Under the pieces are notes generated by a model. The model searched no databases. It was not told the DNA's origin and saw nothing but the letters and a program-made list of their open reading frames with translations. A stretch of DNA of 64,000 nt from IMG/VR virus record IMGVR_UViG_3300045988_042533, positions 1 through 64,000 of that record. The stretch is one strand, 5' to 3'. How positions within the stretch are numbered: the first letter of the stretch is position 1; every line of letters starts with the position of its first letter. Both the position numbers and the translations under genes were made by a program. The stretch comes from a virus. Of this stretch, positions 1 to 64,000 are shown piece by piece.

Positions 1-52
1 CTTTTTTTGTATTTATCATGCTATAAAAAGTACCTTTTTGGTACGTTTTTCA

Positions 53-60
53 TAAATTTG
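53..60 (+). promoter_or_regulatory. candidate Bacteroidota-type -7 promoter box TAAATTTG (TAnnTTTG)
   Basis: Exact TAnnTTTG match 30 nt upstream of the ATG at 90. A small GTACC/GGTAC hairpin plus T-run (30-50) lies just upstream. Confidence 0.3.
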
Positions 61-89
61 TATCACTAAAAGTACAAAAATGTTTTCTT

Positions 90-698
90 ATGTGTGAAGA
101 ATTAAAAGGTATAATTAAAACTGTTACAACTTATAGTGATAGTATGAATAAAGGTCATAAAATACCAGCATCTTTTAAAAGCTTTTGTGGTGGTTCTGAT
201 TATAGGAAATTTATTTATAGAAAGATAGAATTGGAAGCTAATAAAACAGCAATAATTGTAGCTAATTATGTTATGGATAATATAACATATAATCAATATA
301 GTGCTGAGATTATTCCTAAGAATGTTTCTGAAGCTATAAATATTTCTTCTAATAAAGTTAGAGCTGCAATTAAACTTTTGACTGATATAGGTGTTTGGAT
401 TAATTGGAAGGATTTAGTTGTTAATGAACAAATTGAAGATAAAGTTCTTATACCTAGTAAATATTGGTATTTATTTAATCCTTTAAAATTTAACTATACT
501 TCTGCAAATATGTTTAGTAAAAGATGTAAACTTGCATTGGAAGCAGTTAATGATGAAGATGATAGATTACTAGTTAGTAAAAGAACAGCTTATCCTTATA
601 AGTTTCCAAATACAAATTATTCTGATACTGAAGATGTTGATTTAAGAAAAGAAATTATTGTTGACATAAACGAAATAGAAAATGAAAGTAAAGATTAA
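90..698 (+). CDS. hypothetical protein, possible winged-helix DNA-binding protein
   Basis: 202-aa ORF, first of three co-oriented plus-strand genes. The segment SEAINISSNKVRAAIKLLTDIGV looks like a helix-turn-helix. No other motif recognised. Confidence 0.5.
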   Translation: MCEELKGIIKTVTTYSDSMNKGHKIPASFKSFCGGSDYRKFIYRKIELEANKTAIIVANYVMDNITYNQYSAEIIPKNVSEAINISSNKVRAAIKLLTDIGVWINWKDLVVNEQIEDKVLIPSKYWYLFNPLKFNYTSANMFSKRCKLALEAVNDEDDRLLVSKRTAYPYKFPNTNYSDTEDVDLRKEIIVDINEIENESKD

Positions 699-1146
699 AA
701 AACTAGTTCCTGAAGCAGTTATTCCTGCTTATGCTAAACCTGGTGATGCAGGTATGGATTTGACTGCTGTTAAAGTCGAGTATGACCGTGTAAGTAAATG
801 TTTTATTTATCATTCAGGTCTCGCTTTTGAAGTTCCTGAAGGTCATGTAATGCTTCTATTTCCTAGAAGCTCTAATCGTAAGACTGAAGCTTATCTTACT
901 AATTCAGTCGGTGTTATAGATTCAGGTTATCGTGGAGAAGTAATGGCTTGTTTTAAGCGTAGAGATAACGATGTTTTTCCTGAACACAAAGATACGTTTA
1001 TAATTGAGCATCAAGCTCCTTATAAAGTTGGAGATAGATTTGGTCAAGTTATGATTGTTCCTTATCCGCAAATAGAGTTTGAGGAAGCAGATGAACTTTC
1101 TGATACTGAACGTGGTGCTGGAGGTTATGGTTCTACAGGTAAATAA
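682..1146 (+). CDS. dut: dUTP diphosphatase (trimeric dUTPase)
   Basis: All five dUTPase motifs are readable: AGMDL, PRSS, GVIDSGYRGEV, RFGQVMIVP, RGAGGYGSTG. Confidence 0.95.
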   Translation: MKVKIKKLVPEAVIPAYAKPGDAGMDLTAVKVEYDRVSKCFIYHSGLAFEVPEGHVMLLFPRSSNRKTEAYLTNSVGVIDSGYRGEVMACFKRRDNDVFPEHKDTFIIEHQAPYKVGDRFGQVMIVPYPQIEFEEADELSDTERGAGGYGSTGK

Positions 1147-1155
1147 ATATGAAAT

Positions 1156-1446
1156 ATGCTTAAAAATGATGCTACATGTAATATAACAATTCTAGTAATA
1201 TCTGGTTGTATTGCTTGCGACATAGTTGCTCATAATGTTAAAGAAGCAGTTTGTTTTAACACTAAACTTCCTATTAGTATTAACATTAAGAACTATAGGG
1301 ATTTAAGTCCTATGACTCGTAAACAAATGAAACTTAAAGATTTTCCTACTGTTATATTTCGTAAAGATAAAACTGAAACATTTCGATTTAGTGGTAGTAC
1401 TGCTGTTGCTTGTATTAATTGCTATATTGATTTGTATCTGAAGTAA
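1156..1446 (+). CDS. thioredoxin/glutaredoxin-fold CxxC protein
   Basis: 96 aa. It has beta-strand ITILVISG followed by CIAC (CxxC), a later DFPTVIF (cis-Pro-like position) and FSGS, the typical thioredoxin-fold layout. Confidence 0.6.
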   Translation: MLKNDATCNITILVISGCIACDIVAHNVKEAVCFNTKLPISINIKNYRDLSPMTRKQMKLKDFPTVIFRKDKTETFRFSGSTAVACINCYIDLYLK

Positions 1447-1478
1447 AGATTTGTTTGTTTTAATGGCACATCCTAATT

Positions 1479-1514
1479 GGCTTGATTGCTTGCGAAAGTA
1501 GTCAAGCCTTTATT
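1479..1514 (+). terminator. rho-independent terminator of the plus-strand gene trio
   Basis: GGCTTGA...TCAAGCC stem (1479-1508) followed by TTTATT, 33 nt after the stop at 1446. Confidence 0.6.
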
Positions 1515-1645
1515 ATGAAAATCATCGTAGACTTCATATAGCTTCGCCTGACAGCTTTAAATGCTTCAGATGAACAACATATCAAGAATGATATTTGAAG
1601 CTCTTATACGAGATTTTCAAAATGTGAAATAAAATATCACATGCT

Positions 1646-1686
1646 GCTTCTGTTGGTTCGTTAGAATCTTCAGAAGCTTATTTTTT
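1646..1686 (+). terminator. second plus-strand hairpin + T-run (possible terminator of a small transcript)
   Basis: GCTTCTG (1646-1652) pairs with CAGAAGC (1671-1677) and is followed by TTATTTTTT. Confidence 0.4.
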
Positions 1687-1714
1687 ATAATCAACAAGAC
1701 TACCAATAAGTGCA

Positions 1715-1752
1715 ACAAAAAAGCTAGAGCAATCATCACGACTACTCTAGCT
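1715..1752 (-). terminator. minus-strand terminator downstream of the tRNA
   Basis: AGCTAGAG/CTCTAGCT stem (1722-1752). The minus strand then reads TTTTTTGTTG. Confidence 0.5.
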
Positions 1753-1856
1753 TACGACAATACCTAAAAACATTAATTATCCTAATCAATCTTTTTACCT
1801 GTCACCATTTGAATAATTACTATTATGATAAAAGTCAAAAATATGAAATGTATTTG

Positions 1857-1927
1857 TTAGAGTAAGAGGAATCGAACCTCTACTAAAAGAACCAAAATCT
1901 TTTGTACTACCTTTATACGATACTCCA
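1857..1927 (-). tRNA. tRNA-Gln (anticodon UUG)
   Basis: Hand-folded 71-nt cloverleaf on the minus strand. Acceptor TGGAGTA/TACTCTA (one G-U); D arm GTAT-AAAGGTA-GTAC; anticodon arm AAAGA-TTTTGGT-TCTTT (anticodon TTG after U33); variable TAGT; T arm AGAGG-TTCGATT-CCTCT. No encoded CCA. Confidence 0.8.
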
Positions 1928-1976
1928 ATCCAATCAAAACAATTATAAAAGAACATTACGGCGTTCATTGGCATTG

Positions 1977-1984
1977 CAAATATA
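1977..1984 (-). promoter_or_regulatory. candidate -7 promoter box TATATTTG(CA) for the tRNA
   Basis: The minus strand reads TATATTTGCA about 50 nt upstream of the tRNA 5' end. The same 10-mer recurs at 39075-39084 and 44837-44846. Confidence 0.4.
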
Positions 1985-2030
1985 CGAATTATAATTGTAT
2001 CTACAAGCATTATTGTATAATTATTTGATA

Positions 2031-2079
2031 AATAAAAGAGTGTTGAGTAATAGCTAAAGGATTAGTATCATCAACACTC
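2031..2079 (-). terminator. rho-independent terminator after the 4603-aa ORF
   Basis: GAGTGTTGA (2038-2046) pairs with TCAACACTC (2071-2079). The minus strand continues TTTTATTTATC. A GC-box copy abuts the stem. Confidence 0.6.
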
Positions 2080-2094
2080 TTCTACGGGGGAGCT
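2079..2094 (-). repeat. GC-box copy A (plus strand reads CTTCTACGGGGGAGCT)
   Basis: Perfect core plus AGCT extension. Intergenic, between the stop at 2103 and the terminator stem. Confidence 0.9.
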
Positions 2095-2102
2095 AATTTA
2101 TA

Positions 2103-5100
2103 TTATTTACCTTTAACTGCATCAGCAATACCTTTAACGTCTATAATGCTTAACATGTTATCTCCAAGTTTATAATAACTATTTGATTGATTAAGTCCTG
2201 TAAGATTACTATAAGAACGATAAATAGGAATTTGACGAGTAAGTTTAACAGCCAACTTATTTTGTCCTCTATATCTACCTGTAGTATAATCCCATTCGTA
2301 ATCATCAGTCATTAAACCTTTTGCTATTATATTACAAGCATCAAGTATATCACTAGGCATTGTTACAGAGGCAATAGGAGAACTCCAAAGTTTTTTAAAC
2401 TCACCTGGAAGGAAAACAGGATTATACATCATTGATTGAGATGCTAGAGAATCAGCAGAATAAAGAGCTAAGTTAGCAAACCAACTATCTTTAAGTTTAT
2501 CATCATCCCAAGCTACACGTATAGCAATAGCAGTAAGTATTGCAGCAAGAGCACCACAAGCATCTTGCATACCACGTAATATAGCAGCTTGTTGATTATC
2601 ATTCATAAGATTAAAGTTAAGTTTAGCATTAAGAGCTAAATCAACATAATCTTTAAGAAGATTTTGAGTAGCTTCTATAGTTTCACGTTGAGCTTCTGGC
2701 ATTCTAGCAATAGCTTTATGCTTACGAATAGGAAGAGTAAGAAAATCATAAAGAGCTGGTCCACAACCAATAACATTAAATCCTCTTTCTTCATTATAAT
2801 AACCTTTTCTACGCCAATGTTTAAGAATACCAGGATAAATATGTTTATGATATTGCATAACAAGACTTCCCCACCAATTCTTTTCTATTTGTGCAGCACT
2901 AAGTTTATCATAATTACCATGAATTTCTTTATTAACTGATATAACTTTACCTTTAAATTCAGCCATAAATTTAAGAGCATCAGAAACTTTTTTACCTTCA
3001 GCAATAGAACTCTTGTCAAGTTGGTCTAATATAGAACCTTCTTTAAAAGCAAGTTTACCATTTTTAAGTTCAAGTTGCTCCATTATAGTTTTATGACTTT
3101 CAAATTCAGTTGTTGTTGTTTCTCTAAGCTTTTTACGTTCAGCAATAAACTTACGTTTCTCTACATTATTAAGATATATATTAGCAAATTCAGTAGTAAA
3201 GTCTCTTCTTCCCCAAATATAATCTTTAAGCTTATTGTCATCATGTTTTATGTCATTAAGGAAAGAAGTAAATTTAGCTTCTAAGTCAGTACCTTGAATA
3301 ATATTCTTTAAAGCTTCTTCATGACATTTATTTATATATTCTTGTAGAGTCATAGCTTTATACTTTAGTCTACCTTTATTTTCAGCATCAGGAACTTCTA
3401 TTAATCTATTAGAATACATCATACTAAACATAGCTCCATTTTGCATAAGGTCTTCACCCATACTGTTAGGACTATACATAAAGTCTCTGAAGTTTTTAAA
3501 AGCTTTAGCTTCAACACTTCCTTCAGGAGCATAATTCATAGCATCAAAGTCAATAACATCCATAAACTTTCTTATAGCATCAGCTAGAGTTGTAGATGTA
3601 TCTTTACCTCTACCAGCAATAAAACTAGCTACACCAGCCATCCACATTTCTTTTCCTTTAAGATAATCGTTTTTGTTAAAGAACTCTTTAGCTATAGCTT
3701 CACCAATTATGGCTGTTTCACCAACAGTTATATTACCAATACCACCAGTAATATTAAGCATCATAAATTTAGATGATGTAATAGACTGAATAATATTAGC
3801 AAATTTAGTATAATTACCATTGTTTTGTTTATACTGATTATAAAGAACTCTTCTCATCCAATTTTCAAATTGTTCAACTAGTTTATCATCTCTTGTTTGA
3901 GTATATCTAGGATTATCTTTATCTTTATTTATTTTAGTTAGATTGTTAAATCCTAAAGTAGTCTTATAGACTTTAGTTCTAGCAAGCATATTTCTAGTAT
4001 AATGAAGAATATATTTGTTATCTTGAACAGCATTATAATGACAAGCTGCTTTAATAAATGACCTCATGACTTCATTAAAATCTCTATTAACAAGACTATT
4101 ATGAATATCGTTTAATTCTTTTTCAGCAACTTCTTTTCTTTTATACCAAGCTTCTTTAGCTTTTTCATAAGCTTCTTCATCTCCTTCATAAGCAGCTTTT
4201 CTAGGTCTAGAATCTTCTAATTCTTTTTCTATTTCATAACTACGTTTGTTACGAAGTCTATCTATAAGCATAGGCATACCAGGAGTTATATCTTCAGAAT
4301 AACTCATATTGTCATACCATTCATCTCTAGAAGTTTTACCATAATCACTATAACCAACAGTTTCTTTTACTTGTTTCAACCACCATTGTTTATCATGTTC
4401 AGGTTCTTTTACTGATTGAACAAATTTACCTGTATTGAAATAATGTTTAGCTTGAGAAGTAGAAGCTAGATTTAAACACATATCTTTAAGATATGCTTTT
4501 AATTCGTCCTCATACTTATTTGTTTCAACAATATTATCATAAGTTGAATCATGTTCATAACCTAATTCATCATCTTGTTCTTTAGTTCTATAATTGTTTG
4601 CGGAATCAGTACCTGATACAAAATATTTGTTTTTATATTCTTCTTTTGGTTCACTTTCTAATTGAGAAAATTTAGGTTGCCAAGTACCATTATCAAGTTC
4701 ATGTTTAACTCTAGTAGTTTGCCAAATACCAGTAGGTTGCATTCTGTGAGTATAAGGATTATAAACATGATTTCTTTCATACCATTTATTGAACTCTCTT
4801 TCACCTTTAGCTTTCATAGCTCTAAAAGTTTCATCATAATATGGAGTTTCTACAGTTTCAAGTCTATTATTAATGGTAGCTAAAGCTTTAGTTTTATCTT
4901 CCATTTCTTTAATAAGCTTTTCTTTTGCAGATTTACTTTTCTTTTTAAGATATTCTTCCATATCAACTTTAAGAGCACCATATAAATATCTATTAGGCTT
5001 TAAAGGAATAGATTCATCATAAACAATATTACCAAGACTATCAGTTATAACTTCACCTGATTTAGTAACCTTTGGAGTTTTCATAAGGTTAACTTTTTGC

Positions 5101-8100
5101 CATTTACGATAATAGTTTTCTCCTTTAGATTCAGCTAAAGCTCTTTCAGCTTCAAAAGCAGTATGATTATAATAATCAGTATCTACATATTTACGAATAA
5201 ACCAAGCAACAGTTTTACCATTTGTAGATTCAACAGTTTTCTTAACACCAAGGAATAACGGTTGATAAGCATTATAAAGAGCATCAAGTTCATCTTCAGT
5301 CATCTTAGAAGTTTCTACTCTTTTAGTAGAACTATTATAATGCTTACGAAGTATATTATTAATTTTTTCTACAATAGCAAGATATTCTTTATTTGGAATA
5401 CCATTTGCTTGCAAGTATTTATATACAACAGTAGGATATATTTCATTAACTTCTGGACCATTACTTATAAGAACACGTTCAGAATAAGGTTCTCTTGTAT
5501 TAATTTTAAGTTTACTCTCTAAATCTTTTCTTACTGCATCTTGTTCTTCTTCAGTAAATAGTCTACCATCAATTCTACCAAATTCGTCTCTAACATTTTC
5601 CCCCTTGTTTTCATGCTTTTTTATGACAACTTTAGTTCTATTGTTAGATGATTTAAAGCCTAAAACTTTATATGCTTCATTTAGTTCTTCTTTTATTTCA
5701 TCATCTACAGCAAAATAAGCATTATTTTTAAGCCATTCTTTAGCTGCTTTGTATTCATCATTGTTTTCTAACTGATAAGTCGAAGTAGTAATTCTACCAT
5801 AATTATCACGCTTTTCAGCAGAATCTATAATAGCTAAACATTTATCAAGTTTGTCTTCAAAACTAGCTTTAGTAGTATGATTAATATATTTACTTCTTAT
5901 TTCATTTCTATTAGTTAAGAATTTATCAAGAGCCGCAGCATCAACATAATTATTTAATCTAGCTTTTCTATAAACTTCAGGATTAACTATTTTATAATCT
6001 GTCATACCAGCGTCTACCCATTTAGTACCAGGAATACCATAATCATAAGTAGGCTTAATATCCATTGTAGAATAATCAAATGTACTACGAAGATTATCTA
6101 TTTGATTTCTTACTTTAGTTAATTCTTCTTCAAATTCAGGAGTTAAAACACCATTAATTCTTCTAGCATTAATATCTCTAATTTCATCATTCAATTTAAC
6201 CCATTCAGAGTATATTTCAATATGATTTTCAACTATTGGAGTTTCAGCATCATAAAGTTCTTGATAATACTCTTTAACAAATGGTTGATTAATATGGTCT
6301 ATTTTAAATTTATCATAAGCTCTTTTAGCTTTTATATAAGTTTCAGGGTCATTTTGAATGTTTTTTCTAGCTTCATTGTAATTCAAAAACAATTCTTTAA
6401 TTGCAGGTCTAAGTTTATCATTATACGAATTTATAAAGTTACCATCTTTACCAAATATTTTATCTTGGTCAATATTCAACCCTTCAGCTCTAGCTCTAGC
6501 ATATATGTCAGCAATTTTATTATCATAATCAGATAATAATCTTTCAGCCTGCATATCTTTAGCTCTAATATCAGCCATTACATTTTTAGTAACTATTTGC
6601 ACAAGCTTGTTTCCACTATCTTGTAAATCTCCAATCCAAGCATCAAACCATGAAGTAGAATGAAAACCATCAAATATAGAAACCATATCATTTTGAATCA
6701 TAGGGTCATCACTAAGTTTAGCAAGAAAATCATTACCAAAACGATTTTCAGCTCTAGCTATAATACCATTTACAGAAAGCTCTCTAATAATATTTTGAAT
6801 ATTCTTTATATTCTCTTTAACATTCTTGTTCTCAACTTCATCGAGATTAAAATCTAAAATATCAGAATATTTATCAGTTAAAGCCCTAGTTTCAAGAATA
6901 ACTTTAAGGAAATCATTTCTTGCTATATCATTGTTGCGTATAATATCTATAACTTTAGAATCATCAATACTTAAATAATGTCCATCTTCATCTTTAACAA
7001 ATTGATTAATTCTATCATTTAGATATTGATATTTTGTTTTAACATATTGATGAATAGCATCGTATATTTCATCTTGATATCTTTCATAATCATCTATAGT
7101 TTCTTTAATACCTTTATTTTCAATTCTATTTACTTGTTTTCCAGCATCTCTATCACCTTGTTCTTTTTGTTTTCTCATATTAGCTACAGCTTCTAGTTCA
7201 AAATCTATGATTTTAGAAGCTTTATCTACATCATTAGCATCTACTTTTTTAGGTTTAACTACTCTTTTGCAAACAACAGTGTTTGGCTTTGGTGTTATAC
7301 CATCAGCTTTCATTCTATTGATTTCATTAGTAGTTTGACGTCTAAATATAAAGTCTTCATTAACTTCATTACCTTCAGCATCAATATAACTTATAGTTTG
7401 CTTATTACCAAACTTATAATTAACCTTATTATATAAATAAAGATTTTGAATATTAAAAGGTTTAGAAGTTCTATCTAAAGCAAGATAAGTTTCGCCAATT
7501 TTAGTTATAGCATCTTTAGCTCCACCTTCTTCATATTTACCTGGTTTATTAATATCAAAAGTAAATCTATTAGCTACTTTTTTAATATGAATATCAGAAC
7601 GATAATCAGCAGCCATATCATTAAGTTCTTCAGGAGTTAAGAATTTTATACTTTCAGATTCAATATCATTAATTCTATTAATATATGCTTCGTAAAAAGC
7701 TCTAGAAGCAAACTTATTGTTATCTTTAGTTGTACTAAATTCAGCAGATTCATTTTCTTCTAGTTTATTAATAGGATAAGCAAATATTCTATCTCCTTGA
7801 CGAGTTATTTTATAAAGATGTTGATTAACTTTTTTATTACCATCTTCATCTTTACTATTGAACGTAAGTTCAACATAAGAATTTTCAGTAAATAACCAAC
7901 TATCATCTTTTGTAGAAGCATCATTAACTATACCATATTTAATAGCTAACTTTCTATCATTATTTGCTTTTTCAATAGATTTATCTAATTCTTTAATTCT
8001 ATTTTTAATGTTATTACGTTCATCTTGACTAAGTTCTTTATTAACAAGGGATTCTGTTAGAGTATATCTTTCATCTTCATAAGCTTCAGGATTTGTCAAA

Positions 8101-11100
8101 TCCATATAAATAAGACCTCTACCTTTACGAGTTAATTCATCGACTAAAAGTTTTCCTTTTCTAACTTTACTAACTGTTTTATGTTTAATAAAATTAGCAT
8201 TAGAATGAGCACGAACATAATTTTCTGCAATATCAAAATTGCCAGCATAACTATTAAAACTATCTTTAATTTGATTTACAAGACTATCAAAACTTCCATC
8301 AGCTTTAACAAAGCTAGTACTATCTTTAAGTGCTCTGTTTGTTATAATCTTATTAACAGCATTTCTTCTCATCTTAAACCCTTCAACAAGAAAAGAATAT
8401 TTTATAAGGTCAACTGCTGCCATTTTAACAAGAGGATTAGTACTATTAAAAGCTTTATTGTAAAGCATAAAAGCAGTTTCTACATCAGTAGCATCATCGT
8501 TAAACAAAATAGATTGTTTTGATTGTCCTTTTGTTCTAGCTTCATAAGCATTATAAAGATTAACTTTAAGACATCCAAATATACCACTATCAACAGAATT
8601 AAGTTGTAACCAAGCAACTTTTTGAGCAGGACTTAGTTTGCTAAATTTATCTACTTCTTCTTTAGTAGGTTCAGCTATATTTTTACATTTAAATGGAATG
8701 TTTTGATTTCTATTATAACCAAATATTCTAATGCGTTCATCTGCTTCAGTAGTATCACTATCTACAACTTGTCTCCACTGACCATCAATTAAATCCATTG
8801 TAGTAGGAAGTTTCATAAAGTCAGTATCATTATAAGTAGCATTAAGAATATATTGTTTAAAATCTTTATATTCTTTTTCAGTAATATGTCTATCGAAACT
8901 AAATTTATCTTCAAGACTAAATACTATGTTTTTAAACCAATCAGTTTCAGTTTCAAAAAGCATACTATTTATCTTAGTACTAGTAGCAGTAGAATACTTT
9001 AAAAAAGCAGCAAGAGACTTATAAGAAGAATTACTAATGTCAGATTTGATAAAATTATCTACATCAACATAAGGAACACCTGTTACTTGATTTATACTAA
9101 TAATACCGGGATAAATACTTTCAAGCATACTCATATCATCTTTCAAAAGTATTGGATGCTTACCTCTGTCAGTTTGAATCAATTCATTAATATCATCAAA
9201 AACTTTATTTGTTTGAAACAATGTTTGTTTAGCACCAAATCTATCAGGATTACATACTCTAGCAAGACTGCCTATATGTTGAGCTAATTTATTAATATGA
9301 TTATAAGCTAAAAGAACTCTCATGTCAAACAATCCCTCTACGGGGGAGCTATAACCCTTAGTATTTTTATTAATTCTATTATAAAGTTGACTATAATCTA
9401 ACCATAGAGGGTTTTTATTAACATCAAATTTAGTATCAAATTGAGTATTTACTTTTTCTAATACAGAACCTAAACTATCTTCTTGTGTAATATCTAATCC
9501 CATGTCTATAGCAACAGACTTAATTGCTTCTTCAATAGGTTTATTACTATCTTCTGAATAAATAGACTTATTAGCATTATAAGCATCAACTATTCTACGT
9601 ATAGCAGGTTGCATGATAAATGCAATAGCAGTATCATAATCAATACCAATATCAGGAAGAGTTTTATATACAGCAAAAGTAAAATCATTTACGTTTGGTA
9701 TAGCACCTTCTTTCACAGCATCAAGAATATGAGCAGTTGTTTGAGAACTATAAGCGGTAAGAATTTTACCTGTTATGTTTTTATTATCATAAGTATAACC
9801 TATAGTTGTATGAGTTATTCTAACTCTATGATTACCCAAGTCTTCAACATTATCAGCTCCAAAACGTTTTTTATATGTTTCTAAATCATTTTCATTATTA
9901 TAATTATAAACAACATTAACGGCATACTCTTTATTGATAGTTGGTTTAACCTTGTTACATACTGAGTTGAATGTATCACGAGTTACACTAAAAGCTTTAA
10001 GTTTAGCACCAGACATAACATCTTCTTGATAAGCAGCTTGGTCCATAAAGTCATAAGGACTTCTGTTATCACGAACAGTCTTAATTGGAGAATTAGCAAT
10101 AAGTTTATTTCTAGCTTCAATTATATCGTCAAAGTTAGAACGAGAAAGATTCTCTTCTAGAGAAGAATCATCTTTAAGTATCTTTTTAAAATCATCAAGA
10201 ATACGATTATTTCTAGCTCTACGAGAATTAATTTTAGAAGCATCAGAATTAATAAATTCTTTGAAAGATATTAGACCAAGTTTTTTAGCTCTAGCTTCAA
10301 AATCATTAAGTCTTTTCTGTTGAACTTCTTTAATAGCGTTAGACTTCATTTGACGCATATACTTTCCATAGTTTTCAATACTATCACTCATAGCGTCATG
10401 AACTTCTAGAAAGTTTTCATCAGCTTCATCTAAAGTTGATTTGTTTGTTCTAACATAATCAGCAACAAACTTTATCTGTTTAATATAATCTTCTCTAGTA
10501 AGTTTACCATTTTCTTGTCTAGTAACTGTTTGATTAAAAGCAATATTAGCATCTTTAACTAATTGTTTGCTTTCATCAGATAGAGCATCATAAGCTTCTT
10601 GTTCCTCTTCAGATAACTCTGCTCTACTTTTATCATCAGCTTCTTTTATATAATTAAGAGCTTCCTCAAATTGTTTTTTAGCACCTTTAGGAAGACGTTC
10701 TGTTTTTTCAACTCCTCTATTAACATAATCAAAATAATCGAATACATCAGGATTTTCAACATAATCAATCTTCTGAATATGTTTGTTTCTATCAAGTCTA
10801 CTTTCATATTGAATACCATAAACAGAATCAATATCAAAGTCAGAACCCGTTTGAGAAACCCAATCGTTAGGAACAACAATAGTAGAACCACAACCATCAT
10901 CTATAAATCCTACTACTTTCATAACACAAACAGATTGCTTACCTTCAGTAGGAATACGATAACCTATGATTTCATCAAGTTTAGCTTCTTGAAGTTGTTT
11001 AAGAAGTTCTTCATCAGAATGAATATAATTTCCATCGTCATCTTTAGCAAAATTAAAATTAGCTTTAGGAAGCATAATCTCAATATAACGTTCTCCTTCA

Positions 11101-14100
11101 GGATGGTCTTCAGTTACAGGATGATAACAAAGTTCTTTAGAATAAGAAACTTCTTCTTTACCTGCCATCTTTTTGAATCCTACATTAGTAATCTGAGCTG
11201 CATGAAAACCTGGAAGAATTTGTCTAGTAATACCTCTATTAAATATTGATTGAGCAATACTTTCTAGTTTACTCATAGTATTAGAAAGTATAGCAGGCAT
11301 TTCAGCATTAGGTCTTTTAGTAATATTATTTATAGCTTGATTTTTAACAAGAGTTACATAATCAATCATATTACTATCAAGACCTAATCTCATACATTCT
11401 TCTCTAAGTTTATTAAAGAATACTTGATAATTAAGACCACTTATATTACCATCAGAATCAAGTTTAATATTACCGTTTTTATCAAGAGGAATATTTATTT
11501 CTCTACATATATCTTCAAAGCTCTCATAAATATTAGCTTCATAATTATTAAAGAAATCATCACGAGTTGCAGCTAATGGAGTACCATCAACAATATTATC
11601 AATCATCTTTTTAAGAATCTGAATACCAGCTTTATTTTCAGCATCAAGATGTTGAGGAGTTTCTTGCTGAGTATAAAGATGATTATAATCATATTCTTCT
11701 ATATAATCTTTAGCGTGAGCATTAAAGTCATCAATATTCTTCTGAGTAAGTTCACCTGTTTTTTCATCAAACAAACTAAGAACTCTTGCTTTACCTGCTT
11801 TAGAAGTTTCTTCAGTATTTAATTGGTCAATACCGTTTTCTTTCATCATATTGTAAACTTGTTCAAGTTGAGTACCTTTTATAAATTGAGGAACAAGAAC
11901 AAACTCAGCATTTTTAATTTGACGAGGAGCAAACGTATTTGTATTCTTATCAAAATACATATCATAATAGAAGTTCTTTTGAACTTGAACAAAGTTATCT
12001 AATTCTTTAGCAGAAAGTCTTTCTCCATTCATTATCTTTTTAATAAGAGGAAGATGGTCTCTAAGTTGACCTCTACCTGCAACACGTCTAATCCATTCTT
12101 CAAATGTAATATATGATTGAGCGTCATTGATTGTAGTTCTACTAAATCCACTCATAAGCTTTCTTGCAAAACTAACATCAAGATGAGCGTTTTTAACAAG
12201 GTCATGAACAAGACTTCCATCTTTATCTGTCAACTTATTAGTTGTATCTTCTGTATCAATCTTACATTCTTCAGATGTTGCTACAGTATTTTTAATAGTA
12301 ACACCATTAAATTTAGTCATTTGTTTAACATTAAGACCTAAATCAGTAAGATATTTTTGAACATCAGGATTATTAAGATAAGCTCCTTCTACAAGTTTAC
12401 TATCTTCTCTATAATCTTGACTATAATCAGCAAAACCATAAGGAACACCTGAAGCCTGACTTTCTTTAGCACGTTTAAGGAAAGTTTGAGTATCTTTATA
12501 AAACTTAGCATCACCTTCAAAAATATCATTAAAATTATAATAAGCAAGTCTATAATTAAGAGCAAAGTCATATATATTTTCATCACTATTCATAAGACCA
12601 GCAATATCAAGATTTTTAAATTGTTCAAATCTTTCTACTTGTTGATTAAGATAATGATTTATAAATTCATTAAGTTTCTCATTAAGTTTGGCTTCTTGAG
12701 TATCTGTAAGATTAACAGTTATATGACCTAGATTGTCAGTAGTATAGTGAATAAATGATTCATTAGCACCCCCGTAGAAGAAGTCTATTGTTTCATCTAT
12801 TATATCTTGACCGTAATTATGAATAGTTCCATCAGGGTCTGTAATACTAAATTTATCATCTGTAAATAATCTTCCTGTAAAATGCCAAGCACCTTTAGAA
12901 TCTTTCTCTATAAAATGTTTATGTCCTTTACCAACATGATAAACAGCATAAGCTTTTCTTGCAGATTCTTCATCAAGTCCCCAACCTTCTCTAAATTTAG
13001 GGTCTCCTGTTTTAACACCTTCAGGTTTAACTTCATTTTCAGTCCATAATATTATCTTACCTTCATCATCTGTTTGAAACCAAGTATTTATAGCATTAGC
13101 CATATCAGTAAGTTCTTGAACAAAAACATTACGATATTGAGCGTATAGAGGATGATTTATATTAAGTTTACGTTTAATTTCTACACCATTAATATTACCT
13201 TCTTTATAGGCTTTTCTTAATATAGCAGATTTAATAGAAGAAGTAATATTGATTGAATTTATATCTCCAACAATACTAGCAGTAGCATTGTCTATATAAG
13301 TTCTACCATAACTATCAAATTTAAGTTTACCTCTTATCATATATCTAGTTTCATTATTAGCTTCATCTTTATATGAATATCCTACTGAAACTACATCTCC
13401 TTCTTTAATATTATAACCTTCTAGAATATTATTAGGATAAACACGTCTATTTCTAATTCTATTAGATTGTAAATCACTAATCATTCTGTTATAATCTTTC
13501 TTAGAAGAAATATCAGTAAATTGACTAAGTTGTTCTTTACTATAATTATTTTCAATTTTAGAAAGTTTACTTAGTTCTTTATTAACTTCATTAGAAACTT
13601 CAGAAGCATTTTCTACAGTAAGAAGTTTTCCATATTTAGAATCATTATAATTATATCTAGCACTACGAACTATAAAGTTTTTAGGAGCATCAGAAGGAAT
13701 ACGCATAAAATATTGAGCAAAAGGAAGTTTTTCTTCAGCTCCTGAATAATCTTTCTCACAATTAAAATAATTAGCAAATGCAGTATAAACATAATCGCCT
13801 TGAGACATACCTGAATAAAGAACATTCTCTTCAGTGTTAGGATTACCTGCTCCATTAAACAGAGAAATAGATATTAGTTGACTAGCATAAGTTGTAGGAA
13901 CATACTTACCATTTTCATTGCGGAAAAGACCATAATTAATTATATTATTCTTATTATCACGTTTTTCAACAAGAATATTACTAAGATTGTATTGATTACC
14001 TTGAAATTTATAATCACCCCAATTCTGAAGGTCTTTATTTATTTTTCCTTCATAATTACTACTATTAAGAACATTCATTAATTCAGTAATCAAAGAACTA

Positions 14101-15914
14101 TTAATTATATCAGAACTTTGATTACCAACAGCGTTTTTAGAATTAAATTCTAATCTTGTAGTAGAATAAGATGCTATAGCATTAGCTAAATATATTGTTT
14201 GATTTATAGCTTTAGTAGATATAACATCCTCAAAAGGTAAAGGATTATTAGTTTCATTCTTTCTATTATCTTCTTCTACTCTATCATTTTCAGCTTTATT
14301 ATTTTGAGATTCAATAGCTCCTTTAACAGTATCTTCAAGTATAAGTTTGATAACTCTCATGTTATCAACTACATTTGTTTGATTATTGATTTTATTAACT
14401 CGAATATAATTTTCAATAGCTGTTTTATCCATAGAAGGATAATAATATTTTAATTGAGTTGTAAGTTTTTCAATTATTTCATTATATGTAGCTTGAGAAA
14501 TAAGACTATTCTTATCTCTTCTAGTTAACCTATTATATTTATCAATAAGTTTATCTACTTCATTAATAGTGTTTGATACTTCAGATGTTTCAACAGTAAA
14601 TGTAGTATGTTTAATATCATTTTGAAAATCAAATCTAATAGTTTGAATCCTGTTACTTTTTTTATTAGATTGAATAGGAGCAACATTACCTTCAACATCT
14701 ATTCTAGTTTCAGTTTTAGGCATTATTGTTTTAACAAAATCACGTCTAAATTTAATAGCAATATCTCTATTTTTATCAAGCATTTCAGCAAGAATATTCA
14801 AACCTCTAAGTTCAGAGTTTTTATTAGCTATATCTTTAATAGATTGTATAAATGAATCTAGATTTGTTCTATCAACACCACTAATTAAAGATGTACTAAC
14901 TAGTTTAGAGTCTATAAAATCAATACTTCCAAAAGGATTACTTCTATCATATTGAGGTTTACTTTTACTATCTTGTTCTATAGATATTACTTTAGGTATA
15001 GTAGCAAGTATTGATTTAACATCTAAATCGTAAGATTTCATAAAATTACTACTCATTCCACTATTATCGTCCCATCTAGAAGTAGTTCCATCTACATCAT
15101 ATTCTTTCATTAAATCATCAACATCTTCATCACCAACTTCTCCATTAACTATTTCTTCTAAACCTGAATCATAATTAATGTCTTCATCTAAAACAGATTT
15201 ACTATCAAATCTAAGTTCTCCAAGCCTAGAATCAGTATTAATAACTTTATTGAAGAATTTTATTTTATTAGTAGCCATTTCTCTATAAAGAGCAAATGTA
15301 TTTCTAATAGAATCATCAGATTCTGAAAGTTCTTTAGCTATTTTATTAAGATGTCTACCATCCATAGGTTTAAGTTCTTCAAATATAGCATCTTTATTAA
15401 CTTTTGTAACTTCCAAACCTCTAACTTCACAAATTATTCCAGCTAGAACTTTACGTGTCATATTGATACATCTATCTGCATAATAGTTCAATCTATCTTC
15501 TTTATGTTCAGAAAGTTTACCTTTAATTAAATCAGATTGATAAAATGAAAGAAATTTATTAGCAGCAAATCTAGTACTAAATATTTTAGCATCAGTATTA
15601 ACATAACCGTAAGCTGTAACTTCTTTATCATATTCTTTATCAACAGATTGATAATTAACATCAAAATGTTCAGAATTATAATAATCAAGCATAACTTTAG
15701 CTTCATCTTTTGGTGTAAGATTTTTATCTGAATATTGAACAATATTAGCTAAATATTCTTCAAACTTACTAGTATATCCACTTTCACTATTACCATCATA
15801 GATAAGACTAGCTATAGCAACAAACTTACCATAATCATTAGATAGTTTCTTTTTGAGAGCCGTGCCACTCTCGGTTTCTGCAAACTTAGCAGCAATTAAA
15901 TTACAATCGTTCAT
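2103..15914 (-). CDS. giant virion protein containing a crAss-type virion RNA polymerase module
   Basis: Uninterrupted 13.8-kb ORF (4603 aa). The segment GYRIPTEGKQSVCVMKVVGFIDDGCGSTIVVPNDWVSQTGSDFDIDSVYG parallels the beta-prime NRAPTLHR...NADFDGD double-psi beta-barrel catalytic loop. The C-terminal part has glycine-zipper/hydrophobic stretches. Its position after the tail/cargo block matches crAss-like genomes. Confidence 0.85.
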   Translation of the reverse strand: MNDCNLIAAKFAETESGTALKKKLSNDYGKFVAIASLIYDGNSESGYTSKFEEYLANIVQYSDKNLTPKDEAKVMLDYYNSEHFDVNYQSVDKEYDKEVTAYGYVNTDAKIFSTRFAANKFLSFYQSDLIKGKLSEHKEDRLNYYADRCINMTRKVLAGIICEVRGLEVTKVNKDAIFEELKPMDGRHLNKIAKELSESDDSIRNTFALYREMATNKIKFFNKVINTDSRLGELRFDSKSVLDEDINYDSGLEEIVNGEVGDEDVDDLMKEYDVDGTTSRWDDNSGMSSNFMKSYDLDVKSILATIPKVISIEQDSKSKPQYDRSNPFGSIDFIDSKLVSTSLISGVDRTNLDSFIQSIKDIANKNSELRGLNILAEMLDKNRDIAIKFRRDFVKTIMPKTETRIDVEGNVAPIQSNKKSNRIQTIRFDFQNDIKHTTFTVETSEVSNTINEVDKLIDKYNRLTRRDKNSLISQATYNEIIEKLTTQLKYYYPSMDKTAIENYIRVNKINNQTNVVDNMRVIKLILEDTVKGAIESQNNKAENDRVEEDNRKNETNNPLPFEDVISTKAINQTIYLANAIASYSTTRLEFNSKNAVGNQSSDIINSSLITELMNVLNSSNYEGKINKDLQNWGDYKFQGNQYNLSNILVEKRDNKNNIINYGLFRNENGKYVPTTYASQLISISLFNGAGNPNTEENVLYSGMSQGDYVYTAFANYFNCEKDYSGAEEKLPFAQYFMRIPSDAPKNFIVRSARYNYNDSKYGKLLTVENASEVSNEVNKELSKLSKIENNYSKEQLSQFTDISSKKDYNRMISDLQSNRIRNRRVYPNNILEGYNIKEGDVVSVGYSYKDEANNETRYMIRGKLKFDSYGRTYIDNATASIVGDINSINITSSIKSAILRKAYKEGNINGVEIKRKLNINHPLYAQYRNVFVQELTDMANAINTWFQTDDEGKIILWTENEVKPEGVKTGDPKFREGWGLDEESARKAYAVYHVGKGHKHFIEKDSKGAWHFTGRLFTDDKFSITDPDGTIHNYGQDIIDETIDFFYGGANESFIHYTTDNLGHITVNLTDTQEAKLNEKLNEFINHYLNQQVERFEQFKNLDIAGLMNSDENIYDFALNYRLAYYNFNDIFEGDAKFYKDTQTFLKRAKESQASGVPYGFADYSQDYREDSKLVEGAYLNNPDVQKYLTDLGLNVKQMTKFNGVTIKNTVATSEECKIDTEDTTNKLTDKDGSLVHDLVKNAHLDVSFARKLMSGFSRTTINDAQSYITFEEWIRRVAGRGQLRDHLPLIKKIMNGERLSAKELDNFVQVQKNFYYDMYFDKNTNTFAPRQIKNAEFVLVPQFIKGTQLEQVYNMMKENGIDQLNTEETSKAGKARVLSLFDEKTGELTQKNIDDFNAHAKDYIEEYDYNHLYTQQETPQHLDAENKAGIQILKKMIDNIVDGTPLAATRDDFFNNYEANIYESFEDICREINIPLDKNGNIKLDSDGNISGLNYQVFFNKLREECMRLGLDSNMIDYVTLVKNQAINNITKRPNAEMPAILSNTMSKLESIAQSIFNRGITRQILPGFHAAQITNVGFKKMAGKEEVSYSKELCYHPVTEDHPEGERYIEIMLPKANFNFAKDDDGNYIHSDEELLKQLQEAKLDEIIGYRIPTEGKQSVCVMKVVGFIDDGCGSTIVVPNDWVSQTGSDFDIDSVYGIQYESRLDRNKHIQKIDYVENPDVFDYFDYVNRGVEKTERLPKGAKKQFEEALNYIKEADDKSRAELSEEEQEAYDALSDESKQLVKDANIAFNQTVTRQENGKLTREDYIKQIKFVADYVRTNKSTLDEADENFLEVHDAMSDSIENYGKYMRQMKSNAIKEVQQKRLNDFEARAKKLGLISFKEFINSDASKINSRRARNNRILDDFKKILKDDSSLEENLSRSNFDDIIEARNKLIANSPIKTVRDNRSPYDFMDQAAYQEDVMSGAKLKAFSVTRDTFNSVCNKVKPTINKEYAVNVVYNYNNENDLETYKKRFGADNVEDLGNHRVRITHTTIGYTYDNKNITGKILTAYSSQTTAHILDAVKEGAIPNVNDFTFAVYKTLPDIGIDYDTAIAFIMQPAIRRIVDAYNANKSIYSEDSNKPIEEAIKSVAIDMGLDITQEDSLGSVLEKVNTQFDTKFDVNKNPLWLDYSQLYNRINKNTKGYSSPVEGLFDMRVLLAYNHINKLAQHIGSLARVCNPDRFGAKQTLFQTNKVFDDINELIQTDRGKHPILLKDDMSMLESIYPGIISINQVTGVPYVDVDNFIKSDISNSSYKSLAAFLKYSTATSTKINSMLFETETDWFKNIVFSLEDKFSFDRHITEKEYKDFKQYILNATYNDTDFMKLPTTMDLIDGQWRQVVDSDTTEADERIRIFGYNRNQNIPFKCKNIAEPTKEEVDKFSKLSPAQKVAWLQLNSVDSGIFGCLKVNLYNAYEARTKGQSKQSILFNDDATDVETAFMLYNKAFNSTNPLVKMAAVDLIKYSFLVEGFKMRRNAVNKIITNRALKDSTSFVKADGSFDSLVNQIKDSFNSYAGNFDIAENYVRAHSNANFIKHKTVSKVRKGKLLVDELTRKGRGLIYMDLTNPEAYEDERYTLTESLVNKELSQDERNNIKNRIKELDKSIEKANNDRKLAIKYGIVNDASTKDDSWLFTENSYVELTFNSKDEDGNKKVNQHLYKITRQGDRIFAYPINKLEENESAEFSTTKDNNKFASRAFYEAYINRINDIESESIKFLTPEELNDMAADYRSDIHIKKVANRFTFDINKPGKYEEGGAKDAITKIGETYLALDRTSKPFNIQNLYLYNKVNYKFGNKQTISYIDAEGNEVNEDFIFRRQTTNEINRMKADGITPKPNTVVCKRVVKPKKVDANDVDKASKIIDFELEAVANMRKQKEQGDRDAGKQVNRIENKGIKETIDDYERYQDEIYDAIHQYVKTKYQYLNDRINQFVKDEDGHYLSIDDSKVIDIIRNNDIARNDFLKVILETRALTDKYSDILDFNLDEVENKNVKENIKNIQNIIRELSVNGIIARAENRFGNDFLAKLSDDPMIQNDMVSIFDGFHSTSWFDAWIGDLQDSGNKLVQIVTKNVMADIRAKDMQAERLLSDYDNKIADIYARARAEGLNIDQDKIFGKDGNFINSYNDKLRPAIKELFLNYNEARKNIQNDPETYIKAKRAYDKFKIDHINQPFVKEYYQELYDAETPIVENHIEIYSEWVKLNDEIRDINARRINGVLTPEFEEELTKVRNQIDNLRSTFDYSTMDIKPTYDYGIPGTKWVDAGMTDYKIVNPEVYRKARLNNYVDAAALDKFLTNRNEIRSKYINHTTKASFEDKLDKCLAIIDSAEKRDNYGRITTSTYQLENNDEYKAAKEWLKNNAYFAVDDEIKEELNEAYKVLGFKSSNNRTKVVIKKHENKGENVRDEFGRIDGRLFTEEEQDAVRKDLESKLKINTREPYSERVLISNGPEVNEIYPTVVYKYLQANGIPNKEYLAIVEKINNILRKHYNSSTKRVETSKMTEDELDALYNAYQPLFLGVKKTVESTNGKTVAWFIRKYVDTDYYNHTAFEAERALAESKGENYYRKWQKVNLMKTPKVTKSGEVITDSLGNIVYDESIPLKPNRYLYGALKVDMEEYLKKKSKSAKEKLIKEMEDKTKALATINNRLETVETPYYDETFRAMKAKGEREFNKWYERNHVYNPYTHRMQPTGIWQTTRVKHELDNGTWQPKFSQLESEPKEEYKNKYFVSGTDSANNYRTKEQDDELGYEHDSTYDNIVETNKYEDELKAYLKDMCLNLASTSQAKHYFNTGKFVQSVKEPEHDKQWWLKQVKETVGYSDYGKTSRDEWYDNMSYSEDITPGMPMLIDRLRNKRSYEIEKELEDSRPRKAAYEGDEEAYEKAKEAWYKRKEVAEKELNDIHNSLVNRDFNEVMRSFIKAACHYNAVQDNKYILHYTRNMLARTKVYKTTLGFNNLTKINKDKDNPRYTQTRDDKLVEQFENWMRRVLYNQYKQNNGNYTKFANIIQSITSSKFMMLNITGGIGNITVGETAIIGEAIAKEFFNKNDYLKGKEMWMAGVASFIAGRGKDTSTTLADAIRKFMDVIDFDAMNYAPEGSVEAKAFKNFRDFMYSPNSMGEDLMQNGAMFSMMYSNRLIEVPDAENKGRLKYKAMTLQEYINKCHEEALKNIIQGTDLEAKFTSFLNDIKHDDNKLKDYIWGRRDFTTEFANIYLNNVEKRKFIAERKKLRETTTTEFESHKTIMEQLELKNGKLAFKEGSILDQLDKSSIAEGKKVSDALKFMAEFKGKVISVNKEIHGNYDKLSAAQIEKNWWGSLVMQYHKHIYPGILKHWRRKGYYNEERGFNVIGCGPALYDFLTLPIRKHKAIARMPEAQRETIEATQNLLKDYVDLALNAKLNFNLMNDNQQAAILRGMQDACGALAAILTAIAIRVAWDDDKLKDSWFANLALYSADSLASQSMMYNPVFLPGEFKKLWSSPIASVTMPSDILDACNIIAKGLMTDDYEWDYTTGRYRGQNKLAVKLTRQIPIYRSYSNLTGLNQSNSYYKLGDNMLSIIDVKGIADAVKGK
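9336..9350 (-). repeat. GC-box copy B (CTCTACGGGGGAGCT, one T missing)
   Basis: Inside the 4603-aa ORF, translated SSPVEG. Confidence 0.8.
10827..10841 (-). other. codons for the DFDID putative metal-binding (DxDxD) catalytic motif
   Basis: The minus strand reads gac ttt gat att gat, within the GSDFDIDS context of the 4603-aa ORF (around residue 1692). Confidence 0.7.
12765..12780 (+). repeat. GC-box copy C (AGCACCCCCGTAGAAG)
   Basis: Inside the 4603-aa ORF in the opposite orientation, translated FFYGGA. Confidence 0.9.
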
Positions 15915-15983
15915 ATTAGTTTATTATTAAATTAAACATTAGGTCTAAGACCATCATTTATATTAATTTCTATTTATTTGACT

Positions 15984-16016
15984 TAAAATAAAGCCATCTG
16001 AACAATTCAAATAGCT
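15984..16016 (-). terminator. imperfect hairpin + T-run after the 2387-aa ORF
   Basis: AGCCATCTGAA (15992-16002) pairs with TTCAAATAGCT (16006-16016), 9 of 11 pairs. The minus strand then reads TTTATTTTAAG. Confidence 0.4.
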
Positions 16017-16028
16017 TTGCTGATTAAT

Positions 16029-19000
16029 CTATCGACAAACTATTTCTAATTCACCTGAAGCAATCCTAGACGTTGCTATGGCTCTTTCCTGTAGCGGAAC
16101 GTCCTCCAAAGCAGCTGTTAATGACGGATATTCTCTGATTACACTAAACATGTCTTCATCATCATCTTCAATAGATTTTTTATTATATGTATTCAAATCA
16201 TTATAATTATCGTCATCATCATCTTCATCTTCTTCAGAAACTTGAACAGATTGTTCTTCTGTTTCTGTAGTTTCATTCTCTGTTTCAGTTGTAGATTGCT
16301 CATTAGTTGAATCACCTTCTACGGGGGTATTAGTTGTAGAAGTTGTACTATTAGAACTATTTGAAGTAGTATCAGTTTTAGCTTTCTTAAATACTTCTCC
16401 AAGTATATTAAATTCTTTAGCTCTAAGACTATTATCAGCAATGTCAAAGTTAAACAATTTAGATATAAATTGCATTATTCTTTGCCATAAAGTTTTAGCT
16501 TTTCCAACTTCTTCACCTTCAACTTTAACGTGATTCATATAAGATGCTAAAGCTGAACTAGTTAGAGATTCAACTACAAACTCTTCAAGTTTAATTTCAG
16601 AATCAGATATATCAGAATATCTTAAATCAGTGAGAAACTTTTTTAGTTCATCAGCTGTTTTATTATTAAGATTATAACCTCTTCTTTCATTAACAGCAGC
16701 TAAATTACCTGACTCTATATCAACTAAATCAAGTTCACTTTCTCTAAAAAAATCATCATAAACAGATTGAAGATTTCTTTTTATCTTTTTACCTTGATTA
16801 GTAGAAAGCTTAGTATGAAGTCTTTCGTGAATTAATATTCTAGCAGCTCTATTTCCACCACCTTTATTGGCATCAGTAGCAATATCTATAAATTCATCAC
16901 CTATTATAATTTCATGACTTTTACCTTTATTTATAGCTACAGCTTCTTCATTTGATTCTTTAAGAGCTTTATCATCATAAGTTACTTTAGCAGGAAATAC
17001 TTCATTAAGAAGAACACTCTTTTTATTCTTTTCAATAATATCAGCAACTTCTTTAGTTACTAGAGATTTAACTATATCAAGACCTTGAGTTTCACTATCA
17101 GATTTAGTAATATCTTGAACAAGCTTTTTTGTAGATTCAAATCTAGAGGATTTATTAGAAGGTTGATTATACTCTTCTACGGGGGTGCTAGTTTCATTAG
17201 TATCAACTCTATTACTTAAAGCAGTTATACCAAAACCTGCATTAAATTGTTTTCTAATACCTTTATCTCTATAATTACTACTATTTTCTTGGTCAAGATT
17301 AACTCTTACTAAATTATTACTTATGATAAAATCATTATAACTTTCAGCGTTAGTATGAAAACCAGGAATATTTTTATAAGCAGGTATATCAATACTAAAT
17401 TTACCTTTTTCAACATTAATAAAACTATTATGAATAAGAATATTAGAATTATTATCACTTTCAATAAGAGTTCTATTTATATTAAATCTAATATTATCTT
17501 TAATTATTTGTCTAAGTTTATCACCTACTTCGTTAAATTTATAATTAACTGCTTTACCACCTTGTTTTTCAACAAATGGAATTAAATCAGGAATTGGAGT
17601 TCCATTAGTTCCTTTCCTATAAAATGTAAATCCCACTTTATATCCATAGTTAATATAATAAGTTCCACTATTATCTTGACCAAATGTGATGCCATTAAAC
17701 AAGCCTTGGTTGCTTACATTAAAAGCAGTGTTTATAAAGTTTCTAAGTTCATTCCAATCTTCAGGAGATTGAACATTTTCTATTTTAGCAACAAGTTGTT
17801 CAACAACAGTATCTACAAGTTTGTCAAACATTTGACTTCTTGGAATAGAAACTTCTTTTCCTTTTCTAATATAACTTCCTTGAGCATAATGCAATGGGAA
17901 AGCTTGAATATAATCAATAGTTCCATTTTGATTTTCTATAGTCATATAAGTTTGACCATTTTTAGAACTATAACTACTTGTAGAGCTACGACCACTCGAT
18001 ATAACACTTCCACCACCAGTTCCAACACTTATTCTAGCAGAAACATTAGGAGATAAAGCTGATTGAATCGGAATTGCAACTTTTTCTGTAGCATAAACAT
18101 TTCCTTCAGAATCAGTTTCATTTCTATCAGTAGCTCTAATTATTTCTCCACTATTTATAGTATTTATTAGATAAGTAATATCAGGTTTGTTTACTAAATC
18201 AAGAACTTGATTACATTGACTTCTGAGTTTATCATACCATTCATCAAAACTACTAGAAACAACATCACCATCTTTAGCTAAATCTGCGTTATATTGCCAA
18301 AGTTTACCAAGACCTTCTAAAGCACGTTTATAAGTAATACGATTGTTATCTACAGATAAATAACCTTCTCTAATGGCTTCTTTAATTAGAGGATGATTTT
18401 GAAAAGCTTTAACATCATCTTTAGTTATTTCTTCAAAAGCAGCTTTATATATTATATTATTTAATGATTCAAATTCAGGAGTATCTTTATTAGCTATAGA
18501 TTTAAGCCAATCTTTAAAATCACCATCATTATTTTCATCACTTTTAGAAATAACATAATTCCATCCATCACGATTAATTTTCCAACGACCATGAACATCC
18601 ATATCAGGCATACCAATATAACCTACAGTTATACCATTATGTTTAGCTAACAAAACTTTAGTATTTTTACCAGGTTTTTGACTAAGTTCAAAAGTTATTT
18701 CATCATTAAGCTTAAGATTCTTTAGTTCATCTTCTGAGTGTTTAATATCATTAGGGTCTGAAATTATTTCACCAAGATTTGTATCAATACTTCTAGTAAT
18801 ATCTTCTCCAGCAGTATTTATAGGTTTTATAAAAGATTTATTTGCTCTAGCAAGAAAATCTATTCTACCAAGTTCAGAATCATCTATAAGTACTATATCG
18901 TTTTTAGCACTATCTGAAGTCAAATATGCTTTTACAGCATCAAATATGAAATTATTATATTCACCATTACTAGGTATAACTTTTTCTGCCCAACGAAGAA

Positions 19001-22000
19001 CATCTTCAAGTTTAACATAATATTTATTATTAACAGGTTTAATTTGAGAATTATCAGCATATTCTCTAACAAGATTATTAACTGATTCTGCAAAATTAGC
19101 ACCTATTTGAAAAACACCATTTACTACAGTACTACTAGAACTAATAATAACATCAGCAACAGCAGAAGCTTTAGAATCATTACTTTTAAGTTTACGTTTA
19201 AACGGAACTAATACAAATTGAACAGCGTTTTTAATAACATCTTCATCATAATTAGTTTTAGACATAGCATCTTTAAGAACTTGTTCTAGTTCTTCTATAG
19301 TAATATTTCTATTAGCTTTAACTGCATTTATAGCAGTACTTATTAATCCTTGTCTAATAGCAGCAATATCCTCAGCATCTTTTGGAATAGATAAATCTAC
19401 TACAGGTTTAGATTTTTGTTCAGTTGGAGAACTAGCAGGAGTTGAAGGAGTTGGAGTAGCTTGAGGTTGTAGCCCCCCCGTAGAAGAGGTTTGTTTATTG
19501 TCTTCTTCTTGACCTTCATTTTGTTTAGTTTCTTCTTCTGCTTGTTGAGCTTGAGTGGTATCTTGGTCATCTTTACTACCAGGAACTGCAACTTCACCTT
19601 TAGATATTACTTCAAATGTACCATCATCAGCTAATTGTATTATAGGTAGTTTTGTTACTTTAGAACCATCTTGTAATATGTTTTCAACACCATCATATAA
19701 ATCATCAGTTATTACTTTAGGGGAATTAGGTTGAAGAGTATATCTGTTGGTTGTTGTAGCTATTTTCTCAACTTTAAAACTAACATCACTATCAACATTG
19801 CTAACTTTACCTTTAACAAAGTCTATTGATATTGGTTTTGACATATCAATTTTTGACTTATTCTGTGTAGGTTTTTGCTTCTGTTGATTGGTCTGTGACT
19901 CTGTCTTAGGCTCTGTGCCAGCTTGTTTTGTTGCTTGTGGTGAATTATTCGTCTCAGCACTTTTAGGCGATTCTGTGGCTTCCTGTGGCTTCTCTCCTGT
20001 TGGTTGTTCACCTTTACTTTCATCAGAAGTTTCAGCTTCTTCAGCAGCTTCATCTTCAGATTTATCTTCAGCAGGTTGTTCACTATTAGGATTTTCTTCA
20101 TTATCTTTAGATTTATTTCTAGCCTCCTCAATACGCTTATTTATATCAAGCATTTCTTGAACTTGAACACCAAGACGATTATTAAGATTGTTAGATAAAT
20201 CTAATACATCTAAAGCTTCACGAAGACTATTTCTTTCAGCATCAGTTAATTCTGAAGTTACTTCATTAAATCCTTCTGTATCATCATTGTAATAAGCACC
20301 TACTGCATTTTTAATAACTCTAGAATCAGTTCTATCATATTTGCTAGCAAGTTCATTAATAGTTTTATAACTATTATCTATAGCTTCTTTTCTAGCATCA
20401 TTTAAAGTATTGTTTATAAAAGATACTTCTTGATTAAATGTTTTTGTATCTTTAATTATTTGTCCATTAAGATATCTATATTGAAGTTCAGCATTACTTC
20501 TACCTACAAGAAGTTTAGTAATACTTCCATTTTTACTTCCAATCTTATCTGCTTCTACAAGTCTTTTATTAAGGATTTTAGCATTTTCAACTCTAGCGTT
20601 TATTTGACTTGCTATATTTTCAGTATTTTCAAATTTAGCAAGTCTTTCATCTAGATTATTGTCTTCAGCAAACTTTTTAAGACCTTCAATAATCTCATCA
20701 TCCTTAATAGTTTCACCTTTTTCATTCTTACCACTTAAAAGATTATCAAATACTTCACCTATAGCTGTACGTTCTCTAAACACTTCACGTTTATCGTTCA
20801 TAGTATTATTAATCATAACAGCAGTAACTAAACGAAGGTCGTCTTCATTTAGCATTTCTTGATATTCTTTAAGTTGACGATTAATAGTATCTATACCAAC
20901 TTTAGCACTAATATTGTTTTTAAATTTTGGGTCAGTAAGAAGACGTTTACGTTCAGCATATAGTTCTCCCATAGTATTAGCAATAATACTTTTACTAGCA
21001 GCAGCTCTATATTGGTCTGTAGTAAATTCACTACCTAGAATCTTTTGAACTTCTTCATCTTGCATAGATTCTTCAATAAGATTATCAAGCCTAGACATAT
21101 TATCTTTGATAATCTTTTGTTGATTCTTATATTTAGTATTTGTATCAGCAATACTTTGAAGAAATTCTATAGGAACACGTTCATTATCCTTTCGAGTTAA
21201 TTGTGCTTTATCGTTTAAATCTATAAGTCTAGCAAGTTCTTCTTGATAAGTATTTATAGTAGATTTCATTCTATCAAGAAGTTCTTGTTGAACTTGTTTA
21301 GAATTAGCTTCACTATCCACAACTCCATTATCTACCATTGCTTTACGAACTTCATCAGACTTTATAAATTCTTCTAGGTAATCGTAATTACCTTTATGTG
21401 CAGCATTTAAAACAATGTTGTCTATAAAATCATGAGTAGCTTTTTGAGAAGCAGCAATTTGTTCATCAGGAGTTAAAGTTTTATCATTTTCTCCTGTAGC
21501 ATAAGGATTTTCACCTTTAGCTATTTTATTTTTTCTATCTATAAATAATTTAGTTTGAGTAGCCCAATTATTAATATCGTCTCTACGAGTTTTAATTTCA
21601 CCTTTTTCACTTAAAGACCAAGGGGAAACTTTTTTACCTTCACCAGTTTTAGAATTAACTTTTTTGTTTTGTCTATCTTCTATAGTTTGTTGGACTCTTC
21701 CAAATCCACTACCTAAATGATGAAATACAACTCCTCCTAAAACACCCCAAAAAGCACTATCCCAAAGTTGTCCGCTAGCTATATATTTAGACAGTCTATT
21801 ATCAAAAGAAGAAGCAGGCTCTTGATTCAAAAGATGTTTACCAACATACATACCTTCTTCTTGAGCTATATAGTTTACAGCTTCTTCAACACCTTCTGAT
21901 AATTCACCAGCTATAATAACTTTCTCAGAAGTCAATCTTCTACCAATATTCTTAGCTCTTTCTTTCCATTTGTTGACAGCAGCTTCAGCAGCTTTTATTT

Positions 22001-23192
22001 GTTCAGGAGTTTTATTCATATTAGCAACCTCTTGTTTAGCTTTATTTACAGCACTAGAAAGTTTATAAGAATTTTCTCCTGATTTAAGTCCTTTCCAAAA
22101 GTTTCTAAGACCATACATTTGAATAACATCAAAAGTAATGTTAGCAAAGTTTATTTTAAAATCTTCATCAGCAGCTCTTTTAGCAATCTTTTTAGCAACA
22201 GCATCTCTATCATTAGGATTATCTACTTCATCAGCTAAATCTTTATTCTTAGTTAAGAAAGCAGCATATTCCTTATCCTTCATTCCCATTAAGGTCTCAT
22301 AAGCATTATCATAAGTATCTTTTTGAACACCTTGAGCTTCTTGATAATTCTCCATTGTTCTCTGTAAGAGAGCATTAGTAGTATTACTAAAAAATGTACC
22401 AAGTCTACTTGATTCGCCAGCAGGTAAATCAACCAAAGCGTCAATACCTTTTTGAAAAGTATTAAGACCTTTTGCTGCTTTACCTATTTCTTCAGCTTCT
22501 TGAGCAGCTTTTCTAATTTTATTTATTCCAGCTAAAGATTTAATTCCGTTTCTAGTAACAGTTCCTATTTTACTTAAAGCTGCTGCTTTAGCACCCATAG
22601 ATAGAAGTTTAGTAATATATGTACTAGGAATTAATAATGTGAGTGAAGATGCAACACTAGGAAGATTGGACATATACCAACCCCAATTAGTTAAACCGCC
22701 ATGTAAAATATCAACATTAGGGTCTGCATAAATAGGAGCAACTTCTTGGTCAAAATAATCTTTCCATTCTTGAATTTTATCGCTTACAGGATTACTATAT
22801 TCATCACTACCTATATTAAATATTCCACCTACTATATCAGTACTAGCTTTAAGTATTCCTAAACCTATTTCAGATACAAGAGTTTGAGCCATAGCATTAC
22901 CATACTTTGTAAGATTTGATTGTGCTTCAGCTCTTTGTGCATCTAAATCATGAATACGATTAGGAGATATACCATATCTAGTATAAGCAGACATATCTCC
23001 ATAAATTTCATTACTTATACCAGTAGCATTAAAAGCTGTTTGGACAGTTGGTAAATCTGAAGTAGAATTTAAAGGAGTTTTAAAGAAATTATCTGTTTGA
23101 ATAGTTTTAGGTTCTTTCCTACTACCTTTTTTATATTTAGGATTATCTATAGTATAATTATTACCTTGTTGAAAAATATCATTTACATTCAT
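16029..23192 (-). CDS. giant virion/ejected protein with HExxH (zincin-like) motif and disordered linkers
   Basis: 2387-aa ORF with IHERLH (HExxH) near the C-terminal third. Two E/Q/P/T/K-rich low-complexity linkers lie near 19.4-20.1 kb, plus an acidic EEDEDDDDD tail. It sits directly upstream of the RNAP-containing ORF. Confidence 0.8.
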   Translation of the reverse strand: MNVNDIFQQGNNYTIDNPKYKKGSRKEPKTIQTDNFFKTPLNSTSDLPTVQTAFNATGISNEIYGDMSAYTRYGISPNRIHDLDAQRAEAQSNLTKYGNAMAQTLVSEIGLGILKASTDIVGGIFNIGSDEYSNPVSDKIQEWKDYFDQEVAPIYADPNVDILHGGLTNWGWYMSNLPSVASSLTLLIPSTYITKLLSMGAKAAALSKIGTVTRNGIKSLAGINKIRKAAQEAEEIGKAAKGLNTFQKGIDALVDLPAGESSRLGTFFSNTTNALLQRTMENYQEAQGVQKDTYDNAYETLMGMKDKEYAAFLTKNKDLADEVDNPNDRDAVAKKIAKRAADEDFKINFANITFDVIQMYGLRNFWKGLKSGENSYKLSSAVNKAKQEVANMNKTPEQIKAAEAAVNKWKERAKNIGRRLTSEKVIIAGELSEGVEEAVNYIAQEEGMYVGKHLLNQEPASSFDNRLSKYIASGQLWDSAFWGVLGGVVFHHLGSGFGRVQQTIEDRQNKKVNSKTGEGKKVSPWSLSEKGEIKTRRDDINNWATQTKLFIDRKNKIAKGENPYATGENDKTLTPDEQIAASQKATHDFIDNIVLNAAHKGNYDYLEEFIKSDEVRKAMVDNGVVDSEANSKQVQQELLDRMKSTINTYQEELARLIDLNDKAQLTRKDNERVPIEFLQSIADTNTKYKNQQKIIKDNMSRLDNLIEESMQDEEVQKILGSEFTTDQYRAAASKSIIANTMGELYAERKRLLTDPKFKNNISAKVGIDTINRQLKEYQEMLNEDDLRLVTAVMINNTMNDKREVFRERTAIGEVFDNLLSGKNEKGETIKDDEIIEGLKKFAEDNNLDERLAKFENTENIASQINARVENAKILNKRLVEADKIGSKNGSITKLLVGRSNAELQYRYLNGQIIKDTKTFNQEVSFINNTLNDARKEAIDNSYKTINELASKYDRTDSRVIKNAVGAYYNDDTEGFNEVTSELTDAERNSLREALDVLDLSNNLNNRLGVQVQEMLDINKRIEEARNKSKDNEENPNSEQPAEDKSEDEAAEEAETSDESKGEQPTGEKPQEATESPKSAETNNSPQATKQAGTEPKTESQTNQQKQKPTQNKSKIDMSKPISIDFVKGKVSNVDSDVSFKVEKIATTTNRYTLQPNSPKVITDDLYDGVENILQDGSKVTKLPIIQLADDGTFEVISKGEVAVPGSKDDQDTTQAQQAEEETKQNEGQEEDNKQTSSTGGLQPQATPTPSTPASSPTEQKSKPVVDLSIPKDAEDIAAIRQGLISTAINAVKANRNITIEELEQVLKDAMSKTNYDEDVIKNAVQFVLVPFKRKLKSNDSKASAVADVIISSSSTVVNGVFQIGANFAESVNNLVREYADNSQIKPVNNKYYVKLEDVLRWAEKVIPSNGEYNNFIFDAVKAYLTSDSAKNDIVLIDDSELGRIDFLARANKSFIKPINTAGEDITRSIDTNLGEIISDPNDIKHSEDELKNLKLNDEITFELSQKPGKNTKVLLAKHNGITVGYIGMPDMDVHGRWKINRDGWNYVISKSDENNDGDFKDWLKSIANKDTPEFESLNNIIYKAAFEEITKDDVKAFQNHPLIKEAIREGYLSVDNNRITYKRALEGLGKLWQYNADLAKDGDVVSSSFDEWYDKLRSQCNQVLDLVNKPDITYLINTINSGEIIRATDRNETDSEGNVYATEKVAIPIQSALSPNVSARISVGTGGGSVISSGRSSTSSYSSKNGQTYMTIENQNGTIDYIQAFPLHYAQGSYIRKGKEVSIPRSQMFDKLVDTVVEQLVAKIENVQSPEDWNELRNFINTAFNVSNQGLFNGITFGQDNSGTYYINYGYKVGFTFYRKGTNGTPIPDLIPFVEKQGGKAVNYKFNEVGDKLRQIIKDNIRFNINRTLIESDNNSNILIHNSFINVEKGKFSIDIPAYKNIPGFHTNAESYNDFIISNNLVRVNLDQENSSNYRDKGIRKQFNAGFGITALSNRVDTNETSTPVEEYNQPSNKSSRFESTKKLVQDITKSDSETQGLDIVKSLVTKEVADIIEKNKKSVLLNEVFPAKVTYDDKALKESNEEAVAINKGKSHEIIIGDEFIDIATDANKGGGNRAARILIHERLHTKLSTNQGKKIKRNLQSVYDDFFRESELDLVDIESGNLAAVNERRGYNLNNKTADELKKFLTDLRYSDISDSEIKLEEFVVESLTSSALASYMNHVKVEGEEVGKAKTLWQRIMQFISKLFNFDIADNSLRAKEFNILGEVFKKAKTDTTSNSSNSTTSTTNTPVEGDSTNEQSTTETENETTETEEQSVQVSEEDEDDDDDNYNDLNTYNKKSIEDDDEDMFSVIREYPSLTAALEDVPLQERAIATSRIASGELEIVCR
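16316..16328 (-). repeat. GC-box copy D (CTTCTACGGGGGT)
   Basis: Inside the 2387-aa ORF, translated TPVEG. Flanked by perfect 8-nt direct repeats ATTAGTTG at 16302-16309 and 16329-16336. Confidence 0.9.
16815..16829 (-). other. codons for HERLH (HExxH candidate metallopeptidase motif)
   Basis: The minus strand reads cac gaa aga ctt cat, in the context ARILIHERLHTKL. Confidence 0.4.
17174..17189 (-). repeat. GC-box copy E (CTTCTACGGGGGTGCT)
   Basis: Inside the 2387-aa ORF, translated STPVEE. Confidence 0.9.
19471..19486 (+). repeat. GC-box copy F (AGCCCCCCCGTAGAAG)
   Basis: Inside the 2387-aa ORF, translated SSTGGL. Flanked by GAGGTTGT / GAGGTTTGT. Confidence 0.9.
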
Positions 23193-23194
23193 AA

Positions 23195-24937
23195 CTATTC
23201 ATTGTTAAGTTTATTAATTATAGATTGAACTAGATACTCATAAGCATTATTGAAATAATCAAAATCATATTTAGTTTGTTCATCTAATTTATCATAAACA
23301 CTCTTATTTACAGTTCCATCATCGTTATATATATTACCTACTTTAGCTATAGATGGAGCTACACGTTGATAAGCTTCAGGTTCTATTTCTTTCATAGCTT
23401 GCATAGCTACTATACTAGCATCTTGCTTAAGATTAACATAATTTCTTTTAGAACCATCAGGATTATACATATTATTTCTTAATTGACTAACAGTATCATC
23501 CATTATAAATTGAGCATTAAGATATTTTTGAGCTTCAGTTCTATCTATAACACCTTGGTCACGTCCGTTAAAGTTAAGAGTATATTGGTTAGTTCCTTCT
23601 ACGGGGGTGATAGTAGCTTTACCATTACTGGCATTTTTATAAGGTATTTCTCTACTATAATTATATTTAGACATTGTAGCAGCTTCTTTAATAGCTTTAA
23701 CTTGTGTACTATTAGCCCAAGAATCTTCAAGAGAATCACCAATTCTAGGGTCAACAATAAATAATTCAGCATTTTCAGTATCAATACCAAACCAATGTTT
23801 AGTATTAGGAATATAAATATGCCAACCAATTTTATCTCCACTTATAGCCTTTTTAATTCTAAGTTGAGCTTTTTCTTCAGTTGACATATTTCTAAGCATA
23901 GCTGTTAATTCGTTTTGTTTATCAACATTGTCAAGTTTTACCAAAGCAGCTTCTTTATCATCATTATCTCTATAATAAGTTTCATAATCTTGAAGTTCAA
24001 AAGAAGTTAATTGTCTTAGAACTCCATCTACTTCAGCTTTAGCAGTTTTTTCGTCACCTTGAGCTTCAGCTATTGCTTGTTTTTCTGTAATATAAGGAGC
24101 GTCAAGTATTTGAACATCTGTTGTAGTATCTTCAGGAATAAGATTTTTTTGAACATCTTCTAGCTTATTTGCAATATCAGCCATTTTAAAAGAATTATAT
24201 CCAAATTGAAGTGGGTCAAAGTTTTTTTGAACAATAGGTATTGCAGCAGCTTGTGGAGCTTTATCAGTTATTATTTGGTCTCCAATATTTTTAGCTCCTC
24301 CAATATAATATCCTATACCATTTCCATCAGAATCATCAAAAGTTACTTTTTGTGCATTACTAAATATTTTAAATTTATCAGCATCTTTCATATCTTTTCT
24401 AAAATAGATGTATGTACTTCCATCATTAGCATGTCTAATATTTACACCCATTTTATTTAAAATATCTTCGTCAAGTCCAGATATATGTTTAAATCTATCA
24501 AAACCAGTTTCTTTTCTTTCAACATCTTCAGCTAAAAAATCCATACCTAAACCATAACGTTTTATAGTTTTAGGAGAAAATCTTATTGCAGCATATTGAC
24601 TGCTAGTACCACCTAGATTATTAATCGTATTTTTAAATTCTCTAACATATCTGTTAATATATTGCCCATCTTTATCTTTTCTTAAATCAAGATTGTTTGT
24701 TTTAAGACCATATAAAAAACTAACAGCATCTTGTTGGTCAGGAGTAGCTTTATTAATTATAGCCTGATATTTACGACCTTCACTTTCAAGCATACCAACA
24801 CCTTTTTCAAGATTCTTTCTTTGAATAGGGTCATTACTTGTAAAACCTTTAGCATAAGTAGCTGCACCCAAATAATCATTTCTAGATATTAAATCATTAT
24901 AATGATTTATATCCATGTATTTAATATCTTGTATCAT
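23195..24937 (-). CDS. hypothetical virion-module protein (580 aa)
   Basis: Long ORF, tightly coupled to its neighbours (4-nt overlap upstream, 2-nt gap downstream). No motif recognised. Confidence 0.8.
   Translation of the reverse strand: MIQDIKYMDINHYNDLISRNDYLGAATYAKGFTSNDPIQRKNLEKGVGMLESEGRKYQAIINKATPDQQDAVSFLYGLKTNNLDLRKDKDGQYINRYVREFKNTINNLGGTSSQYAAIRFSPKTIKRYGLGMDFLAEDVERKETGFDRFKHISGLDEDILNKMGVNIRHANDGSTYIYFRKDMKDADKFKIFSNAQKVTFDDSDGNGIGYYIGGAKNIGDQIITDKAPQAAAIPIVQKNFDPLQFGYNSFKMADIANKLEDVQKNLIPEDTTTDVQILDAPYITEKQAIAEAQGDEKTAKAEVDGVLRQLTSFELQDYETYYRDNDDKEAALVKLDNVDKQNELTAMLRNMSTEEKAQLRIKKAISGDKIGWHIYIPNTKHWFGIDTENAELFIVDPRIGDSLEDSWANSTQVKAIKEAATMSKYNYSREIPYKNASNGKATITPVEGTNQYTLNFNGRDQGVIDRTEAQKYLNAQFIMDDTVSQLRNNMYNPDGSKRNYVNLKQDASIVAMQAMKEIEPEAYQRVAPSIAKVGNIYNDDGTVNKSVYDKLDEQTKYDFDYFNNAYEYLVQSIINKLNNE
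23596..23607 (-). repeat. GC-box copy G (CTTCTACGGGGG)
   Basis: Inside the 580-aa ORF, translated TPVEG. Confidence 0.9.
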
Positions 24938-26178
24938 CGTTTATCTTGTTTAGAATTATTATAAACTCCTGTTATCAATATTGAAGCTTGTCCAACATTA
25001 CCTCCATTGTTATTAATTTGTTGTCTTGTAACGCCTCCTCTAGTATATCCGTCTGTAGACCTAAATAGCATAGAACCATCACCATAACCATTACCTTGAC
25101 TTCCGTCATTTCCACTAGAACCATATCCATATCCAGCAACATCAACAGAATTACTTCTAGTGTCTACATTTTTAAATGCTGCATTTACAAGAACATTATC
25201 GATGTTTTTAAGCATAGCTTTAAATTCATCAGTTATATTCCCTTTATCATCAGTTATATAATCTAGACCTTCTTGTCTATCTTTTTCTAACTGAGCACGT
25301 TCTTCTGCTGTTAGATTCAAAGATGGGTCTTTAAGTTTTCTATCAGCTTCATCATATAGCCATTTATAATCAGCATAATTTTGTTTAGTGTATTGCTTAG
25401 CTACTTCATCTTGATTATATAAAGACATGAAATTACTTCTAATTTTTTCAGCAGTAAGTTCACTTACTTGAGTACTACCTCCACGAGTAGTATCGGTACT
25501 ATTTAAAGTTCCAAATTTACCACTTCCAACACCTGTACTTTCAGCATTAGATACAGCATTTCTTCTTTCAGAAGCTGAACTTTGAACACTAGGAGCTGCA
25601 TCTCTTATAGCTCTTTCTGCTATTTGAGCAATATCTGCAATACGAACAGGATTATAAGATTGTTTCCATTCAGTTCCTCCAATTATATTACCATTTTCAT
25701 CATAAGTATCTTGATAATTATATGGATTTTGAGCTTTCCATCTTCTAGCAGTTAATGAAGTTATTTCTCCACTAGCAACTCGTTTATCTATTTCATCTGA
25801 TTTTTCTTTATAAGCTTTAGATGCTCTAATTCTACCTAAAAGTTCAGGTGAACTAACAGCTTTACCAGCAAGTTCTATAGCAGTATTTAAAGCTCCACTA
25901 TAATCACCAAACATAGCAGCTTGGTCTATTTGGTCTTTAATATTTTTAGCATATTTGTATTTCCAAGCATCTTCAGATGAATCAAGTTCAACTTGTGCAA
26001 GAGCTGCATCTATAGCAGATTTCTTTTCTCTAGCTTCTTTACTTTTTTGGTCTATTTTATCTATAGCTTTAGCATAAGCATCTAGATTCATACGAACTAC
26101 AGGTCTAGGAGCAACATATCCTAAACCTATAGTATTATATTGATTTTGTTTTGTTTCTTCAGCCATATTATATTTCAA
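24934..26178 (-). CDS. hypothetical virion-module protein (414 aa)
   Basis: First ORF after the terminator at 26190-26225. Coiled-coil-like N-terminal half and a G/S/N-rich C-terminal part. Confidence 0.8.
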   Translation of the reverse strand: MKYNMAEETKQNQYNTIGLGYVAPRPVVRMNLDAYAKAIDKIDQKSKEAREKKSAIDAALAQVELDSSEDAWKYKYAKNIKDQIDQAAMFGDYSGALNTAIELAGKAVSSPELLGRIRASKAYKEKSDEIDKRVASGEITSLTARRWKAQNPYNYQDTYDENGNIIGGTEWKQSYNPVRIADIAQIAERAIRDAAPSVQSSASERRNAVSNAESTGVGSGKFGTLNSTDTTRGGSTQVSELTAEKIRSNFMSLYNQDEVAKQYTKQNYADYKWLYDEADRKLKDPSLNLTAEERAQLEKDRQEGLDYITDDKGNITDEFKAMLKNIDNVLVNAAFKNVDTRSNSVDVAGYGYGSSGNDGSQGNGYGDGSMLFRSTDGYTRGGVTRQQINNNGGNVGQASILITGVYNNSKQDKR

Positions 26179-26189
26179 TTATATAGTTA

Positions 26190-26225
26190 AACAAATATTC
26201 CTAGTAGCTGTTAAACTACTAGGAA
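26190..26225 (-). terminator. rho-independent terminator after the 1405-aa ORF
   Basis: 10-bp stem TTCCTAGTAG (26198-26207) / CTACTAGGAA (26216-26225). The minus strand then reads TATTTGTTTAAC. Confidence 0.6.
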
Positions 26226-26243
26226 CAAATGTACAAATAAATA

Positions 26244-29200
26244 TTATTTTCTTTTAATTAAATAACCTTTTCTATCATAATGTGAAAGGAATTGATTACG
26301 CTGTTTCCAATACTCATAATTTTTCATTGCAGTTTCCCATTTACTTCTAGCAGCAGAATAATCTGCATCATTAGAATAATTACTTCTTATAGGAGCAGCA
26401 CCAGGGTCTTTCATACCTTCTATGTTGTTCATTGCTCTAATAGCATTTATAACTCTTGGACCAAATTGAGTACCAAATGCCATCATACGATAAGGAGTAG
26501 CAGCATCACCAGCAGCAATAGTAGCCATAAGAGCATTTTCATCCTCAAATCGTTGACGAGTACTATTGAGGAAGTTATTAGCTGCACCTTGTAAGCCTTG
26601 TAGACTTGTAGCCCAAGCATTTGAACGAGCAAGTCTATTAGCATTTTCAGCATCAATACGTTTATTCTGAATCTCAGCAACATTCTGATAATACTGATTT
26701 CTAGCAGCAGCATTTCTAGCTCTAACTTGTTGTTCATTCTGAGCAGCAGCATTACGAAGTTCAACTTCTTTATTAGCTTTCTCATCCCAAAGCTTGTTAG
26801 TTTCCATCATAGCATCTGCATTAGATTGTTGCATACGTTGAACAGCAGTATTTGCACTAGATGTATTATTAGCTATTATTTTTTGAGCATTAAGACGATT
26901 ACGTTCTACAGTAGCTCTTTGAGCATCATTATGATAAGTAGTATCAAATGCTACAGGAGTTTCATCCACATAATTAGGAAGCTTATAATCATATTTAAGA
27001 TTCTTATAAGCATTTGCATTAAAAGCACCTAAAGCAAGACTTCCTGCTAAATCAGTACCGAGACCAATCCAATCACTGCTATTAACACTCATGCCATTAC
27101 GATTCCACCAATTATTGATAGGAGTTGTATTAGATGAAGTTTTTCCTGTTGAACTAAAATCTACATTTTCCCAACCTTTAGGTGTACTAAAATCCATATT
27201 AGGATATAAAGATTCAGGAGTACCAAAATTATTTGGGTTAAAAGATAAACCTTTGGCAACTCTTCTTTGCGCTCTAGTCATACCTCCATCATCAAATTTA
27301 ACTCTACCTCCACATCTAAAATATCTTTTATATGCAAGTCTTTTATAGTAATTTTTTACACTATCATTGGAATGTATAAGATTATCATAATATTGTTTTT
27401 TGGCTGTATCTTTTAAACCTCTTTGATATTGTTTAATACCTTGTTCGTTCCAATACTTTTGAAAGTTTTTATCGTTCCATTCTTTAATACCATCATTATA
27501 AACATCTTGTCTATGAGTTTTTTTATTAACATTATATAAGCCTCTTCTGAAGTAATCTACTGCATGATAATAAGGTGAAACATTATTAGGTATATTATTA
27601 TAATCATTGAGTAAAGCGGCAGAATCAAAAACACCATAATTTCTAAATGTATTAGCATTATGTTGAACTCGTTGTTCTTCTTTATCACCATCAATATAAC
27701 CTATAGTTCTACCATTTAATGTTTCGTGCGCTGGAATACCAAAAGCATAAGGTAATTGAGATTTGTTATATTTATTAAGTCCTGCGTTATAAGCTATAGA
27801 ATCTAACATATTAGCTGAAACAGGTCTACCGTTTACAATAACTTCTTTATTTCCATAAGGTGTTGCAAGAGTTAAATTAATTTCTTTATCATTAATAAAA
27901 CCACTATTATATTTACCTATACGATTAGCTACATTGTTAACCCATACTTCATGTTCTTCACTAGCTGCTTTAGTTGGAGAAACATTACCACGTATTCTTT
28001 TTGGAGAATAATACAAATTATTTCCTTCTTTATGTTGATTTAATTGTATAGCTTTATTTCCAACATTATAAGATTGAGTTTTTCCTTTAAGTTTTGCCCA
28101 TTGATTTATGGTAAACTTACTAATACTACCATCACTATTATATTGGACAAATTTATTTGCTGCTTGACTATAATATCCATGACCTTTTTTAAGTTTAGCA
28201 CCATTAGCATTATACCATGACTTAGTTTCAGGATTATAAGTTGGACCAACTTTTTTAATACCACCGTTCCTAAAAACATTATTATTGTTATCATAATTAC
28301 GTTTTAGAGCTTCTTGAATAGCAAATATTTTATTCTTATTAGCTCCTGCTTCAACAGCTTGAGCTGGACTAATACCATTAATCATAGGTTGAGCAGAAAA
28401 TATTCTAAGAGCATTACCTACTCTTTGAGCAACTTCTCCACCTTCAGCTTCTATTTCATTGTTACCAACTTTAATACCTATACCAGTTTGTCCACTTGGA
28501 TTAACTTGTTCGTGTGAACCCCCCCGTAGAAGAAATGTGTTGTTACTAATCCTTTGTGCAACTCCACCATCAGTTATCTTAATAGGAACTCTCTTTTTAC
28601 TTCTAGCTTTACCTCCATAACGCATTTCGTCAGTAGTGTTCCTATCTTCATAATTATAGTTACTAAGTAAATTATTAATTGCTTCTTGTCTTCTAGCTTC
28701 AGCCTCAGTATCAACATCTGCTTTATATTCATCATAGCTTCTACCTTGAATATCTTCTACTTGGCTATAACCGTTAACAGTATCATTTATAGGTTCAAAA
28801 TTAAAATTTTGTCTAATGTTATTAGTTCTATTAGCAGAAACTCTAGATTTAGTTCTACCTTTTCTTTGAAGAGTTTGAGCAGCTGCTCTTGTTTTATTCT
28901 TATTAGTAGCAACTCTTTGATTATTAGTAGTAGGTTGTGTAGAATTAGCATTTGATTGATTAGCAGTTCTGTTATTTGCAACAGGAGCTTGATTGTTAAC
29001 TATTTTTGTAGTATCAGTCTGATTGTTATTTTGAACTATAGTAGAATCATTTGGAGTTTGTTTAGCAACTTGAGTTGTATCATTCTTAACCTGTTGAGGT
29101 TGAGCTTTAGATTTAGGTTTGTTTACAGGTTTATTAGCAACATTGTTTTTTGTACTAACTGCTGTATTAGTTTTTGGTATATAACTTTTACCAGCTTCAT

Positions 29201-30461
29201 AAGCAGATAATAGAATACCAGTTCCAAGAGCTGAAATAATACCTTGTGTGGCATAAGGATGTTCTTTAGTATAAACTTTTAAAGCATCATTCCATTCTAT
29301 ACCTTTGTTATGTAAAAAACTTCTAACTTTATTTACTTTATTAGAAAGATTTATTGGAGACATTCCTATTTCATCAAATGCTTCTTTACGTAATCGCTTT
29401 ATTTTATTATTATGTAAAAAACTTCTAACTCTATTTACATGATTGTTATTATAAACCATTGGCATATTTGGTTTATAAATTGCAGGAAGACTTGAAGGAT
29501 TTATAGGAGAAGTTTCTACTTCATTAAATCCAGCTTTACGCCTTCTATCAAGAAAAGCTCTAATTCTGTTAGCAGAAGGCATACCTTCTAATTTGCCTTC
29601 AGAAGAAATATTACCTTTACCTGAAATTCTAATAGGTAATTGTTTTGTTTTATTAAGTGCTTGTTTAAATTTACCTACAACATTTGATACATCTGAAGAC
29701 TTTCTCAAATTAACTACTCCATTTCCAGCAGGAATAGTAGTATTAGCTTTGTTTAACCTACTAGCAACAGTATTAACTCTTTGAACTGTTGTGGGAACAC
29801 CTTTCATTGTAGAAAATCCAACAGTAGGAGCTATACCACCTTGAACTTGTGGTACATAATAAGTTTTACCATTATAGTTAACTCTATTATATCGACCAAA
29901 AGTTTGAGCAGCCTTACTATTTCTATATTGTTGTGTAGTAAGAGTTCCTTTACGTTTAATTTGAGAAGCTTTATCAGATTTATCTATATAATTAATAACT
30001 TTACCTATAGTAGTATTATCTTTTCTATATTGTCTATTTCTAGCATTAACTACTCGTCTACCACTAGCGACTCTAGTATTATCAGATTCATTAACATTAC
30101 GTTCTAGACGATTAGCAAAATTAGTAAAGTTATATTTACCACCTATAGCAAACATTCTTCTATGGGGGAGCTGTGTAGCTGTACCTCCTCTACGATATTC
30201 ATAATATTTGTCCTGATTATTATTATAATTCTCAGCTTGATACATATTGTTAATACTATTTGCTATATTATTATCATTAGCTAATTTAGCTTGATTCATA
30301 GCAAGTTCTCTTTGTCTGTTATACATTTGTTTTGCTGCTTTAGCTTGAGCGTTAGTTTGAACAAGTCCACTAGCAACATTAAATAAACTACCTATACCTG
30401 CTTGAAGTAATCCACCCCAAAAATATTCAGGTCTTGATTGTTTAACTACTTTACGAGACAT
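26244..30461 (-). CDS. large virion (tail or cargo) protein, 1405 aa
   Basis: Long ORF with an N/Q/T-rich disordered stretch and a C-terminal Q/N/A-rich coiled-coil-like region. It has iterated (F/Y)R-x-GG peptides and an internal RSFLHN repeat. Confidence 0.8.
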   Translation of the reverse strand: MSRKVVKQSRPEYFWGGLLQAGIGSLFNVASGLVQTNAQAKAAKQMYNRQRELAMNQAKLANDNNIANSINNMYQAENYNNNQDKYYEYRRGGTATQLPHRRMFAIGGKYNFTNFANRLERNVNESDNTRVASGRRVVNARNRQYRKDNTTIGKVINYIDKSDKASQIKRKGTLTTQQYRNSKAAQTFGRYNRVNYNGKTYYVPQVQGGIAPTVGFSTMKGVPTTVQRVNTVASRLNKANTTIPAGNGVVNLRKSSDVSNVVGKFKQALNKTKQLPIRISGKGNISSEGKLEGMPSANRIRAFLDRRRKAGFNEVETSPINPSSLPAIYKPNMPMVYNNNHVNRVRSFLHNNKIKRLRKEAFDEIGMSPINLSNKVNKVRSFLHNKGIEWNDALKVYTKEHPYATQGIISALGTGILLSAYEAGKSYIPKTNTAVSTKNNVANKPVNKPKSKAQPQQVKNDTTQVAKQTPNDSTIVQNNNQTDTTKIVNNQAPVANNRTANQSNANSTQPTTNNQRVATNKNKTRAAAQTLQRKGRTKSRVSANRTNNIRQNFNFEPINDTVNGYSQVEDIQGRSYDEYKADVDTEAEARRQEAINNLLSNYNYEDRNTTDEMRYGGKARSKKRVPIKITDGGVAQRISNNTFLLRGGSHEQVNPSGQTGIGIKVGNNEIEAEGGEVAQRVGNALRIFSAQPMINGISPAQAVEAGANKNKIFAIQEALKRNYDNNNNVFRNGGIKKVGPTYNPETKSWYNANGAKLKKGHGYYSQAANKFVQYNSDGSISKFTINQWAKLKGKTQSYNVGNKAIQLNQHKEGNNLYYSPKRIRGNVSPTKAASEEHEVWVNNVANRIGKYNSGFINDKEINLTLATPYGNKEVIVNGRPVSANMLDSIAYNAGLNKYNKSQLPYAFGIPAHETLNGRTIGYIDGDKEEQRVQHNANTFRNYGVFDSAALLNDYNNIPNNVSPYYHAVDYFRRGLYNVNKKTHRQDVYNDGIKEWNDKNFQKYWNEQGIKQYQRGLKDTAKKQYYDNLIHSNDSVKNYYKRLAYKRYFRCGGRVKFDDGGMTRAQRRVAKGLSFNPNNFGTPESLYPNMDFSTPKGWENVDFSSTGKTSSNTTPINNWWNRNGMSVNSSDWIGLGTDLAGSLALGAFNANAYKNLKYDYKLPNYVDETPVAFDTTYHNDAQRATVERNRLNAQKIIANNTSSANTAVQRMQQSNADAMMETNKLWDEKANKEVELRNAAAQNEQQVRARNAAARNQYYQNVAEIQNKRIDAENANRLARSNAWATSLQGLQGAANNFLNSTRQRFEDENALMATIAAGDAATPYRMMAFGTQFGPRVINAIRAMNNIEGMKDPGAAPIRSNYSNDADYSAARSKWETAMKNYEYWKQRNQFLSHYDRKGYLIKRK
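28519..28532 (+). repeat. GC-box copy H (CCCCCCCGTAGAAG)
   Basis: Inside the 1405-aa ORF, translated LLRGGS. Confidence 0.9.
30157..30172 (-). repeat. GC-box copy I (CTTCTATGGGGGAGCT, one substitution)
   Basis: Inside the 1405-aa ORF, translated QLPHRR, a different frame from copies B, D, E and G. Confidence 0.8.
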
Positions 30462-30464
30462 ATA

Positions 30465-33077
30465 TTATTCATTATTAGTTATAAAATTAATACTTTCAAA
30501 TTTATACTTAACACTATTATCAAATATAAATCTAGCAACAAAATATTTACCATATAAAATAGCAGATTCATCACTAGGTTTATCATAAGCTATAGAATTT
30601 CTTATATAATCAAAATTCCATTTACCTTTATCCCAATATGGATATTTGTAAGCTTTAGGATTTAAAGAAATACCATTATATTTTTTATCATCATGAGTTT
30701 CAATATCAAGTATACCTGTATTGTTTTCCTCATTATAAACTTTAAACTTATAACCACTATATCTTCTATTAAGACTTTCTTCTGCTTTATTAATTAAATC
30801 AAAGTTAGAATTAATAGTATTAACAATATAGCTTATTGATGTTAAAATTTTAGGTATTTCATAATTATCATTGTTTATAATATCAAAATAAGAATAAGGT
30901 TTACTATTAACTTTAACAACTTTATCTGAATCAAGTTTTTCAATTATAGTTCCTGTAGAAGTAATATAATCTTTACTATAAAAGTATGATACTATTTTAC
31001 TATAATTGTTTTCATAATCTACAGTCATAGCTTCGATATAATCATTGCTTTTAAGCTTTATGCTTTCTCCATTATATTCAACTCCTAAATTAGTAGGAAT
31101 AATAAAATGAGAATTTATTATATATCTTATAGTATTGGTTGTAGATTGAAATATAGTAACATTACCATCTTCATCTACTTTCAATTCAGGAGGAGTAACA
31201 TAAGGTTTTATATATAAAGCATAAACAGTTTTACTTTCATAAATATTAGCACCATCTTTATAAATAATTCTACATTTAACAGTTCTAAAGTTTTCATTTT
31301 TTATACCATTTGTAGTTATCCACACACCATTATCATTTATTTGTATTTGAGAATCACCTACAGTATTAGGATTATTAACTCTTATATAATTATCAACTGT
31401 AATAGTTGGAGAATAAAGCTTCTTAAATACATAAACTGTTACTTTAGTATATTCTTGTCTAGATTCATTATAACCTACAATTCTAATAACATTTCCAAAT
31501 TTAGGTTTTAATGTATCTCCACTATTTATAAGAGTACTATTTATAGTAGGAGTACTACCATTAGTAGTCATATACATTTTATAAGAACCATTAGATGTTA
31601 CTACAACTTCTTCTTTATCTTCATTATAATCTACAGATGGAGCTGTATAAGTAATTATATCTAAAGATGTAATTATAGTTTCTTTTTTAAAGTATTCATT
31701 ATCTACATAACTATTGTTAGTGTAATTTCTTATACCAATACTTCTTATAACTTTTATTTTGCTCCAACGATTATCATCTAGTTTAGCAGGTAACGTTCTA
31801 ACACCAAGTTGATAATCACTATTATCATATAAATAAGCTTTATCAGTATAATAATTTAACCACTCAGGAAGTACAGGAACATTATTTGCTTTAAGAATAT
31901 CATTGCCTGCATCATATTCTAGTATTGGAGATTCAAAATCTATATTGCCAACTTCAAGTTTTTCTATAATAGAATAACTTACTTCATCAGTATTATAGTA
32001 AAGTAGAATATCATTACTAACAAGCTTTATAGGAGAAACATAATCTTTATATTCAGAAGTATTAACAGAGTATTTTACTTTATAATTATGAACATCAAGC
32101 TTGTTATTAGGGTCTAGTTTAACATATATTTCATTAGGTTTGTCAGAAGCTATAAAACTTATTACAGGTTTAATAGCACCTCGTTTATCAGAAATCTCTG
32201 TAGTCCAATAATACTTTTTAAAAGTTCCGTTATCAGTAGTAACACTATAAGCTATACGATATTTTTTAGCTTTAACTATTACAGCATTAACATCTTTGCT
32301 TATATTGGATTTAGTTTCTTGTTCATTTATACCTACATTATCTTCTGTAGTATAACTATAAACGCCAACTTCATTGTTTTTAAACTTAAAATCTATATTT
32401 AAAGGAGATAGAGTTATAACAGGAAGTTCCATATTATAAATCCCATCACCTATTGTGAATTCACTTACACTAGATTTGTAATCACCATATATTACTACAG
32501 CTTTAGCAACACAGTTTTGCAATGTTATGAAACGACCATTACTTATATTATGAGTGTATATACAATATTCATAATTATCTTTTGAAGGTTCAGTTCCATC
32601 AAAAGTTATATAAATAGAACCTTGTGTAATAATTCCATTATAATTAGGTTCATTTACAACTAAATTTATAGTTTCATAAGTATCAGTACCTTTTTCTCCT
32701 ACATTGTTAATATCAGACACACTTATATTATAATCTTTATTTTCAAAAGGAGTAAATATAAATGTTTCATCATCTAGCTCAATAGATTTAGTATCAGAGT
32801 TATAAGCACCTGTTTTGAATTTAATAACAGGTTTTGTATAAAGTACTATATCTTTATTTATACCATTTAACGTATAAATAGTATTTGCTTTATCTGTAGC
32901 AAATATACAAAGGGATGTTTCTGTAGGCTCAGTTCCATCTATAGTATAAAATAGTTTCCAAACATTTGAACTAGATTGAGTATAAGATGAAAGTAGCAAT
33001 ACTCTAACAACACCTTCGTTGTCACAAAATATATTATAATCAAATCTCTTAGTCATATATATCAAAATATTTATCAT
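30465..33077 (-). CDS. tail-associated protein with Ig-like (chitobiase/FN3-associated-type) repeats
   Basis: 870 aa. There are three copies of the Y-x-x-DG(T/S)xP hallmark: FYTIDGTEPTETS, YITFDGTEPSKDN, MYMTTNGSTPTINS. An alternative ATG at 33056 would give only an 8-nt overlap with the upstream gene. Confidence 0.75.
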   Translation of the reverse strand: MINILIYMTKRFDYNIFCDNEGVVRVLLLSSYTQSSSNVWKLFYTIDGTEPTETSLCIFATDKANTIYTLNGINKDIVLYTKPVIKFKTGAYNSDTKSIELDDETFIFTPFENKDYNISVSDINNVGEKGTDTYETINLVVNEPNYNGIITQGSIYITFDGTEPSKDNYEYCIYTHNISNGRFITLQNCVAKAVVIYGDYKSSVSEFTIGDGIYNMELPVITLSPLNIDFKFKNNEVGVYSYTTEDNVGINEQETKSNISKDVNAVIVKAKKYRIAYSVTTDNGTFKKYYWTTEISDKRGAIKPVISFIASDKPNEIYVKLDPNNKLDVHNYKVKYSVNTSEYKDYVSPIKLVSNDILLYYNTDEVSYSIIEKLEVGNIDFESPILEYDAGNDILKANNVPVLPEWLNYYTDKAYLYDNSDYQLGVRTLPAKLDDNRWSKIKVIRSIGIRNYTNNSYVDNEYFKKETIITSLDIITYTAPSVDYNEDKEEVVVTSNGSYKMYMTTNGSTPTINSTLINSGDTLKPKFGNVIRIVGYNESRQEYTKVTVYVFKKLYSPTITVDNYIRVNNPNTVGDSQIQINDNGVWITTNGIKNENFRTVKCRIIYKDGANIYESKTVYALYIKPYVTPPELKVDEDGNVTIFQSTTNTIRYIINSHFIIPTNLGVEYNGESIKLKSNDYIEAMTVDYENNYSKIVSYFYSKDYITSTGTIIEKLDSDKVVKVNSKPYSYFDIINNDNYEIPKILTSISYIVNTINSNFDLINKAEESLNRRYSGYKFKVYNEENNTGILDIETHDDKKYNGISLNPKAYKYPYWDKGKWNFDYIRNSIAYDKPSDESAILYGKYFVARFIFDNSVKYKFESINFITNNE

Positions 33078-36000
33078 TAGTATTAGCTAGATTGAAATAA
33101 TCACAACTAGCATTATCAAATTCATAAATACGCCTTCTATCTTTATTTCTATCAAAGAGATAACTATTATTGAAAGTTTTATAATTATCTGTGAAAGTAT
33201 AATCATGAAGACTAATATAACTATTTGTATAGAAGCTATAACTCAATGTTATAGTTTGACCATCTTTAAGATATATACATATAATAAGTCTATTATACTT
33301 ATAATCTTCAGCAAACCTAACTGTTTCTATATCTAGAACTTTTAAGAAATTAATTATATCTTTAGATAAAATATCTATTTTACCATCAACAAACATAAAT
33401 ATATATTTGTTTACACTATCATACCATATATACCCATTTTTAGATATAATACTTTCTTTGTTATTTCTAAGACCACCAAAACCTTCATTAGAAGGAAGAA
33501 GTTCTTTATAATCAATATCAAATGTATCAGGAATACTAAGTTGACTTCTACTTGTTAATTGAGGAGTTCTATCAAATACAAATAAAGAATATTCTGTATG
33601 GACTAGTAGATACAAACCTATACCTATAACATTAGTTATCTCACCTTTATTTTCTTTAATTATCTTATAATTATCAACTTCAAAGTTTCTAAAATTATTA
33701 TCTAGAGATTCATCTGAAATTACATCACTTCTACGAATAGTTTTAGTAAACGTATCTTCATACTTATCGTTATAATTAGTAAAAGTTTTATTAGGTTTAG
33801 CTTTATAAGCTTCTTTTATTTCTAGAAAGCTTTTAAGTTTATCAGGACTAATAATGCTATTATATTTAACTCCAAGAGATTTACCTTCAGATGTTGAAAA
33901 AGTTGTAGCACCTTTAGCAAAATCATTAAGAATAGAAGCACAATTATAAGGAACTAAAGCATAATTAAAATCAGTATTAGAACCTAATACATAATAAGTA
34001 ATATTACCATCTTCTGAAGTAACATTATTTACTGTAGGATTTATAATTATATCTTTATTATAATAAATAATCCTTTCTCTATTAAGAAAAGCAGGATGAT
34101 ACCTATAATTGTTTTTATTATAAACTTTAGTGTCATAAATATTTGGAGTTAGACGATATAGAGTTTTAACAGATTTATTATATAAAACTGTATTACTATT
34201 AGTCATATATTTTCTACCAATATCATGATTAATATCTCCAATACTCTCAATATGTTTTTCTATTGTAGCTTTATCAATCAACTCATAACTAATAGGAGTA
34301 GACTTACCACTAGTATCTAAAATTTGATTACCTGATAGATTAAGTTCATTGTATAGACAATCAGTATTTGTAAAACAAGTATGTTTCTCAGTATCAGTAC
34401 CAAACTTCTTATAACATATTATAGGTATTGATTCAACTTCAACATCTTCATAACTTAAAAAATATCCAACATAACCATTAGGAATATTTTCTATTTTAGA
34501 TGTTATATTTATCAAATCAAGACCGTTATGTTTTCTATAAATATATCCAACTCTAAAACCATTTGTAGCACTACCATCTTTTCTAAGATAATGAATAAAT
34601 ATATTATAATGCTGATATGGAATAAAAGTTCTATTATTATTTGTCTTAATTATATTACTATAATAAGTTTTAGATTCATTATAAGTAACAGTAGAAGATA
34701 TTGGTTCACCACCATAAAAAGCAGGATAACTTAAAGTAAATTCAGATAGACCAACATAACTATAGAAAACTTCTCCTGTAGGTTGTTTATTTTTATAATA
34801 ATAAACTGATTCGATACCTATAGCTAATGCACAATCTTTTACTTCACCATTAAAAGGATATTCTGTACCATCAGCAGTTATCAAATAAAGACAATTATTA
34901 TCTACTTTAACTTTATAAGGATAATTTTCTCCTTTAGTCCATATAAATTGACTTTTCTTTTTATTATAAGAACCTATTTGAATACTAAAAGTATTTATAC
35001 AATAAGCAGCGTGTTGATTATCGTTCTTATCATATCCAAAATCAATCTTATCTTTATCAGTAACTTTTAATACAGCAGTAGTACCATCAGGTCTTACAAC
35101 TCCTACTCTAAGTTTACTTATAAGATTATTATTGATAAAAGCAACGGGATTCTTCAAATAAACAACATTATTAATTGTTTCAACATCAACATTGGTTAAT
35201 CCTGAATCACAATTCATAGTTTCAAATTGAGCTTGATAAATAGACTTTGTAACAATACTTTGAGTATTCTCATAACTATGGGTATTACAATCTATTTTTA
35301 TGTTGTTATTGTTACCTATTTCTTCATTATTATATTCTTCATAATTAGCTATATATAGTCTATTATTATAATTAACTATATTTCTAACATTATAATATTG
35401 AGAAGGAGAACGAAGTAAATCATCAATAGAAATTTCTTCAGTATAAGTATTATTATTTACATCAACTTTATTAATGTTAGCATCAAACTTGTTAAATATT
35501 CTACCTCTAACATTATTATCATGTTTAACAATATAACCTATTCTAAATGGAACATTGACATTAGATATATTAAGTTCTATATTGCAATTAGAATAAGAAT
35601 TGCTATTAACATCAAAGTTTTTAAAATAACTAATATTCTTTTCTGCATCAGTATCTGGACCACCTATGTCATTATATTTATCACCAAAGTTAAGTTTATA
35701 AATCTTATCATTAATAAGAAAAGAATGAATAGGTTTATCTTTACTAGATTGAGTATATATTAATATATCATCAGTAATTTGAAACCACTTAGAATAATTA
35801 TTATCATCAACTGCAAACTGAATAAAGAATGTATAAGAACCACATAATAGACTTCCACTCGTTTCTATATCATAATCAACATTGTATAATGGAATATCAG
35901 GTTCTATATTATAATTAGAATAATTATTTTTACTATCTAAATTCCAACATTTAAGTGGAACTTTAGCCTTACTTTTAATATTATTCTTTAAACAATAAGC

Positions 36001-36375
36001 ATCGTATTCAGCAACGGCTATTATAAGTTCATTCTTATAATTATATGTAAAAGTTCCTGTAATAGTTCCACCATTATATTTCCAATCTGTTTCTACATAA
36101 GAAATGTCTCCAGTATCTTTACGTCTATAAATTCTAGATATACCTTCTTCATTTTCTACAGGTTGAAAAGTAAATATAACAATTTCATTATTGCAAGGAA
36201 CAACACCAACCACAAACTCTCCATCATTTTCACATTCAAATGCTACTGAAAATCCATCTTCTCTAGTTATATAAGAATTAGATGTATCCACTACTATATT
36301 CTTTGCAGCAACAAGACTGTTACTAGGAATACTATTAGGTGTTTTATTTAAATATAATTTTTTATTTATATTCAT
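33049..36375 (-). CDS. large tail structural protein (1108 aa)
   Basis: Long ORF in the tail block, beta-rich and N/Y-rich in composition. Function inferred only from position. Confidence 0.75.
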   Translation of the reverse strand: MNINKKLYLNKTPNSIPSNSLVAAKNIVVDTSNSYITREDGFSVAFECENDGEFVVGVVPCNNEIVIFTFQPVENEEGISRIYRRKDTGDISYVETDWKYNGGTITGTFTYNYKNELIIAVAEYDAYCLKNNIKSKAKVPLKCWNLDSKNNYSNYNIEPDIPLYNVDYDIETSGSLLCGSYTFFIQFAVDDNNYSKWFQITDDILIYTQSSKDKPIHSFLINDKIYKLNFGDKYNDIGGPDTDAEKNISYFKNFDVNSNSYSNCNIELNISNVNVPFRIGYIVKHDNNVRGRIFNKFDANINKVDVNNNTYTEEISIDDLLRSPSQYYNVRNIVNYNNRLYIANYEEYNNEEIGNNNNIKIDCNTHSYENTQSIVTKSIYQAQFETMNCDSGLTNVDVETINNVVYLKNPVAFINNNLISKLRVGVVRPDGTTAVLKVTDKDKIDFGYDKNDNQHAAYCINTFSIQIGSYNKKKSQFIWTKGENYPYKVKVDNNCLYLITADGTEYPFNGEVKDCALAIGIESVYYYKNKQPTGEVFYSYVGLSEFTLSYPAFYGGEPISSTVTYNESKTYYSNIIKTNNNRTFIPYQHYNIFIHYLRKDGSATNGFRVGYIYRKHNGLDLINITSKIENIPNGYVGYFLSYEDVEVESIPIICYKKFGTDTEKHTCFTNTDCLYNELNLSGNQILDTSGKSTPISYELIDKATIEKHIESIGDINHDIGRKYMTNSNTVLYNKSVKTLYRLTPNIYDTKVYNKNNYRYHPAFLNRERIIYYNKDIIINPTVNNVTSEDGNITYYVLGSNTDFNYALVPYNCASILNDFAKGATTFSTSEGKSLGVKYNSIISPDKLKSFLEIKEAYKAKPNKTFTNYNDKYEDTFTKTIRRSDVISDESLDNNFRNFEVDNYKIIKENKGEITNVIGIGLYLLVHTEYSLFVFDRTPQLTSRSQLSIPDTFDIDYKELLPSNEGFGGLRNNKESIISKNGYIWYDSVNKYIFMFVDGKIDILSKDIINFLKVLDIETVRFAEDYKYNRLIICIYLKDGQTITLSYSFYTNSYISLHDYTFTDNYKTFNNSYLFDRNKDRRRIYEFDNASCDYFNLANTNDKYFDIYD

Positions 36376-36378
36376 ATC

Positions 36379-37143
36379 TTAAACTCCTCTAGGATTAAAA
36401 GTAAAGTTATAAAAGAAGTTATTCCAATCACTTTGAGCATCTTTATTTAATTCATTACGAACAGATGCAGCAGCTTTTGGTCGAAGAGTATTCCATTGAA
36501 TCCAAGGATTAGTCACAGGACTATTATTTTTCAAATCATATACTTGATGTTTACTTCCACGGCTAAGATATTTAAAAAGAATATACCATGATAAAGCTTC
36601 AAGAAGAAGACCATTGTCATAAATATATGGAACTTCACAATCATAGTATTCATCATAATATGTTGCAACTTCATAAGATATTACAACGATGTAATCAGTA
36701 TCAAAGTTTAGTTCTATATTATTACCATCTAGAACATAATTATGATTATTGTTTCTATTTACTATAGAAGCAACTTCCATATAATTAATTCCTGTTTTAT
36801 TAGTATTATCAATAACAGCAATCTCAGATTCTGTAGCACGTCTATTACTATCAGAACCTAAGTTACAATGACAACTAGAAGAATCTAGTTCAGGAATTTC
36901 ACAACCATATTTATCATAAACTCTAATTTCTTTTGCGTTATTAATATCACAAGGAAATTGAGCAATCTTATCACTAACTTCCAACTGTCTTTTCTTCTTA
37001 ACAGAAGGAAGAATCTTCATTTGACTTAGAGCATCAATAGTCCAAGCAGCTACTCTAGGAATCCAATCACTTTCACTTATATTAAAGTCATTGTCTACTT
37101 TTGCTACTAGGCGTCCTATGTTTAACTGATTCTTGATTTTCAT
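36379..37143 (-). CDS. hypothetical structural-module protein
   Basis: The ORF track starts at a TTG (37182). The first ATG (MKIKNQ...) is at 37143. Either start overlaps the 3' end of the upstream ORF (stop at 37088). Confidence 0.7.
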   Translation of the reverse strand: MKIKNQLNIGRLVAKVDNDFNISESDWIPRVAAWTIDALSQMKILPSVKKKRQLEVSDKIAQFPCDINNAKEIRVYDKYGCEIPELDSSSCHCNLGSDSNRRATESEIAVIDNTNKTGINYMEVASIVNRNNNHNYVLDGNNIELNFDTDYIVVISYEVATYYDEYYDCEVPYIYDNGLLLEALSWYILFKYLSRGSKHQVYDLKNNSPVTNPWIQWNTLRPKAAASVRNELNKDAQSDWNNFFYNFTFNPRGV

Positions 37144-38023
37144 TTCTAATAAATTTAGTATAAAGAAGTTTATCGGCTTCAAGACAAAGACTAAGCTTAG
37201 TCTTGAGGTCTATATTAAGTTTATAAATCTCATTAACGTCACCTCCAGTTTGTTTAAGAAGTTGTTCATTAGTTATACCTGCATATTGAGCTGGTCTATA
37301 ATTGACCTTTTTAAATTTCAATATATAAGCATTTGGAAGAGTACAATCCAACAAAGGAAGTTCATATATAGCTTCAGGCTTACGAAATATTCTATAATCA
37401 ACACCATTATAAGGAAGTCCATTAGCTTTAGCCCATTCTTCTTCAGCTTTATTCCAAAGATGAACTCCTTGTTCAATAAGTCTCTTCTTATTAGCTTTAG
37501 TCTTAGCATAATCTAGAACATTGCTTTCTCTTTGTCTATAAAGATTACGATTAAAACATATCCAGCCAATACGATTATCATAAACATAACCATAACCTTG
37601 AAGAAGATACTCTTGAACTTTAGTATAGAAAGTTTTAATTATATGGAGATATTGCTTATGATTAAGTTTAAGACACTTTTGATAACTAACTTTACATCTA
37701 TCAATTTCAGCAATTCTTTTCTTTGCTTTAAAATAATTAATAATCTCTAACAGTTTAGCTCTAGTTTCATTATCAATATTCTCATCTCTATATAATATTC
37801 CAAGTGTTGTTAATATTCTACCATTAATATATCTATCTTCAACAAACTCAGGATAATCTGCAAGATTAGTCTTAAACTGAGGAAGCCATTCAATAAATTT
37901 ATCTCTCTTACCTTTGTATTCAGCTTCAAGTTTATCCTTCTCAACAAACATTGTTTGAAGAGCCATTTTAAATGCAAACTGCATACTACTAAAATATTGC
38001 TTGGTACTTATAGGTTTTTCCAT
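37088..38023 (-). CDS. hypothetical structural-module protein (311 aa)
   Basis: ORF with a basic, K-rich composition. No motif recognised. Confidence 0.75.
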   Translation of the reverse strand: MEKPISTKQYFSSMQFAFKMALQTMFVEKDKLEAEYKGKRDKFIEWLPQFKTNLADYPEFVEDRYINGRILTTLGILYRDENIDNETRAKLLEIINYFKAKKRIAEIDRCKVSYQKCLKLNHKQYLHIIKTFYTKVQEYLLQGYGYVYDNRIGWICFNRNLYRQRESNVLDYAKTKANKKRLIEQGVHLWNKAEEEWAKANGLPYNGVDYRIFRKPEAIYELPLLDCTLPNAYILKFKKVNYRPAQYAGITNEQLLKQTGGDVNEIYKLNIDLKTKLSLCLEADKLLYTKFIRNENQESVKHRTPSSKSRQ

Positions 38024-38026
38024 TGT

Positions 38027-38704
38027 TTAAAATTTAATATTGTTTGGAACTTCATCTGTTTGACGAACTTGATTTAAAAGGTCTCTCTTATATATAATCT
38101 CTTTAATTTGACCAACCATATCTTCAGATAAAACCCATTCATTATCATCAAGAGCTACATCTAATTCATCAGCTTCTCCATTCTCAAGAAGTATTTGATT
38201 AGGATGTTCAAAAGCTGATTCAATGACTATAGCTCCTAGAGTTAAAGCTTTATTATTAGGTGCTGGATATAAATAAATATAATCATTGATATAATCATAA
38301 CTAATAGCTCCACACATACCAGGAAGACTGCCTCTAAATCTAGCAACAGTCTCTTTTATAAATGGAATTTCTCTATTAGTTTTATAACCAACTGTACTAA
38401 CTCTATCAAATGGAAGATTATTTATAAGCCTAACAGGTCTTTGAACTTTTTGTGCAGTACGTTTAATCTTATCGACAGTTACTCCTTCAGGAAGTTCAAT
38501 ATCTCCATCGTTAACACTAATAAGACTAACTCTATATCTTTGAGTTAGTCCTTTGTCAATATAATTGTGATTCTCATAACTACGTCTAATAACTTCAGCT
38601 CTAGTATGAATAATTAAAGATTTTATATTATTACGTAAAGCTTGATTATTAGGTTGACCTAGACTATGAGCAAACTCACTAACAAGTTGTGCAATACTAG
38701 CCAT
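38027..38704 (-). CDS. hypothetical structural protein (225 aa), first gene of the tail/cargo operon
   Basis: ORF preceded by the conserved gene-start box and a GC-box copy. It follows a 530-nt non-coding gap. Confidence 0.8.
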   Translation of the reverse strand: MASIAQLVSEFAHSLGQPNNQALRNNIKSLIIHTRAEVIRRSYENHNYIDKGLTQRYRVSLISVNDGDIELPEGVTVDKIKRTAQKVQRPVRLINNLPFDRVSTVGYKTNREIPFIKETVARFRGSLPGMCGAISYDYINDYIYLYPAPNNKALTLGAIVIESAFEHPNQILLENGEADELDVALDDNEWVLSEDMVGQIKEIIYKRDLLNQVRQTDEVPNNIKF

Positions 38705-38710
38705 TATATA

Positions 38711-38722
38711 ATTAGTTTAAAT
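38711..38722 (-). promoter_or_regulatory. gene-start box (minus strand ATTTAAACTAAT, 6 nt before ATG 38704)
   Basis: One of five near-identical 12-mers placed 6-22 nt upstream of start codons. Confidence 0.5.
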
Positions 38723-38740
38723 ATTAATACTATCAAAATT

Positions 38741-38756
38741 AGCTCCCCCGTAGAAG
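38741..38756 (+). repeat. GC-box copy J (AGCTCCCCCGTAGAAG)
   Basis: Intergenic, 37 nt upstream (in the minus-strand sense) of the ATG at 38704. Confidence 0.9.
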
Positions 38757-39076
38757 GAATGTATGACATGTTACCTTATTATACCTTACTTGCGAACATC
38801 AACATTGTCTACATGAGGAGGATTAAATATATAACAACCATTATTATATCTAGCAACAGTAAATGCTTACCTAAATCAAACTTATCTACCTTTTAAATTA
38901 TACTTATATTATATCTACTAACCTGACTATAACTTTGATTACTGCCTTCAGTTTAATCCTACAACAACAATAAATCCTATCACCAAAAGTTATCCAAAAA
39001 TATATTTATTTATTATCTCTATTGTTATCATCATTGTTATCATAAACATCAGACATATTACATATTCAATCACTTG

Positions 39077-39084
39077 CAAATATA
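39077..39084 (-). promoter_or_regulatory. candidate -7 promoter box TATATTTG(CA)
   Basis: The minus strand reads TATATTTGCA, just downstream of the terminator at 39233-39273. It would give a leader of about 365 nt before the ATG at 38704. Confidence 0.35.
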
Positions 39085-39133
39085 GACTTTTATGACATCA
39101 AACCAAAATCCTAATACTCTGATATATACGTCT

Positions 39134-39145
39134 GTGTGCGCACAC
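39134..39145. repeat. perfect 12-bp palindrome GTGTGCGCACAC
   Basis: Read directly. It lies in a locally GC-richer non-coding island (about 39100-39232). Confidence 0.9.
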
Positions 39146-39232
39146 AAATCGCTTAATTAGCCTGCTGCTATTTGTTAATCGTCTAACATATAACAAGTTA
39201 TCAGACAAGCCGATATGCAGTCGAAATTATTA

Positions 39233-39273
39233 TAAACAAAAACTCCTAGCAACAGTAGAACCATTACTAGGAG
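39233..39273 (-). terminator. rho-independent terminator after the 714-aa fibre gene
   Basis: CTCCTAG (39243-39249) pairs with CTAGGAG (39267-39273). The minus strand then reads TTTTTGTTTAT. Confidence 0.6.
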
Positions 39274-39303
39274 AAACAATTTATATAAACCAATGAAAAA
39301 AGT

Positions 39304-41448
39304 TTATTGAGGAGTATCAGCTTCCATATAACCTTTAGCTTTCAAATCAGCAAGCAAATCATTAAACTTAGTTACAACTTCTTCTGCTGTAGCAGCTGTT
39401 GTAATATTAACAAGCTTAGGTAGTTGGTCTGCTTTTAACTTACCACCAACAAGGTCTGCTTTAGTACTGATATTAGGTATTTCAGTCTTCTTAGCATAAG
39501 CATCCAATGATTGGTGAGCTGTAAGATAACCCTTATTATCTATTTCAGTTTTAGTATAATAGTTATCTTTCTCACTAGTCCAAACAGGGTCTGTTTCAGT
39601 ATATGAAGTTATAAAATTAGCATCATTGGTAAGTTGCGATACTTTGGTTGGAATAGCAGATGTATCAGCTTTTTCATTAATTATTTGCTGAACACTTTTA
39701 ATATCAGGATTAAGAGTTTCACTATCTCCACTCTTTACTACAAGATTAGTTCCATCATAACCACCGAAACCTTTAAGATAAAGACCATAATTGTCTCTAT
39801 CCATATCAATACCATTCACTCCATCAAAACCAACACCAAAGATTGATTTAGTATTTGATATATTTTTACCAAGAGATATAGCATAATTTCCACCAGTAGT
39901 TGAATAAGCACCTAAAGCTAAAGAAGATTTAAAATTTGCTGTTGCCATATAACCAATAGCTACAGGATTATCACCTTTAACTCTTATACCATCTCCAATA
40001 GCAACAGAGTAATAACCTGCTGACGATTTAATATCATTTCCAATAGTTACACATAGAGTATTTGGAAATATATCATTTCCTAATGCTATATAATCACTAG
40101 CACCAGAAAATATTGAGTTTCCTATTGCTATAGAATTAGTTGCCGTGTCATCAATTGTTATTTTACTTCCTATTGCAATACCATTATCATTAGATGCTAT
40201 TGTATTACATCCTATTGCTATAGAAGCATTTCCAATTGCTGATGCTTCATATCCTACAGATGTAGAAAACCTTGAATATGATTCTGTGTTTATGCCTATT
40301 GCAATAGAATTATTTTGACTTGCTTTTGAATTATATCCTATTGCAATAGAATTATCTCCTTTTGCTTCTGAATTATATCCTATCGCTGTAGAATAAACTC
40401 CTCCAAGCATCCAATTACCTAGAGTATTAGGATAACTAGAATAATATAATTCATGTGTCAAATCTAATAATTCTTCCGTATTAAAACCATTATAAGTACC
40501 TATACAGTATGTCTCAATAACTTCTATCCATTTGTTATCAGTTGCATCATATATATATTGAGGAGTTTCATCATCTTCAAGATTGTCATCAACTTCTACA
40601 TAAGGAAGATTTACAAAAACATTACTTTCTTCAATATTAAGTTGAGTAAGATTATCAACAATACCAGTTTTTTCATTATCAAGATAAAATATGTGAGTTA
40701 AATAAAGAGGTTCAGATGTTCTAAAAAAGTCACCACTTCTATCTAGTTCAATTTCTTCACCAAGTTCTGCAATCTTAATACTTTTATTAAGATTTTTATC
40801 ATATATATACTGTGCTTTATCAGGTATTAAATCTCCTCCACTCAAATCAGCATAAACATATTCTTCGTTATTATTTAATTGTAAAATATTAGATTCTATA
40901 ACAGGATTTTTATATGGAGCTGCTACTTCACCTGCATCTCCTAATTTAAAACAATAGTTTCGTAAATTATCTAAACGATTATCTACATCTATTATATCAG
41001 CTTTAGTATCAAGTTTTGCTTCTATATAACTTAAATCAACTTCAGGTTTAAATTCACCAACTTTCTCCCAAACACCTTCAACATAAAGATATTCAAGATA
41101 AACATTATCACCTTGACCATCTTGATTAGGAACAAGATAAATCTTATTAGATTTAATATCAGCAGTAGGAAGTTCTCTAACTATTAAGAACAATGTAGTA
41201 TCTATATTACCAAGTTGTTCAATAGGAACACTACCATTAGAATCAAGACTAGCAACACCATTAGCTTTACCAACAGTGTCCTTAGTCAGCATACTCTCTA
41301 CAACTTTAGAAATGTCAGATTTAACTGAATCAAACTCTTCTTTAGTAATAGAACATAAATCACTGAAAGCTTTATAAATAGTATTACGTTTAGCATTACT
41401 TATAGCAATACTACTAATAGCTTTTCTAAGGTCAATTTTGTTAATCAT
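39304..41448 (-). CDS. tail fibre/spike protein with YadA-head-like SIAIG repeats
   Basis: 714 aa. Its N-terminal KIYLVP...YLEYLY...WEKVGEF module is shared with the 371-aa fibre. The central run AIGYNSEAKGDNSIAIGYNSKASQNNSIAIGINTES...ASIAIGCNTIASNDNGIAIGS resembles trimeric-adhesin head repeats. Confidence 0.8.
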   Translation of the reverse strand: MINKIDLRKAISSIAISNAKRNTIYKAFSDLCSITKEEFDSVKSDISKVVESMLTKDTVGKANGVASLDSNGSVPIEQLGNIDTTLFLIVRELPTADIKSNKIYLVPNQDGQGDNVYLEYLYVEGVWEKVGEFKPEVDLSYIEAKLDTKADIIDVDNRLDNLRNYCFKLGDAGEVAAPYKNPVIESNILQLNNNEEYVYADLSGGDLIPDKAQYIYDKNLNKSIKIAELGEEIELDRSGDFFRTSEPLYLTHIFYLDNEKTGIVDNLTQLNIEESNVFVNLPYVEVDDNLEDDETPQYIYDATDNKWIEVIETYCIGTYNGFNTEELLDLTHELYYSSYPNTLGNWMLGGVYSTAIGYNSEAKGDNSIAIGYNSKASQNNSIAIGINTESYSRFSTSVGYEASAIGNASIAIGCNTIASNDNGIAIGSKITIDDTATNSIAIGNSIFSGASDYIALGNDIFPNTLCVTIGNDIKSSAGYYSVAIGDGIRVKGDNPVAIGYMATANFKSSLALGAYSTTGGNYAISLGKNISNTKSIFGVGFDGVNGIDMDRDNYGLYLKGFGGYDGTNLVVKSGDSETLNPDIKSVQQIINEKADTSAIPTKVSQLTNDANFITSYTETDPVWTSEKDNYYTKTEIDNKGYLTAHQSLDAYAKKTEIPNISTKADLVGGKLKADQLPKLVNITTAATAEEVVTKFNDLLADLKAKGYMEADTPQ

Positions 41449-41454
41449 AAAAGT

Positions 41455-41775
41455 TTAATTTAATAGTTTATCAATTTGTTTATAATCCCAACCTAACTTA
41501 TTAGCAATAGGTTTAAATATCCAACTCCAACTAACAGGTGCTAATATAGCAGAGTTGACTAGAACTTTAATATCAGTTCCAAGAAAATAATAAATAGCAG
41601 CTATAACTATTATAGAAAATAGTAGAACTATCCTTTTAATAGGAACAACTACATTACCACCTGCAACTTTAATCATAAAGTTTATTATAAGATAAGTCAT
41701 AATGTTTACTATAACACAATAAGTAAAATCAAATTGACTTATTAAAGCATTAATTACATTGTTTATAACATCCAT
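41455..41775 (-). CDS. small membrane protein (about 3 TM segments)
   Basis: 106 aa with three hydrophobic stretches. Holin-like in size and topology, but unproven. Confidence 0.6.
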   Translation of the reverse strand: MDVINNVINALISQFDFTYCVIVNIMTYLIINFMIKVAGGNVVVPIKRIVLLFSIIVIAAIYYFLGTDIKVLVNSAILAPVSWSWIFKPIANKLGWDYKQIDKLLN

Positions 41776-41993
41776 AGTTTTATTAAGTTTATATTAATAA
41801 TAGTTCCAATAGTAATAATAACACTATATCGAATAACATCTTCAATTTCAAATTTAACTAGTCTATAATGTTTCCATTGATAATATTCTCTAGCAATCAT
41901 TATAACTTCAGCTATAATTCCAATTATAATAGAAGTTATAAGCCAACCTCCAATACCAATATAATCTCTAGTGTTAAGTTTAAATAAATTCAT
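41763..41993 (-). CDS. small membrane protein (2 TM segments)
   Basis: 76 aa with hydrophobic segments GIGGWLITSIIIGIIAEVIMI and VIITIGTIININLI. Confidence 0.55.
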   Translation of the reverse strand: MNLFKLNTRDYIGIGGWLITSIIIGIIAEVIMIAREYYQWKHYRLVKFEIEDVIRYSVIITIGTIININLIKLWML

Positions 41994-42145
41994 AACATCA
42001 ATATTAAGTTTATTATAAATAAAAATAGTAGTACTACAAGTATAATGTTGTGTAATACTACTATTCTAATCAATTACTAACCACAAAACATTTTAAGCAT
42101 TTCTGAGAGCATTTTATTTATTTACCTTTACTCTTTACCATACGG

Positions 42146-42153
42146 CAAATTTA
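42146..42153 (-). promoter_or_regulatory. candidate -7 promoter box TAAATTTG(CC)
   Basis: TAnnTTTG on the minus strand, in the 247-nt gap upstream of the ATG at 41993. Confidence 0.3.
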
Positions 42154-42240
42154 AAGCTTTCAGAGCTAATCTGTGAACCTCACAGAGGTTAAATTTCAAT
42201 GATTTCAGGCAATCATAATAAACTTACTACTCTTAGAAAA

Positions 42241-42645
42241 TCACTTAAACTTATACCAATTAATTGGAACTCCTTTACGACAAGTATCAGCATACCAACG
42301 ATTAAATGCTATACCATCATAACCATCAACATCATCAAGAACATCTTTTATATATTGAGCGAGATAATTTTCGTTAGGAACACTTTTACCTAGATAATCA
42401 GCTTTACACATATTAGCTACAAATACTTTATCATAAAGGACATCGTTATCTAGATGTATATTATATGCTCTAAGAATACTATCAACTTGCTCTTCTGTGT
42501 ATGGAGTAATTTTACCATTATCATCTTCCATTTGACCAACAGCAAAATCACAAAGATGTTTATTAAAATGACGACCGTTATATTTAAGATATTCAATCAT
42601 ATCTTCAGGAAGTTCATCATAAATATCAAGACTATCTTTATACAT
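42241..42645 (-). CDS. hypothetical protein (134 aa)
   Basis: ORF preceded by a gene-start box with a 6-nt spacer and by GC-box copy K. Confidence 0.7.
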   Translation of the reverse strand: MYKDSLDIYDELPEDMIEYLKYNGRHFNKHLCDFAVGQMEDDNGKITPYTEEQVDSILRAYNIHLDNDVLYDKVFVANMCKADYLGKSVPNENYLAQYIKDVLDDVDGYDGIAFNRWYADTCRKGVPINWYKFK

Positions 42646-42651
42646 AACACA

Positions 42652-42663
42652 ATTAGTTTAAAG
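42652..42663 (-). promoter_or_regulatory. gene-start box (minus strand CTTTAAACTAAT, 6 nt before ATG 42645)
   Basis: 11 of 12 identical to the other boxes. The surrounding 24 nt (42651-42674) match 38710-38733 at 23 of 24 positions. Confidence 0.5.
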
Positions 42664-42675
42664 ATTAATACTAGT

Positions 42676-42749
42676 ACCCCCGTAGAAGTATGTTAGATGT
42701 AGATAAGCTACTAGTAGCATTAGCTTCATAACATCTCTTCTACGGGGGT
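42676..42749. repeat. 74-nt intergenic inverted repeat built from two opposed GC-box copies (K and L)
   Basis: ACCCCCGTAGAAG (42676-42688) and CTTCTACGGGGGT (42737-42749) are perfect complements. Inner pairs are AGATGT/ACATCT and AAGCTA/TAGCTT. Confidence 0.9.
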
Positions 42750-42755
42750 GTTGGT

Positions 42756-42989
42756 TTATCTATAACGACCCATTCTTCTAGGCTCTCTATCATCATCATA
42801 ATCATCACGACGACTTCTATAGTCTCTATCGTCATAATCATAATCTCTCATTCTACCTCTGGAAGTATCTTCTCTAGCTTCTGTAGCAGCTATACATTCT
42901 TCTAGTTCTTCCATATCTTCTTTCATTCTTCTAAGTTTATCTCTCATTTGAGATATACTTTTATGTCCTGTCTGTACCATAATCATCAT
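42756..42989 (-). CDS. small Arg/Asp-rich protein (77 aa)
   Basis: N-terminal coiled-coil-like segment, then the tail RMRDYDYDDRDYRSRRDDYDDDREPRRMGRYR. Confidence 0.55.
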   Translation of the reverse strand: MMIMVQTGHKSISQMRDKLRRMKEDMEELEECIAATEAREDTSRGRMRDYDYDDRDYRSRRDDYDDDREPRRMGRYR

Positions 42990-42990
42990 A

Positions 42991-43476
42991 TTAGTTTAGT
43001 TTATTAGTGTTACTTACTATATCAAGTATCTTATCTAGTTTAGATTCAACACCTGACACCTTATCTTTAAGTGAAGCTATCTCTTCATCCCTAGCTTTAT
43101 CTTTAGCATAATTAGTATCAATAGATTTAAGAATACTTTCAGCTTGTTCAGCTTCAGATTTAATATCTTCAATATGTTCTAAAGTATAATTAGCTTTATG
43201 AAGTATAGATTCAACTTCTGCTTGAATTTGTTGTTTAGTCTCAGCAATTATAGTTTTACCACCTTTATATGTAACTATAGAACTATTGCTAGGTATGTTA
43301 TTAAAATCAGTTGTTACATCACCAACTTTAACTTTGATGTTCATAACCATTTGATTAGTTCCATCTGTAGCAAACTGAGGAATTGTAGTACCAACAACTT
43401 CTCCAATACTATATTTTAGTTTATCAGTCTTATCTAGAATATAAACAAGACTACCTTGATTAAAAGCTGAAAACAT
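42991..43476 (-). CDS. hypothetical protein (161 aa)
   Basis: ORF tightly packed with its neighbours, with a C-terminal coiled-coil-like region. Confidence 0.7.
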   Translation of the reverse strand: MFSAFNQGSLVYILDKTDKLKYSIGEVVGTTIPQFATDGTNQMVMNIKVKVGDVTTDFNNIPSNSSIVTYKGGKTIIAETKQQIQAEVESILHKANYTLEHIEDIKSEAEQAESILKSIDTNYAKDKARDEEIASLKDKVSGVESKLDKILDIVSNTNKLN

Positions 43477-43793
43477 TATACTATAAGTTGAAGTTTATTA
43501 TTCTGTTTATCAAATACTACTATATGTAGTCCTTCAGTAAGAGAGGTAAGAGCAGCTCCACTAGAATTAAGTAAAGGAAGACTTACATTATTAACCATAA
43601 TCTCAAAGCCTGTCGCAGTAGTTGTAGCAGCATTGAAATTAATTACCATTATACCTGCAACGCCCATAGCTCTGAAAGTATGATTAGGCATACTAAAAAC
43701 AGCATTAGCAGTTGCACTGCCAGCAGTCGTTTGAGTAGCTGCTACAAGTGGTATACCTCCACGATTACCAATGTATTCATTATATATTGCCAT
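43476..43793 (-). CDS. hypothetical protein (105 aa)
   Basis: A/T/G-rich ORF with visibly higher G+C than its surroundings. It overlaps the next gene by 1 nt. Confidence 0.7.
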   Translation of the reverse strand: MAIYNEYIGNRGGIPLVAATQTTAGSATANAVFSMPNHTFRAMGVAGIMVINFNAATTTATGFEIMVNNVSLPLLNSSGAALTSLTEGLHIVVFDKQNNKLQLIV

Positions 43794-43808
43794 AACTTTA
43801 CCTCCTAT

Positions 43809-44780
43809 TTAATTCCAAAATCCATTTAAACCATTACCATAAGTTCCATAACCATAATAGCCCATTTGAGCAGCTACACAATTAGGAACAGCAACAAAAG
43901 GTTGATAAGGTGTAGTAACTGTGCTAGGTTGAGCGCATTTGATTTCATTAACTTCTTTCTGAATACCAGCTAAAGCTCCACTTAAAGGATTAACAGCAGC
44001 AGCTATCTGTTGACCAAATACAGCAGTCTGATGTTCAGTAGTAAGCTGAGTTTGAAGAGCATTAATCTTATCCTGCATTGCAGACTTCTCAGCAGCATCA
44101 AGTTTAGCTATAACTCTATCTCCTACTACATCAACAGCTTTTTCTAGATTACAAGTTTGGTCTCTAAGAGCATAACCCATATCAGAAAATCCTCTTGTAA
44201 CAGCACTACCAACACCATTCACAGATTCCTTAATAGTATCTGTTTGCTGAATAGTTAATATTTGGTTTTGATGATTACCATCACTTATAGCAGTTTTAAG
44301 ATTGCAGCAACATGTTGCAAGTTGACTAGAAAGAGTCATTGTATTCTGAGTACCTGCATTAAGAAGAGCACCTGTTGAAGAATCAATCTTACAACCAACT
44401 TGAGTGACAGCAGTGTTAACTTGATTAATAGCAGTCTGAATCATATTAGTAGAAGTATTGAACATAGAAGCAAGAGATTGAATTGCATTACCATTATTGT
44501 TAATTGCTTGCATAAGCAAATCTCTACCATCATTGTTATTAACAAGATTAGCAAGTGGACCTAGACCACTACATCCGTTGCCATTTCCACCAAGATTACC
44601 AAACAGACCACCATTACGCATAAGAGGATAAAGGAAGAACAGAAAGATAACCCAAATCCAACTACCATTACCAAATCCACCACCATTGTTCATAAGAGCC
44701 ATAAGTGTAGCTAAATCACTAGTTGAAGAGTTTCCTTTAGAATTACTATCAGGAAACATGAAAACTTTAGAATCGTCCAT
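43809..44780 (-). CDS. Gly/Asn-rich membrane-anchored protein (323 aa)
   Basis: N-terminal G/N-rich region with the TM-like stretch WIWVIFLFFLYPLM, several Cys, and a C-terminal YGYGTYGNGLNGFWN. Confidence 0.7.
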   Translation of the reverse strand: MDDSKVFMFPDSNSKGNSSTSDLATLMALMNNGGGFGNGSWIWVIFLFFLYPLMRNGGLFGNLGGNGNGCSGLGPLANLVNNNDGRDLLMQAINNNGNAIQSLASMFNTSTNMIQTAINQVNTAVTQVGCKIDSSTGALLNAGTQNTMTLSSQLATCCCNLKTAISDGNHQNQILTIQQTDTIKESVNGVGSAVTRGFSDMGYALRDQTCNLEKAVDVVGDRVIAKLDAAEKSAMQDKINALQTQLTTEHQTAVFGQQIAAAVNPLSGALAGIQKEVNEIKCAQPSTVTTPYQPFVAVPNCVAAQMGYYGYGTYGNGLNGFWN

Positions 44781-44838
44781 AAGTCTTAATTTAATTTAGT
44801 TAATAATGTTACTTGTACTTGCTAGCATTTGTACACTG

Positions 44839-44846
44839 CAAATATA
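44839..44846 (-). promoter_or_regulatory. candidate -7 promoter box TATATTTG(CA)
   Basis: The minus strand reads TATATTTGCA, 59 nt upstream of the ATG at 44780, in a 181-nt gap. Confidence 0.4.
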
Positions 44847-44961
44847 AGAAGGATGATTTATAGCTACAAAAAATGGACAACCAAGTTATTACTTAATTGT
44901 CCATTTATTACTATGTTTATTATGAGCAAACTTATAAATATAATTGTTTCTTATTTATTAA

Positions 44962-45300
44962 TTAAATACACATAGGTTCAACGTCTTTATTAAGTAAAGT
45001 AGCTTGTGCTGTAGCTAGTCTATAAACTCTAGATGTAGATATATAATCATAAGCTAGTTTTCTAAGATGTCTTATAGAACCAACATTTCTATTTAGAATT
45101 TGAGCTATAGTAGTAACACTGAAACCTGCATGTATCATTTGTTCAACAACCATAGCCCTAGACATTACTATGTTTTCTTCACGAGATTTACCAAGAATAT
45201 CCTCTCTACTTATACTTAGAGTTCCATTAGGAAGTTCAACAGCACAACATTTAACAACGTTGTCTATAACCCTATATATTTCTTTCTCTTTATCATTCAT
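44962..45300 (-). CDS. DnaA-domain-IV-like helix-turn-helix protein (putative regulator)
   Basis: 112 aa. The segment REDILGKSREENIVMSRAMVVEQMIHAGFSVTTIAQILNRNVGSIRHLRKL follows the Bac_DnaA_C pattern (K-x-R...iv-x-R...S-x-x-x-I...h-x-x-rk). Confidence 0.45.
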   Translation of the reverse strand: MNDKEKEIYRVIDNVVKCCAVELPNGTLSISREDILGKSREENIVMSRAMVVEQMIHAGFSVTTIAQILNRNVGSIRHLRKLAYDYISTSRVYRLATAQATLLNKDVEPMCI

Positions 45301-45306
45301 AATATT

Positions 45307-45318
45307 ATTAGTTTAAAT
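45307..45318 (-). promoter_or_regulatory. gene-start box (ATTTAAACTAAT, 6 nt before ATG 45300)
   Basis: Perfect 12-mer between the stop of the 117-aa ORF and the start of the 112-aa ORF. Confidence 0.5.
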
Positions 45319-45321
45319 TAA

Positions 45322-45675
45322 TTACCAATCTACTAATATAGACTTTTGAACAAAGGAAACTGGAGTCCATATTTCCCAAGGTTTGGGATAAGCATTAGGA
45401 GTATAATTATAAGTACCATAACTATATTTACGGTTACTATTAGAAACAGCAGTATAAACTTGGTTTTCACTATCTTCGTAAGGAAGTAACAACCATTGCC
45501 TATGTTTACCTACAATATCACCTTTATATATATTCTGAATAACATCATTTGGTATAACAAAAGGAGTATCAGTATACCATTTACTTTGTGGTACTTCAAC
45601 ATATTTCTTTTGATAAAGTTTATCAATATGCTGTTTAAATAAATTAAGACCTTTAATATCCAAAAATCCACTCAT
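45322..45675 (-). CDS. small fibre-associated protein (117 aa)
   Basis: Its N-terminus MSGFLDIKGLNLFKQHIDKLY shares the LD-x-x-GL...L motif with the 287-aa and 371-aa fibre proteins. Confidence 0.65.
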   Translation of the reverse strand: MSGFLDIKGLNLFKQHIDKLYQKKYVEVPQSKWYTDTPFVIPNDVIQNIYKGDIVGKHRQWLLLPYEDSENQVYTAVSNSNRKYSYGTYNYTPNAYPKPWEIWTPVSFVQKSILVDW

Positions 45676-45688
45676 AATATCAATTATT

Positions 45689-47098
45689 TTAAGTAAATAA
45701 TTTATCTATTTCACTCTTTGTTATACTTGTAATGTTATCAAGTTTTATTTTATAACCTTCTGTAAAGTCATTTGTACTTAAACCTTTACCAGTTACTTTA
45801 TCAACTTTACTACTAAGAGCTGCATATACACCTCCACTGCTTACAGCATTGATATCACCTTGAGCTACTTTACCAGTTATTGTAGTTTTATTAGCACCTT
45901 TTTCAATAGTATCAAGCTTATTCTTATCTGAACCCTTCATAAGTCCATAACTAGTATCGTTCATATCTGATGTAGCAAAAGGTATAACTACAGTACCATT
46001 ATTGTCTTCTAGTACACCATTCAAAGTAAGTTGAAAACCTCCATCGTTTGCTAAAGATAAACCACTTAATGAAAGTAGATGGATAGCTCTTCTTTCAGCA
46101 CCTGTTATTAAACCATCTTTCTGACCGGTATCATTGAGAATGTTATAAGTAGCTAAAGGAACATTAACATACGCTTGGCTACTAGTATTTAATGCTATAG
46201 GATAATTATGATTTGCATCATCTTGTTGGAATCCTGTCTTAATACCACCTAATACCTTGTCAGTAGCTGTTGGTAATGAATATTTAGTATCAGTATCTGT
46301 CCATGGTACATAAACATAAGCTTTGTTAGTACTATCTAATTGAACAGGATAATTCTTACCACTAGCTGAATATCCTAGTTTTATACCACCTAAGTTAGTT
46401 CCTGCTACTGGAAGACTATAATTATTAGCATGTTCTGCAATTCCATCAAGTTTTTTCTTGTCAGCAGTACTCATAATACCAGGCTTGGCTTGAGTTGCAG
46501 TGTAAATCTCAACAATACTCTTATTGTCATGCTTATCATTATCTCCAAAAGCAAGACCTATAAACTGCTGACCATCTGCACTTGTAGAGAAAGGTGTATC
46601 AGGACTAAATTCTAAGTTATCATAATTTGTCTTCAGTCCATTAAAAGTTGTAGTGTTTACTTTACTATTAAGGGCTGTATTTACAACATTGTTTTGTACA
46701 GGATTTACAGAACTTGAACTTAAAGAGCTATCAACTGTAGTTTTATTAGCTCCTTCTGCTATACCATTCAACTTTGTTTTATAGGCTTCTGTAAAGTCAT
46801 TTGTACTCAATCCCTTACCGCTTACCTTATCAACTTTATTATTTAAAGCTGCTGTTGTAGCGTAACCACTTAAATCAACATCACTACCAAGTTTAATCTT
46901 TCTCCATTTACCTGTAGTAGTATCTACACTATTACTCTTTGTTAACTGATAAAGAGTTCCTGCTACATTAGTAATAAAATGGTCTGGAAAATCATTTTCG
47001 CTAGCTGCTTTAAGACTAGCAACGTTAGCAAAGTAATCTCTTGCAAAGTTAAACTGCGGTGACTTTAAGTCAAAGTTTTGATTTATGATAAAACTCAT
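45689..47098 (-). CDS. tail fibre protein with GKGLSTNDFT repeats
   Basis: 469 aa. VDKVSGKGLSTNDFTEAYKTKLNGIAEGANKTT and VDKVTGKGLSTNDFTEGYKIKLDNI, plus DKKKLDGIAEHAN and DKNKLDTIEKGAN, form a common phage fibre repeat. The DNA repeat is at 45757-45809 and 46786-46838. Confidence 0.8.
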   Translation of the reverse strand: MSFIINQNFDLKSPQFNFARDYFANVASLKAASENDFPDHFITNVAGTLYQLTKSNSVDTTTGKWRKIKLGSDVDLSGYATTAALNNKVDKVSGKGLSTNDFTEAYKTKLNGIAEGANKTTVDSSLSSSSVNPVQNNVVNTALNSKVNTTTFNGLKTNYDNLEFSPDTPFSTSADGQQFIGLAFGDNDKHDNKSIVEIYTATQAKPGIMSTADKKKLDGIAEHANNYSLPVAGTNLGGIKLGYSASGKNYPVQLDSTNKAYVYVPWTDTDTKYSLPTATDKVLGGIKTGFQQDDANHNYPIALNTSSQAYVNVPLATYNILNDTGQKDGLITGAERRAIHLLSLSGLSLANDGGFQLTLNGVLEDNNGTVVIPFATSDMNDTSYGLMKGSDKNKLDTIEKGANKTTITGKVAQGDINAVSSGGVYAALSSKVDKVTGKGLSTNDFTEGYKIKLDNITSITKSEIDKLFT

Positions 47099-47126
47099 AT
47101 CTATCTATTTTATTAAGTTAAACATG

Positions 47127-48242
47127 TTAGGCAAATGTATAGCTACCAGTAGCAGTAGCAGGAGTTTTTTGCATATAAACATTATAATTAGTTCCATTAA
47201 CAGTAACTGCTGTAAGTTTTGAATAACCACTAAAACCTTGGAAGCCATTACCATCCTTAATAGAAGTCAAATCTCCAAAATATGCTGGATAAGCATAAAC
47301 AAGTTTTTGGTTAGATTGAGTAATAGATACTGTTCTATTTTTAGAATTAATTACTGCTTTATTACCTAGCTTTATAATTTCAGCAGCAGTCAATGAAGCT
47401 TTATTAGCATCAACTACTCCACAATAACTAGCATGAACAAATGTAACAGTACATGTTTTTGTCTTAGTAGTTGAATCAGCTATTGCTGTAAGAGTGAAAG
47501 TAACAACTTTCCTATCAGTTCCCGATGTTACATTTTCTTTAGGTATACTAAATGATTGTGTTTTAGTACCAACTGCTGGTGTAGCAGAACCTGTATAAGC
47601 TCCAGTTCCGGCAACTTTTTGACTTGTAACTCTATGGAAATCTTCATTAGAGAAATTCCAACTAAGATTAACTACATTATCAGTACCAAGCTCAGCTACA
47701 TCAGGTTTAACACTAATCCATGAAATATCGAATGGATAACGATTAGCAAGTTTTGTAAGAATAGCTTTATCGGCAGCACTCATAGCACCAGCAGCAGAAG
47801 TTGTGGCAGAAGGAATACTTATACTAGAAATAGCACTATTTTTAGTAACATTAATTTTTATATTACTAGCATCATTATTTCCTGCTGCAACTCCATTAAC
47901 AGTATCTGCTTTCTTACTATAAGCAGTCAAATCTACTTCAGCTTGGAAGTCGCCAAGTTTCTCCCACTTAGTAGCATCATAATTTGAAGTATGTGCTGTT
48001 TCATCTACAACTATAGGAAGAATACCTGTATAAACATATTCAGCGTACCTATTCTTTGCTACACCTGAAGCAGCAGGTTCAGGAACAAGATAAATATGCT
48101 TACCTATATTTGTAGTAGGAAGCTTAGATATATCGGTAAGGACTTCTACGAAAGTATTATCAATCTCACCTTTTTTAATAAACTTATTGTTAATGTTAGT
48201 AACAAGAGTTTTTAAACCATCTAAATCAAGATATTGAGCCAT
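47127..48242 (-). CDS. tail fibre protein (371 aa)
   Basis: N-terminal LDLDGLKTLVTNINNKF, then a HIYLVP...YAEYVY...WEKLGDF module shared with the 714-aa fibre. Confidence 0.75.
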   Translation of the reverse strand: MAQYLDLDGLKTLVTNINNKFIKKGEIDNTFVEVLTDISKLPTTNIGKHIYLVPEPAASGVAKNRYAEYVYTGILPIVVDETAHTSNYDATKWEKLGDFQAEVDLTAYSKKADTVNGVAAGNNDASNIKINVTKNSAISSISIPSATTSAAGAMSAADKAILTKLANRYPFDISWISVKPDVAELGTDNVVNLSWNFSNEDFHRVTSQKVAGTGAYTGSATPAVGTKTQSFSIPKENVTSGTDRKVVTFTLTAIADSTTKTKTCTVTFVHASYCGVVDANKASLTAAEIIKLGNKAVINSKNRTVSITQSNQKLVYAYPAYFGDLTSIKDGNGFQGFSGYSKLTAVTVNGTNYNVYMQKTPATATGSYTFA

Positions 48243-48257
48243 AAATTTAATAGTTAA

Positions 48258-49121
48258 TTAATTAAACATGTTATCTATTTCATCGTTATTTATACTAGCT
48301 GCTTCTAGTTCAGTAGCACTAACTTCTACAAGAGCTGAACCATTCCAACGATAAATCTTATCTGTAGATTTATCTACAAACATTTTACCTGCAAGTGGAA
48401 CAAAACTATCATCTGAATAATTATCTCTACCTTCCCAATTATTGTAATATTTAGCTGTACTTAAACCAGAAGATTCAAAATTAACAAGTAGAGCAAATTG
48501 ATTTGCAGAAGAAACATATACTACTGTACCTTCTCCAATGTGAGATGCTTGTAGAACATTAGCTTGTTCTACAATACTAGCAAATTCTACAACATCGTCT
48601 ACATAACTAGGTAGTTGAGAAGCCTTGACTTTACCATCATCACCAAGAGTTACAGCTGTACTTTTAAGTTCGTTAATCTGTTTACTCAAAGCACCTATTA
48701 CAGTAAGTATTGTAGCATCTACAAAAGGTTCCCATTTACTCCAAGTACCTGCTTCATTAGTTAAATCTTGAGCTGCTATATTATAATTTCTATAACATTG
48801 ATATATTTCCTTATGACTATGACTATTTCTAAAATCAAAGTCTTTAGTAGAACTGTTATAAGAACAATGAGTTGTAAGTATTTGTGTAATAACATGTGAT
48901 GCACTATCGCTAAATACTTGCATTATACCAATAATTACACTAGGAGTATTATCAGAAGTTACAGCATAGATTACAGGTTTACCTTCGTAACAATGCTCTT
49001 TAGTATTTATAGTATCTATTTGACTAACTCTTATAGATGGTATACCATTGCCTGAAAACTCAGTCTTTAGTTTAGTTATAAGATGTTGAAGACCATTACT
49101 ATCCAAAAATTTATTTGCCAT
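48258..49121 (-). CDS. tail fibre protein (287 aa)
   Basis: N-terminal FLDSNGLQHLITKLKTEF. Near the C-terminus lie DKIYRWNGSALVEV and the terminal NNDEIDNMFN. Confidence 0.75.
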   Translation of the reverse strand: MANKFLDSNGLQHLITKLKTEFSGNGIPSIRVSQIDTINTKEHCYEGKPVIYAVTSDNTPSVIIGIMQVFSDSASHVITQILTTHCSYNSSTKDFDFRNSHSHKEIYQCYRNYNIAAQDLTNEAGTWSKWEPFVDATILTVIGALSKQINELKSTAVTLGDDGKVKASQLPSYVDDVVEFASIVEQANVLQASHIGEGTVVYVSSANQFALLVNFESSGLSTAKYYNNWEGRDNYSDDSFVPLAGKMFVDKSTDKIYRWNGSALVEVSATELEAASINNDEIDNMFN

Positions 49122-49132
49122 ACTTATATCTA

Positions 49133-49264
49133 TTATTTATTAAACATGTTATCTATTTCTTCATTATTAATAGTATCTATAGTAATATCATCACTATCGA
49201 CACTAACTTTAAATGGGGACATTTTAGTTCCAATTCTTTCATATAATTGTTTTACTACTTTCAT
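49133..49264 (-). CDS. unlisted 43-aa ORF sharing the fibre C-terminal EIDNMFN tag
   Basis: Hand translation gives MKVVKQLYERIGTKMSPFKVSVDSDDITIDTINNEEIDNMFNK. It fills the 148-nt gap between 49121 and 49270. Its last ~36 nt nearly duplicate 48258-48296. Confidence 0.5.
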   Translation of the reverse strand: MKVVKQLYERIGTKMSPFKVSVDSDDITIDTINNEEIDNMFNK

Positions 49265-49269
49265 ATCAA

Positions 49270-49761
49270 CTACTTTTTAATATAAACCCTATGTTGCTTA
49301 TACTTTTCAAGCCACTCTTTATATTTATCATAAGTAGACTTGTTAGCAGTAAATGTAACAGCATTATTTATAATTGTACCATTTACTTTTATAGCACCAT
49401 CAGGAGTTATAGTGTATTGAAAACTTGTATCGTTTATATTCTTATCTATCAAGTCAATTTGCTTATCAACATATTCTTTAAACAATGTTGCTCTAGCAAA
49501 ATCTTCTGAAGCATAAGCTGCACAAGCAGATTGAAAAACATTCCAACAATTAAAAACTATACTACCGTCACCTTTACAAGAAAAAGAACAATCATCTAGA
49601 ATATGTTTACCATAATCAGCAACAAATACTAGAAGTTTGCGATAAGTTGGAATCCAACTAGCTGGAATAGTAAGATAACAAACATCAGAATCTACAACAT
49701 AATCTTGCTCTTGTTCACCAATAGTATAAACTTCATTATAATTTCTATCTATATTATTCAT
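49270..49761 (-). CDS. hypothetical protein (163 aa)
   Basis: ORF in the fibre cassette. No motif recognised. Confidence 0.7.
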   Translation of the reverse strand: MNNIDRNYNEVYTIGEQEQDYVVDSDVCYLTIPASWIPTYRKLLVFVADYGKHILDDCSFSCKGDGSIVFNCWNVFQSACAAYASEDFARATLFKEYVDKQIDLIDKNINDTSFQYTITPDGAIKVNGTIINNAVTFTANKSTYDKYKEWLEKYKQHRVYIKK

Positions 49762-49765
49762 ATCA

Positions 49766-49990
49766 TCAAATATTAAATGTTATATTACTGATATTGTTTA
49801 TATGATTATCGTTTAGCATTACAACATTATCATAACAATGTTTAAGCATCTGTATAATACTAAGTTTGATAACTTTACTTCTATTTACAACATATCCTTT
49901 TTCTTCAAGAACGTTTATAGTTTTAACTATTTGTTCTTCTTTATCACATAAAGAGTCAATAGATTTCGTTATTTCGACATTATTAATCAT
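49766..49990 (-). CDS. hypothetical small protein (74 aa)
   Basis: Short ORF, tightly packed between neighbours. Confidence 0.55.
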   Translation of the reverse strand: MINNVEITKSIDSLCDKEEQIVKTINVLEEKGYVVNRSKVIKLSIIQMLKHCYDNVVMLNDNHINNISNITFNI

Positions 49991-50002
49991 AAGAACATCT
50001 TA

Positions 50003-50623
50003 TTAATTAAATACTTTATTGCTAACATAAACAGAATGTTCATCAAATATTATACTAAGTTTATTACCTATTTGTCCAATACGAACAATAGGTTCTTGTC
50101 CGTTATATATAATATTCAAACATTCTTTTGTTAAATCATCTATCCAATCTTCTTTTAATTTAGTAGAAACATTAATTGAATCAATTTCGTAAGCTGAAAG
50201 AATGTTATAAAGTCTATAATATTCAGTACTAACAAGTTTAAACAAATTCTCTTTAATAAGTTCTTTGTTCTTATCTACATTATTATGTATTATAACTTCA
50301 GTACAATGCCTTTCTATAACAACTCTAAAACTATCAAATGCTATCTCTATAACATTTTTAAGTTTAGCTCTTTCTTTACTATCAGCATCTTGAAAAGTTT
50401 TATCTAAAACTTGATTAAGTTTGACTACATTCTCGCTAACTTGTTGAATAGCTTGAGCCATTTGAACAATAGGCTTATTTCTATTCTTAGCTTTAAAAAG
50501 GTCAACAAGTCTAATTATCAAAGTATAAGCAATAAATACTCCACTAGAAATTAGAACTGTAATATAAGATGAATCTTTAACTGCTTGTCCAACTATTTGA
50601 TTAACTGTTTGAAGTTCATCCAT
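50003..50623 (-). CDS. hypothetical protein with N-terminal TM segment (206 aa)
   Basis: Hydrophobic stretch SSYITVLISSGVFIAYTLIIRLV near the N-terminus. It is the first gene after the hairpin at 50639-50672. Confidence 0.7.
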   Translation of the reverse strand: MDELQTVNQIVGQAVKDSSYITVLISSGVFIAYTLIIRLVDLFKAKNRNKPIVQMAQAIQQVSENVVKLNQVLDKTFQDADSKERAKLKNVIEIAFDSFRVVIERHCTEVIIHNNVDKNKELIKENLFKLVSTEYYRLYNILSAYEIDSINVSTKLKEDWIDDLTKECLNIIYNGQEPIVRIGQIGNKLSIIFDEHSVYVSNKVFN

Positions 50624-50638
50624 ACTATTATAATTAAA

Positions 50639-50672
50639 ATACTAGCTCCCCCGTAGAAGAGGTTGCTAGTAT
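50639..50672 (-). terminator. hairpin (ATACTAGC/GCTAGTAT) carrying GC-box copy M in its loop
   Basis: 8-bp stem at 50639-50646 / 50665-50672. The loop contains CCCCCGTAGAAG (50648-50659). The minus strand then reads ATTTTAATTAT. It sits between the stop at 50684 and the start at 50623. Confidence 0.5.
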
Positions 50673-50683
50673 TTGATTATATA

Positions 50684-51526
50684 TTATTGAAGCCCGAAAG
50701 CAGTTTTAATAGCTTCAGCATTAGCAGTCAGAACAGCTATATGAACTAGCTGATTAACTGTCTCTGTATTAAGCTGACGACCATACTTTCTATCATTTGA
50801 GAAACGAAGTGTAATGATTGTATACTTACCTTCAGGAACATTCATTGGATAACCTGGATAAATACTAGCACCATCACGATAAGTATTATCAAATCCACGG
50901 TTCTGAGCACACATAGAAGCAAGCTGACGAACATAAGCTGCATCACATGTAGGAGCTGCTGCACGAGTATTCTCTACAGTAGCAATACTATAAAGGTCAT
51001 CACCTGCACTAACTTCCCACTCAGTATAATCACCTGCTTTAGCACTTATTGTTAGTACTCCATCAGCATAAGCTACAGTAAGACCAAATTGAGCTTCATC
51101 AAGCTTTTGGGTAAGTTGTTTCTTCAACTCATTACCAAGCTTATCTTGAGTATTAATCTTATCACTACCTGTTGTAGTAACACTCCATTGATTACGCTCA
51201 TGGAAATGCATACCAAGTTTAGTAAGAACTACTGTGAAATCTAATCCATTAGATACTAAATCATCAGCAGGAAGATTGACTTTTCCTACAAATGTTGCAG
51301 GAGCATACTTATCTGTTTGTTCAGCTGAAGACCTAACTTTAAGATGAGATACATCTACAGGAATTGTAATAGCATTTGAATCTTTACGACCAAGAGCTAG
51401 AACAAAATCCTTATCTCCAATGGTAGTAATATACTTACCATCATCTGGAGTATAAATACCAAGCTGACCATCAGCAGGAGCTGAAGTAGCCAAAGCAGGA
51501 TTTGTAACTATAAGTAATTGTTTCAT
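50684..51526 (-). CDS. virion (capsid-block) protein, 280 aa
   Basis: ORF with noticeably higher G+C and A/T/G-rich beta-type composition. It lies in the block after the major capsid gene. Confidence 0.75.
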   Translation of the reverse strand: MKQLLIVTNPALATSAPADGQLGIYTPDDGKYITTIGDKDFVLALGRKDSNAITIPVDVSHLKVRSSAEQTDKYAPATFVGKVNLPADDLVSNGLDFTVVLTKLGMHFHERNQWSVTTTGSDKINTQDKLGNELKKQLTQKLDEAQFGLTVAYADGVLTISAKAGDYTEWEVSAGDDLYSIATVENTRAAAPTCDAAYVRQLASMCAQNRGFDNTYRDGASIYPGYPMNVPEGKYTIITLRFSNDRKYGRQLNTETVNQLVHIAVLTANAEAIKTAFGLQ

Positions 51527-51553
51527 ATTAATAAAAGTTTAAATAAATTATTG

Positions 51554-52444
51554 TTATTGAGCTGCTTGAGAATCATCACCTTGACGATAATTATTTCTCA
51601 TAGCTTCTTGTTGTTGAGCACGTTCTTTAGCTTGAGCAGATAATAGACTACCACTAATACTAGCATGATACAAATCTACTGCACGCTTTACAATATCTCC
51701 ATGAAGATATTCAGGCAAGTTGCAATTAACATTAGAACTTCCTACATCTTCACTATATTTAACTGTAGCAGGTTTAGCTACATAAGATATTCTAAGATTA
51801 GACGGTATTACTCCATTAGGAATATTACTTCGACCATTCTTTTTTCTATCTATATATATCCTTATTCTAATATGTCCTTCTTGCCTATTAACAAGATGAG
51901 CTATAGGACTTCTAAAAGATGGACCAAGAATAAAATCATTTAAAGCATCTGCAATATATATATCATCAATAATTCTAACAGGAAACCAATCAGTTTTAAG
52001 CCTTGTATTTCCCTCATTCCTACCTGAATAGTAATTGATATTGAAATCACAAATATACATATAATCAGAAGGAATTGCAGTTGGTTCAATTTGAGGTTTT
52101 TCACTACAAGTAATATCAAACTCAAATCCTGTAGTCATGACAGTATTTATAGATGATACTCCACCGTTTAAGATAAAGCCTCCATCACTTTTAGTATTGA
52201 ATATTGACACTTCAGTATCTTTATATAAAGTACTAAGAGCGTTTATTTGTCCAATCTTAGAATTATCAGTAATAACTCTATCATTAGTTCCAGCTATATT
52301 TCTCTTAATGATTTCATTAACTACATCAATGATAGCTGTGTTCAACAACAAGTCTATTTGTTCAGGCAGAATAGCACGAACATTCTGCATACCCATCTGT
52401 TGAGCTAATTGCCTAAACATTATGTGCATATCTGCTATATTCAT
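51554..52444 (-). CDS. virion (capsid-block) protein, 296 aa
   Basis: ORF in the capsid block. No motif recognised. Confidence 0.75.
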   Translation of the reverse strand: MNIADMHIMFRQLAQQMGMQNVRAILPEQIDLLLNTAIIDVVNEIIKRNIAGTNDRVITDNSKIGQINALSTLYKDTEVSIFNTKSDGGFILNGGVSSINTVMTTGFEFDITCSEKPQIEPTAIPSDYMYICDFNINYYSGRNEGNTRLKTDWFPVRIIDDIYIADALNDFILGPSFRSPIAHLVNRQEGHIRIRIYIDRKKNGRSNIPNGVIPSNLRISYVAKPATVKYSEDVGSSNVNCNLPEYLHGDIVKRAVDLYHASISGSLLSAQAKERAQQQEAMRNNYRQGDDSQAAQ

Positions 52445-52456
52445 AACTCAAACTAT

Positions 52457-53662
52457 TTAGATTAACTTCAATTTATTCTCATACATAACCTTAACTGAAT
52501 TGTTATTTGGATTATTGAAATAAGCAACAGCTTCATTAAGATTTGCTCCAATAAATCCACCATCAGCAGTAGTTATTTGTTGATTGTAAGTAGAACGAAT
52601 AAGTTCACCACGTACTATCAAAGTTTCAATAAACGCTTTAAGAACTACATTCTTGTCATTAACAAACTTATTAAACTTATCAGGATTAAGATTAGCATAA
52701 TCCATAAGTTCTGTAGTCTGTCTAATCTTATCTTTGTTAAGAGCAGCAGCAATATTCTGATTAGAAGCTTTGCATACTGCAAGATAAACAGCTTGGAATC
52801 TAGATGGTGAAGCATCAAGTTCAACTATATTACGTAAAGCAATCTTACGCTCTTCAACAAGCTTCTTTTTACGAGCTTCTTCTCTAGCCAAATCTTTAAT
52901 ATAAAATCTAAGATTTTGATTACCATTAATAAATATAGGGTCTTTAGCAACTTCACTATAAAGAATACAATGACGATACAAAATATACTCTTCAAGATTT
53001 ACAGGATAACCATATTTATATTTAGTACTTTCAAGTATATCAAGTTCTTTATCACGTTTAACAGCTCCTTTATAAAGTTCATCTAGATTATTTTTAGGAA
53101 TTCGATTATAAGCTGCAAGTATCTTGTCTTCTTTCTCTTTAATATCAAGATAATCAGACTTGTGATAATAAACAAAACTTGTATCAAGTTTAGCATCGCC
53201 ACCTGTAATAGTAAACTGAATATTACTTAGATAAGATTTTACTCTACTTATAAAATCATTATGAGTAGGACTAATACCTAGAAGACTCGGGAAATATGCT
53301 TCAATTTCACCCTTATGACCCATAAGAGTTCTAGTAGAACGAACAGAACTTCCTATTGTAGCTTTAACTGGACCAAGACTAGCCATATTAACTCTACGAT
53401 AATTAGAATAATTACTAACAAGAGAAACAATTATAGTTCTATTATCAGTATATTCTTCATCTAAATCTTCTTCAAAGAACTCTTCAGCAGGAGTTTCCTC
53501 AGGAGTTTCTACAGGATTCTCATCAGGAGTTTCTACAGAATCATTAGGTTCTTTAATCTCTTTTTCTTCTACTTTGCTTTCTCCTGAATTACTTTTGTCT
53601 TCAGGTTTTATCTGAGGTTTATTAGGACCTCCTCCACTAAATGTTGGATTAAATTCAGTCAT
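52457..53662 (-). CDS. virion (capsid-block) protein with acidic Pro/Glu-rich N-terminus, 401 aa
   Basis: N-terminal SVETPDENPVETPEETPAEEFFEEDLDEE, immediately downstream of the major capsid gene. A gene-start box lies 12 nt upstream. Confidence 0.75.
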   Translation of the reverse strand: MTEFNPTFSGGGPNKPQIKPEDKSNSGESKVEEKEIKEPNDSVETPDENPVETPEETPAEEFFEEDLDEEYTDNRTIIVSLVSNYSNYRRVNMASLGPVKATIGSSVRSTRTLMGHKGEIEAYFPSLLGISPTHNDFISRVKSYLSNIQFTITGGDAKLDTSFVYYHKSDYLDIKEKEDKILAAYNRIPKNNLDELYKGAVKRDKELDILESTKYKYGYPVNLEEYILYRHCILYSEVAKDPIFINGNQNLRFYIKDLAREEARKKKLVEERKIALRNIVELDASPSRFQAVYLAVCKASNQNIAAALNKDKIRQTTELMDYANLNPDKFNKFVNDKNVVLKAFIETLIVRGELIRSTYNQQITTADGGFIGANLNEAVAYFNNPNNNSVKVMYENKLKLI

Positions 53663-53674
53663 ATCTCTATTGTT

Positions 53675-53686
53675 ATTAGTTTAAAT
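53675..53686 (-). promoter_or_regulatory. gene-start box (ATTTAAACTAAT, 12 nt before ATG 53662)
   Basis: Perfect 12-mer abutting the stop codon of the capsid gene. Confidence 0.45.
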
Positions 53687-55158
53687 TAAAGTACGCACTT
53701 GAGTTGGAACATCTTAGTAGTCTTATCTACTTGCAGACCGTATGAGTTCTTAACTTCATAACGTGAAGCATCAACATCAGTTGAAAGAACATTAGTTGGG
53801 AATCCACCCCATGAAGCAGGAATTGGAGTAAGACCTTTATATACACCAGCGTTATAAATCTGACCCTTTTGACGAACCTTACGAACATTACGACGACCGT
53901 CATAAGTAGACATATCAATAAGGAATGCTTGATGAGATGTAATAGGAAGACCAGTACGAGGATGAATCATACCATTAGACTTAGCGTTCTCAGCAAATGT
54001 TCCCTTATCAAGAAGTGGAAGATGCTTCATAGTAATTACGTGACCATCAACAGTTTTATATTGACGGAAGTATTTACCATAAGAAAGACCATCACCTGAA
54101 GTCTCAATCATCTTATCACCAAGAGGAGTTACAAATCCTTCAGAACGAGCATCATTACGAATAGCACGGTCAAAGTCTTGCATAAATCCTTTACCAGCAC
54201 AAAGAATAACTTCCATAGAACCAGTATCAGTATCTTTGTCAAGAACATCACCTACAGTACGCTCAAGTTTATTAAGAGTAAGTTCCTCACCATAAGTATC
54301 ATAGTTACTCTCACGGCAAATCTCTTCCATACCTGCTGTATGAGGAATAGGTTGTCCATTATCAGGGTCAACAAGAGTAATTTCACCATTCACAGTCTTA
54401 TTATATTGAGCAAACCAAAGACGTTCCTCGTCCATAATACGACATTGAATGTCAAACTGACGCATTTCCTCATTAATCCAAAGGTTAGTAGTACCACCAC
54501 CCTTAGTCTTAAACTCATAAGTAACTACAGTGTTACTAATATTACCAGCAATCTCTTTAGAATAACGGTGGAACTCAAGTTGAGAAGTCATCTTACCAGG
54601 TCCCATAACATTACTACGATTACCCTTAGAATAACTTTGAGGAATAGTAGGAGCAGTCAAAGACCAATAAGCACCAACTTTTAGATTGTCAGCAGAAACA
54701 TAAGCATTTGGATTAGGAGTTGTAAGACGAAGACGATAAAGATAACCACCATTTGGTCCTTCACCGAGGTCTTTCATAATACGAACTTGAGTAATACCAT
54801 CAGGAGCAATCAAACCATATTGCTCAATAAACCAATGAGTCTTAAACTCAACATCAAACATTACACCACCTTGTCCAACATTACCTGTTGCAGAACAAGC
54901 AAGAACTTGGTCATTAAACTTCATACGACCCATAGTCTTCCATGTCCAATCAACAGTATCAATATCTACTACACCAGCAGAACCTTGACCTTCAGTAAGG
55001 AATGTCAAAGGGAATCTATCATCATCCATACCATAAGTATAGGTGAGAGTAGAGTTAATCTCAGCAGGTTTGGTAAGCATTAGATGAGCAATAGTCTCCT
55101 CATTAGAGTAACCTCTATCATCATAATTACCACGTTGTACTTCTCTAAGTTTATACAT
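53686..55158 (-). CDS. probable major capsid protein
   Basis: 490 aa, with elevated G+C and strongly biased codon use. Size and position (TerL - portal - one gene - this ORF) match crAss-like major capsid genes. No search was run. Confidence 0.65.
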   Translation of the reverse strand: MYKLREVQRGNYDDRGYSNEETIAHLMLTKPAEINSTLTYTYGMDDDRFPLTFLTEGQGSAGVVDIDTVDWTWKTMGRMKFNDQVLACSATGNVGQGGVMFDVEFKTHWFIEQYGLIAPDGITQVRIMKDLGEGPNGGYLYRLRLTTPNPNAYVSADNLKVGAYWSLTAPTIPQSYSKGNRSNVMGPGKMTSQLEFHRYSKEIAGNISNTVVTYEFKTKGGGTTNLWINEEMRQFDIQCRIMDEERLWFAQYNKTVNGEITLVDPDNGQPIPHTAGMEEICRESNYDTYGEELTLNKLERTVGDVLDKDTDTGSMEVILCAGKGFMQDFDRAIRNDARSEGFVTPLGDKMIETSGDGLSYGKYFRQYKTVDGHVITMKHLPLLDKGTFAENAKSNGMIHPRTGLPITSHQAFLIDMSTYDGRRNVRKVRQKGQIYNAGVYKGLTPIPASWGGFPTNVLSTDVDASRYEVKNSYGLQVDKTTKMFQLKCVL

Positions 55159-55180
55159 AATAACTTTAATTTAATTAATA

Positions 55181-55192
55181 ATTAGTTTAAAT
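55181..55192 (-). promoter_or_regulatory. gene-start box (ATTTAAACTAAT, 22 nt before ATG 55158)
   Basis: Perfect 12-mer abutting the stop codon of the 452-aa ORF, upstream of the capsid gene. Confidence 0.45.
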
Positions 55193-56550
55193 TAATCAAA
55201 TACTAAATCGTTAGCATTGAACTTATTATTAGTTGGCTTTGTTATACGCACAGTTCCATTAGTACCTTGTTGTCTGGATTTAAGTTTAAGGACTTTAACT
55301 TGATTCTCCTTAATTGCCATATCAACAATATCTTTATAAGTACCACCTGTAAACAGAAGCCAATTATTAATCATATTCATTTCCACTTGCTTTTCAAATG
55401 GAAGTTTGTTGAACAACATTTCAGCAGCAGAACTATAAGCATTACCTTCTTCGTCACTAACAGGTCTAGAAACAAAGTTATAAAAGTCATCTAGATTAAC
55501 TGTTACTTTCTGACCATTAACTTCTTTAACGAAAGTTTCAGGAAGAGAATATTGACCAATAGTTCTACCTTTAATCAAATTGTTTATATAGTTATAATAT
55601 TTATTAGCACTCTCAATTTCAGCTTCTTCTTGAGCTTTAGCTTGCTGAGCCATTTGCTCACGAACTTGTTTATCTTTCTCTTGAAGAGCTTCAAGACAAC
55701 TTTTAGCTTCATCATAAAGAGCACCACTATCTTTAAGATATTTAATATAATTCTCATTAACAGACTTATTACCAAACTCTTGAGCTGCCATAAGAATTAT
55801 ATTCTGCTGTTGAACTTCATTATCTTTATCAAGCTCAACTCCACTTCTATCAGGAACTTCACCAAAACCTTTAGCATTACCATGTATAGTAATATAATCA
55901 ATAAATGACTTAACTAGAGGATTATCATTATAAATTCTAGTATAAGCAGCTTGTTCAGCCTCAGCATAAGAATTAGCAATTACATCACTAACATAAGCTT
56001 TTATTCCATTAACATCATCTGTATATTCAATAGGATTACCATCTTCTCCTGTTATCTCAAGACCAACAGCTTTCTGAATATTAGCAAGGTTAAGTTCTGT
56101 ATCATCACCCTCTTCAACTTCAAGAGATTTAATCCAATCTTGAACATCAGCGGCAGCTTTAAATACATTGTTGTTTGCATCAACCAAATCACCGTTTTCA
56201 GCAACAGTATAAACTTGACCATCAAATTCAACTTGAGAACCAACTTCTAGCTCCCCCGTAGAAGTATCTTGGTTGCCATTATCTCCATGCTGTTGTTGAC
56301 CTTGTTGTTGTTGACCTTGGTTGCCATTATCACCACCATTGTTATCACCATTATTGTTATTATCTGGCTGACTAACTGGAGGATTTGTTGGAGGAGGTGT
56401 AGGCTGATTGTTATTCTGAGCATTAATATCAGCAGCTCCATTATTACCTCCGTTAATATCGGGAGCATTCATAGGATTCTTATCATTTGGTGCAGCTTGA
56501 CCACCATTATTAGAAGGTTGCTGATTTGTACCATCAAAATCTATCTCCAT
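55192..56550 (-). CDS. capsid-assembly-block protein with N/Q/G/P-rich N-terminus (scaffold or decoration candidate)
   Basis: 452 aa. It has about 95 aa of low-complexity N/Q/G/P and a later coiled-coil-like EALQEKDKQVREQMAQQAKAQEEAEIE. It lies between the portal and capsid genes. Confidence 0.7.
   Translation of the reverse strand: MEIDFDGTNQQPSNNGGQAAPNDKNPMNAPDINGGNNGAADINAQNNNQPTPPPTNPPVSQPDNNNNGDNNGGDNGNQGQQQQGQQQHGDNGNQDTSTGELEVGSQVEFDGQVYTVAENGDLVDANNNVFKAAADVQDWIKSLEVEEGDDTELNLANIQKAVGLEITGEDGNPIEYTDDVNGIKAYVSDVIANSYAEAEQAAYTRIYNDNPLVKSFIDYITIHGNAKGFGEVPDRSGVELDKDNEVQQQNIILMAAQEFGNKSVNENYIKYLKDSGALYDEAKSCLEALQEKDKQVREQMAQQAKAQEEAEIESANKYYNYINNLIKGRTIGQYSLPETFVKEVNGQKVTVNLDDFYNFVSRPVSDEEGNAYSSAAEMLFNKLPFEKQVEMNMINNWLLFTGGTYKDIVDMAIKENQVKVLKLKSRQQGTNGTVRITKPTNNKFNANDLVFD
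56249..56264 (+). repeat. GC-box copy N (AGCTCCCCCGTAGAAG)
   Basis: Inside the 452-aa ORF, translated TSTGEL. The local hairpin CTTCTA...TAGAAG puts the C-run in the loop. Confidence 0.9.
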
Positions 56551-56600
56551 AATTAATTAATTTTTTAGTTAAACAATAATTTGATTATTTATATTAAGTG

Positions 56601-56608
56601 CAAAGTTA
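56601..56608 (-). promoter_or_regulatory. candidate -7 promoter box TAACTTTG(CA)
   Basis: TAnnTTTG on the minus strand, 51 nt upstream of the ATG at 56550 and downstream of the portal terminator. Confidence 0.4.
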
Positions 56609-56905
56609 TATACATTATTTATATATGCAATAACTGTTTTATCTTTAGCTAGAAGATTATGAGTTAAATAAGTACTTGTACTAGTATCAATATTACTTAA
56701 TACTCTCAAACGATTATAAGCAGGTTCATCACTTAATCATCAAATCTATTTGCTGACAGCAGGCTTCCTCATGAACAAACACTGCCGTAGACCAACTTCT
56801 TTTTAGCTCTGTGCCACTCAATATATTTAGATGATAGATTAATCCACTTTGATATTTAACACGCTTAAATCGTGTTTTCAAAATATTAGTTTTCGTACTA
56901 TAATG

Positions 56906-56947
56906 ACAAAAATAATCCCCAACCGTAGTTTCACAACTAAGTTGGGG
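56906..56947 (-). terminator. rho-independent terminator after the portal gene
   Basis: CCCCAAC (56917-56923) pairs with GTTGGGG (56941-56947), with inner TAGTT/AACTA pairs. The minus strand then reads ATTATTTTTGTC. Confidence 0.65.
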
Positions 56948-56985
56948 AATAAACACATCTTTAATAATATTATCGCAACTATGGT

Positions 56986-59409
56986 TTATTTATCATATCT
57001 ATTCTTATTAGTCTTAGCTATCTTTAAATCATTCTTCATTTGTTCACGTTTAACTTGTCTATCAGCAGCAGCATTATATGTATCAAGAGCTAAACGTTGA
57101 CGTTCAAGACCAAGTTTAGATTGTTCAATCTGTTGTTTAATTTGGTCTCTACTTCTTTCAAGATTCATTCTAGCTTCATTATCATTGGCTGGAGTACTAT
57201 CTGTTAAAGCTGCCATATCAACATCAATATATTTAGATTGAAGTTCATACTGAGCTTTAAGCATTTCAGTCTTTCTATCTTCTTCACCTTTAGCTTGAAT
57301 CTCACGAATCTTATTCTGAACTTCTTCTTCTTTAATTTGAAGCTCCATTTGCTTCATTTGTTCTTCATGCTGTTGTTTAATAGCAGTAAATTTATTAATA
57401 GCATCTTTTATCTTAGAAACATTATCACCTGTTATAGCAGCCATAGCCATATCAAGGTCACCATTTTGTGCAGCACTAAATGCCCATTGACGAAGTTGTT
57501 GAAGTTTATCTATTTCTTTACTATCATTACGAACAGTAGTTGCAAAATCAGAAGAAATAAAAGAATTGACATCAACTGAAATAAATCTTTGTTTACCTGT
57601 TTCATCTAAATATGAAGTATTAAGTCCATCTATAAATGCAAGTTTTGCATAATCCAAATCTCTATTATAATCTATTCTACGATAATCATCAAATGTTTGA
57701 GTTATAATAACAGAACCCATTGCAGATTGAGAAATAGCTTGTTGAGTAGTATTAGCTCCAGCTGATTGAGTAATTTGACCATAACGTTGAGCGTTCATAT
57801 CAACCATTTCTCTAGCTTCAAGTTTAATACTTTCCATAAGATTAGTAAGCTCTGTAATATATTGACCCATATTAGCATTAAGCAAACGAACTTGTTGCAT
57901 CTTAACACCACTTACATCTTCTTCATCATCAACAGGTAGAGTTCCTGTAGCTTCTAATCTATAAAGAGCATCTTCAGGATTAGCTAGAAGAGATTTAGGA
58001 TACATAAGTACAAGCATCTTATTTTTAGCTATTACCATTTCACGATGATAACTAATTATATTACGAAGTACTTGGAAAGGAGTAATTGTTTCTATAATAC
58101 TAAATTTACCCATAAATGGTAGAACTTCCATAATACCATTATAAGGAAGCTTTCCATTACGATTGAAAGCTATAGGTCTAGCTTTAATTGGATAAACAGC
58201 ATTATACCTATTACCAATTCTATATCCTTCATAAACTTGAATCTCATATTCCCATTCAATATCTATATCTCCTGCTTCAGGATTAAGTTGATAATCTTCT
58301 TCAACAACTCTTTGTGTTTTGAAACCTATCTCATTAACATAAGTAAGAATACCTCTTCTAGCCCAACCTTTCCATACAACATGCCATACTTCATAAAGTT
58401 GAGTATTAACGTCATAAGGACTTAGATTATTATTCTTAAAGAACTCTCTTTCTTCTTTACTAAACTTATCACAAATGTCAGCATAATAACCTTTATAATT
58501 ATCATACTTTAGAAGTCTAGTAGATTGAGGAGTATATATAGATTTATCATAATATTCTTCTAGAAAAGCTCTATCTTTATCACTCAAATCTTTATCAAAC
58601 ATTTCAAGTATTTGATTGTAAGACATCATAATCTTTCTAGCAAACATATCATGGTCTTCAACAAAGAACTTATTATTTGGAATAGGATAAGCTTCAACTA
58701 CAGGAACAGTTTCTTTAACAATCTTATTATCTCTAATTTCACTATAACTATAACATTCACCTAAAGCGCAGAAGTTGAAGAAGTTTGTAAGATATATCTG
58801 ATTATCTTCTGTAATAGCTCTTACATAATCAAGAACATCTTGACCTTGTTTAGATTGTTCATCAATATAATCTTGATTAAACTTCTCCATAAACTCCTTC
58901 TCGTCAGGCATAGCATCTTGTGGATTAACTTGTTCAGGAGGAGTACCATTTTGAGCAGCTTGTTGTTGAAGCTGTTGAAGTCTTTTCTGAAACTCTTGTT
59001 GAAAAGCTAGTTGAGCTTGTTGTCCAACAGCTTGTTTAAGTTTCATATCATGATTGATTACAACTTCAGGACTACAACTACCAACACTAAATTGATGAAC
59101 ACCTTTGAAATATTCACTAATATAACGTCTTACAATATCAGACATTATATCTAGATTCCTCATAACAGCAGGAAAACGTTTATACTTTTCCTTAGTAGCA
59201 TTATAAGGATTAAGAGTTTTACGATAAAACTCATTTGGAATATTGCCATGAAGGATGTTAAGTTTTGTCTCAACATCCGTTCTATCATTCATACTCAAAC
59301 CTAGACTAATGATATAATCAATAGAATTAGCATACCATTCAGCTTTAGCTTTAGTAGCAGCATCTACTTTTTGTCTAGGAAATTGAAAACTAAATTTACT
59401 TCCGTACAT
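56986..59409 (-). CDS. probable portal protein
   Basis: 807-aa ORF immediately downstream of the terminase gene, with a Q/E-rich coiled-coil C-terminus. Call based on size and synteny. Confidence 0.65.
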   Translation of the reverse strand: MYGSKFSFQFPRQKVDAATKAKAEWYANSIDYIISLGLSMNDRTDVETKLNILHGNIPNEFYRKTLNPYNATKEKYKRFPAVMRNLDIMSDIVRRYISEYFKGVHQFSVGSCSPEVVINHDMKLKQAVGQQAQLAFQQEFQKRLQQLQQQAAQNGTPPEQVNPQDAMPDEKEFMEKFNQDYIDEQSKQGQDVLDYVRAITEDNQIYLTNFFNFCALGECYSYSEIRDNKIVKETVPVVEAYPIPNNKFFVEDHDMFARKIMMSYNQILEMFDKDLSDKDRAFLEEYYDKSIYTPQSTRLLKYDNYKGYYADICDKFSKEEREFFKNNNLSPYDVNTQLYEVWHVVWKGWARRGILTYVNEIGFKTQRVVEEDYQLNPEAGDIDIEWEYEIQVYEGYRIGNRYNAVYPIKARPIAFNRNGKLPYNGIMEVLPFMGKFSIIETITPFQVLRNIISYHREMVIAKNKMLVLMYPKSLLANPEDALYRLEATGTLPVDDEEDVSGVKMQQVRLLNANMGQYITELTNLMESIKLEAREMVDMNAQRYGQITQSAGANTTQQAISQSAMGSVIITQTFDDYRRIDYNRDLDYAKLAFIDGLNTSYLDETGKQRFISVDVNSFISSDFATTVRNDSKEIDKLQQLRQWAFSAAQNGDLDMAMAAITGDNVSKIKDAINKFTAIKQQHEEQMKQMELQIKEEEVQNKIREIQAKGEEDRKTEMLKAQYELQSKYIDVDMAALTDSTPANDNEARMNLERSRDQIKQQIEQSKLGLERQRLALDTYNAAADRQVKREQMKNDLKIAKTNKNRYDK

Positions 59410-59430
59410 AGTATATTTAATATTATAAAA

Positions 59431-61722
59431 TCAAAATAAATCTCTATTATAAAAGTTATCACTAGTTTCAAGAATTTTCTTCCTAGCACTAAGTTCTTTA
59501 GCAGCTTGCACATCACTTTGTTTCCATTGAAGTGCATGAATAATCATTTCTGAAACACGGTCAAAGTTACCAACACTATTCCATTTCTTCAACTCTAGAA
59601 TAGTTTGATAATCATAAATAGTATGAAAAAATAATTTAGGTTTACCATGTTCATCTTTGCCAACTTCACTATAAAGCATTTCTTTAAGCATACGAAGTCC
59701 TTCAAGAACTTTAGTAGAACCTGTTCCACTTCCACCGCCCATATTAACACCATAACTAGCACTAACATGAGCTTTAAGACTAGTATCCCATATTTCTACA
59801 GGGTCTTTCATTAAATATTTGAGAGCTTTCCATTTAGTAAAATTACTAACAGTTTCACCACGATTGACCTCAACACCAGTAGTTCCAATACAATTATAAT
59901 ATCTAGCTAGAAGATAACATATCTTATCAGCTTCTTCAAGTTTTTCAGGACGACCATAATAAGCGCAAACTAAAGCTGTTTTAAAGTTATTGTAAGGAGA
60001 AGGATTCATCCAAACTTTAATACTATTGTGAGAATGTTTGTTAGTAATGGCTGCTTTCTCTTTGTTAACACCAACAGGGTCATAACTAATACTATAAAGT
60101 CCAGGAGGTGTACCATAAGTAAGTTGACCTTTAGAATCTTTGTATTGTATCTTCATTGGATTAAACCATTTACGAATACAACCATGAGGATGTTCATTAC
60201 CACGTCTAGGAACACCTTCAATCCAATCATAAAAGTCTACATTATGTCTACCACCTTCTTTTTCTATTCTAGCATTAGTTTTAAATTCAACTCCACCTTT
60301 GTTGTCTTCATACAACATTCCATCAACATAAAACTTATAAGCATTATCAACTCTAAGCTTTTCTTCCCATTCCATAAGTTCTTCACTACTAAATAGATTC
60401 TCAGTAGCAGAACTAAATGATTCAGAAGGCATAAGAGCATACTGACCTAGATAATTAATATAATCAGCAAAAGTTTTAGCTTTTTCTTTTTTAATTTTAC
60501 GTTCACGAAGAGCAATACGAATACCAACTTCAATGTCTGAATTACCATCAGCATCCATAGCAATCTTATCACCAATTCTACCTTGAAGACCCCAACAATA
60601 AGGTTTAAAATAACCACAAACTTCATTCCTCATATCTTTATCCCAAACATTTTCAAAAGGCATAAAGTTAAAAGATTGAGGACTATAAAAGTTTTGTTCA
60701 AAGATTTGCATATTACCACTAGTAGCAGTACCCCAAGCACATAAGTTACCTGTTGTATAACTACCAGTTCTCATAGCAGGCTCAGTAACATTCATAAATT
60801 CATCAAAGTTATCCATTGTAGAAACCTCTTCAACTTTAACTTTGACAGCATCTTTACCAATAGCACAATCAGGATTATTCATTGCTGAAACACTAAACAA
60901 AGCACTATTCCAAGATTTAGGAGATACTACACCATTAGGAAGTTTATAACCTAATACAAAGTTTTCATTATTAAGAGAAAGAATACCACGCTTAAAGAAA
61001 GTTTCATTCTCATAGAAACGAAGATTAGCAATAGTAAAATCAGTAAGACCGCCTTTAGCAGTAAGAAACTTCTTATCAACAGCCACATGAATACAAACCT
61101 TATTAGGAGAAAGATTTATTTCATTAGCACTATCAGCAGCCATAATATAACTAAAACCTCCACGTCTAGTTTTATCTATAAGAAGATGAAATCCGTTAAG
61201 TATAGCAAATTCCATACAAGCAAAAGTCCAAAATTGAGCATCAATAAATTTAGGAAAATCATGATGTTTTTTAGCAACACTAGCTTTATCACTATAACTA
61301 ATACTAGATTCATCTAGCTGTTCCATATTAATATAATTAAGATAATTATACATAGAACCACTAATATGAAGATTTTCTAATTTACCATTACGAAGCAAAC
61401 AAGGAGCATCAAAACCATGTTTTCTTCTATATTCTTCTCTCTTACGAAGTTGTCTATGAGGAATACTATCTTCTTTAAAGAAAGTATATTTGTCATTAGC
61501 TCTATGGAAATCAGCCATTTCTGTAAGTTTGTGCGTATCTACAAACCTATCATCAAGATTAATATCCATAAGAAAACCTCCACTATCTCCAATCATAAAT
61601 AGATTATTCGGGTCATTATATCCAGCATCTCTAGCTCTTTTATAATGACTTTTATCCTCAAGAATATAACTAAGAAAAGGATATTCTCTAATAAATTTAT
61701 CAACTATCTCAACTTCTTCCAT
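59431..61722 (-). CDS. terL: probable terminase large subunit
   Basis: 763 aa. KTRRGGFSY resembles the deviant terminase P-loop K-[ST]-x-R-x-G-x-S (as in lambda gpA KSARVGYS). It is followed by the portal gene. Confidence 0.7.
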   Translation of the reverse strand: MEEVEIVDKFIREYPFLSYILEDKSHYKRARDAGYNDPNNLFMIGDSGGFLMDINLDDRFVDTHKLTEMADFHRANDKYTFFKEDSIPHRQLRKREEYRRKHGFDAPCLLRNGKLENLHISGSMYNYLNYINMEQLDESSISYSDKASVAKKHHDFPKFIDAQFWTFACMEFAILNGFHLLIDKTRRGGFSYIMAADSANEINLSPNKVCIHVAVDKKFLTAKGGLTDFTIANLRFYENETFFKRGILSLNNENFVLGYKLPNGVVSPKSWNSALFSVSAMNNPDCAIGKDAVKVKVEEVSTMDNFDEFMNVTEPAMRTGSYTTGNLCAWGTATSGNMQIFEQNFYSPQSFNFMPFENVWDKDMRNEVCGYFKPYCWGLQGRIGDKIAMDADGNSDIEVGIRIALRERKIKKEKAKTFADYINYLGQYALMPSESFSSATENLFSSEELMEWEEKLRVDNAYKFYVDGMLYEDNKGGVEFKTNARIEKEGGRHNVDFYDWIEGVPRRGNEHPHGCIRKWFNPMKIQYKDSKGQLTYGTPPGLYSISYDPVGVNKEKAAITNKHSHNSIKVWMNPSPYNNFKTALVCAYYGRPEKLEEADKICYLLARYYNCIGTTGVEVNRGETVSNFTKWKALKYLMKDPVEIWDTSLKAHVSASYGVNMGGGSGTGSTKVLEGLRMLKEMLYSEVGKDEHGKPKLFFHTIYDYQTILELKKWNSVGNFDRVSEMIIHALQWKQSDVQAAKELSARKKILETSDNFYNRDLF

Positions 61723-61724
61723 AC

Positions 61725-62084
61725 CTACAATATACTTATAATAAACAAAATGATAGATGCTGCACCAGCAACACCTATCACATTTCTTTGTTTAGTAACT
61801 TTATTAACCTTAGTTTTAAGTTGAACTATAGTTTTATCATTATCAGCTATAATGCAACTATCATTATGAACTATATTTCTAAGAACCTTATTAGCTTCTT
61901 TTTCATATTTAAGTTCCACTAATTTACCATTTACTATACGTAAATCATCAATAGAAACACTAACTGAATCTTGATTAACTAGCTCCCCCGTAGAAGATAT
62001 GTATTGATTACTCCCTGATAAGTCTATAGAACAACTTAACAGTACTATCATCGTCAAGTGTTTTAACTTCAATAACTTTCGCAT
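61725..62084 (-). CDS. lipoprotein with C-terminal TM segment (unimolecular-spanin-like architecture)
   Basis: N-terminal signal with lipobox-like LLSC, and C-terminal VIGVAGAASIILFIISIL. An alternative ATG lies at 62051. It overlaps the upstream small ORF by 77 nt. Confidence 0.55.
   Translation of the reverse strand: MRKLLKLKHLTMIVLLSCSIDLSGSNQYISSTGELVNQDSVSVSIDDLRIVNGKLVELKYEKEANKVLRNIVHNDSCIIADNDKTIVQLKTKVNKVTKQRNVIGVAGAASIILFIISIL
61981..61996 (+). repeat. GC-box copy O (AGCTCCCCCGTAGAAG)
   Basis: Inside the 119-aa ORF, translated SSTGEL. Flanked by TTGATTA at 61971-61977 and 62004-62010. Confidence 0.9.
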
Positions 62085-62277
62085 TTTTAATACTATCTAA
62101 ATTATCAACTTTAATTTTTAAACTATCATTATACTTTTGTAGTTCAATCTTAGTTTCAATAATATGGTTATTCTTTTTATAATAGTAATCACCAATAATT
62201 ATAGAAGCACAAAGAACAACTACAAGAATTATAAATACTGTACAACCTTTATTAATTTCATTACTAAAAAAATCCAT
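62008..62277 (-). CDS. small type-II membrane protein (holin or i-spanin-like)
   Basis: 89 aa with a single N-terminal TM segment (TVFIILVVVLCASIIIG) and then a charged helical region. Its start overlaps the stop of the upstream gene (TAATG). Confidence 0.55.
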   Translation of the reverse strand: MDFFSNEINKGCTVFIILVVVLCASIIIGDYYYKKNNHIIETKIELQKYNDSLKIKVDNLDSIKNAKVIEVKTLDDDSTVKLFYRLIRE

Positions 62278-62885
62278 TACATATCCTCCTCATTAATTAA
62301 AGTATAAGTAAATGTCTTACAACCAGTATAAGCAATTTGTTTCTTAGCTACAGCTACAAGTATTACAAGATTACTAGCACTAGCTACAACTTGACAACCT
62401 GCACTCCAATTATTAATAACTGTAGATTCAAGACCTGCTTTATGAATATTAATTCCAAATACACCTTCATCTATAGAAATTGGATTATAATCATACATTT
62501 CATCATGATTATTATCTCTATAAACTTTAACAGGTTTTCTTTGAACTAAAGCTTCATATTTACCTTTATGTTTACCTAATTGATAACAACCTCTATATTG
62601 ACCAGGAACAAGTATAGCACAACCTTTAACATTAGATGGATGTTTAAGTTCTGTTATACCAGGGTCTGTAGTAGCAGGAAAAACATATCTTATAGTTTTA
62701 TCAAGTTCATCATTATAAATTAAAACTATAGCATCATCAAAGGTATTTGTACATTCTTTACCTTTAGCTCTAACACCTATGATATTAAGATTATACTTAC
62801 CTTTTGTAAAATAAGCATAACCTTTACCTTCTAAAAGTGTTTTAAAATCATATTTCTTACATTTATTAATTAATTCTTTATTCAT
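62277..62885 (-). CDS. YkuD (L,D-transpeptidase)-fold cell-wall enzyme, putative endolysin
   Basis: 202 aa. GINIHKAGLESTVINNWSAGCQVV matches the YkuD catalytic His...S-x-G-C spacing. Upstream lie the conserved-looking ATTDPG and GQYRGCYQLGKHKG. Confidence 0.5.
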   Translation of the reverse strand: MNKELINKCKKYDFKTLLEGKGYAYFTKGKYNLNIIGVRAKGKECTNTFDDAIVLIYNDELDKTIRYVFPATTDPGITELKHPSNVKGCAILVPGQYRGCYQLGKHKGKYEALVQRKPVKVYRDNNHDEMYDYNPISIDEGVFGINIHKAGLESTVINNWSAGCQVVASASNLVILVAVAKKQIAYTGCKTFTYTLINEEDM

Positions 62886-62891
62886 AACAAT

Positions 62892-63884
62892 TTAAAATAA
62901 ACTAAGTTGATTATTAACTTTATTACTATTACTATCCAAAAAAGTTTTTCTATCTCTTAATATAGCATCTACTTCATTACGAAGATAATTAATATGATAC
63001 CAATTTACAGTTTCTTCACCGTTTTCGTCAATAGGATATTGATTATTTTTATCTCTATAAGGCATACCATATTGATTTTTCACAAAAGGACTTCCAATAT
63101 GACATAGACCTAAACCTACACAAGGAATACCTAGAATAAGCTCAACCATTCTAGCATAAGTAGAAAGTTGCATAGTGTAGTGCATACCATTACAATTATC
63201 CAAATGAGAAAGAGGAGGTAACATTTTTTCATCTTTAACAATATATTGATTAGTTAGCTGAGCAGGAGTTGTAGACTTATCCTTTTTAAAATATCCAGCT
63301 TCAAATTGAAGACCATTTCTATTAGTTTTCCAATCTAGAATTACAAATCTATCCTCTTTAATACATAATATATCTATAGTTCCACTAATAAGATAATCAA
63401 TAAGAAAAGCACCAATTTCAGAATAAATAGTATAACCTTTATTTATATAGAAATCAAACACATCATAAATCTTTTGATACTTATTATTAGTAGCTTCTTT
63501 AAATTTATCCAAATCTAAAGGTCTAGGAATTAGATTAGGAATATCTGCAACTGTAATACAACGACCACTTTCAACTTGATTAAGATATTGTATGGCATTT
63601 TTAAACATACTATTTTCTTTAATAGCATCTTCTATACCATTATGAGTCGCAGTTCCTCTAGTACAAGCTTCATCTGTTATAGCTTGCCACTGTCTTTCAA
63701 GTTCTTTAGAACTAATACCTAGCTCTCTAGACTTCTTTCTAAGCCAATACTTTTTATCAAATTTAGGTGTGTAGTTCTCATGTATCATAGTAGTAACACT
63801 AATGTAACTATTACCTAAACTATCAGTATATTTATGAGTAGGTTCATCAAAATAAAGATAATCGGTATTATATCTAGAATCCAT
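62892..63884 (-). CDS. PD-(D/E)XK (RecB/Cas4-like) nuclease
   Basis: 330 aa with GTATHNGIED, GTIDILCI...ILDWKT (D...D/E-x-K) and MQLSTYA (QxxxY), the RecB-family nuclease motifs. Confidence 0.75.
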   Translation of the reverse strand: MDSRYNTDYLYFDEPTHKYTDSLGNSYISVTTMIHENYTPKFDKKYWLRKKSRELGISSKELERQWQAITDEACTRGTATHNGIEDAIKENSMFKNAIQYLNQVESGRCITVADIPNLIPRPLDLDKFKEATNNKYQKIYDVFDFYINKGYTIYSEIGAFLIDYLISGTIDILCIKEDRFVILDWKTNRNGLQFEAGYFKKDKSTTPAQLTNQYIVKDEKMLPPLSHLDNCNGMHYTMQLSTYARMVELILGIPCVGLGLCHIGSPFVKNQYGMPYRDKNNQYPIDENGEETVNWYHINYLRNEVDAILRDRKTFLDSNSNKVNNQLSLF

Positions 63885-63890
63885 AACTTA

Positions 63891-64000
63891 TTAATAATTA
63901 CTAGCATCCATTGAACTTAATACAGCATTACCACCTCTAGCAACTTCAGTTTCTTTTTCATACATAAGATTCTGTTTAGCTTCTTCTAGTTTTTTAATTA
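63891..64000 (-). CDS. 3' end of an ORF truncated by the window edge
   Basis: The minus-strand frame reads ...KKLEEAKQNLMYEKETEVARGGNAVLSSMDASNY-stop and is open to the window edge. Function unknown. Confidence 0.4.
   Translation of the reverse strand, partial: IKKLEEAKQNLMYEKETEVARGGNAVLSSMDASNY

Follow-up and report, generated by a model that had tools for sequence, protein, structure and literature searches.

A lineage-specific word dispersed in alternating orientation through the genomes of Intestiviridae crAss-like phages, a candidate recognition site

The word and its copies in the window

The window, 64,000 nucleotides of the IMG/VR virus record IMGVR_UViG_3300045988_042533 (positions 1 to 64,000), belongs to a crAss phage of the Intestiviridae, Obtuvirinae-like, with a genome that is about 93% coding. 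Rfam and tRNA scans of the window returned tRNA-Gln only. Scattered through its genes and intergenic gaps is the word CCCCCGTAGAAG, present in 13 exact and 2 one-mismatch copies (Table 1). Because a search that allowed two mismatches added no copy (0.38 expected), the set is all-or-none. The full word of this phage spans about 18 nt, TAGCTCCCCCGTAGAAGA, and the copies are preceded by AGCT (n=7), AGCA (n=2) or AGTA (n=1).

An earlier note on this DNA had listed the copies by reading alone; a recount reproduced all of its coordinates, strands and prefix counts, and its estimate of about 30% G+C compares with a computed 25-33%. The note had also proposed counting the word in shuffled sequence and in related Crassvirales. 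Dinucleotide shuffles of the window gave a mean of 0.03 copies, so that the 15 observed stand against 0.03-0.4 expected in the controls overall; equivalent controls hold in four other genomes, and each Intestiviridae genome tested carries 15-30 copies. Literature searches on the sequence, on promoters and motifs of crAss phages, on repressors and on over-represented words turned up no description of it. The sole literal match, a variant type III-A CRISPR repeat of Staphylococcus aureus, was judged a coincidence. BLAST with a 30-nt consensus against GenBank phages is too insensitive for sites of 17-18 nt.

Table 1. Copies of the word in the window, with their setting and the state of the same site in other genomes
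Feature	Position	Strand	Setting	Adjacent features and site elsewhere
Copy 1	2079..2090	-	intergenic, sense relative to the 4603-aa gene, 12 nt past its stop codon	GAAG and bases downstream supply the 5' arm of a hairpin (2037-2046 paired with 2071-2080), then a T-run; same placement after the giant gene in cr271_1, ctcc615, cr8_1
Copy 2 (CCCCCGTAGAGG)	9335..9346	-	coding, sense, SSPVEG, giant virion RNAP-like gene	one mismatch (GAGG); copy also in cr8_1, cr271_1, ctcc615; exact GAAG in ~93%-identical relative
Copy 3	12769..12780	+	coding, antisense, FFYGGA	site occupied in 3/3 Obtuvirinae
Copy 4	16316..16327	-	coding, sense, TPVEG, low-complexity part of 2387-aa gene	absent in ~93%-identical relative, with five clustered changes there
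Copy 5	17174..17185	-	coding, sense, TPVEE	site also occupied in ctcc615, cr271_1
Copy 6	19475..19486	+	coding, antisense, SSTGG	
Copy 7	23596..23607	-	coding, sense, TPVEG, 580-aa gene	
Copy 8	28521..28532	+	coding, antisense, LLRGGS, 1405-aa gene	site also occupied in cr8_1 (in cr8_1 dialect) and jaberico
Copy 9 (CCCCCATAGAAG)	30157..30168	-	coding, sense, LPHRR	one mismatch (CATA)
Copy 10	38745..38756	+	intergenic, antisense, at end of 600-nt non-coding stretch	40 nt upstream of start of tail ring protein 2 gene (38027-38704); counterparts upstream of the orthologue in cr271_1, cr8_1
Copy 11	42677..42688	+	intergenic, 3' arm (gene sense) of inverted pair	31 nt upstream of start at 42645; degenerate (CCCACGTAGAAG) in close relative
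Copy 12	42737..42748	-	intergenic, 5' arm of inverted pair	7 nt past stop of 77-aa ORF (42756-42989)
Hairpin of copies 11 and 12	42676..42749	.	~74 nt	about -40 kcal/mol as RNA
Copy 13	50648..50659	+	intergenic, antisense, 24 nt upstream of start at 50623	in loop of ACTAGC/GCTAGT stem (50641-50670); orthologous intergenic site in cr8_1 (47677) and cr271_1 (20443), with stems that differ yet are complementary
Copy 14	56253..56264	+	coding, antisense, TSTGEL, 452-aa gene upstream of major capsid gene	exact in many diverged IMG/VR contigs; copy in cr271_1, ctcc615
Copy 15	61985..61996	+	coding, antisense, SSTGEL, near N-terminus of 119-aa lipoprotein-like ORF	site also occupied in cr271_1, cr8_1, jaberico

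The contexts that the earlier note gave for the intergenic copies were confirmed: copy 1 overlaps a hairpin and T-run, copy 13 sits in a loop, and copies 11 and 12 are the arms of one hairpin. The three copies placed upstream of start codons lie 24-40 nt from the start, or 20-36 nt when measured from the AGCT prefix.

Ten window copies fall within minus-strand ORFs. Coding copies use five of the six frames, giving the peptides PVE, PHR/PRR, FYGG, STG and LRGG, and the sixth frame carries TAG. Their third codon positions are identical while the flanking codons vary. With ten coding copies in five frames, and intergenic copies besides, the claim that conservation acts at the nucleic-acid level proved correct. 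When 84-aa and 124-aa segments around coding copies were aligned by tblastn to orthologues that lack the copy, the peptide had the same length and no gap; judging from these alignments, coding copies were built by substitution and not by insertion.

Across the Obtuvirinae the copy is kept at 13 of 16 alignable coding sites, at a local protein identity of 30-63%. Over a shorter distance, in a comparison with a 93.7%-identical relative, the 18-mers differ at 12/216 positions and their flanks at 219/3456, so that the 18-mers are not better conserved and short-term constraint on them is not significant. Two window copies are lost or degenerate in that relative (~93% identical). Single copies can therefore be dispensed with over short times. 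Shifts in identity to the same relative do not coincide with copies and give no hint of recombination hot spots at them.

Dialects and layout among crAss-like phages

All eight Intestiviridae genomes tested carry their own dialect of the word, for example CCCCGTAAAAG, CCCCCGTAGAGG or CCCCTGTARAGG, with CCCCGTRGAGG in p-crAssphage; the prototypical-crAssphage-type genome LMMB (genus Carjivirus) has 29 copies. Between dialects the core changes by transitions alone, and at orthologous sites each copy is in the dialect of its own genome. Two Steigviridae hold 23-27 copies of CTCCAGAAG instead. The Suoliviridae genome cr10_1 has only a degenerate word, TCCNNAGTAA, without alternation of orientation, and we do not count it as the same phenomenon.

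The word follows the phage lineage, not the host. Jaberico and tikkala carry different words although their records list the same host species, B. cellulosilyticus, whereas tikkala and crAss001 share one word and have different hosts. A scan of 185,579 bacterial species genomes found no genome with multiple copies of the 17-mer, mis-binned crAss contigs excepted, and otherwise gave scattered single matches. Mimicry of the host, or a host Chi, was rejected on these two grounds.

Copies are more evenly spaced than random: the coefficient of variation of the gaps between them is 0.5-0.7 in all genomes, with P<0.05 in most. Neighbours tend to point in opposite directions, as they do in 92 of 127 pairs and also in 19/26 pairs in crAss001 and 19/28 in LMMB (z of about 5 by our own arithmetic). 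Relative to the genes, 195 copies divide into 87 sense and 108 antisense (45:55), and 136 of the 195 (~70%) are coding. Non-coding DNA is fourfold enriched in copies, and those that lie there build or adjoin hairpins. Convergent pairs 35-82 nt apart, equivalent to the hairpin of copies 11 and 12, recur in cr8_1, crAss002, cr271_1, cr3_1 and LMMB; in six genomes convergent pairs form stem-loops at gene ends. The flanking TAGCT and an A at +12 are common to sense, antisense and intergenic copies: the word is independent of the transcribed strand. It is spread over all temporal modules. The combination of even spacing and alternating orientation matches no described phage element.

How the word may be read

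We tentatively favour, while holding it short of an even chance, the joint reading that this motif is a genomic signature word, specific to lineages of Intestiviridae crAss-like phages, and at the same time a cis site whose orientation matters and which a co-evolving, phage-encoded factor reads on DNA. We infer that a protein reads the word, that this reader is phage-encoded and how it might act. The word would be an asymmetric cis-acting site read on the DNA itself and not on a particular transcript. Its factor would be sensitive to orientation and need both orientations locally, which we propose as the reason for one copy per ~3-6 kb with opposed neighbours. That factor could be an enzyme that travels along the DNA and may arrive from either side, with end processing or recombination under Chi-like control; alternatively, it could carry out a strand-specific event, for example nicking or priming, that is needed on each of the two strands. 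With so little non-coding DNA in the genome, most copies would have entered genes through the choice of codons at tolerant positions; those outside genes would be tolerated best and be built into gene-boundary hairpins as inverted pairs or partial self-complements.

Of the three roles put forward in the earlier note, a site for a sequence-specific DNA protein remains the best supported. Features that could not be seen in the window alone proved decisive: dialects across the family, even spacing, alternating orientation and independence from the host. Searches of PHROGs, Pfam and PDB identified no DNA-binding reader. The two proteins named in the note as HTH proteins and possible binders were not confirmed as DNA-binding: the ORF at 90-698 has no match in Pfam or PDB, and the sole match of the ORF at 44962-45300, to DnaA-C, is below threshold. 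In cr8_1 and crAss002 one position systematically sets sense copies apart from antisense ones, which would not be expected of a purely symmetric site on double-stranded DNA.

That difference bears on a reading that we consider rather unlikely, namely that the element acts as RNA or single strand. The reverse complement would form a hairpin, for instance CUCUUC[UACG]GGGGAG, that serves as a terminator or a pause, in RNA stability or processing, or as the target of an RNA-binding protein, and sense copies would act likewise on antisense transcripts or pair with antisense copies. In every dialect the reverse complement can fold into a small hairpin that includes G.U pairs and has a UACG loop; it folds better than the forward strand, at -2.6 to -12 kcal/mol, in all of seven Intestiviridae-dialect comparisons except that of an LMMB variant, and the core dialect changes are all transitions of the C-G to U.G type, which would preserve the hairpin. 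Pair counts on 144 copies exceed shuffled and slid controls. Antisense copies in cr8_1 and crAss002 keep the G-run and UACG loop, which sense copies often do not. The fourfold enrichment at gene boundaries fits as well, and in a scan for terminator-like signals three intergenic copies come out as hairpins with a T-rich tail behind them. The GC-rich stem-loop and U-run of an intrinsic terminator are present at some intergenic copies (1, 10, 13 and the pair 11/12) and not at the 136 coding ones. Against this reading, the 87 copies whose orientation cannot form an mRNA hairpin are equally conserved and have the same flanks, and 77 hairpin-forming copies lie in coding regions, where termination would be harmful. 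Copy-specific complementarity is not consistent (z from -2.2 to +2.1 against within-genome shuffles), the cr8_1 hairpin is marginal (-2.6 kcal/mol), and pairing of sense with antisense copies in crAss002 would leave an A.C mismatch.

We likewise judge it improbable that binding itself is the function, the copies being sites for a global regulator or a chromosome organiser. The protein would be either a repressor of the stoperator kind, which keeps the phage silent as a carrier or phage-plasmid, or an organiser akin to ParB/KorB. Genome-wide sets of 15-30 asymmetric sites of 12-18 nt in lineage dialects match the stoperators of Cluster A phages (PMC6550527), and diversification into dialects is typical of immunity and incompatibility systems. 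A phage-plasmid lifestyle has been reported for Carjivirus (PMC10983915), the genus of LMMB with its 29 copies. Yet stoperators mostly point with transcription, whereas here the orientations stand at 45:55 and alternate; most copies are intragenic; and plain binding to double-stranded DNA gives no cause for alternation. The same database searches recognised no repressor gene, and the word is equally present in the lytically grown isolates crAss002 and jaberico.

The earlier note's second candidate, a phage transcription signal, is unlikely in pure form and unfit as a general explanation, given that the two orientations are nearly balanced, that copies are mostly intragenic and that their flanks are the same. 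One version, which we hold to be very improbable, makes the copies promoters, or cassettes of promoter and terminator, that are used by the RNA polymerase packaged in crAss virions and would co-evolve with it in the manner of T7-type promoters. Some 15-30 near-identical copies, lineage dialects and intergenic enrichment would suit such promoters, several antisense copies lie 18-40 nt upstream of starts, and several sense copies 5-30 nt past stops. The reverse-complement word, ...TACGGGGGAG, offers a G-start that resembles the GGGAGA at +1 of the T7 promoter. Against this, both orientations occur within long genes and the word is present across all temporal modules. Sense-to-antisense and antisense-to-sense intervals are equally long, and copies therefore do not delimit units. 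In the crAss-like phage phi14:2, transcripts of the virion RNA polymerase share no upstream motif, and host RNA polymerase is used for middle and late genes. Scans for sigma-70-type promoters gave shuffle-level results only.

The third candidate, in which a very small mobile element of the MITE, REPIN or GC-cluster type inserted in frame or left its footprint, is scarcely credible and is refuted by the equal length of peptides in orthologues without a copy. A GC-rich word within an AT-rich genome, inverted pairs 35-82 nt apart, a GTAG as in REPs and TAG flanks CTCCCCCG on both sides in the window dialect would fit it. Copies, however, occupy the same codon in orthologues of 30-63% protein identity, the flanking TAG is missing from other dialects, and gain or loss relative to the close relative takes the form of point changes; no RAYT or transposase (IS200/IS605-like) was seen among the annotations of nine Crassvirales records. 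Finally, chance, a compositional artefact or a recurrent peptide motif is next to impossible: its only point is that coding copies prefer the STGE and SPVEE frames, and it is opposed by the shuffle controls in the window and four other genomes, the use of five frames, the intergenic copies and the identical third codon positions amid variable flanking codons.

Returning to a DNA site read by a phage factor, it is possible, though we lean against it, that the word serves self-recognition in Crassvirales: a lineage-private mark on alternating strands of the chromosome every few kilobases, read by a co-evolving enzyme. Such an enzyme would separate phage DNA from that of the host or of competing relatives, and could be used in protection from the phage's own nuclease, in recombination or repair restricted to kin, or in priming or nicking. 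Steigviridae, with CTCCAGAAG, and possibly Crevaviridae, with a 35-nt repeat, would hold versions of their own.

Among the viruses of the human gut, crAss-like phages are the most abundant, and their replication, gene control and persistence are poorly understood. Every Intestiviridae genome tested contains this strongly selected cis signal. The word offers a handle on a putative trans-acting factor, and the cultured isolates crAss002, crAss001, jaberico and tikkala allow direct tests. If it is a self-mark or part of an immunity or incompatibility system, it bears on the coexistence of related crAss phages, on host-independent classification of metagenomic contigs and on phage engineering; if self-recognition is true, shifts of dialect would be barriers between the most abundant gut phages.

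Comparison with known systems

The word resembles uptake sequences, Chi and stoperators, and belongs to none of them. Promoters of T7-group RNA polymerases are similar in being near-identical sites of ~17-23 nt, some 15-20 per genome, with a specificity that diverges among relatives; unlike the crAss word, all are oriented with transcription upstream of genes. REP/REPIN elements and the GC clusters of yeast mitochondria share with it a GC-rich, GTAG-like core, hairpin doublets in non-coding DNA and a compact or AT-rich genome. They are mobile, by RAYTs or unknown means, whereas the crAss copies are substitution-derived and stand in frame at conserved codons. HIP1 of cyanobacteria is likewise a hyper-abundant short GC-rich word, selected inside and outside genes and with no established function (PMC5861425), but it is a perfect 8-bp palindrome, methyltransferase-linked and found in cellular genomes. 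Cluster A mycobacteriophages have stoperators, asymmetric 13-bp sites of which 20-30 are dispersed genome-wide, with a subcluster consensus that tracks the repressor (PMC6550527; PMC9283540). The phage immunity repressor binds stoperators and so blocks elongation. They too are phage-borne, numerous, dispersed and lineage-specific. They are, however, mostly intergenic and predominantly oriented with transcription (PMC6550527), whereas the crAss word alternates and is 70% coding.

The DUS of Neisseriaceae and USS of Pasteurellaceae have, like the crAss word, a 10-12-mer core with weaker flanks, occur in both orientations, lie inside genes in the frames that tolerate them (a stop codon closes one frame), and form hairpins as inverted pairs at gene ends. 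They are also over-represented inside and outside genes, in dialects that follow phylogeny. DUS dialects are lineage-specific and co-evolve with the receptor (PMC3630211). In contrast to the 15-30 copies of the phage word, with alternating neighbours and transition-only dialects, DUS and USS number thousands per cellular genome and serve natural transformation via ComP. USS are reportedly evenly spaced, as Karlin et al. are said to have found in 1996. A host uptake signal was rejected as the identity of the crAss word, which is carried by a phage and is not repeated in the bacterial genomes scanned.

Chi sites are 5-8 nt long, set by the host enzyme (RecBCD or AddAB) and abundant in the host genome. 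The crAss word, at 12-18 nt, is far longer, follows the phage lineage and is unrepeated in bacterial genomes. Both are asymmetric, over-represented and dispersed, and Chi is recognised in an orientation-dependent manner by an enzyme travelling along DNA. If the crAss word were Chi-like, both orientations would be needed near any break, which would explain alternation together with even spacing; the layout is compatible with action on a translocating helicase-nuclease.

A dispersed word and its lineage-specific dialects

The 12-mer CCCCCGTAGAAG occurred in the window as 13 exact and two one-mismatch copies, compared with a mean of 0.03 in 100 dinucleotide-preserving shuffles of the same DNA, whose G+C content is 25-33%. 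When two mismatches were allowed, the number of matches stayed at 15 with 0.38 expected; the word thus forms a discrete family without a degenerate tail. The coordinates and strands listed in the earlier note were all reproduced exactly. Its placement of ten copies within minus-strand genes was borne out by long minus-strand ORFs, and checking site by site confirmed that the other five are intergenic. Coding copies use five frames, read as PVE, PHR, FYGG, STG, and LRGG, while the sixth would give TAG. From 110 distinct copies in ~90-kb IMG/VR contigs of low G+C content, retrieved with a pattern that preset CT at -2 and -1 in one copy per locus, we derived the consensus tAGCTCCCCCGTAGAAGa, followed by a weak TGT.

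The window belongs to a crAss-like phage. Its capsid/portal/terminase region is ~75% identical in nucleotide sequence to Obtuvirinae (ctcc615, cr271_1, cr8_1), a subfamily of Intestiviridae, and in the portal protein it shares 64-65% identity with these three phages. Reading of whole genomes revealed one dialect, a lineage-specific form of the word, per lineage, common to nearly all copies of a genome. Inside the 12-nt core, dialects differed only by transitions, and shuffle controls in four of the tabulated genomes gave 0.00-0.49 expected copies.

Dialects of the word in Intestiviridae and the window
Genome	Lineage	Dialect	Copies
Window	Obtuvirinae-like	AGCTCCCCCGTAGAAG	15 in 64 kb
cr271_1	Obtuvirinae	AGCTCCCCCGTAGAAG	17
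ctcc615	Obtuvirinae	GAAG, GAAA, GAGG forms	16
cr8_1	Obtuvirinae	TAGCC(G/C)CCCCGTAAAAGgtatgta	~27
cr3_1	Crudevirinae	ttCCCCCGTA(G/A)AGGaa	30
crAss002	Churivirinae	ttCCCCC(G/A)TA(A/G)AGGag	28
LMMB	Crudevirinae, genus Carjivirus (prototypical crAssphage type)	ACYCCCCGT(A/G)GAGGATGGA	29
jaberico	Crudevirinae	TCCCCTGTA(A/G)AGGA	~20

The CCCCGTA word was not found in the Steigviridae crAss001 and Kehishuvirus tikkala. These carry CTCCAGAAG, which equals the window word minus CCCGT (CTCC-AGAAG), in 27 and 23 copies, respectively, in both orientations and many frames; the first 50 kb of crAss001 hold 14 copies against 0.49 expected. In place of the word, a GC-rich repeat of 35 nt, taatGGCCACAAGGGCGAGAGGTGTTCCGAAATTCGT, occurs ten times in cr127_1 (Crevaviridae; record positions 11356, 11912, 28698, 28871, 42040, and 42232, among others). 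Its copies lie in both orientations, some paired 170-560 nt apart and two within one large ORF; this repeat may be the Crevaviridae counterpart. Only a degenerate word, TCCNNAGTAA, was seen in cr10_1 (Suoliviridae), in 47 copies mostly antisense to structural genes.

The cr10_1 genome also carries an annotated tmRNA (SsrA) gene at 26352-26737 and an annotated RNA polymerase sigma factor. Annotation splits the DNA polymerase genes of cr271_1 (33336-36033), cr3_1 (9108-12473), and cr127_1 (12271-15205) in two, with gaps of 390-620 nt or a homing endonuclease in between, an arrangement consistent with introns.

Phage origin, age and turnover of the copies

We searched for TAGCTCCCCCGTAGAAG in 185,579 bacterial and archaeal species, each represented by one genome. 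The 28 stretches recovered were scattered single matches and crAss-like contigs binned into low-G+C MAGs, and no bacterial genome in this set carried the sequence repeatedly. One contig, filed in GenBank as part of a goat-duodenum 'Bacilli bacterium' MAG (JAFRAK010000011.1, 93,767 bp), holds at least ten copies of this 17-mer and aligns with the structural genes of the window at ~73% identity. This is a crAss-like phage genome wrongly assigned to a MAG of low G+C content, and several further 'Bacilli' and Acholeplasmatales MAG contigs resemble it. Moreover, jaberico and tikkala have different words despite the same recorded host species, Bacteroides cellulosilyticus, and the tikkala word is common to crAss001, whose host is B. 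intestinalis. The word therefore tracks the phage and not the host, making a host-set signal such as Chi unlikely and suggesting that the reader, the putative factor recognising the word, is probably phage-encoded.

Within genes, a copy was kept at the same codon in 13 of 16 alignable Obtuvirinae comparisons, where local protein identity is only 30-63%, and two of the conserved coding sites also hold a copy in jaberico. By this comparison, coding copies are old. Copies at orthologous sites match the dialect of their own genome (window 28521 and cr8_1 29626, for example), which indicates that copies change in concert.

A contig in IMG/VR (90.4 kb) is 93.7% identical to the window over the 38 kb compared. 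Relative to this contig, changes in the 18-mer affected 12 of 216 positions, a rate similar to that in the flanks (219 of 3456). Copy 16316 has three core mismatches there, with five clustered differences overall, and copy 42677 is degenerate; single copies are thus dispensable over a short time scale. Identity to the contig falls from 94-97% to 72-83% in two patches of the window, neither of which holds a word copy; they probably represent parts of tail or structural genes that were exchanged or evolve fast.

Genome layout and intergenic context

With a loose family pattern and ORFs of our own calling, the count across eight Intestiviridae genomes came to 195 copies. Non-coding DNA makes up 7.3% of the sequence yet holds 59 of them (30%). 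With respect to local transcription, the copies split into 87 sense and 108 antisense. Conservation of the flanks (TAGCT, and A at +12) does not differ among sense, antisense, and intergenic copies. Gaps between copies were evener than random in every genome (coefficient of variation 0.5-0.7 compared with ~1; P <0.05 in most genomes), and the effect became clearer once close pairs were merged. Neighbours also tended to alternate: 92 of 127 neighbour pairs in six genomes had opposite orientation, as did a further 19 of 26 pairs in crAss001 and 19 of 28 pairs in LMMB, and alternation was still ~70% with pairs less than 400 nt apart left out. These spacing and alternation tests are not fully independent because the genomes are related, although most word sites differ between subfamilies despite this kinship. 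Every close pair (35-82 nt apart) is convergent and gives rise to an intergenic hairpin.

Positions of intergenic copies and other features in the window
Feature	Position	Context
Intergenic copy	2079	12 nt past stop of 4603-aa gene; enters hairpin, then T-run
Intergenic copy	38745	40 nt upstream of tail ring protein 2 gene
Intergenic copies	42677, 42737	arms of ~-40 kcal/mol hairpin between 77-aa ORF and next start
Intergenic copy	50648	in loop of 6-bp stem
AT-rich block	38710-38730	start codon 38704
AT-rich block	42651-42671	start codon 42645
AT-rich block, 3 mismatches	30473-30493	start codon 30461
ORF-free stretch	38757-39303	between 714-aa gene and ring protein 2 gene
Terminator-like hairpin	39243-39273	with T-run, at start of ORF-free stretch
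tRNA-Gln (UUG)	1856-1927 (-)	convergent gap between dUTPase-side genes and giant gene
Terminator-like hairpins	1479-1508 (+), 1721-1753 (-)	near tRNA-Gln
Low-identity patches	24000-25200, 48300-49200	

Three start codons are preceded, at a distance of 5-12 nt, by the 21-nt AT-rich block (GTATTAATnTTTAAACTAATT in gene sense), which at two of them comes immediately after a word copy. The block may serve as a common leader or late promoter. The ORF-free stretch of 550 nt, whose terminator-like hairpin is strong, is less conserved in the close relative (86.7%) and had no match in Rfam. The tRNA-Gln gene has an equivalent place in cr8_1 and cr271_1.

Readings of the word and known systems

Any account has to unite a highly specific asymmetric word, concerted dialects that track phage lineage, long retention at fixed codons, indifference to the transcribed strand, and even spacing with alternating orientation. 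Tentatively, and with a little less than even confidence, we favor a recognition site on the DNA itself for a putative co-evolving phage factor, a reading that would cover specificity, dialects, codon retention, and strand indifference. The alternation implies an effect of orientation and a need for both orientations near any point, such as an enzyme travelling along DNA from either side might impose; alternatively, a strand-specific event might be required on both strands. Control of end-processing or recombination, nicking, and priming stand side by side as candidate roles. Non-coding copies would be the cheapest to maintain and may have been worked into hairpins, as in uptake sequences.

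A stoperator-like global binding protein seems unlikely, if still worth considering. Stoperators number 20-30 asymmetric sites per phage with a lineage-specific consensus (PMC6550527), and the word shares with them asymmetric sites in a phage and a consensus set by lineage, but it does not follow their orientation rule.

We consider an RNA or single-strand hairpin element equally doubtful. The Intestiviridae consensus is an imperfect palindrome. On its reverse-complement strand, a small hairpin can form with G.U pairs and a loop of UACG (UACA/UAUG in some variants), as in CUCUUC[UACG]GGGGAG of the window. Folding energies range from -2.6 to -12 kcal/mol, the reverse complement usually faring better than the forward strand, and this hairpin is why a terminator-like scan of the window picked three intergenic copies. 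Across 144 aligned copies, the predicted 6-bp stem finds modest support: 65.3% of cells were paired compared with 62.0% in shuffles, slid controls scored lower, two outer pairs covary, and the covariation score of 0.272 (0.226 in shuffles) was reached by no shuffle, a control that related sequences can pass without any structure. With partners shuffled within each genome, the pairing signal was inconsistent (z -2.2 to +2.1). In two genomes, subtypes go with orientation: cr8_1 has sense copies CCGCCCCGTAAAAG (11/12; CCGCCCC) and solitary antisense copies CCCCCCCGTAAAAG (CCCCCCC), while crAss002 has mostly CCCCCATA (CATA) in sense and CCCCCGTA (CGTA) in antisense. Only the antisense copies preserve the hairpin in both, which may reflect an RNA role, strand-biased mutation, or coding constraints.

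Promoters for a virion RNA polymerase are improbable; orientation sets the word apart from T7-type promoters. Copies can hardly be mobile inserts, for orthologues without a copy have peptides of unchanged length (STGELEVG in the window, STEKLEPG in cr8_1), ruling out insertion and separating the word from REP/MITE elements. Chance or a peptide motif has a negligible claim.

Our literature search, mostly outside subscription journals, covered the literal sequence, crAss promoters and motifs, crAss002 and Carjivirus culture, and over-represented words, and found no description of the word in crAss-like phages. The sole literal 12-mer occurrence was in a variant Staphylococcus aureus type III-A CRISPR repeat, ATTCGATAACTACCCCCGTAGAAGAGGGGACGAGAACT (PMC6070637), which we judged a coincidence. 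The signal is strong, general in the family including the prototypical crAssphage, and immediately testable in cultured isolates. Length and host origin distinguish it from Chi. Like HIP1 of cyanobacteria, it is strongly selected without known function. In its anatomy, the word comes closest to uptake sequences and near stoperators, and is a member of neither. With uptake sequences, whose non-coding copies are built into hairpins (PMC3630211), it shares a core with flanks, both orientations, tolerated frames, dialects, and inverted pairs at gene ends; they involve a receptor and a transformable cell, whereas the phage word involves neither. We place the word, as a new form, among genome-wide recognition words, a known kind.
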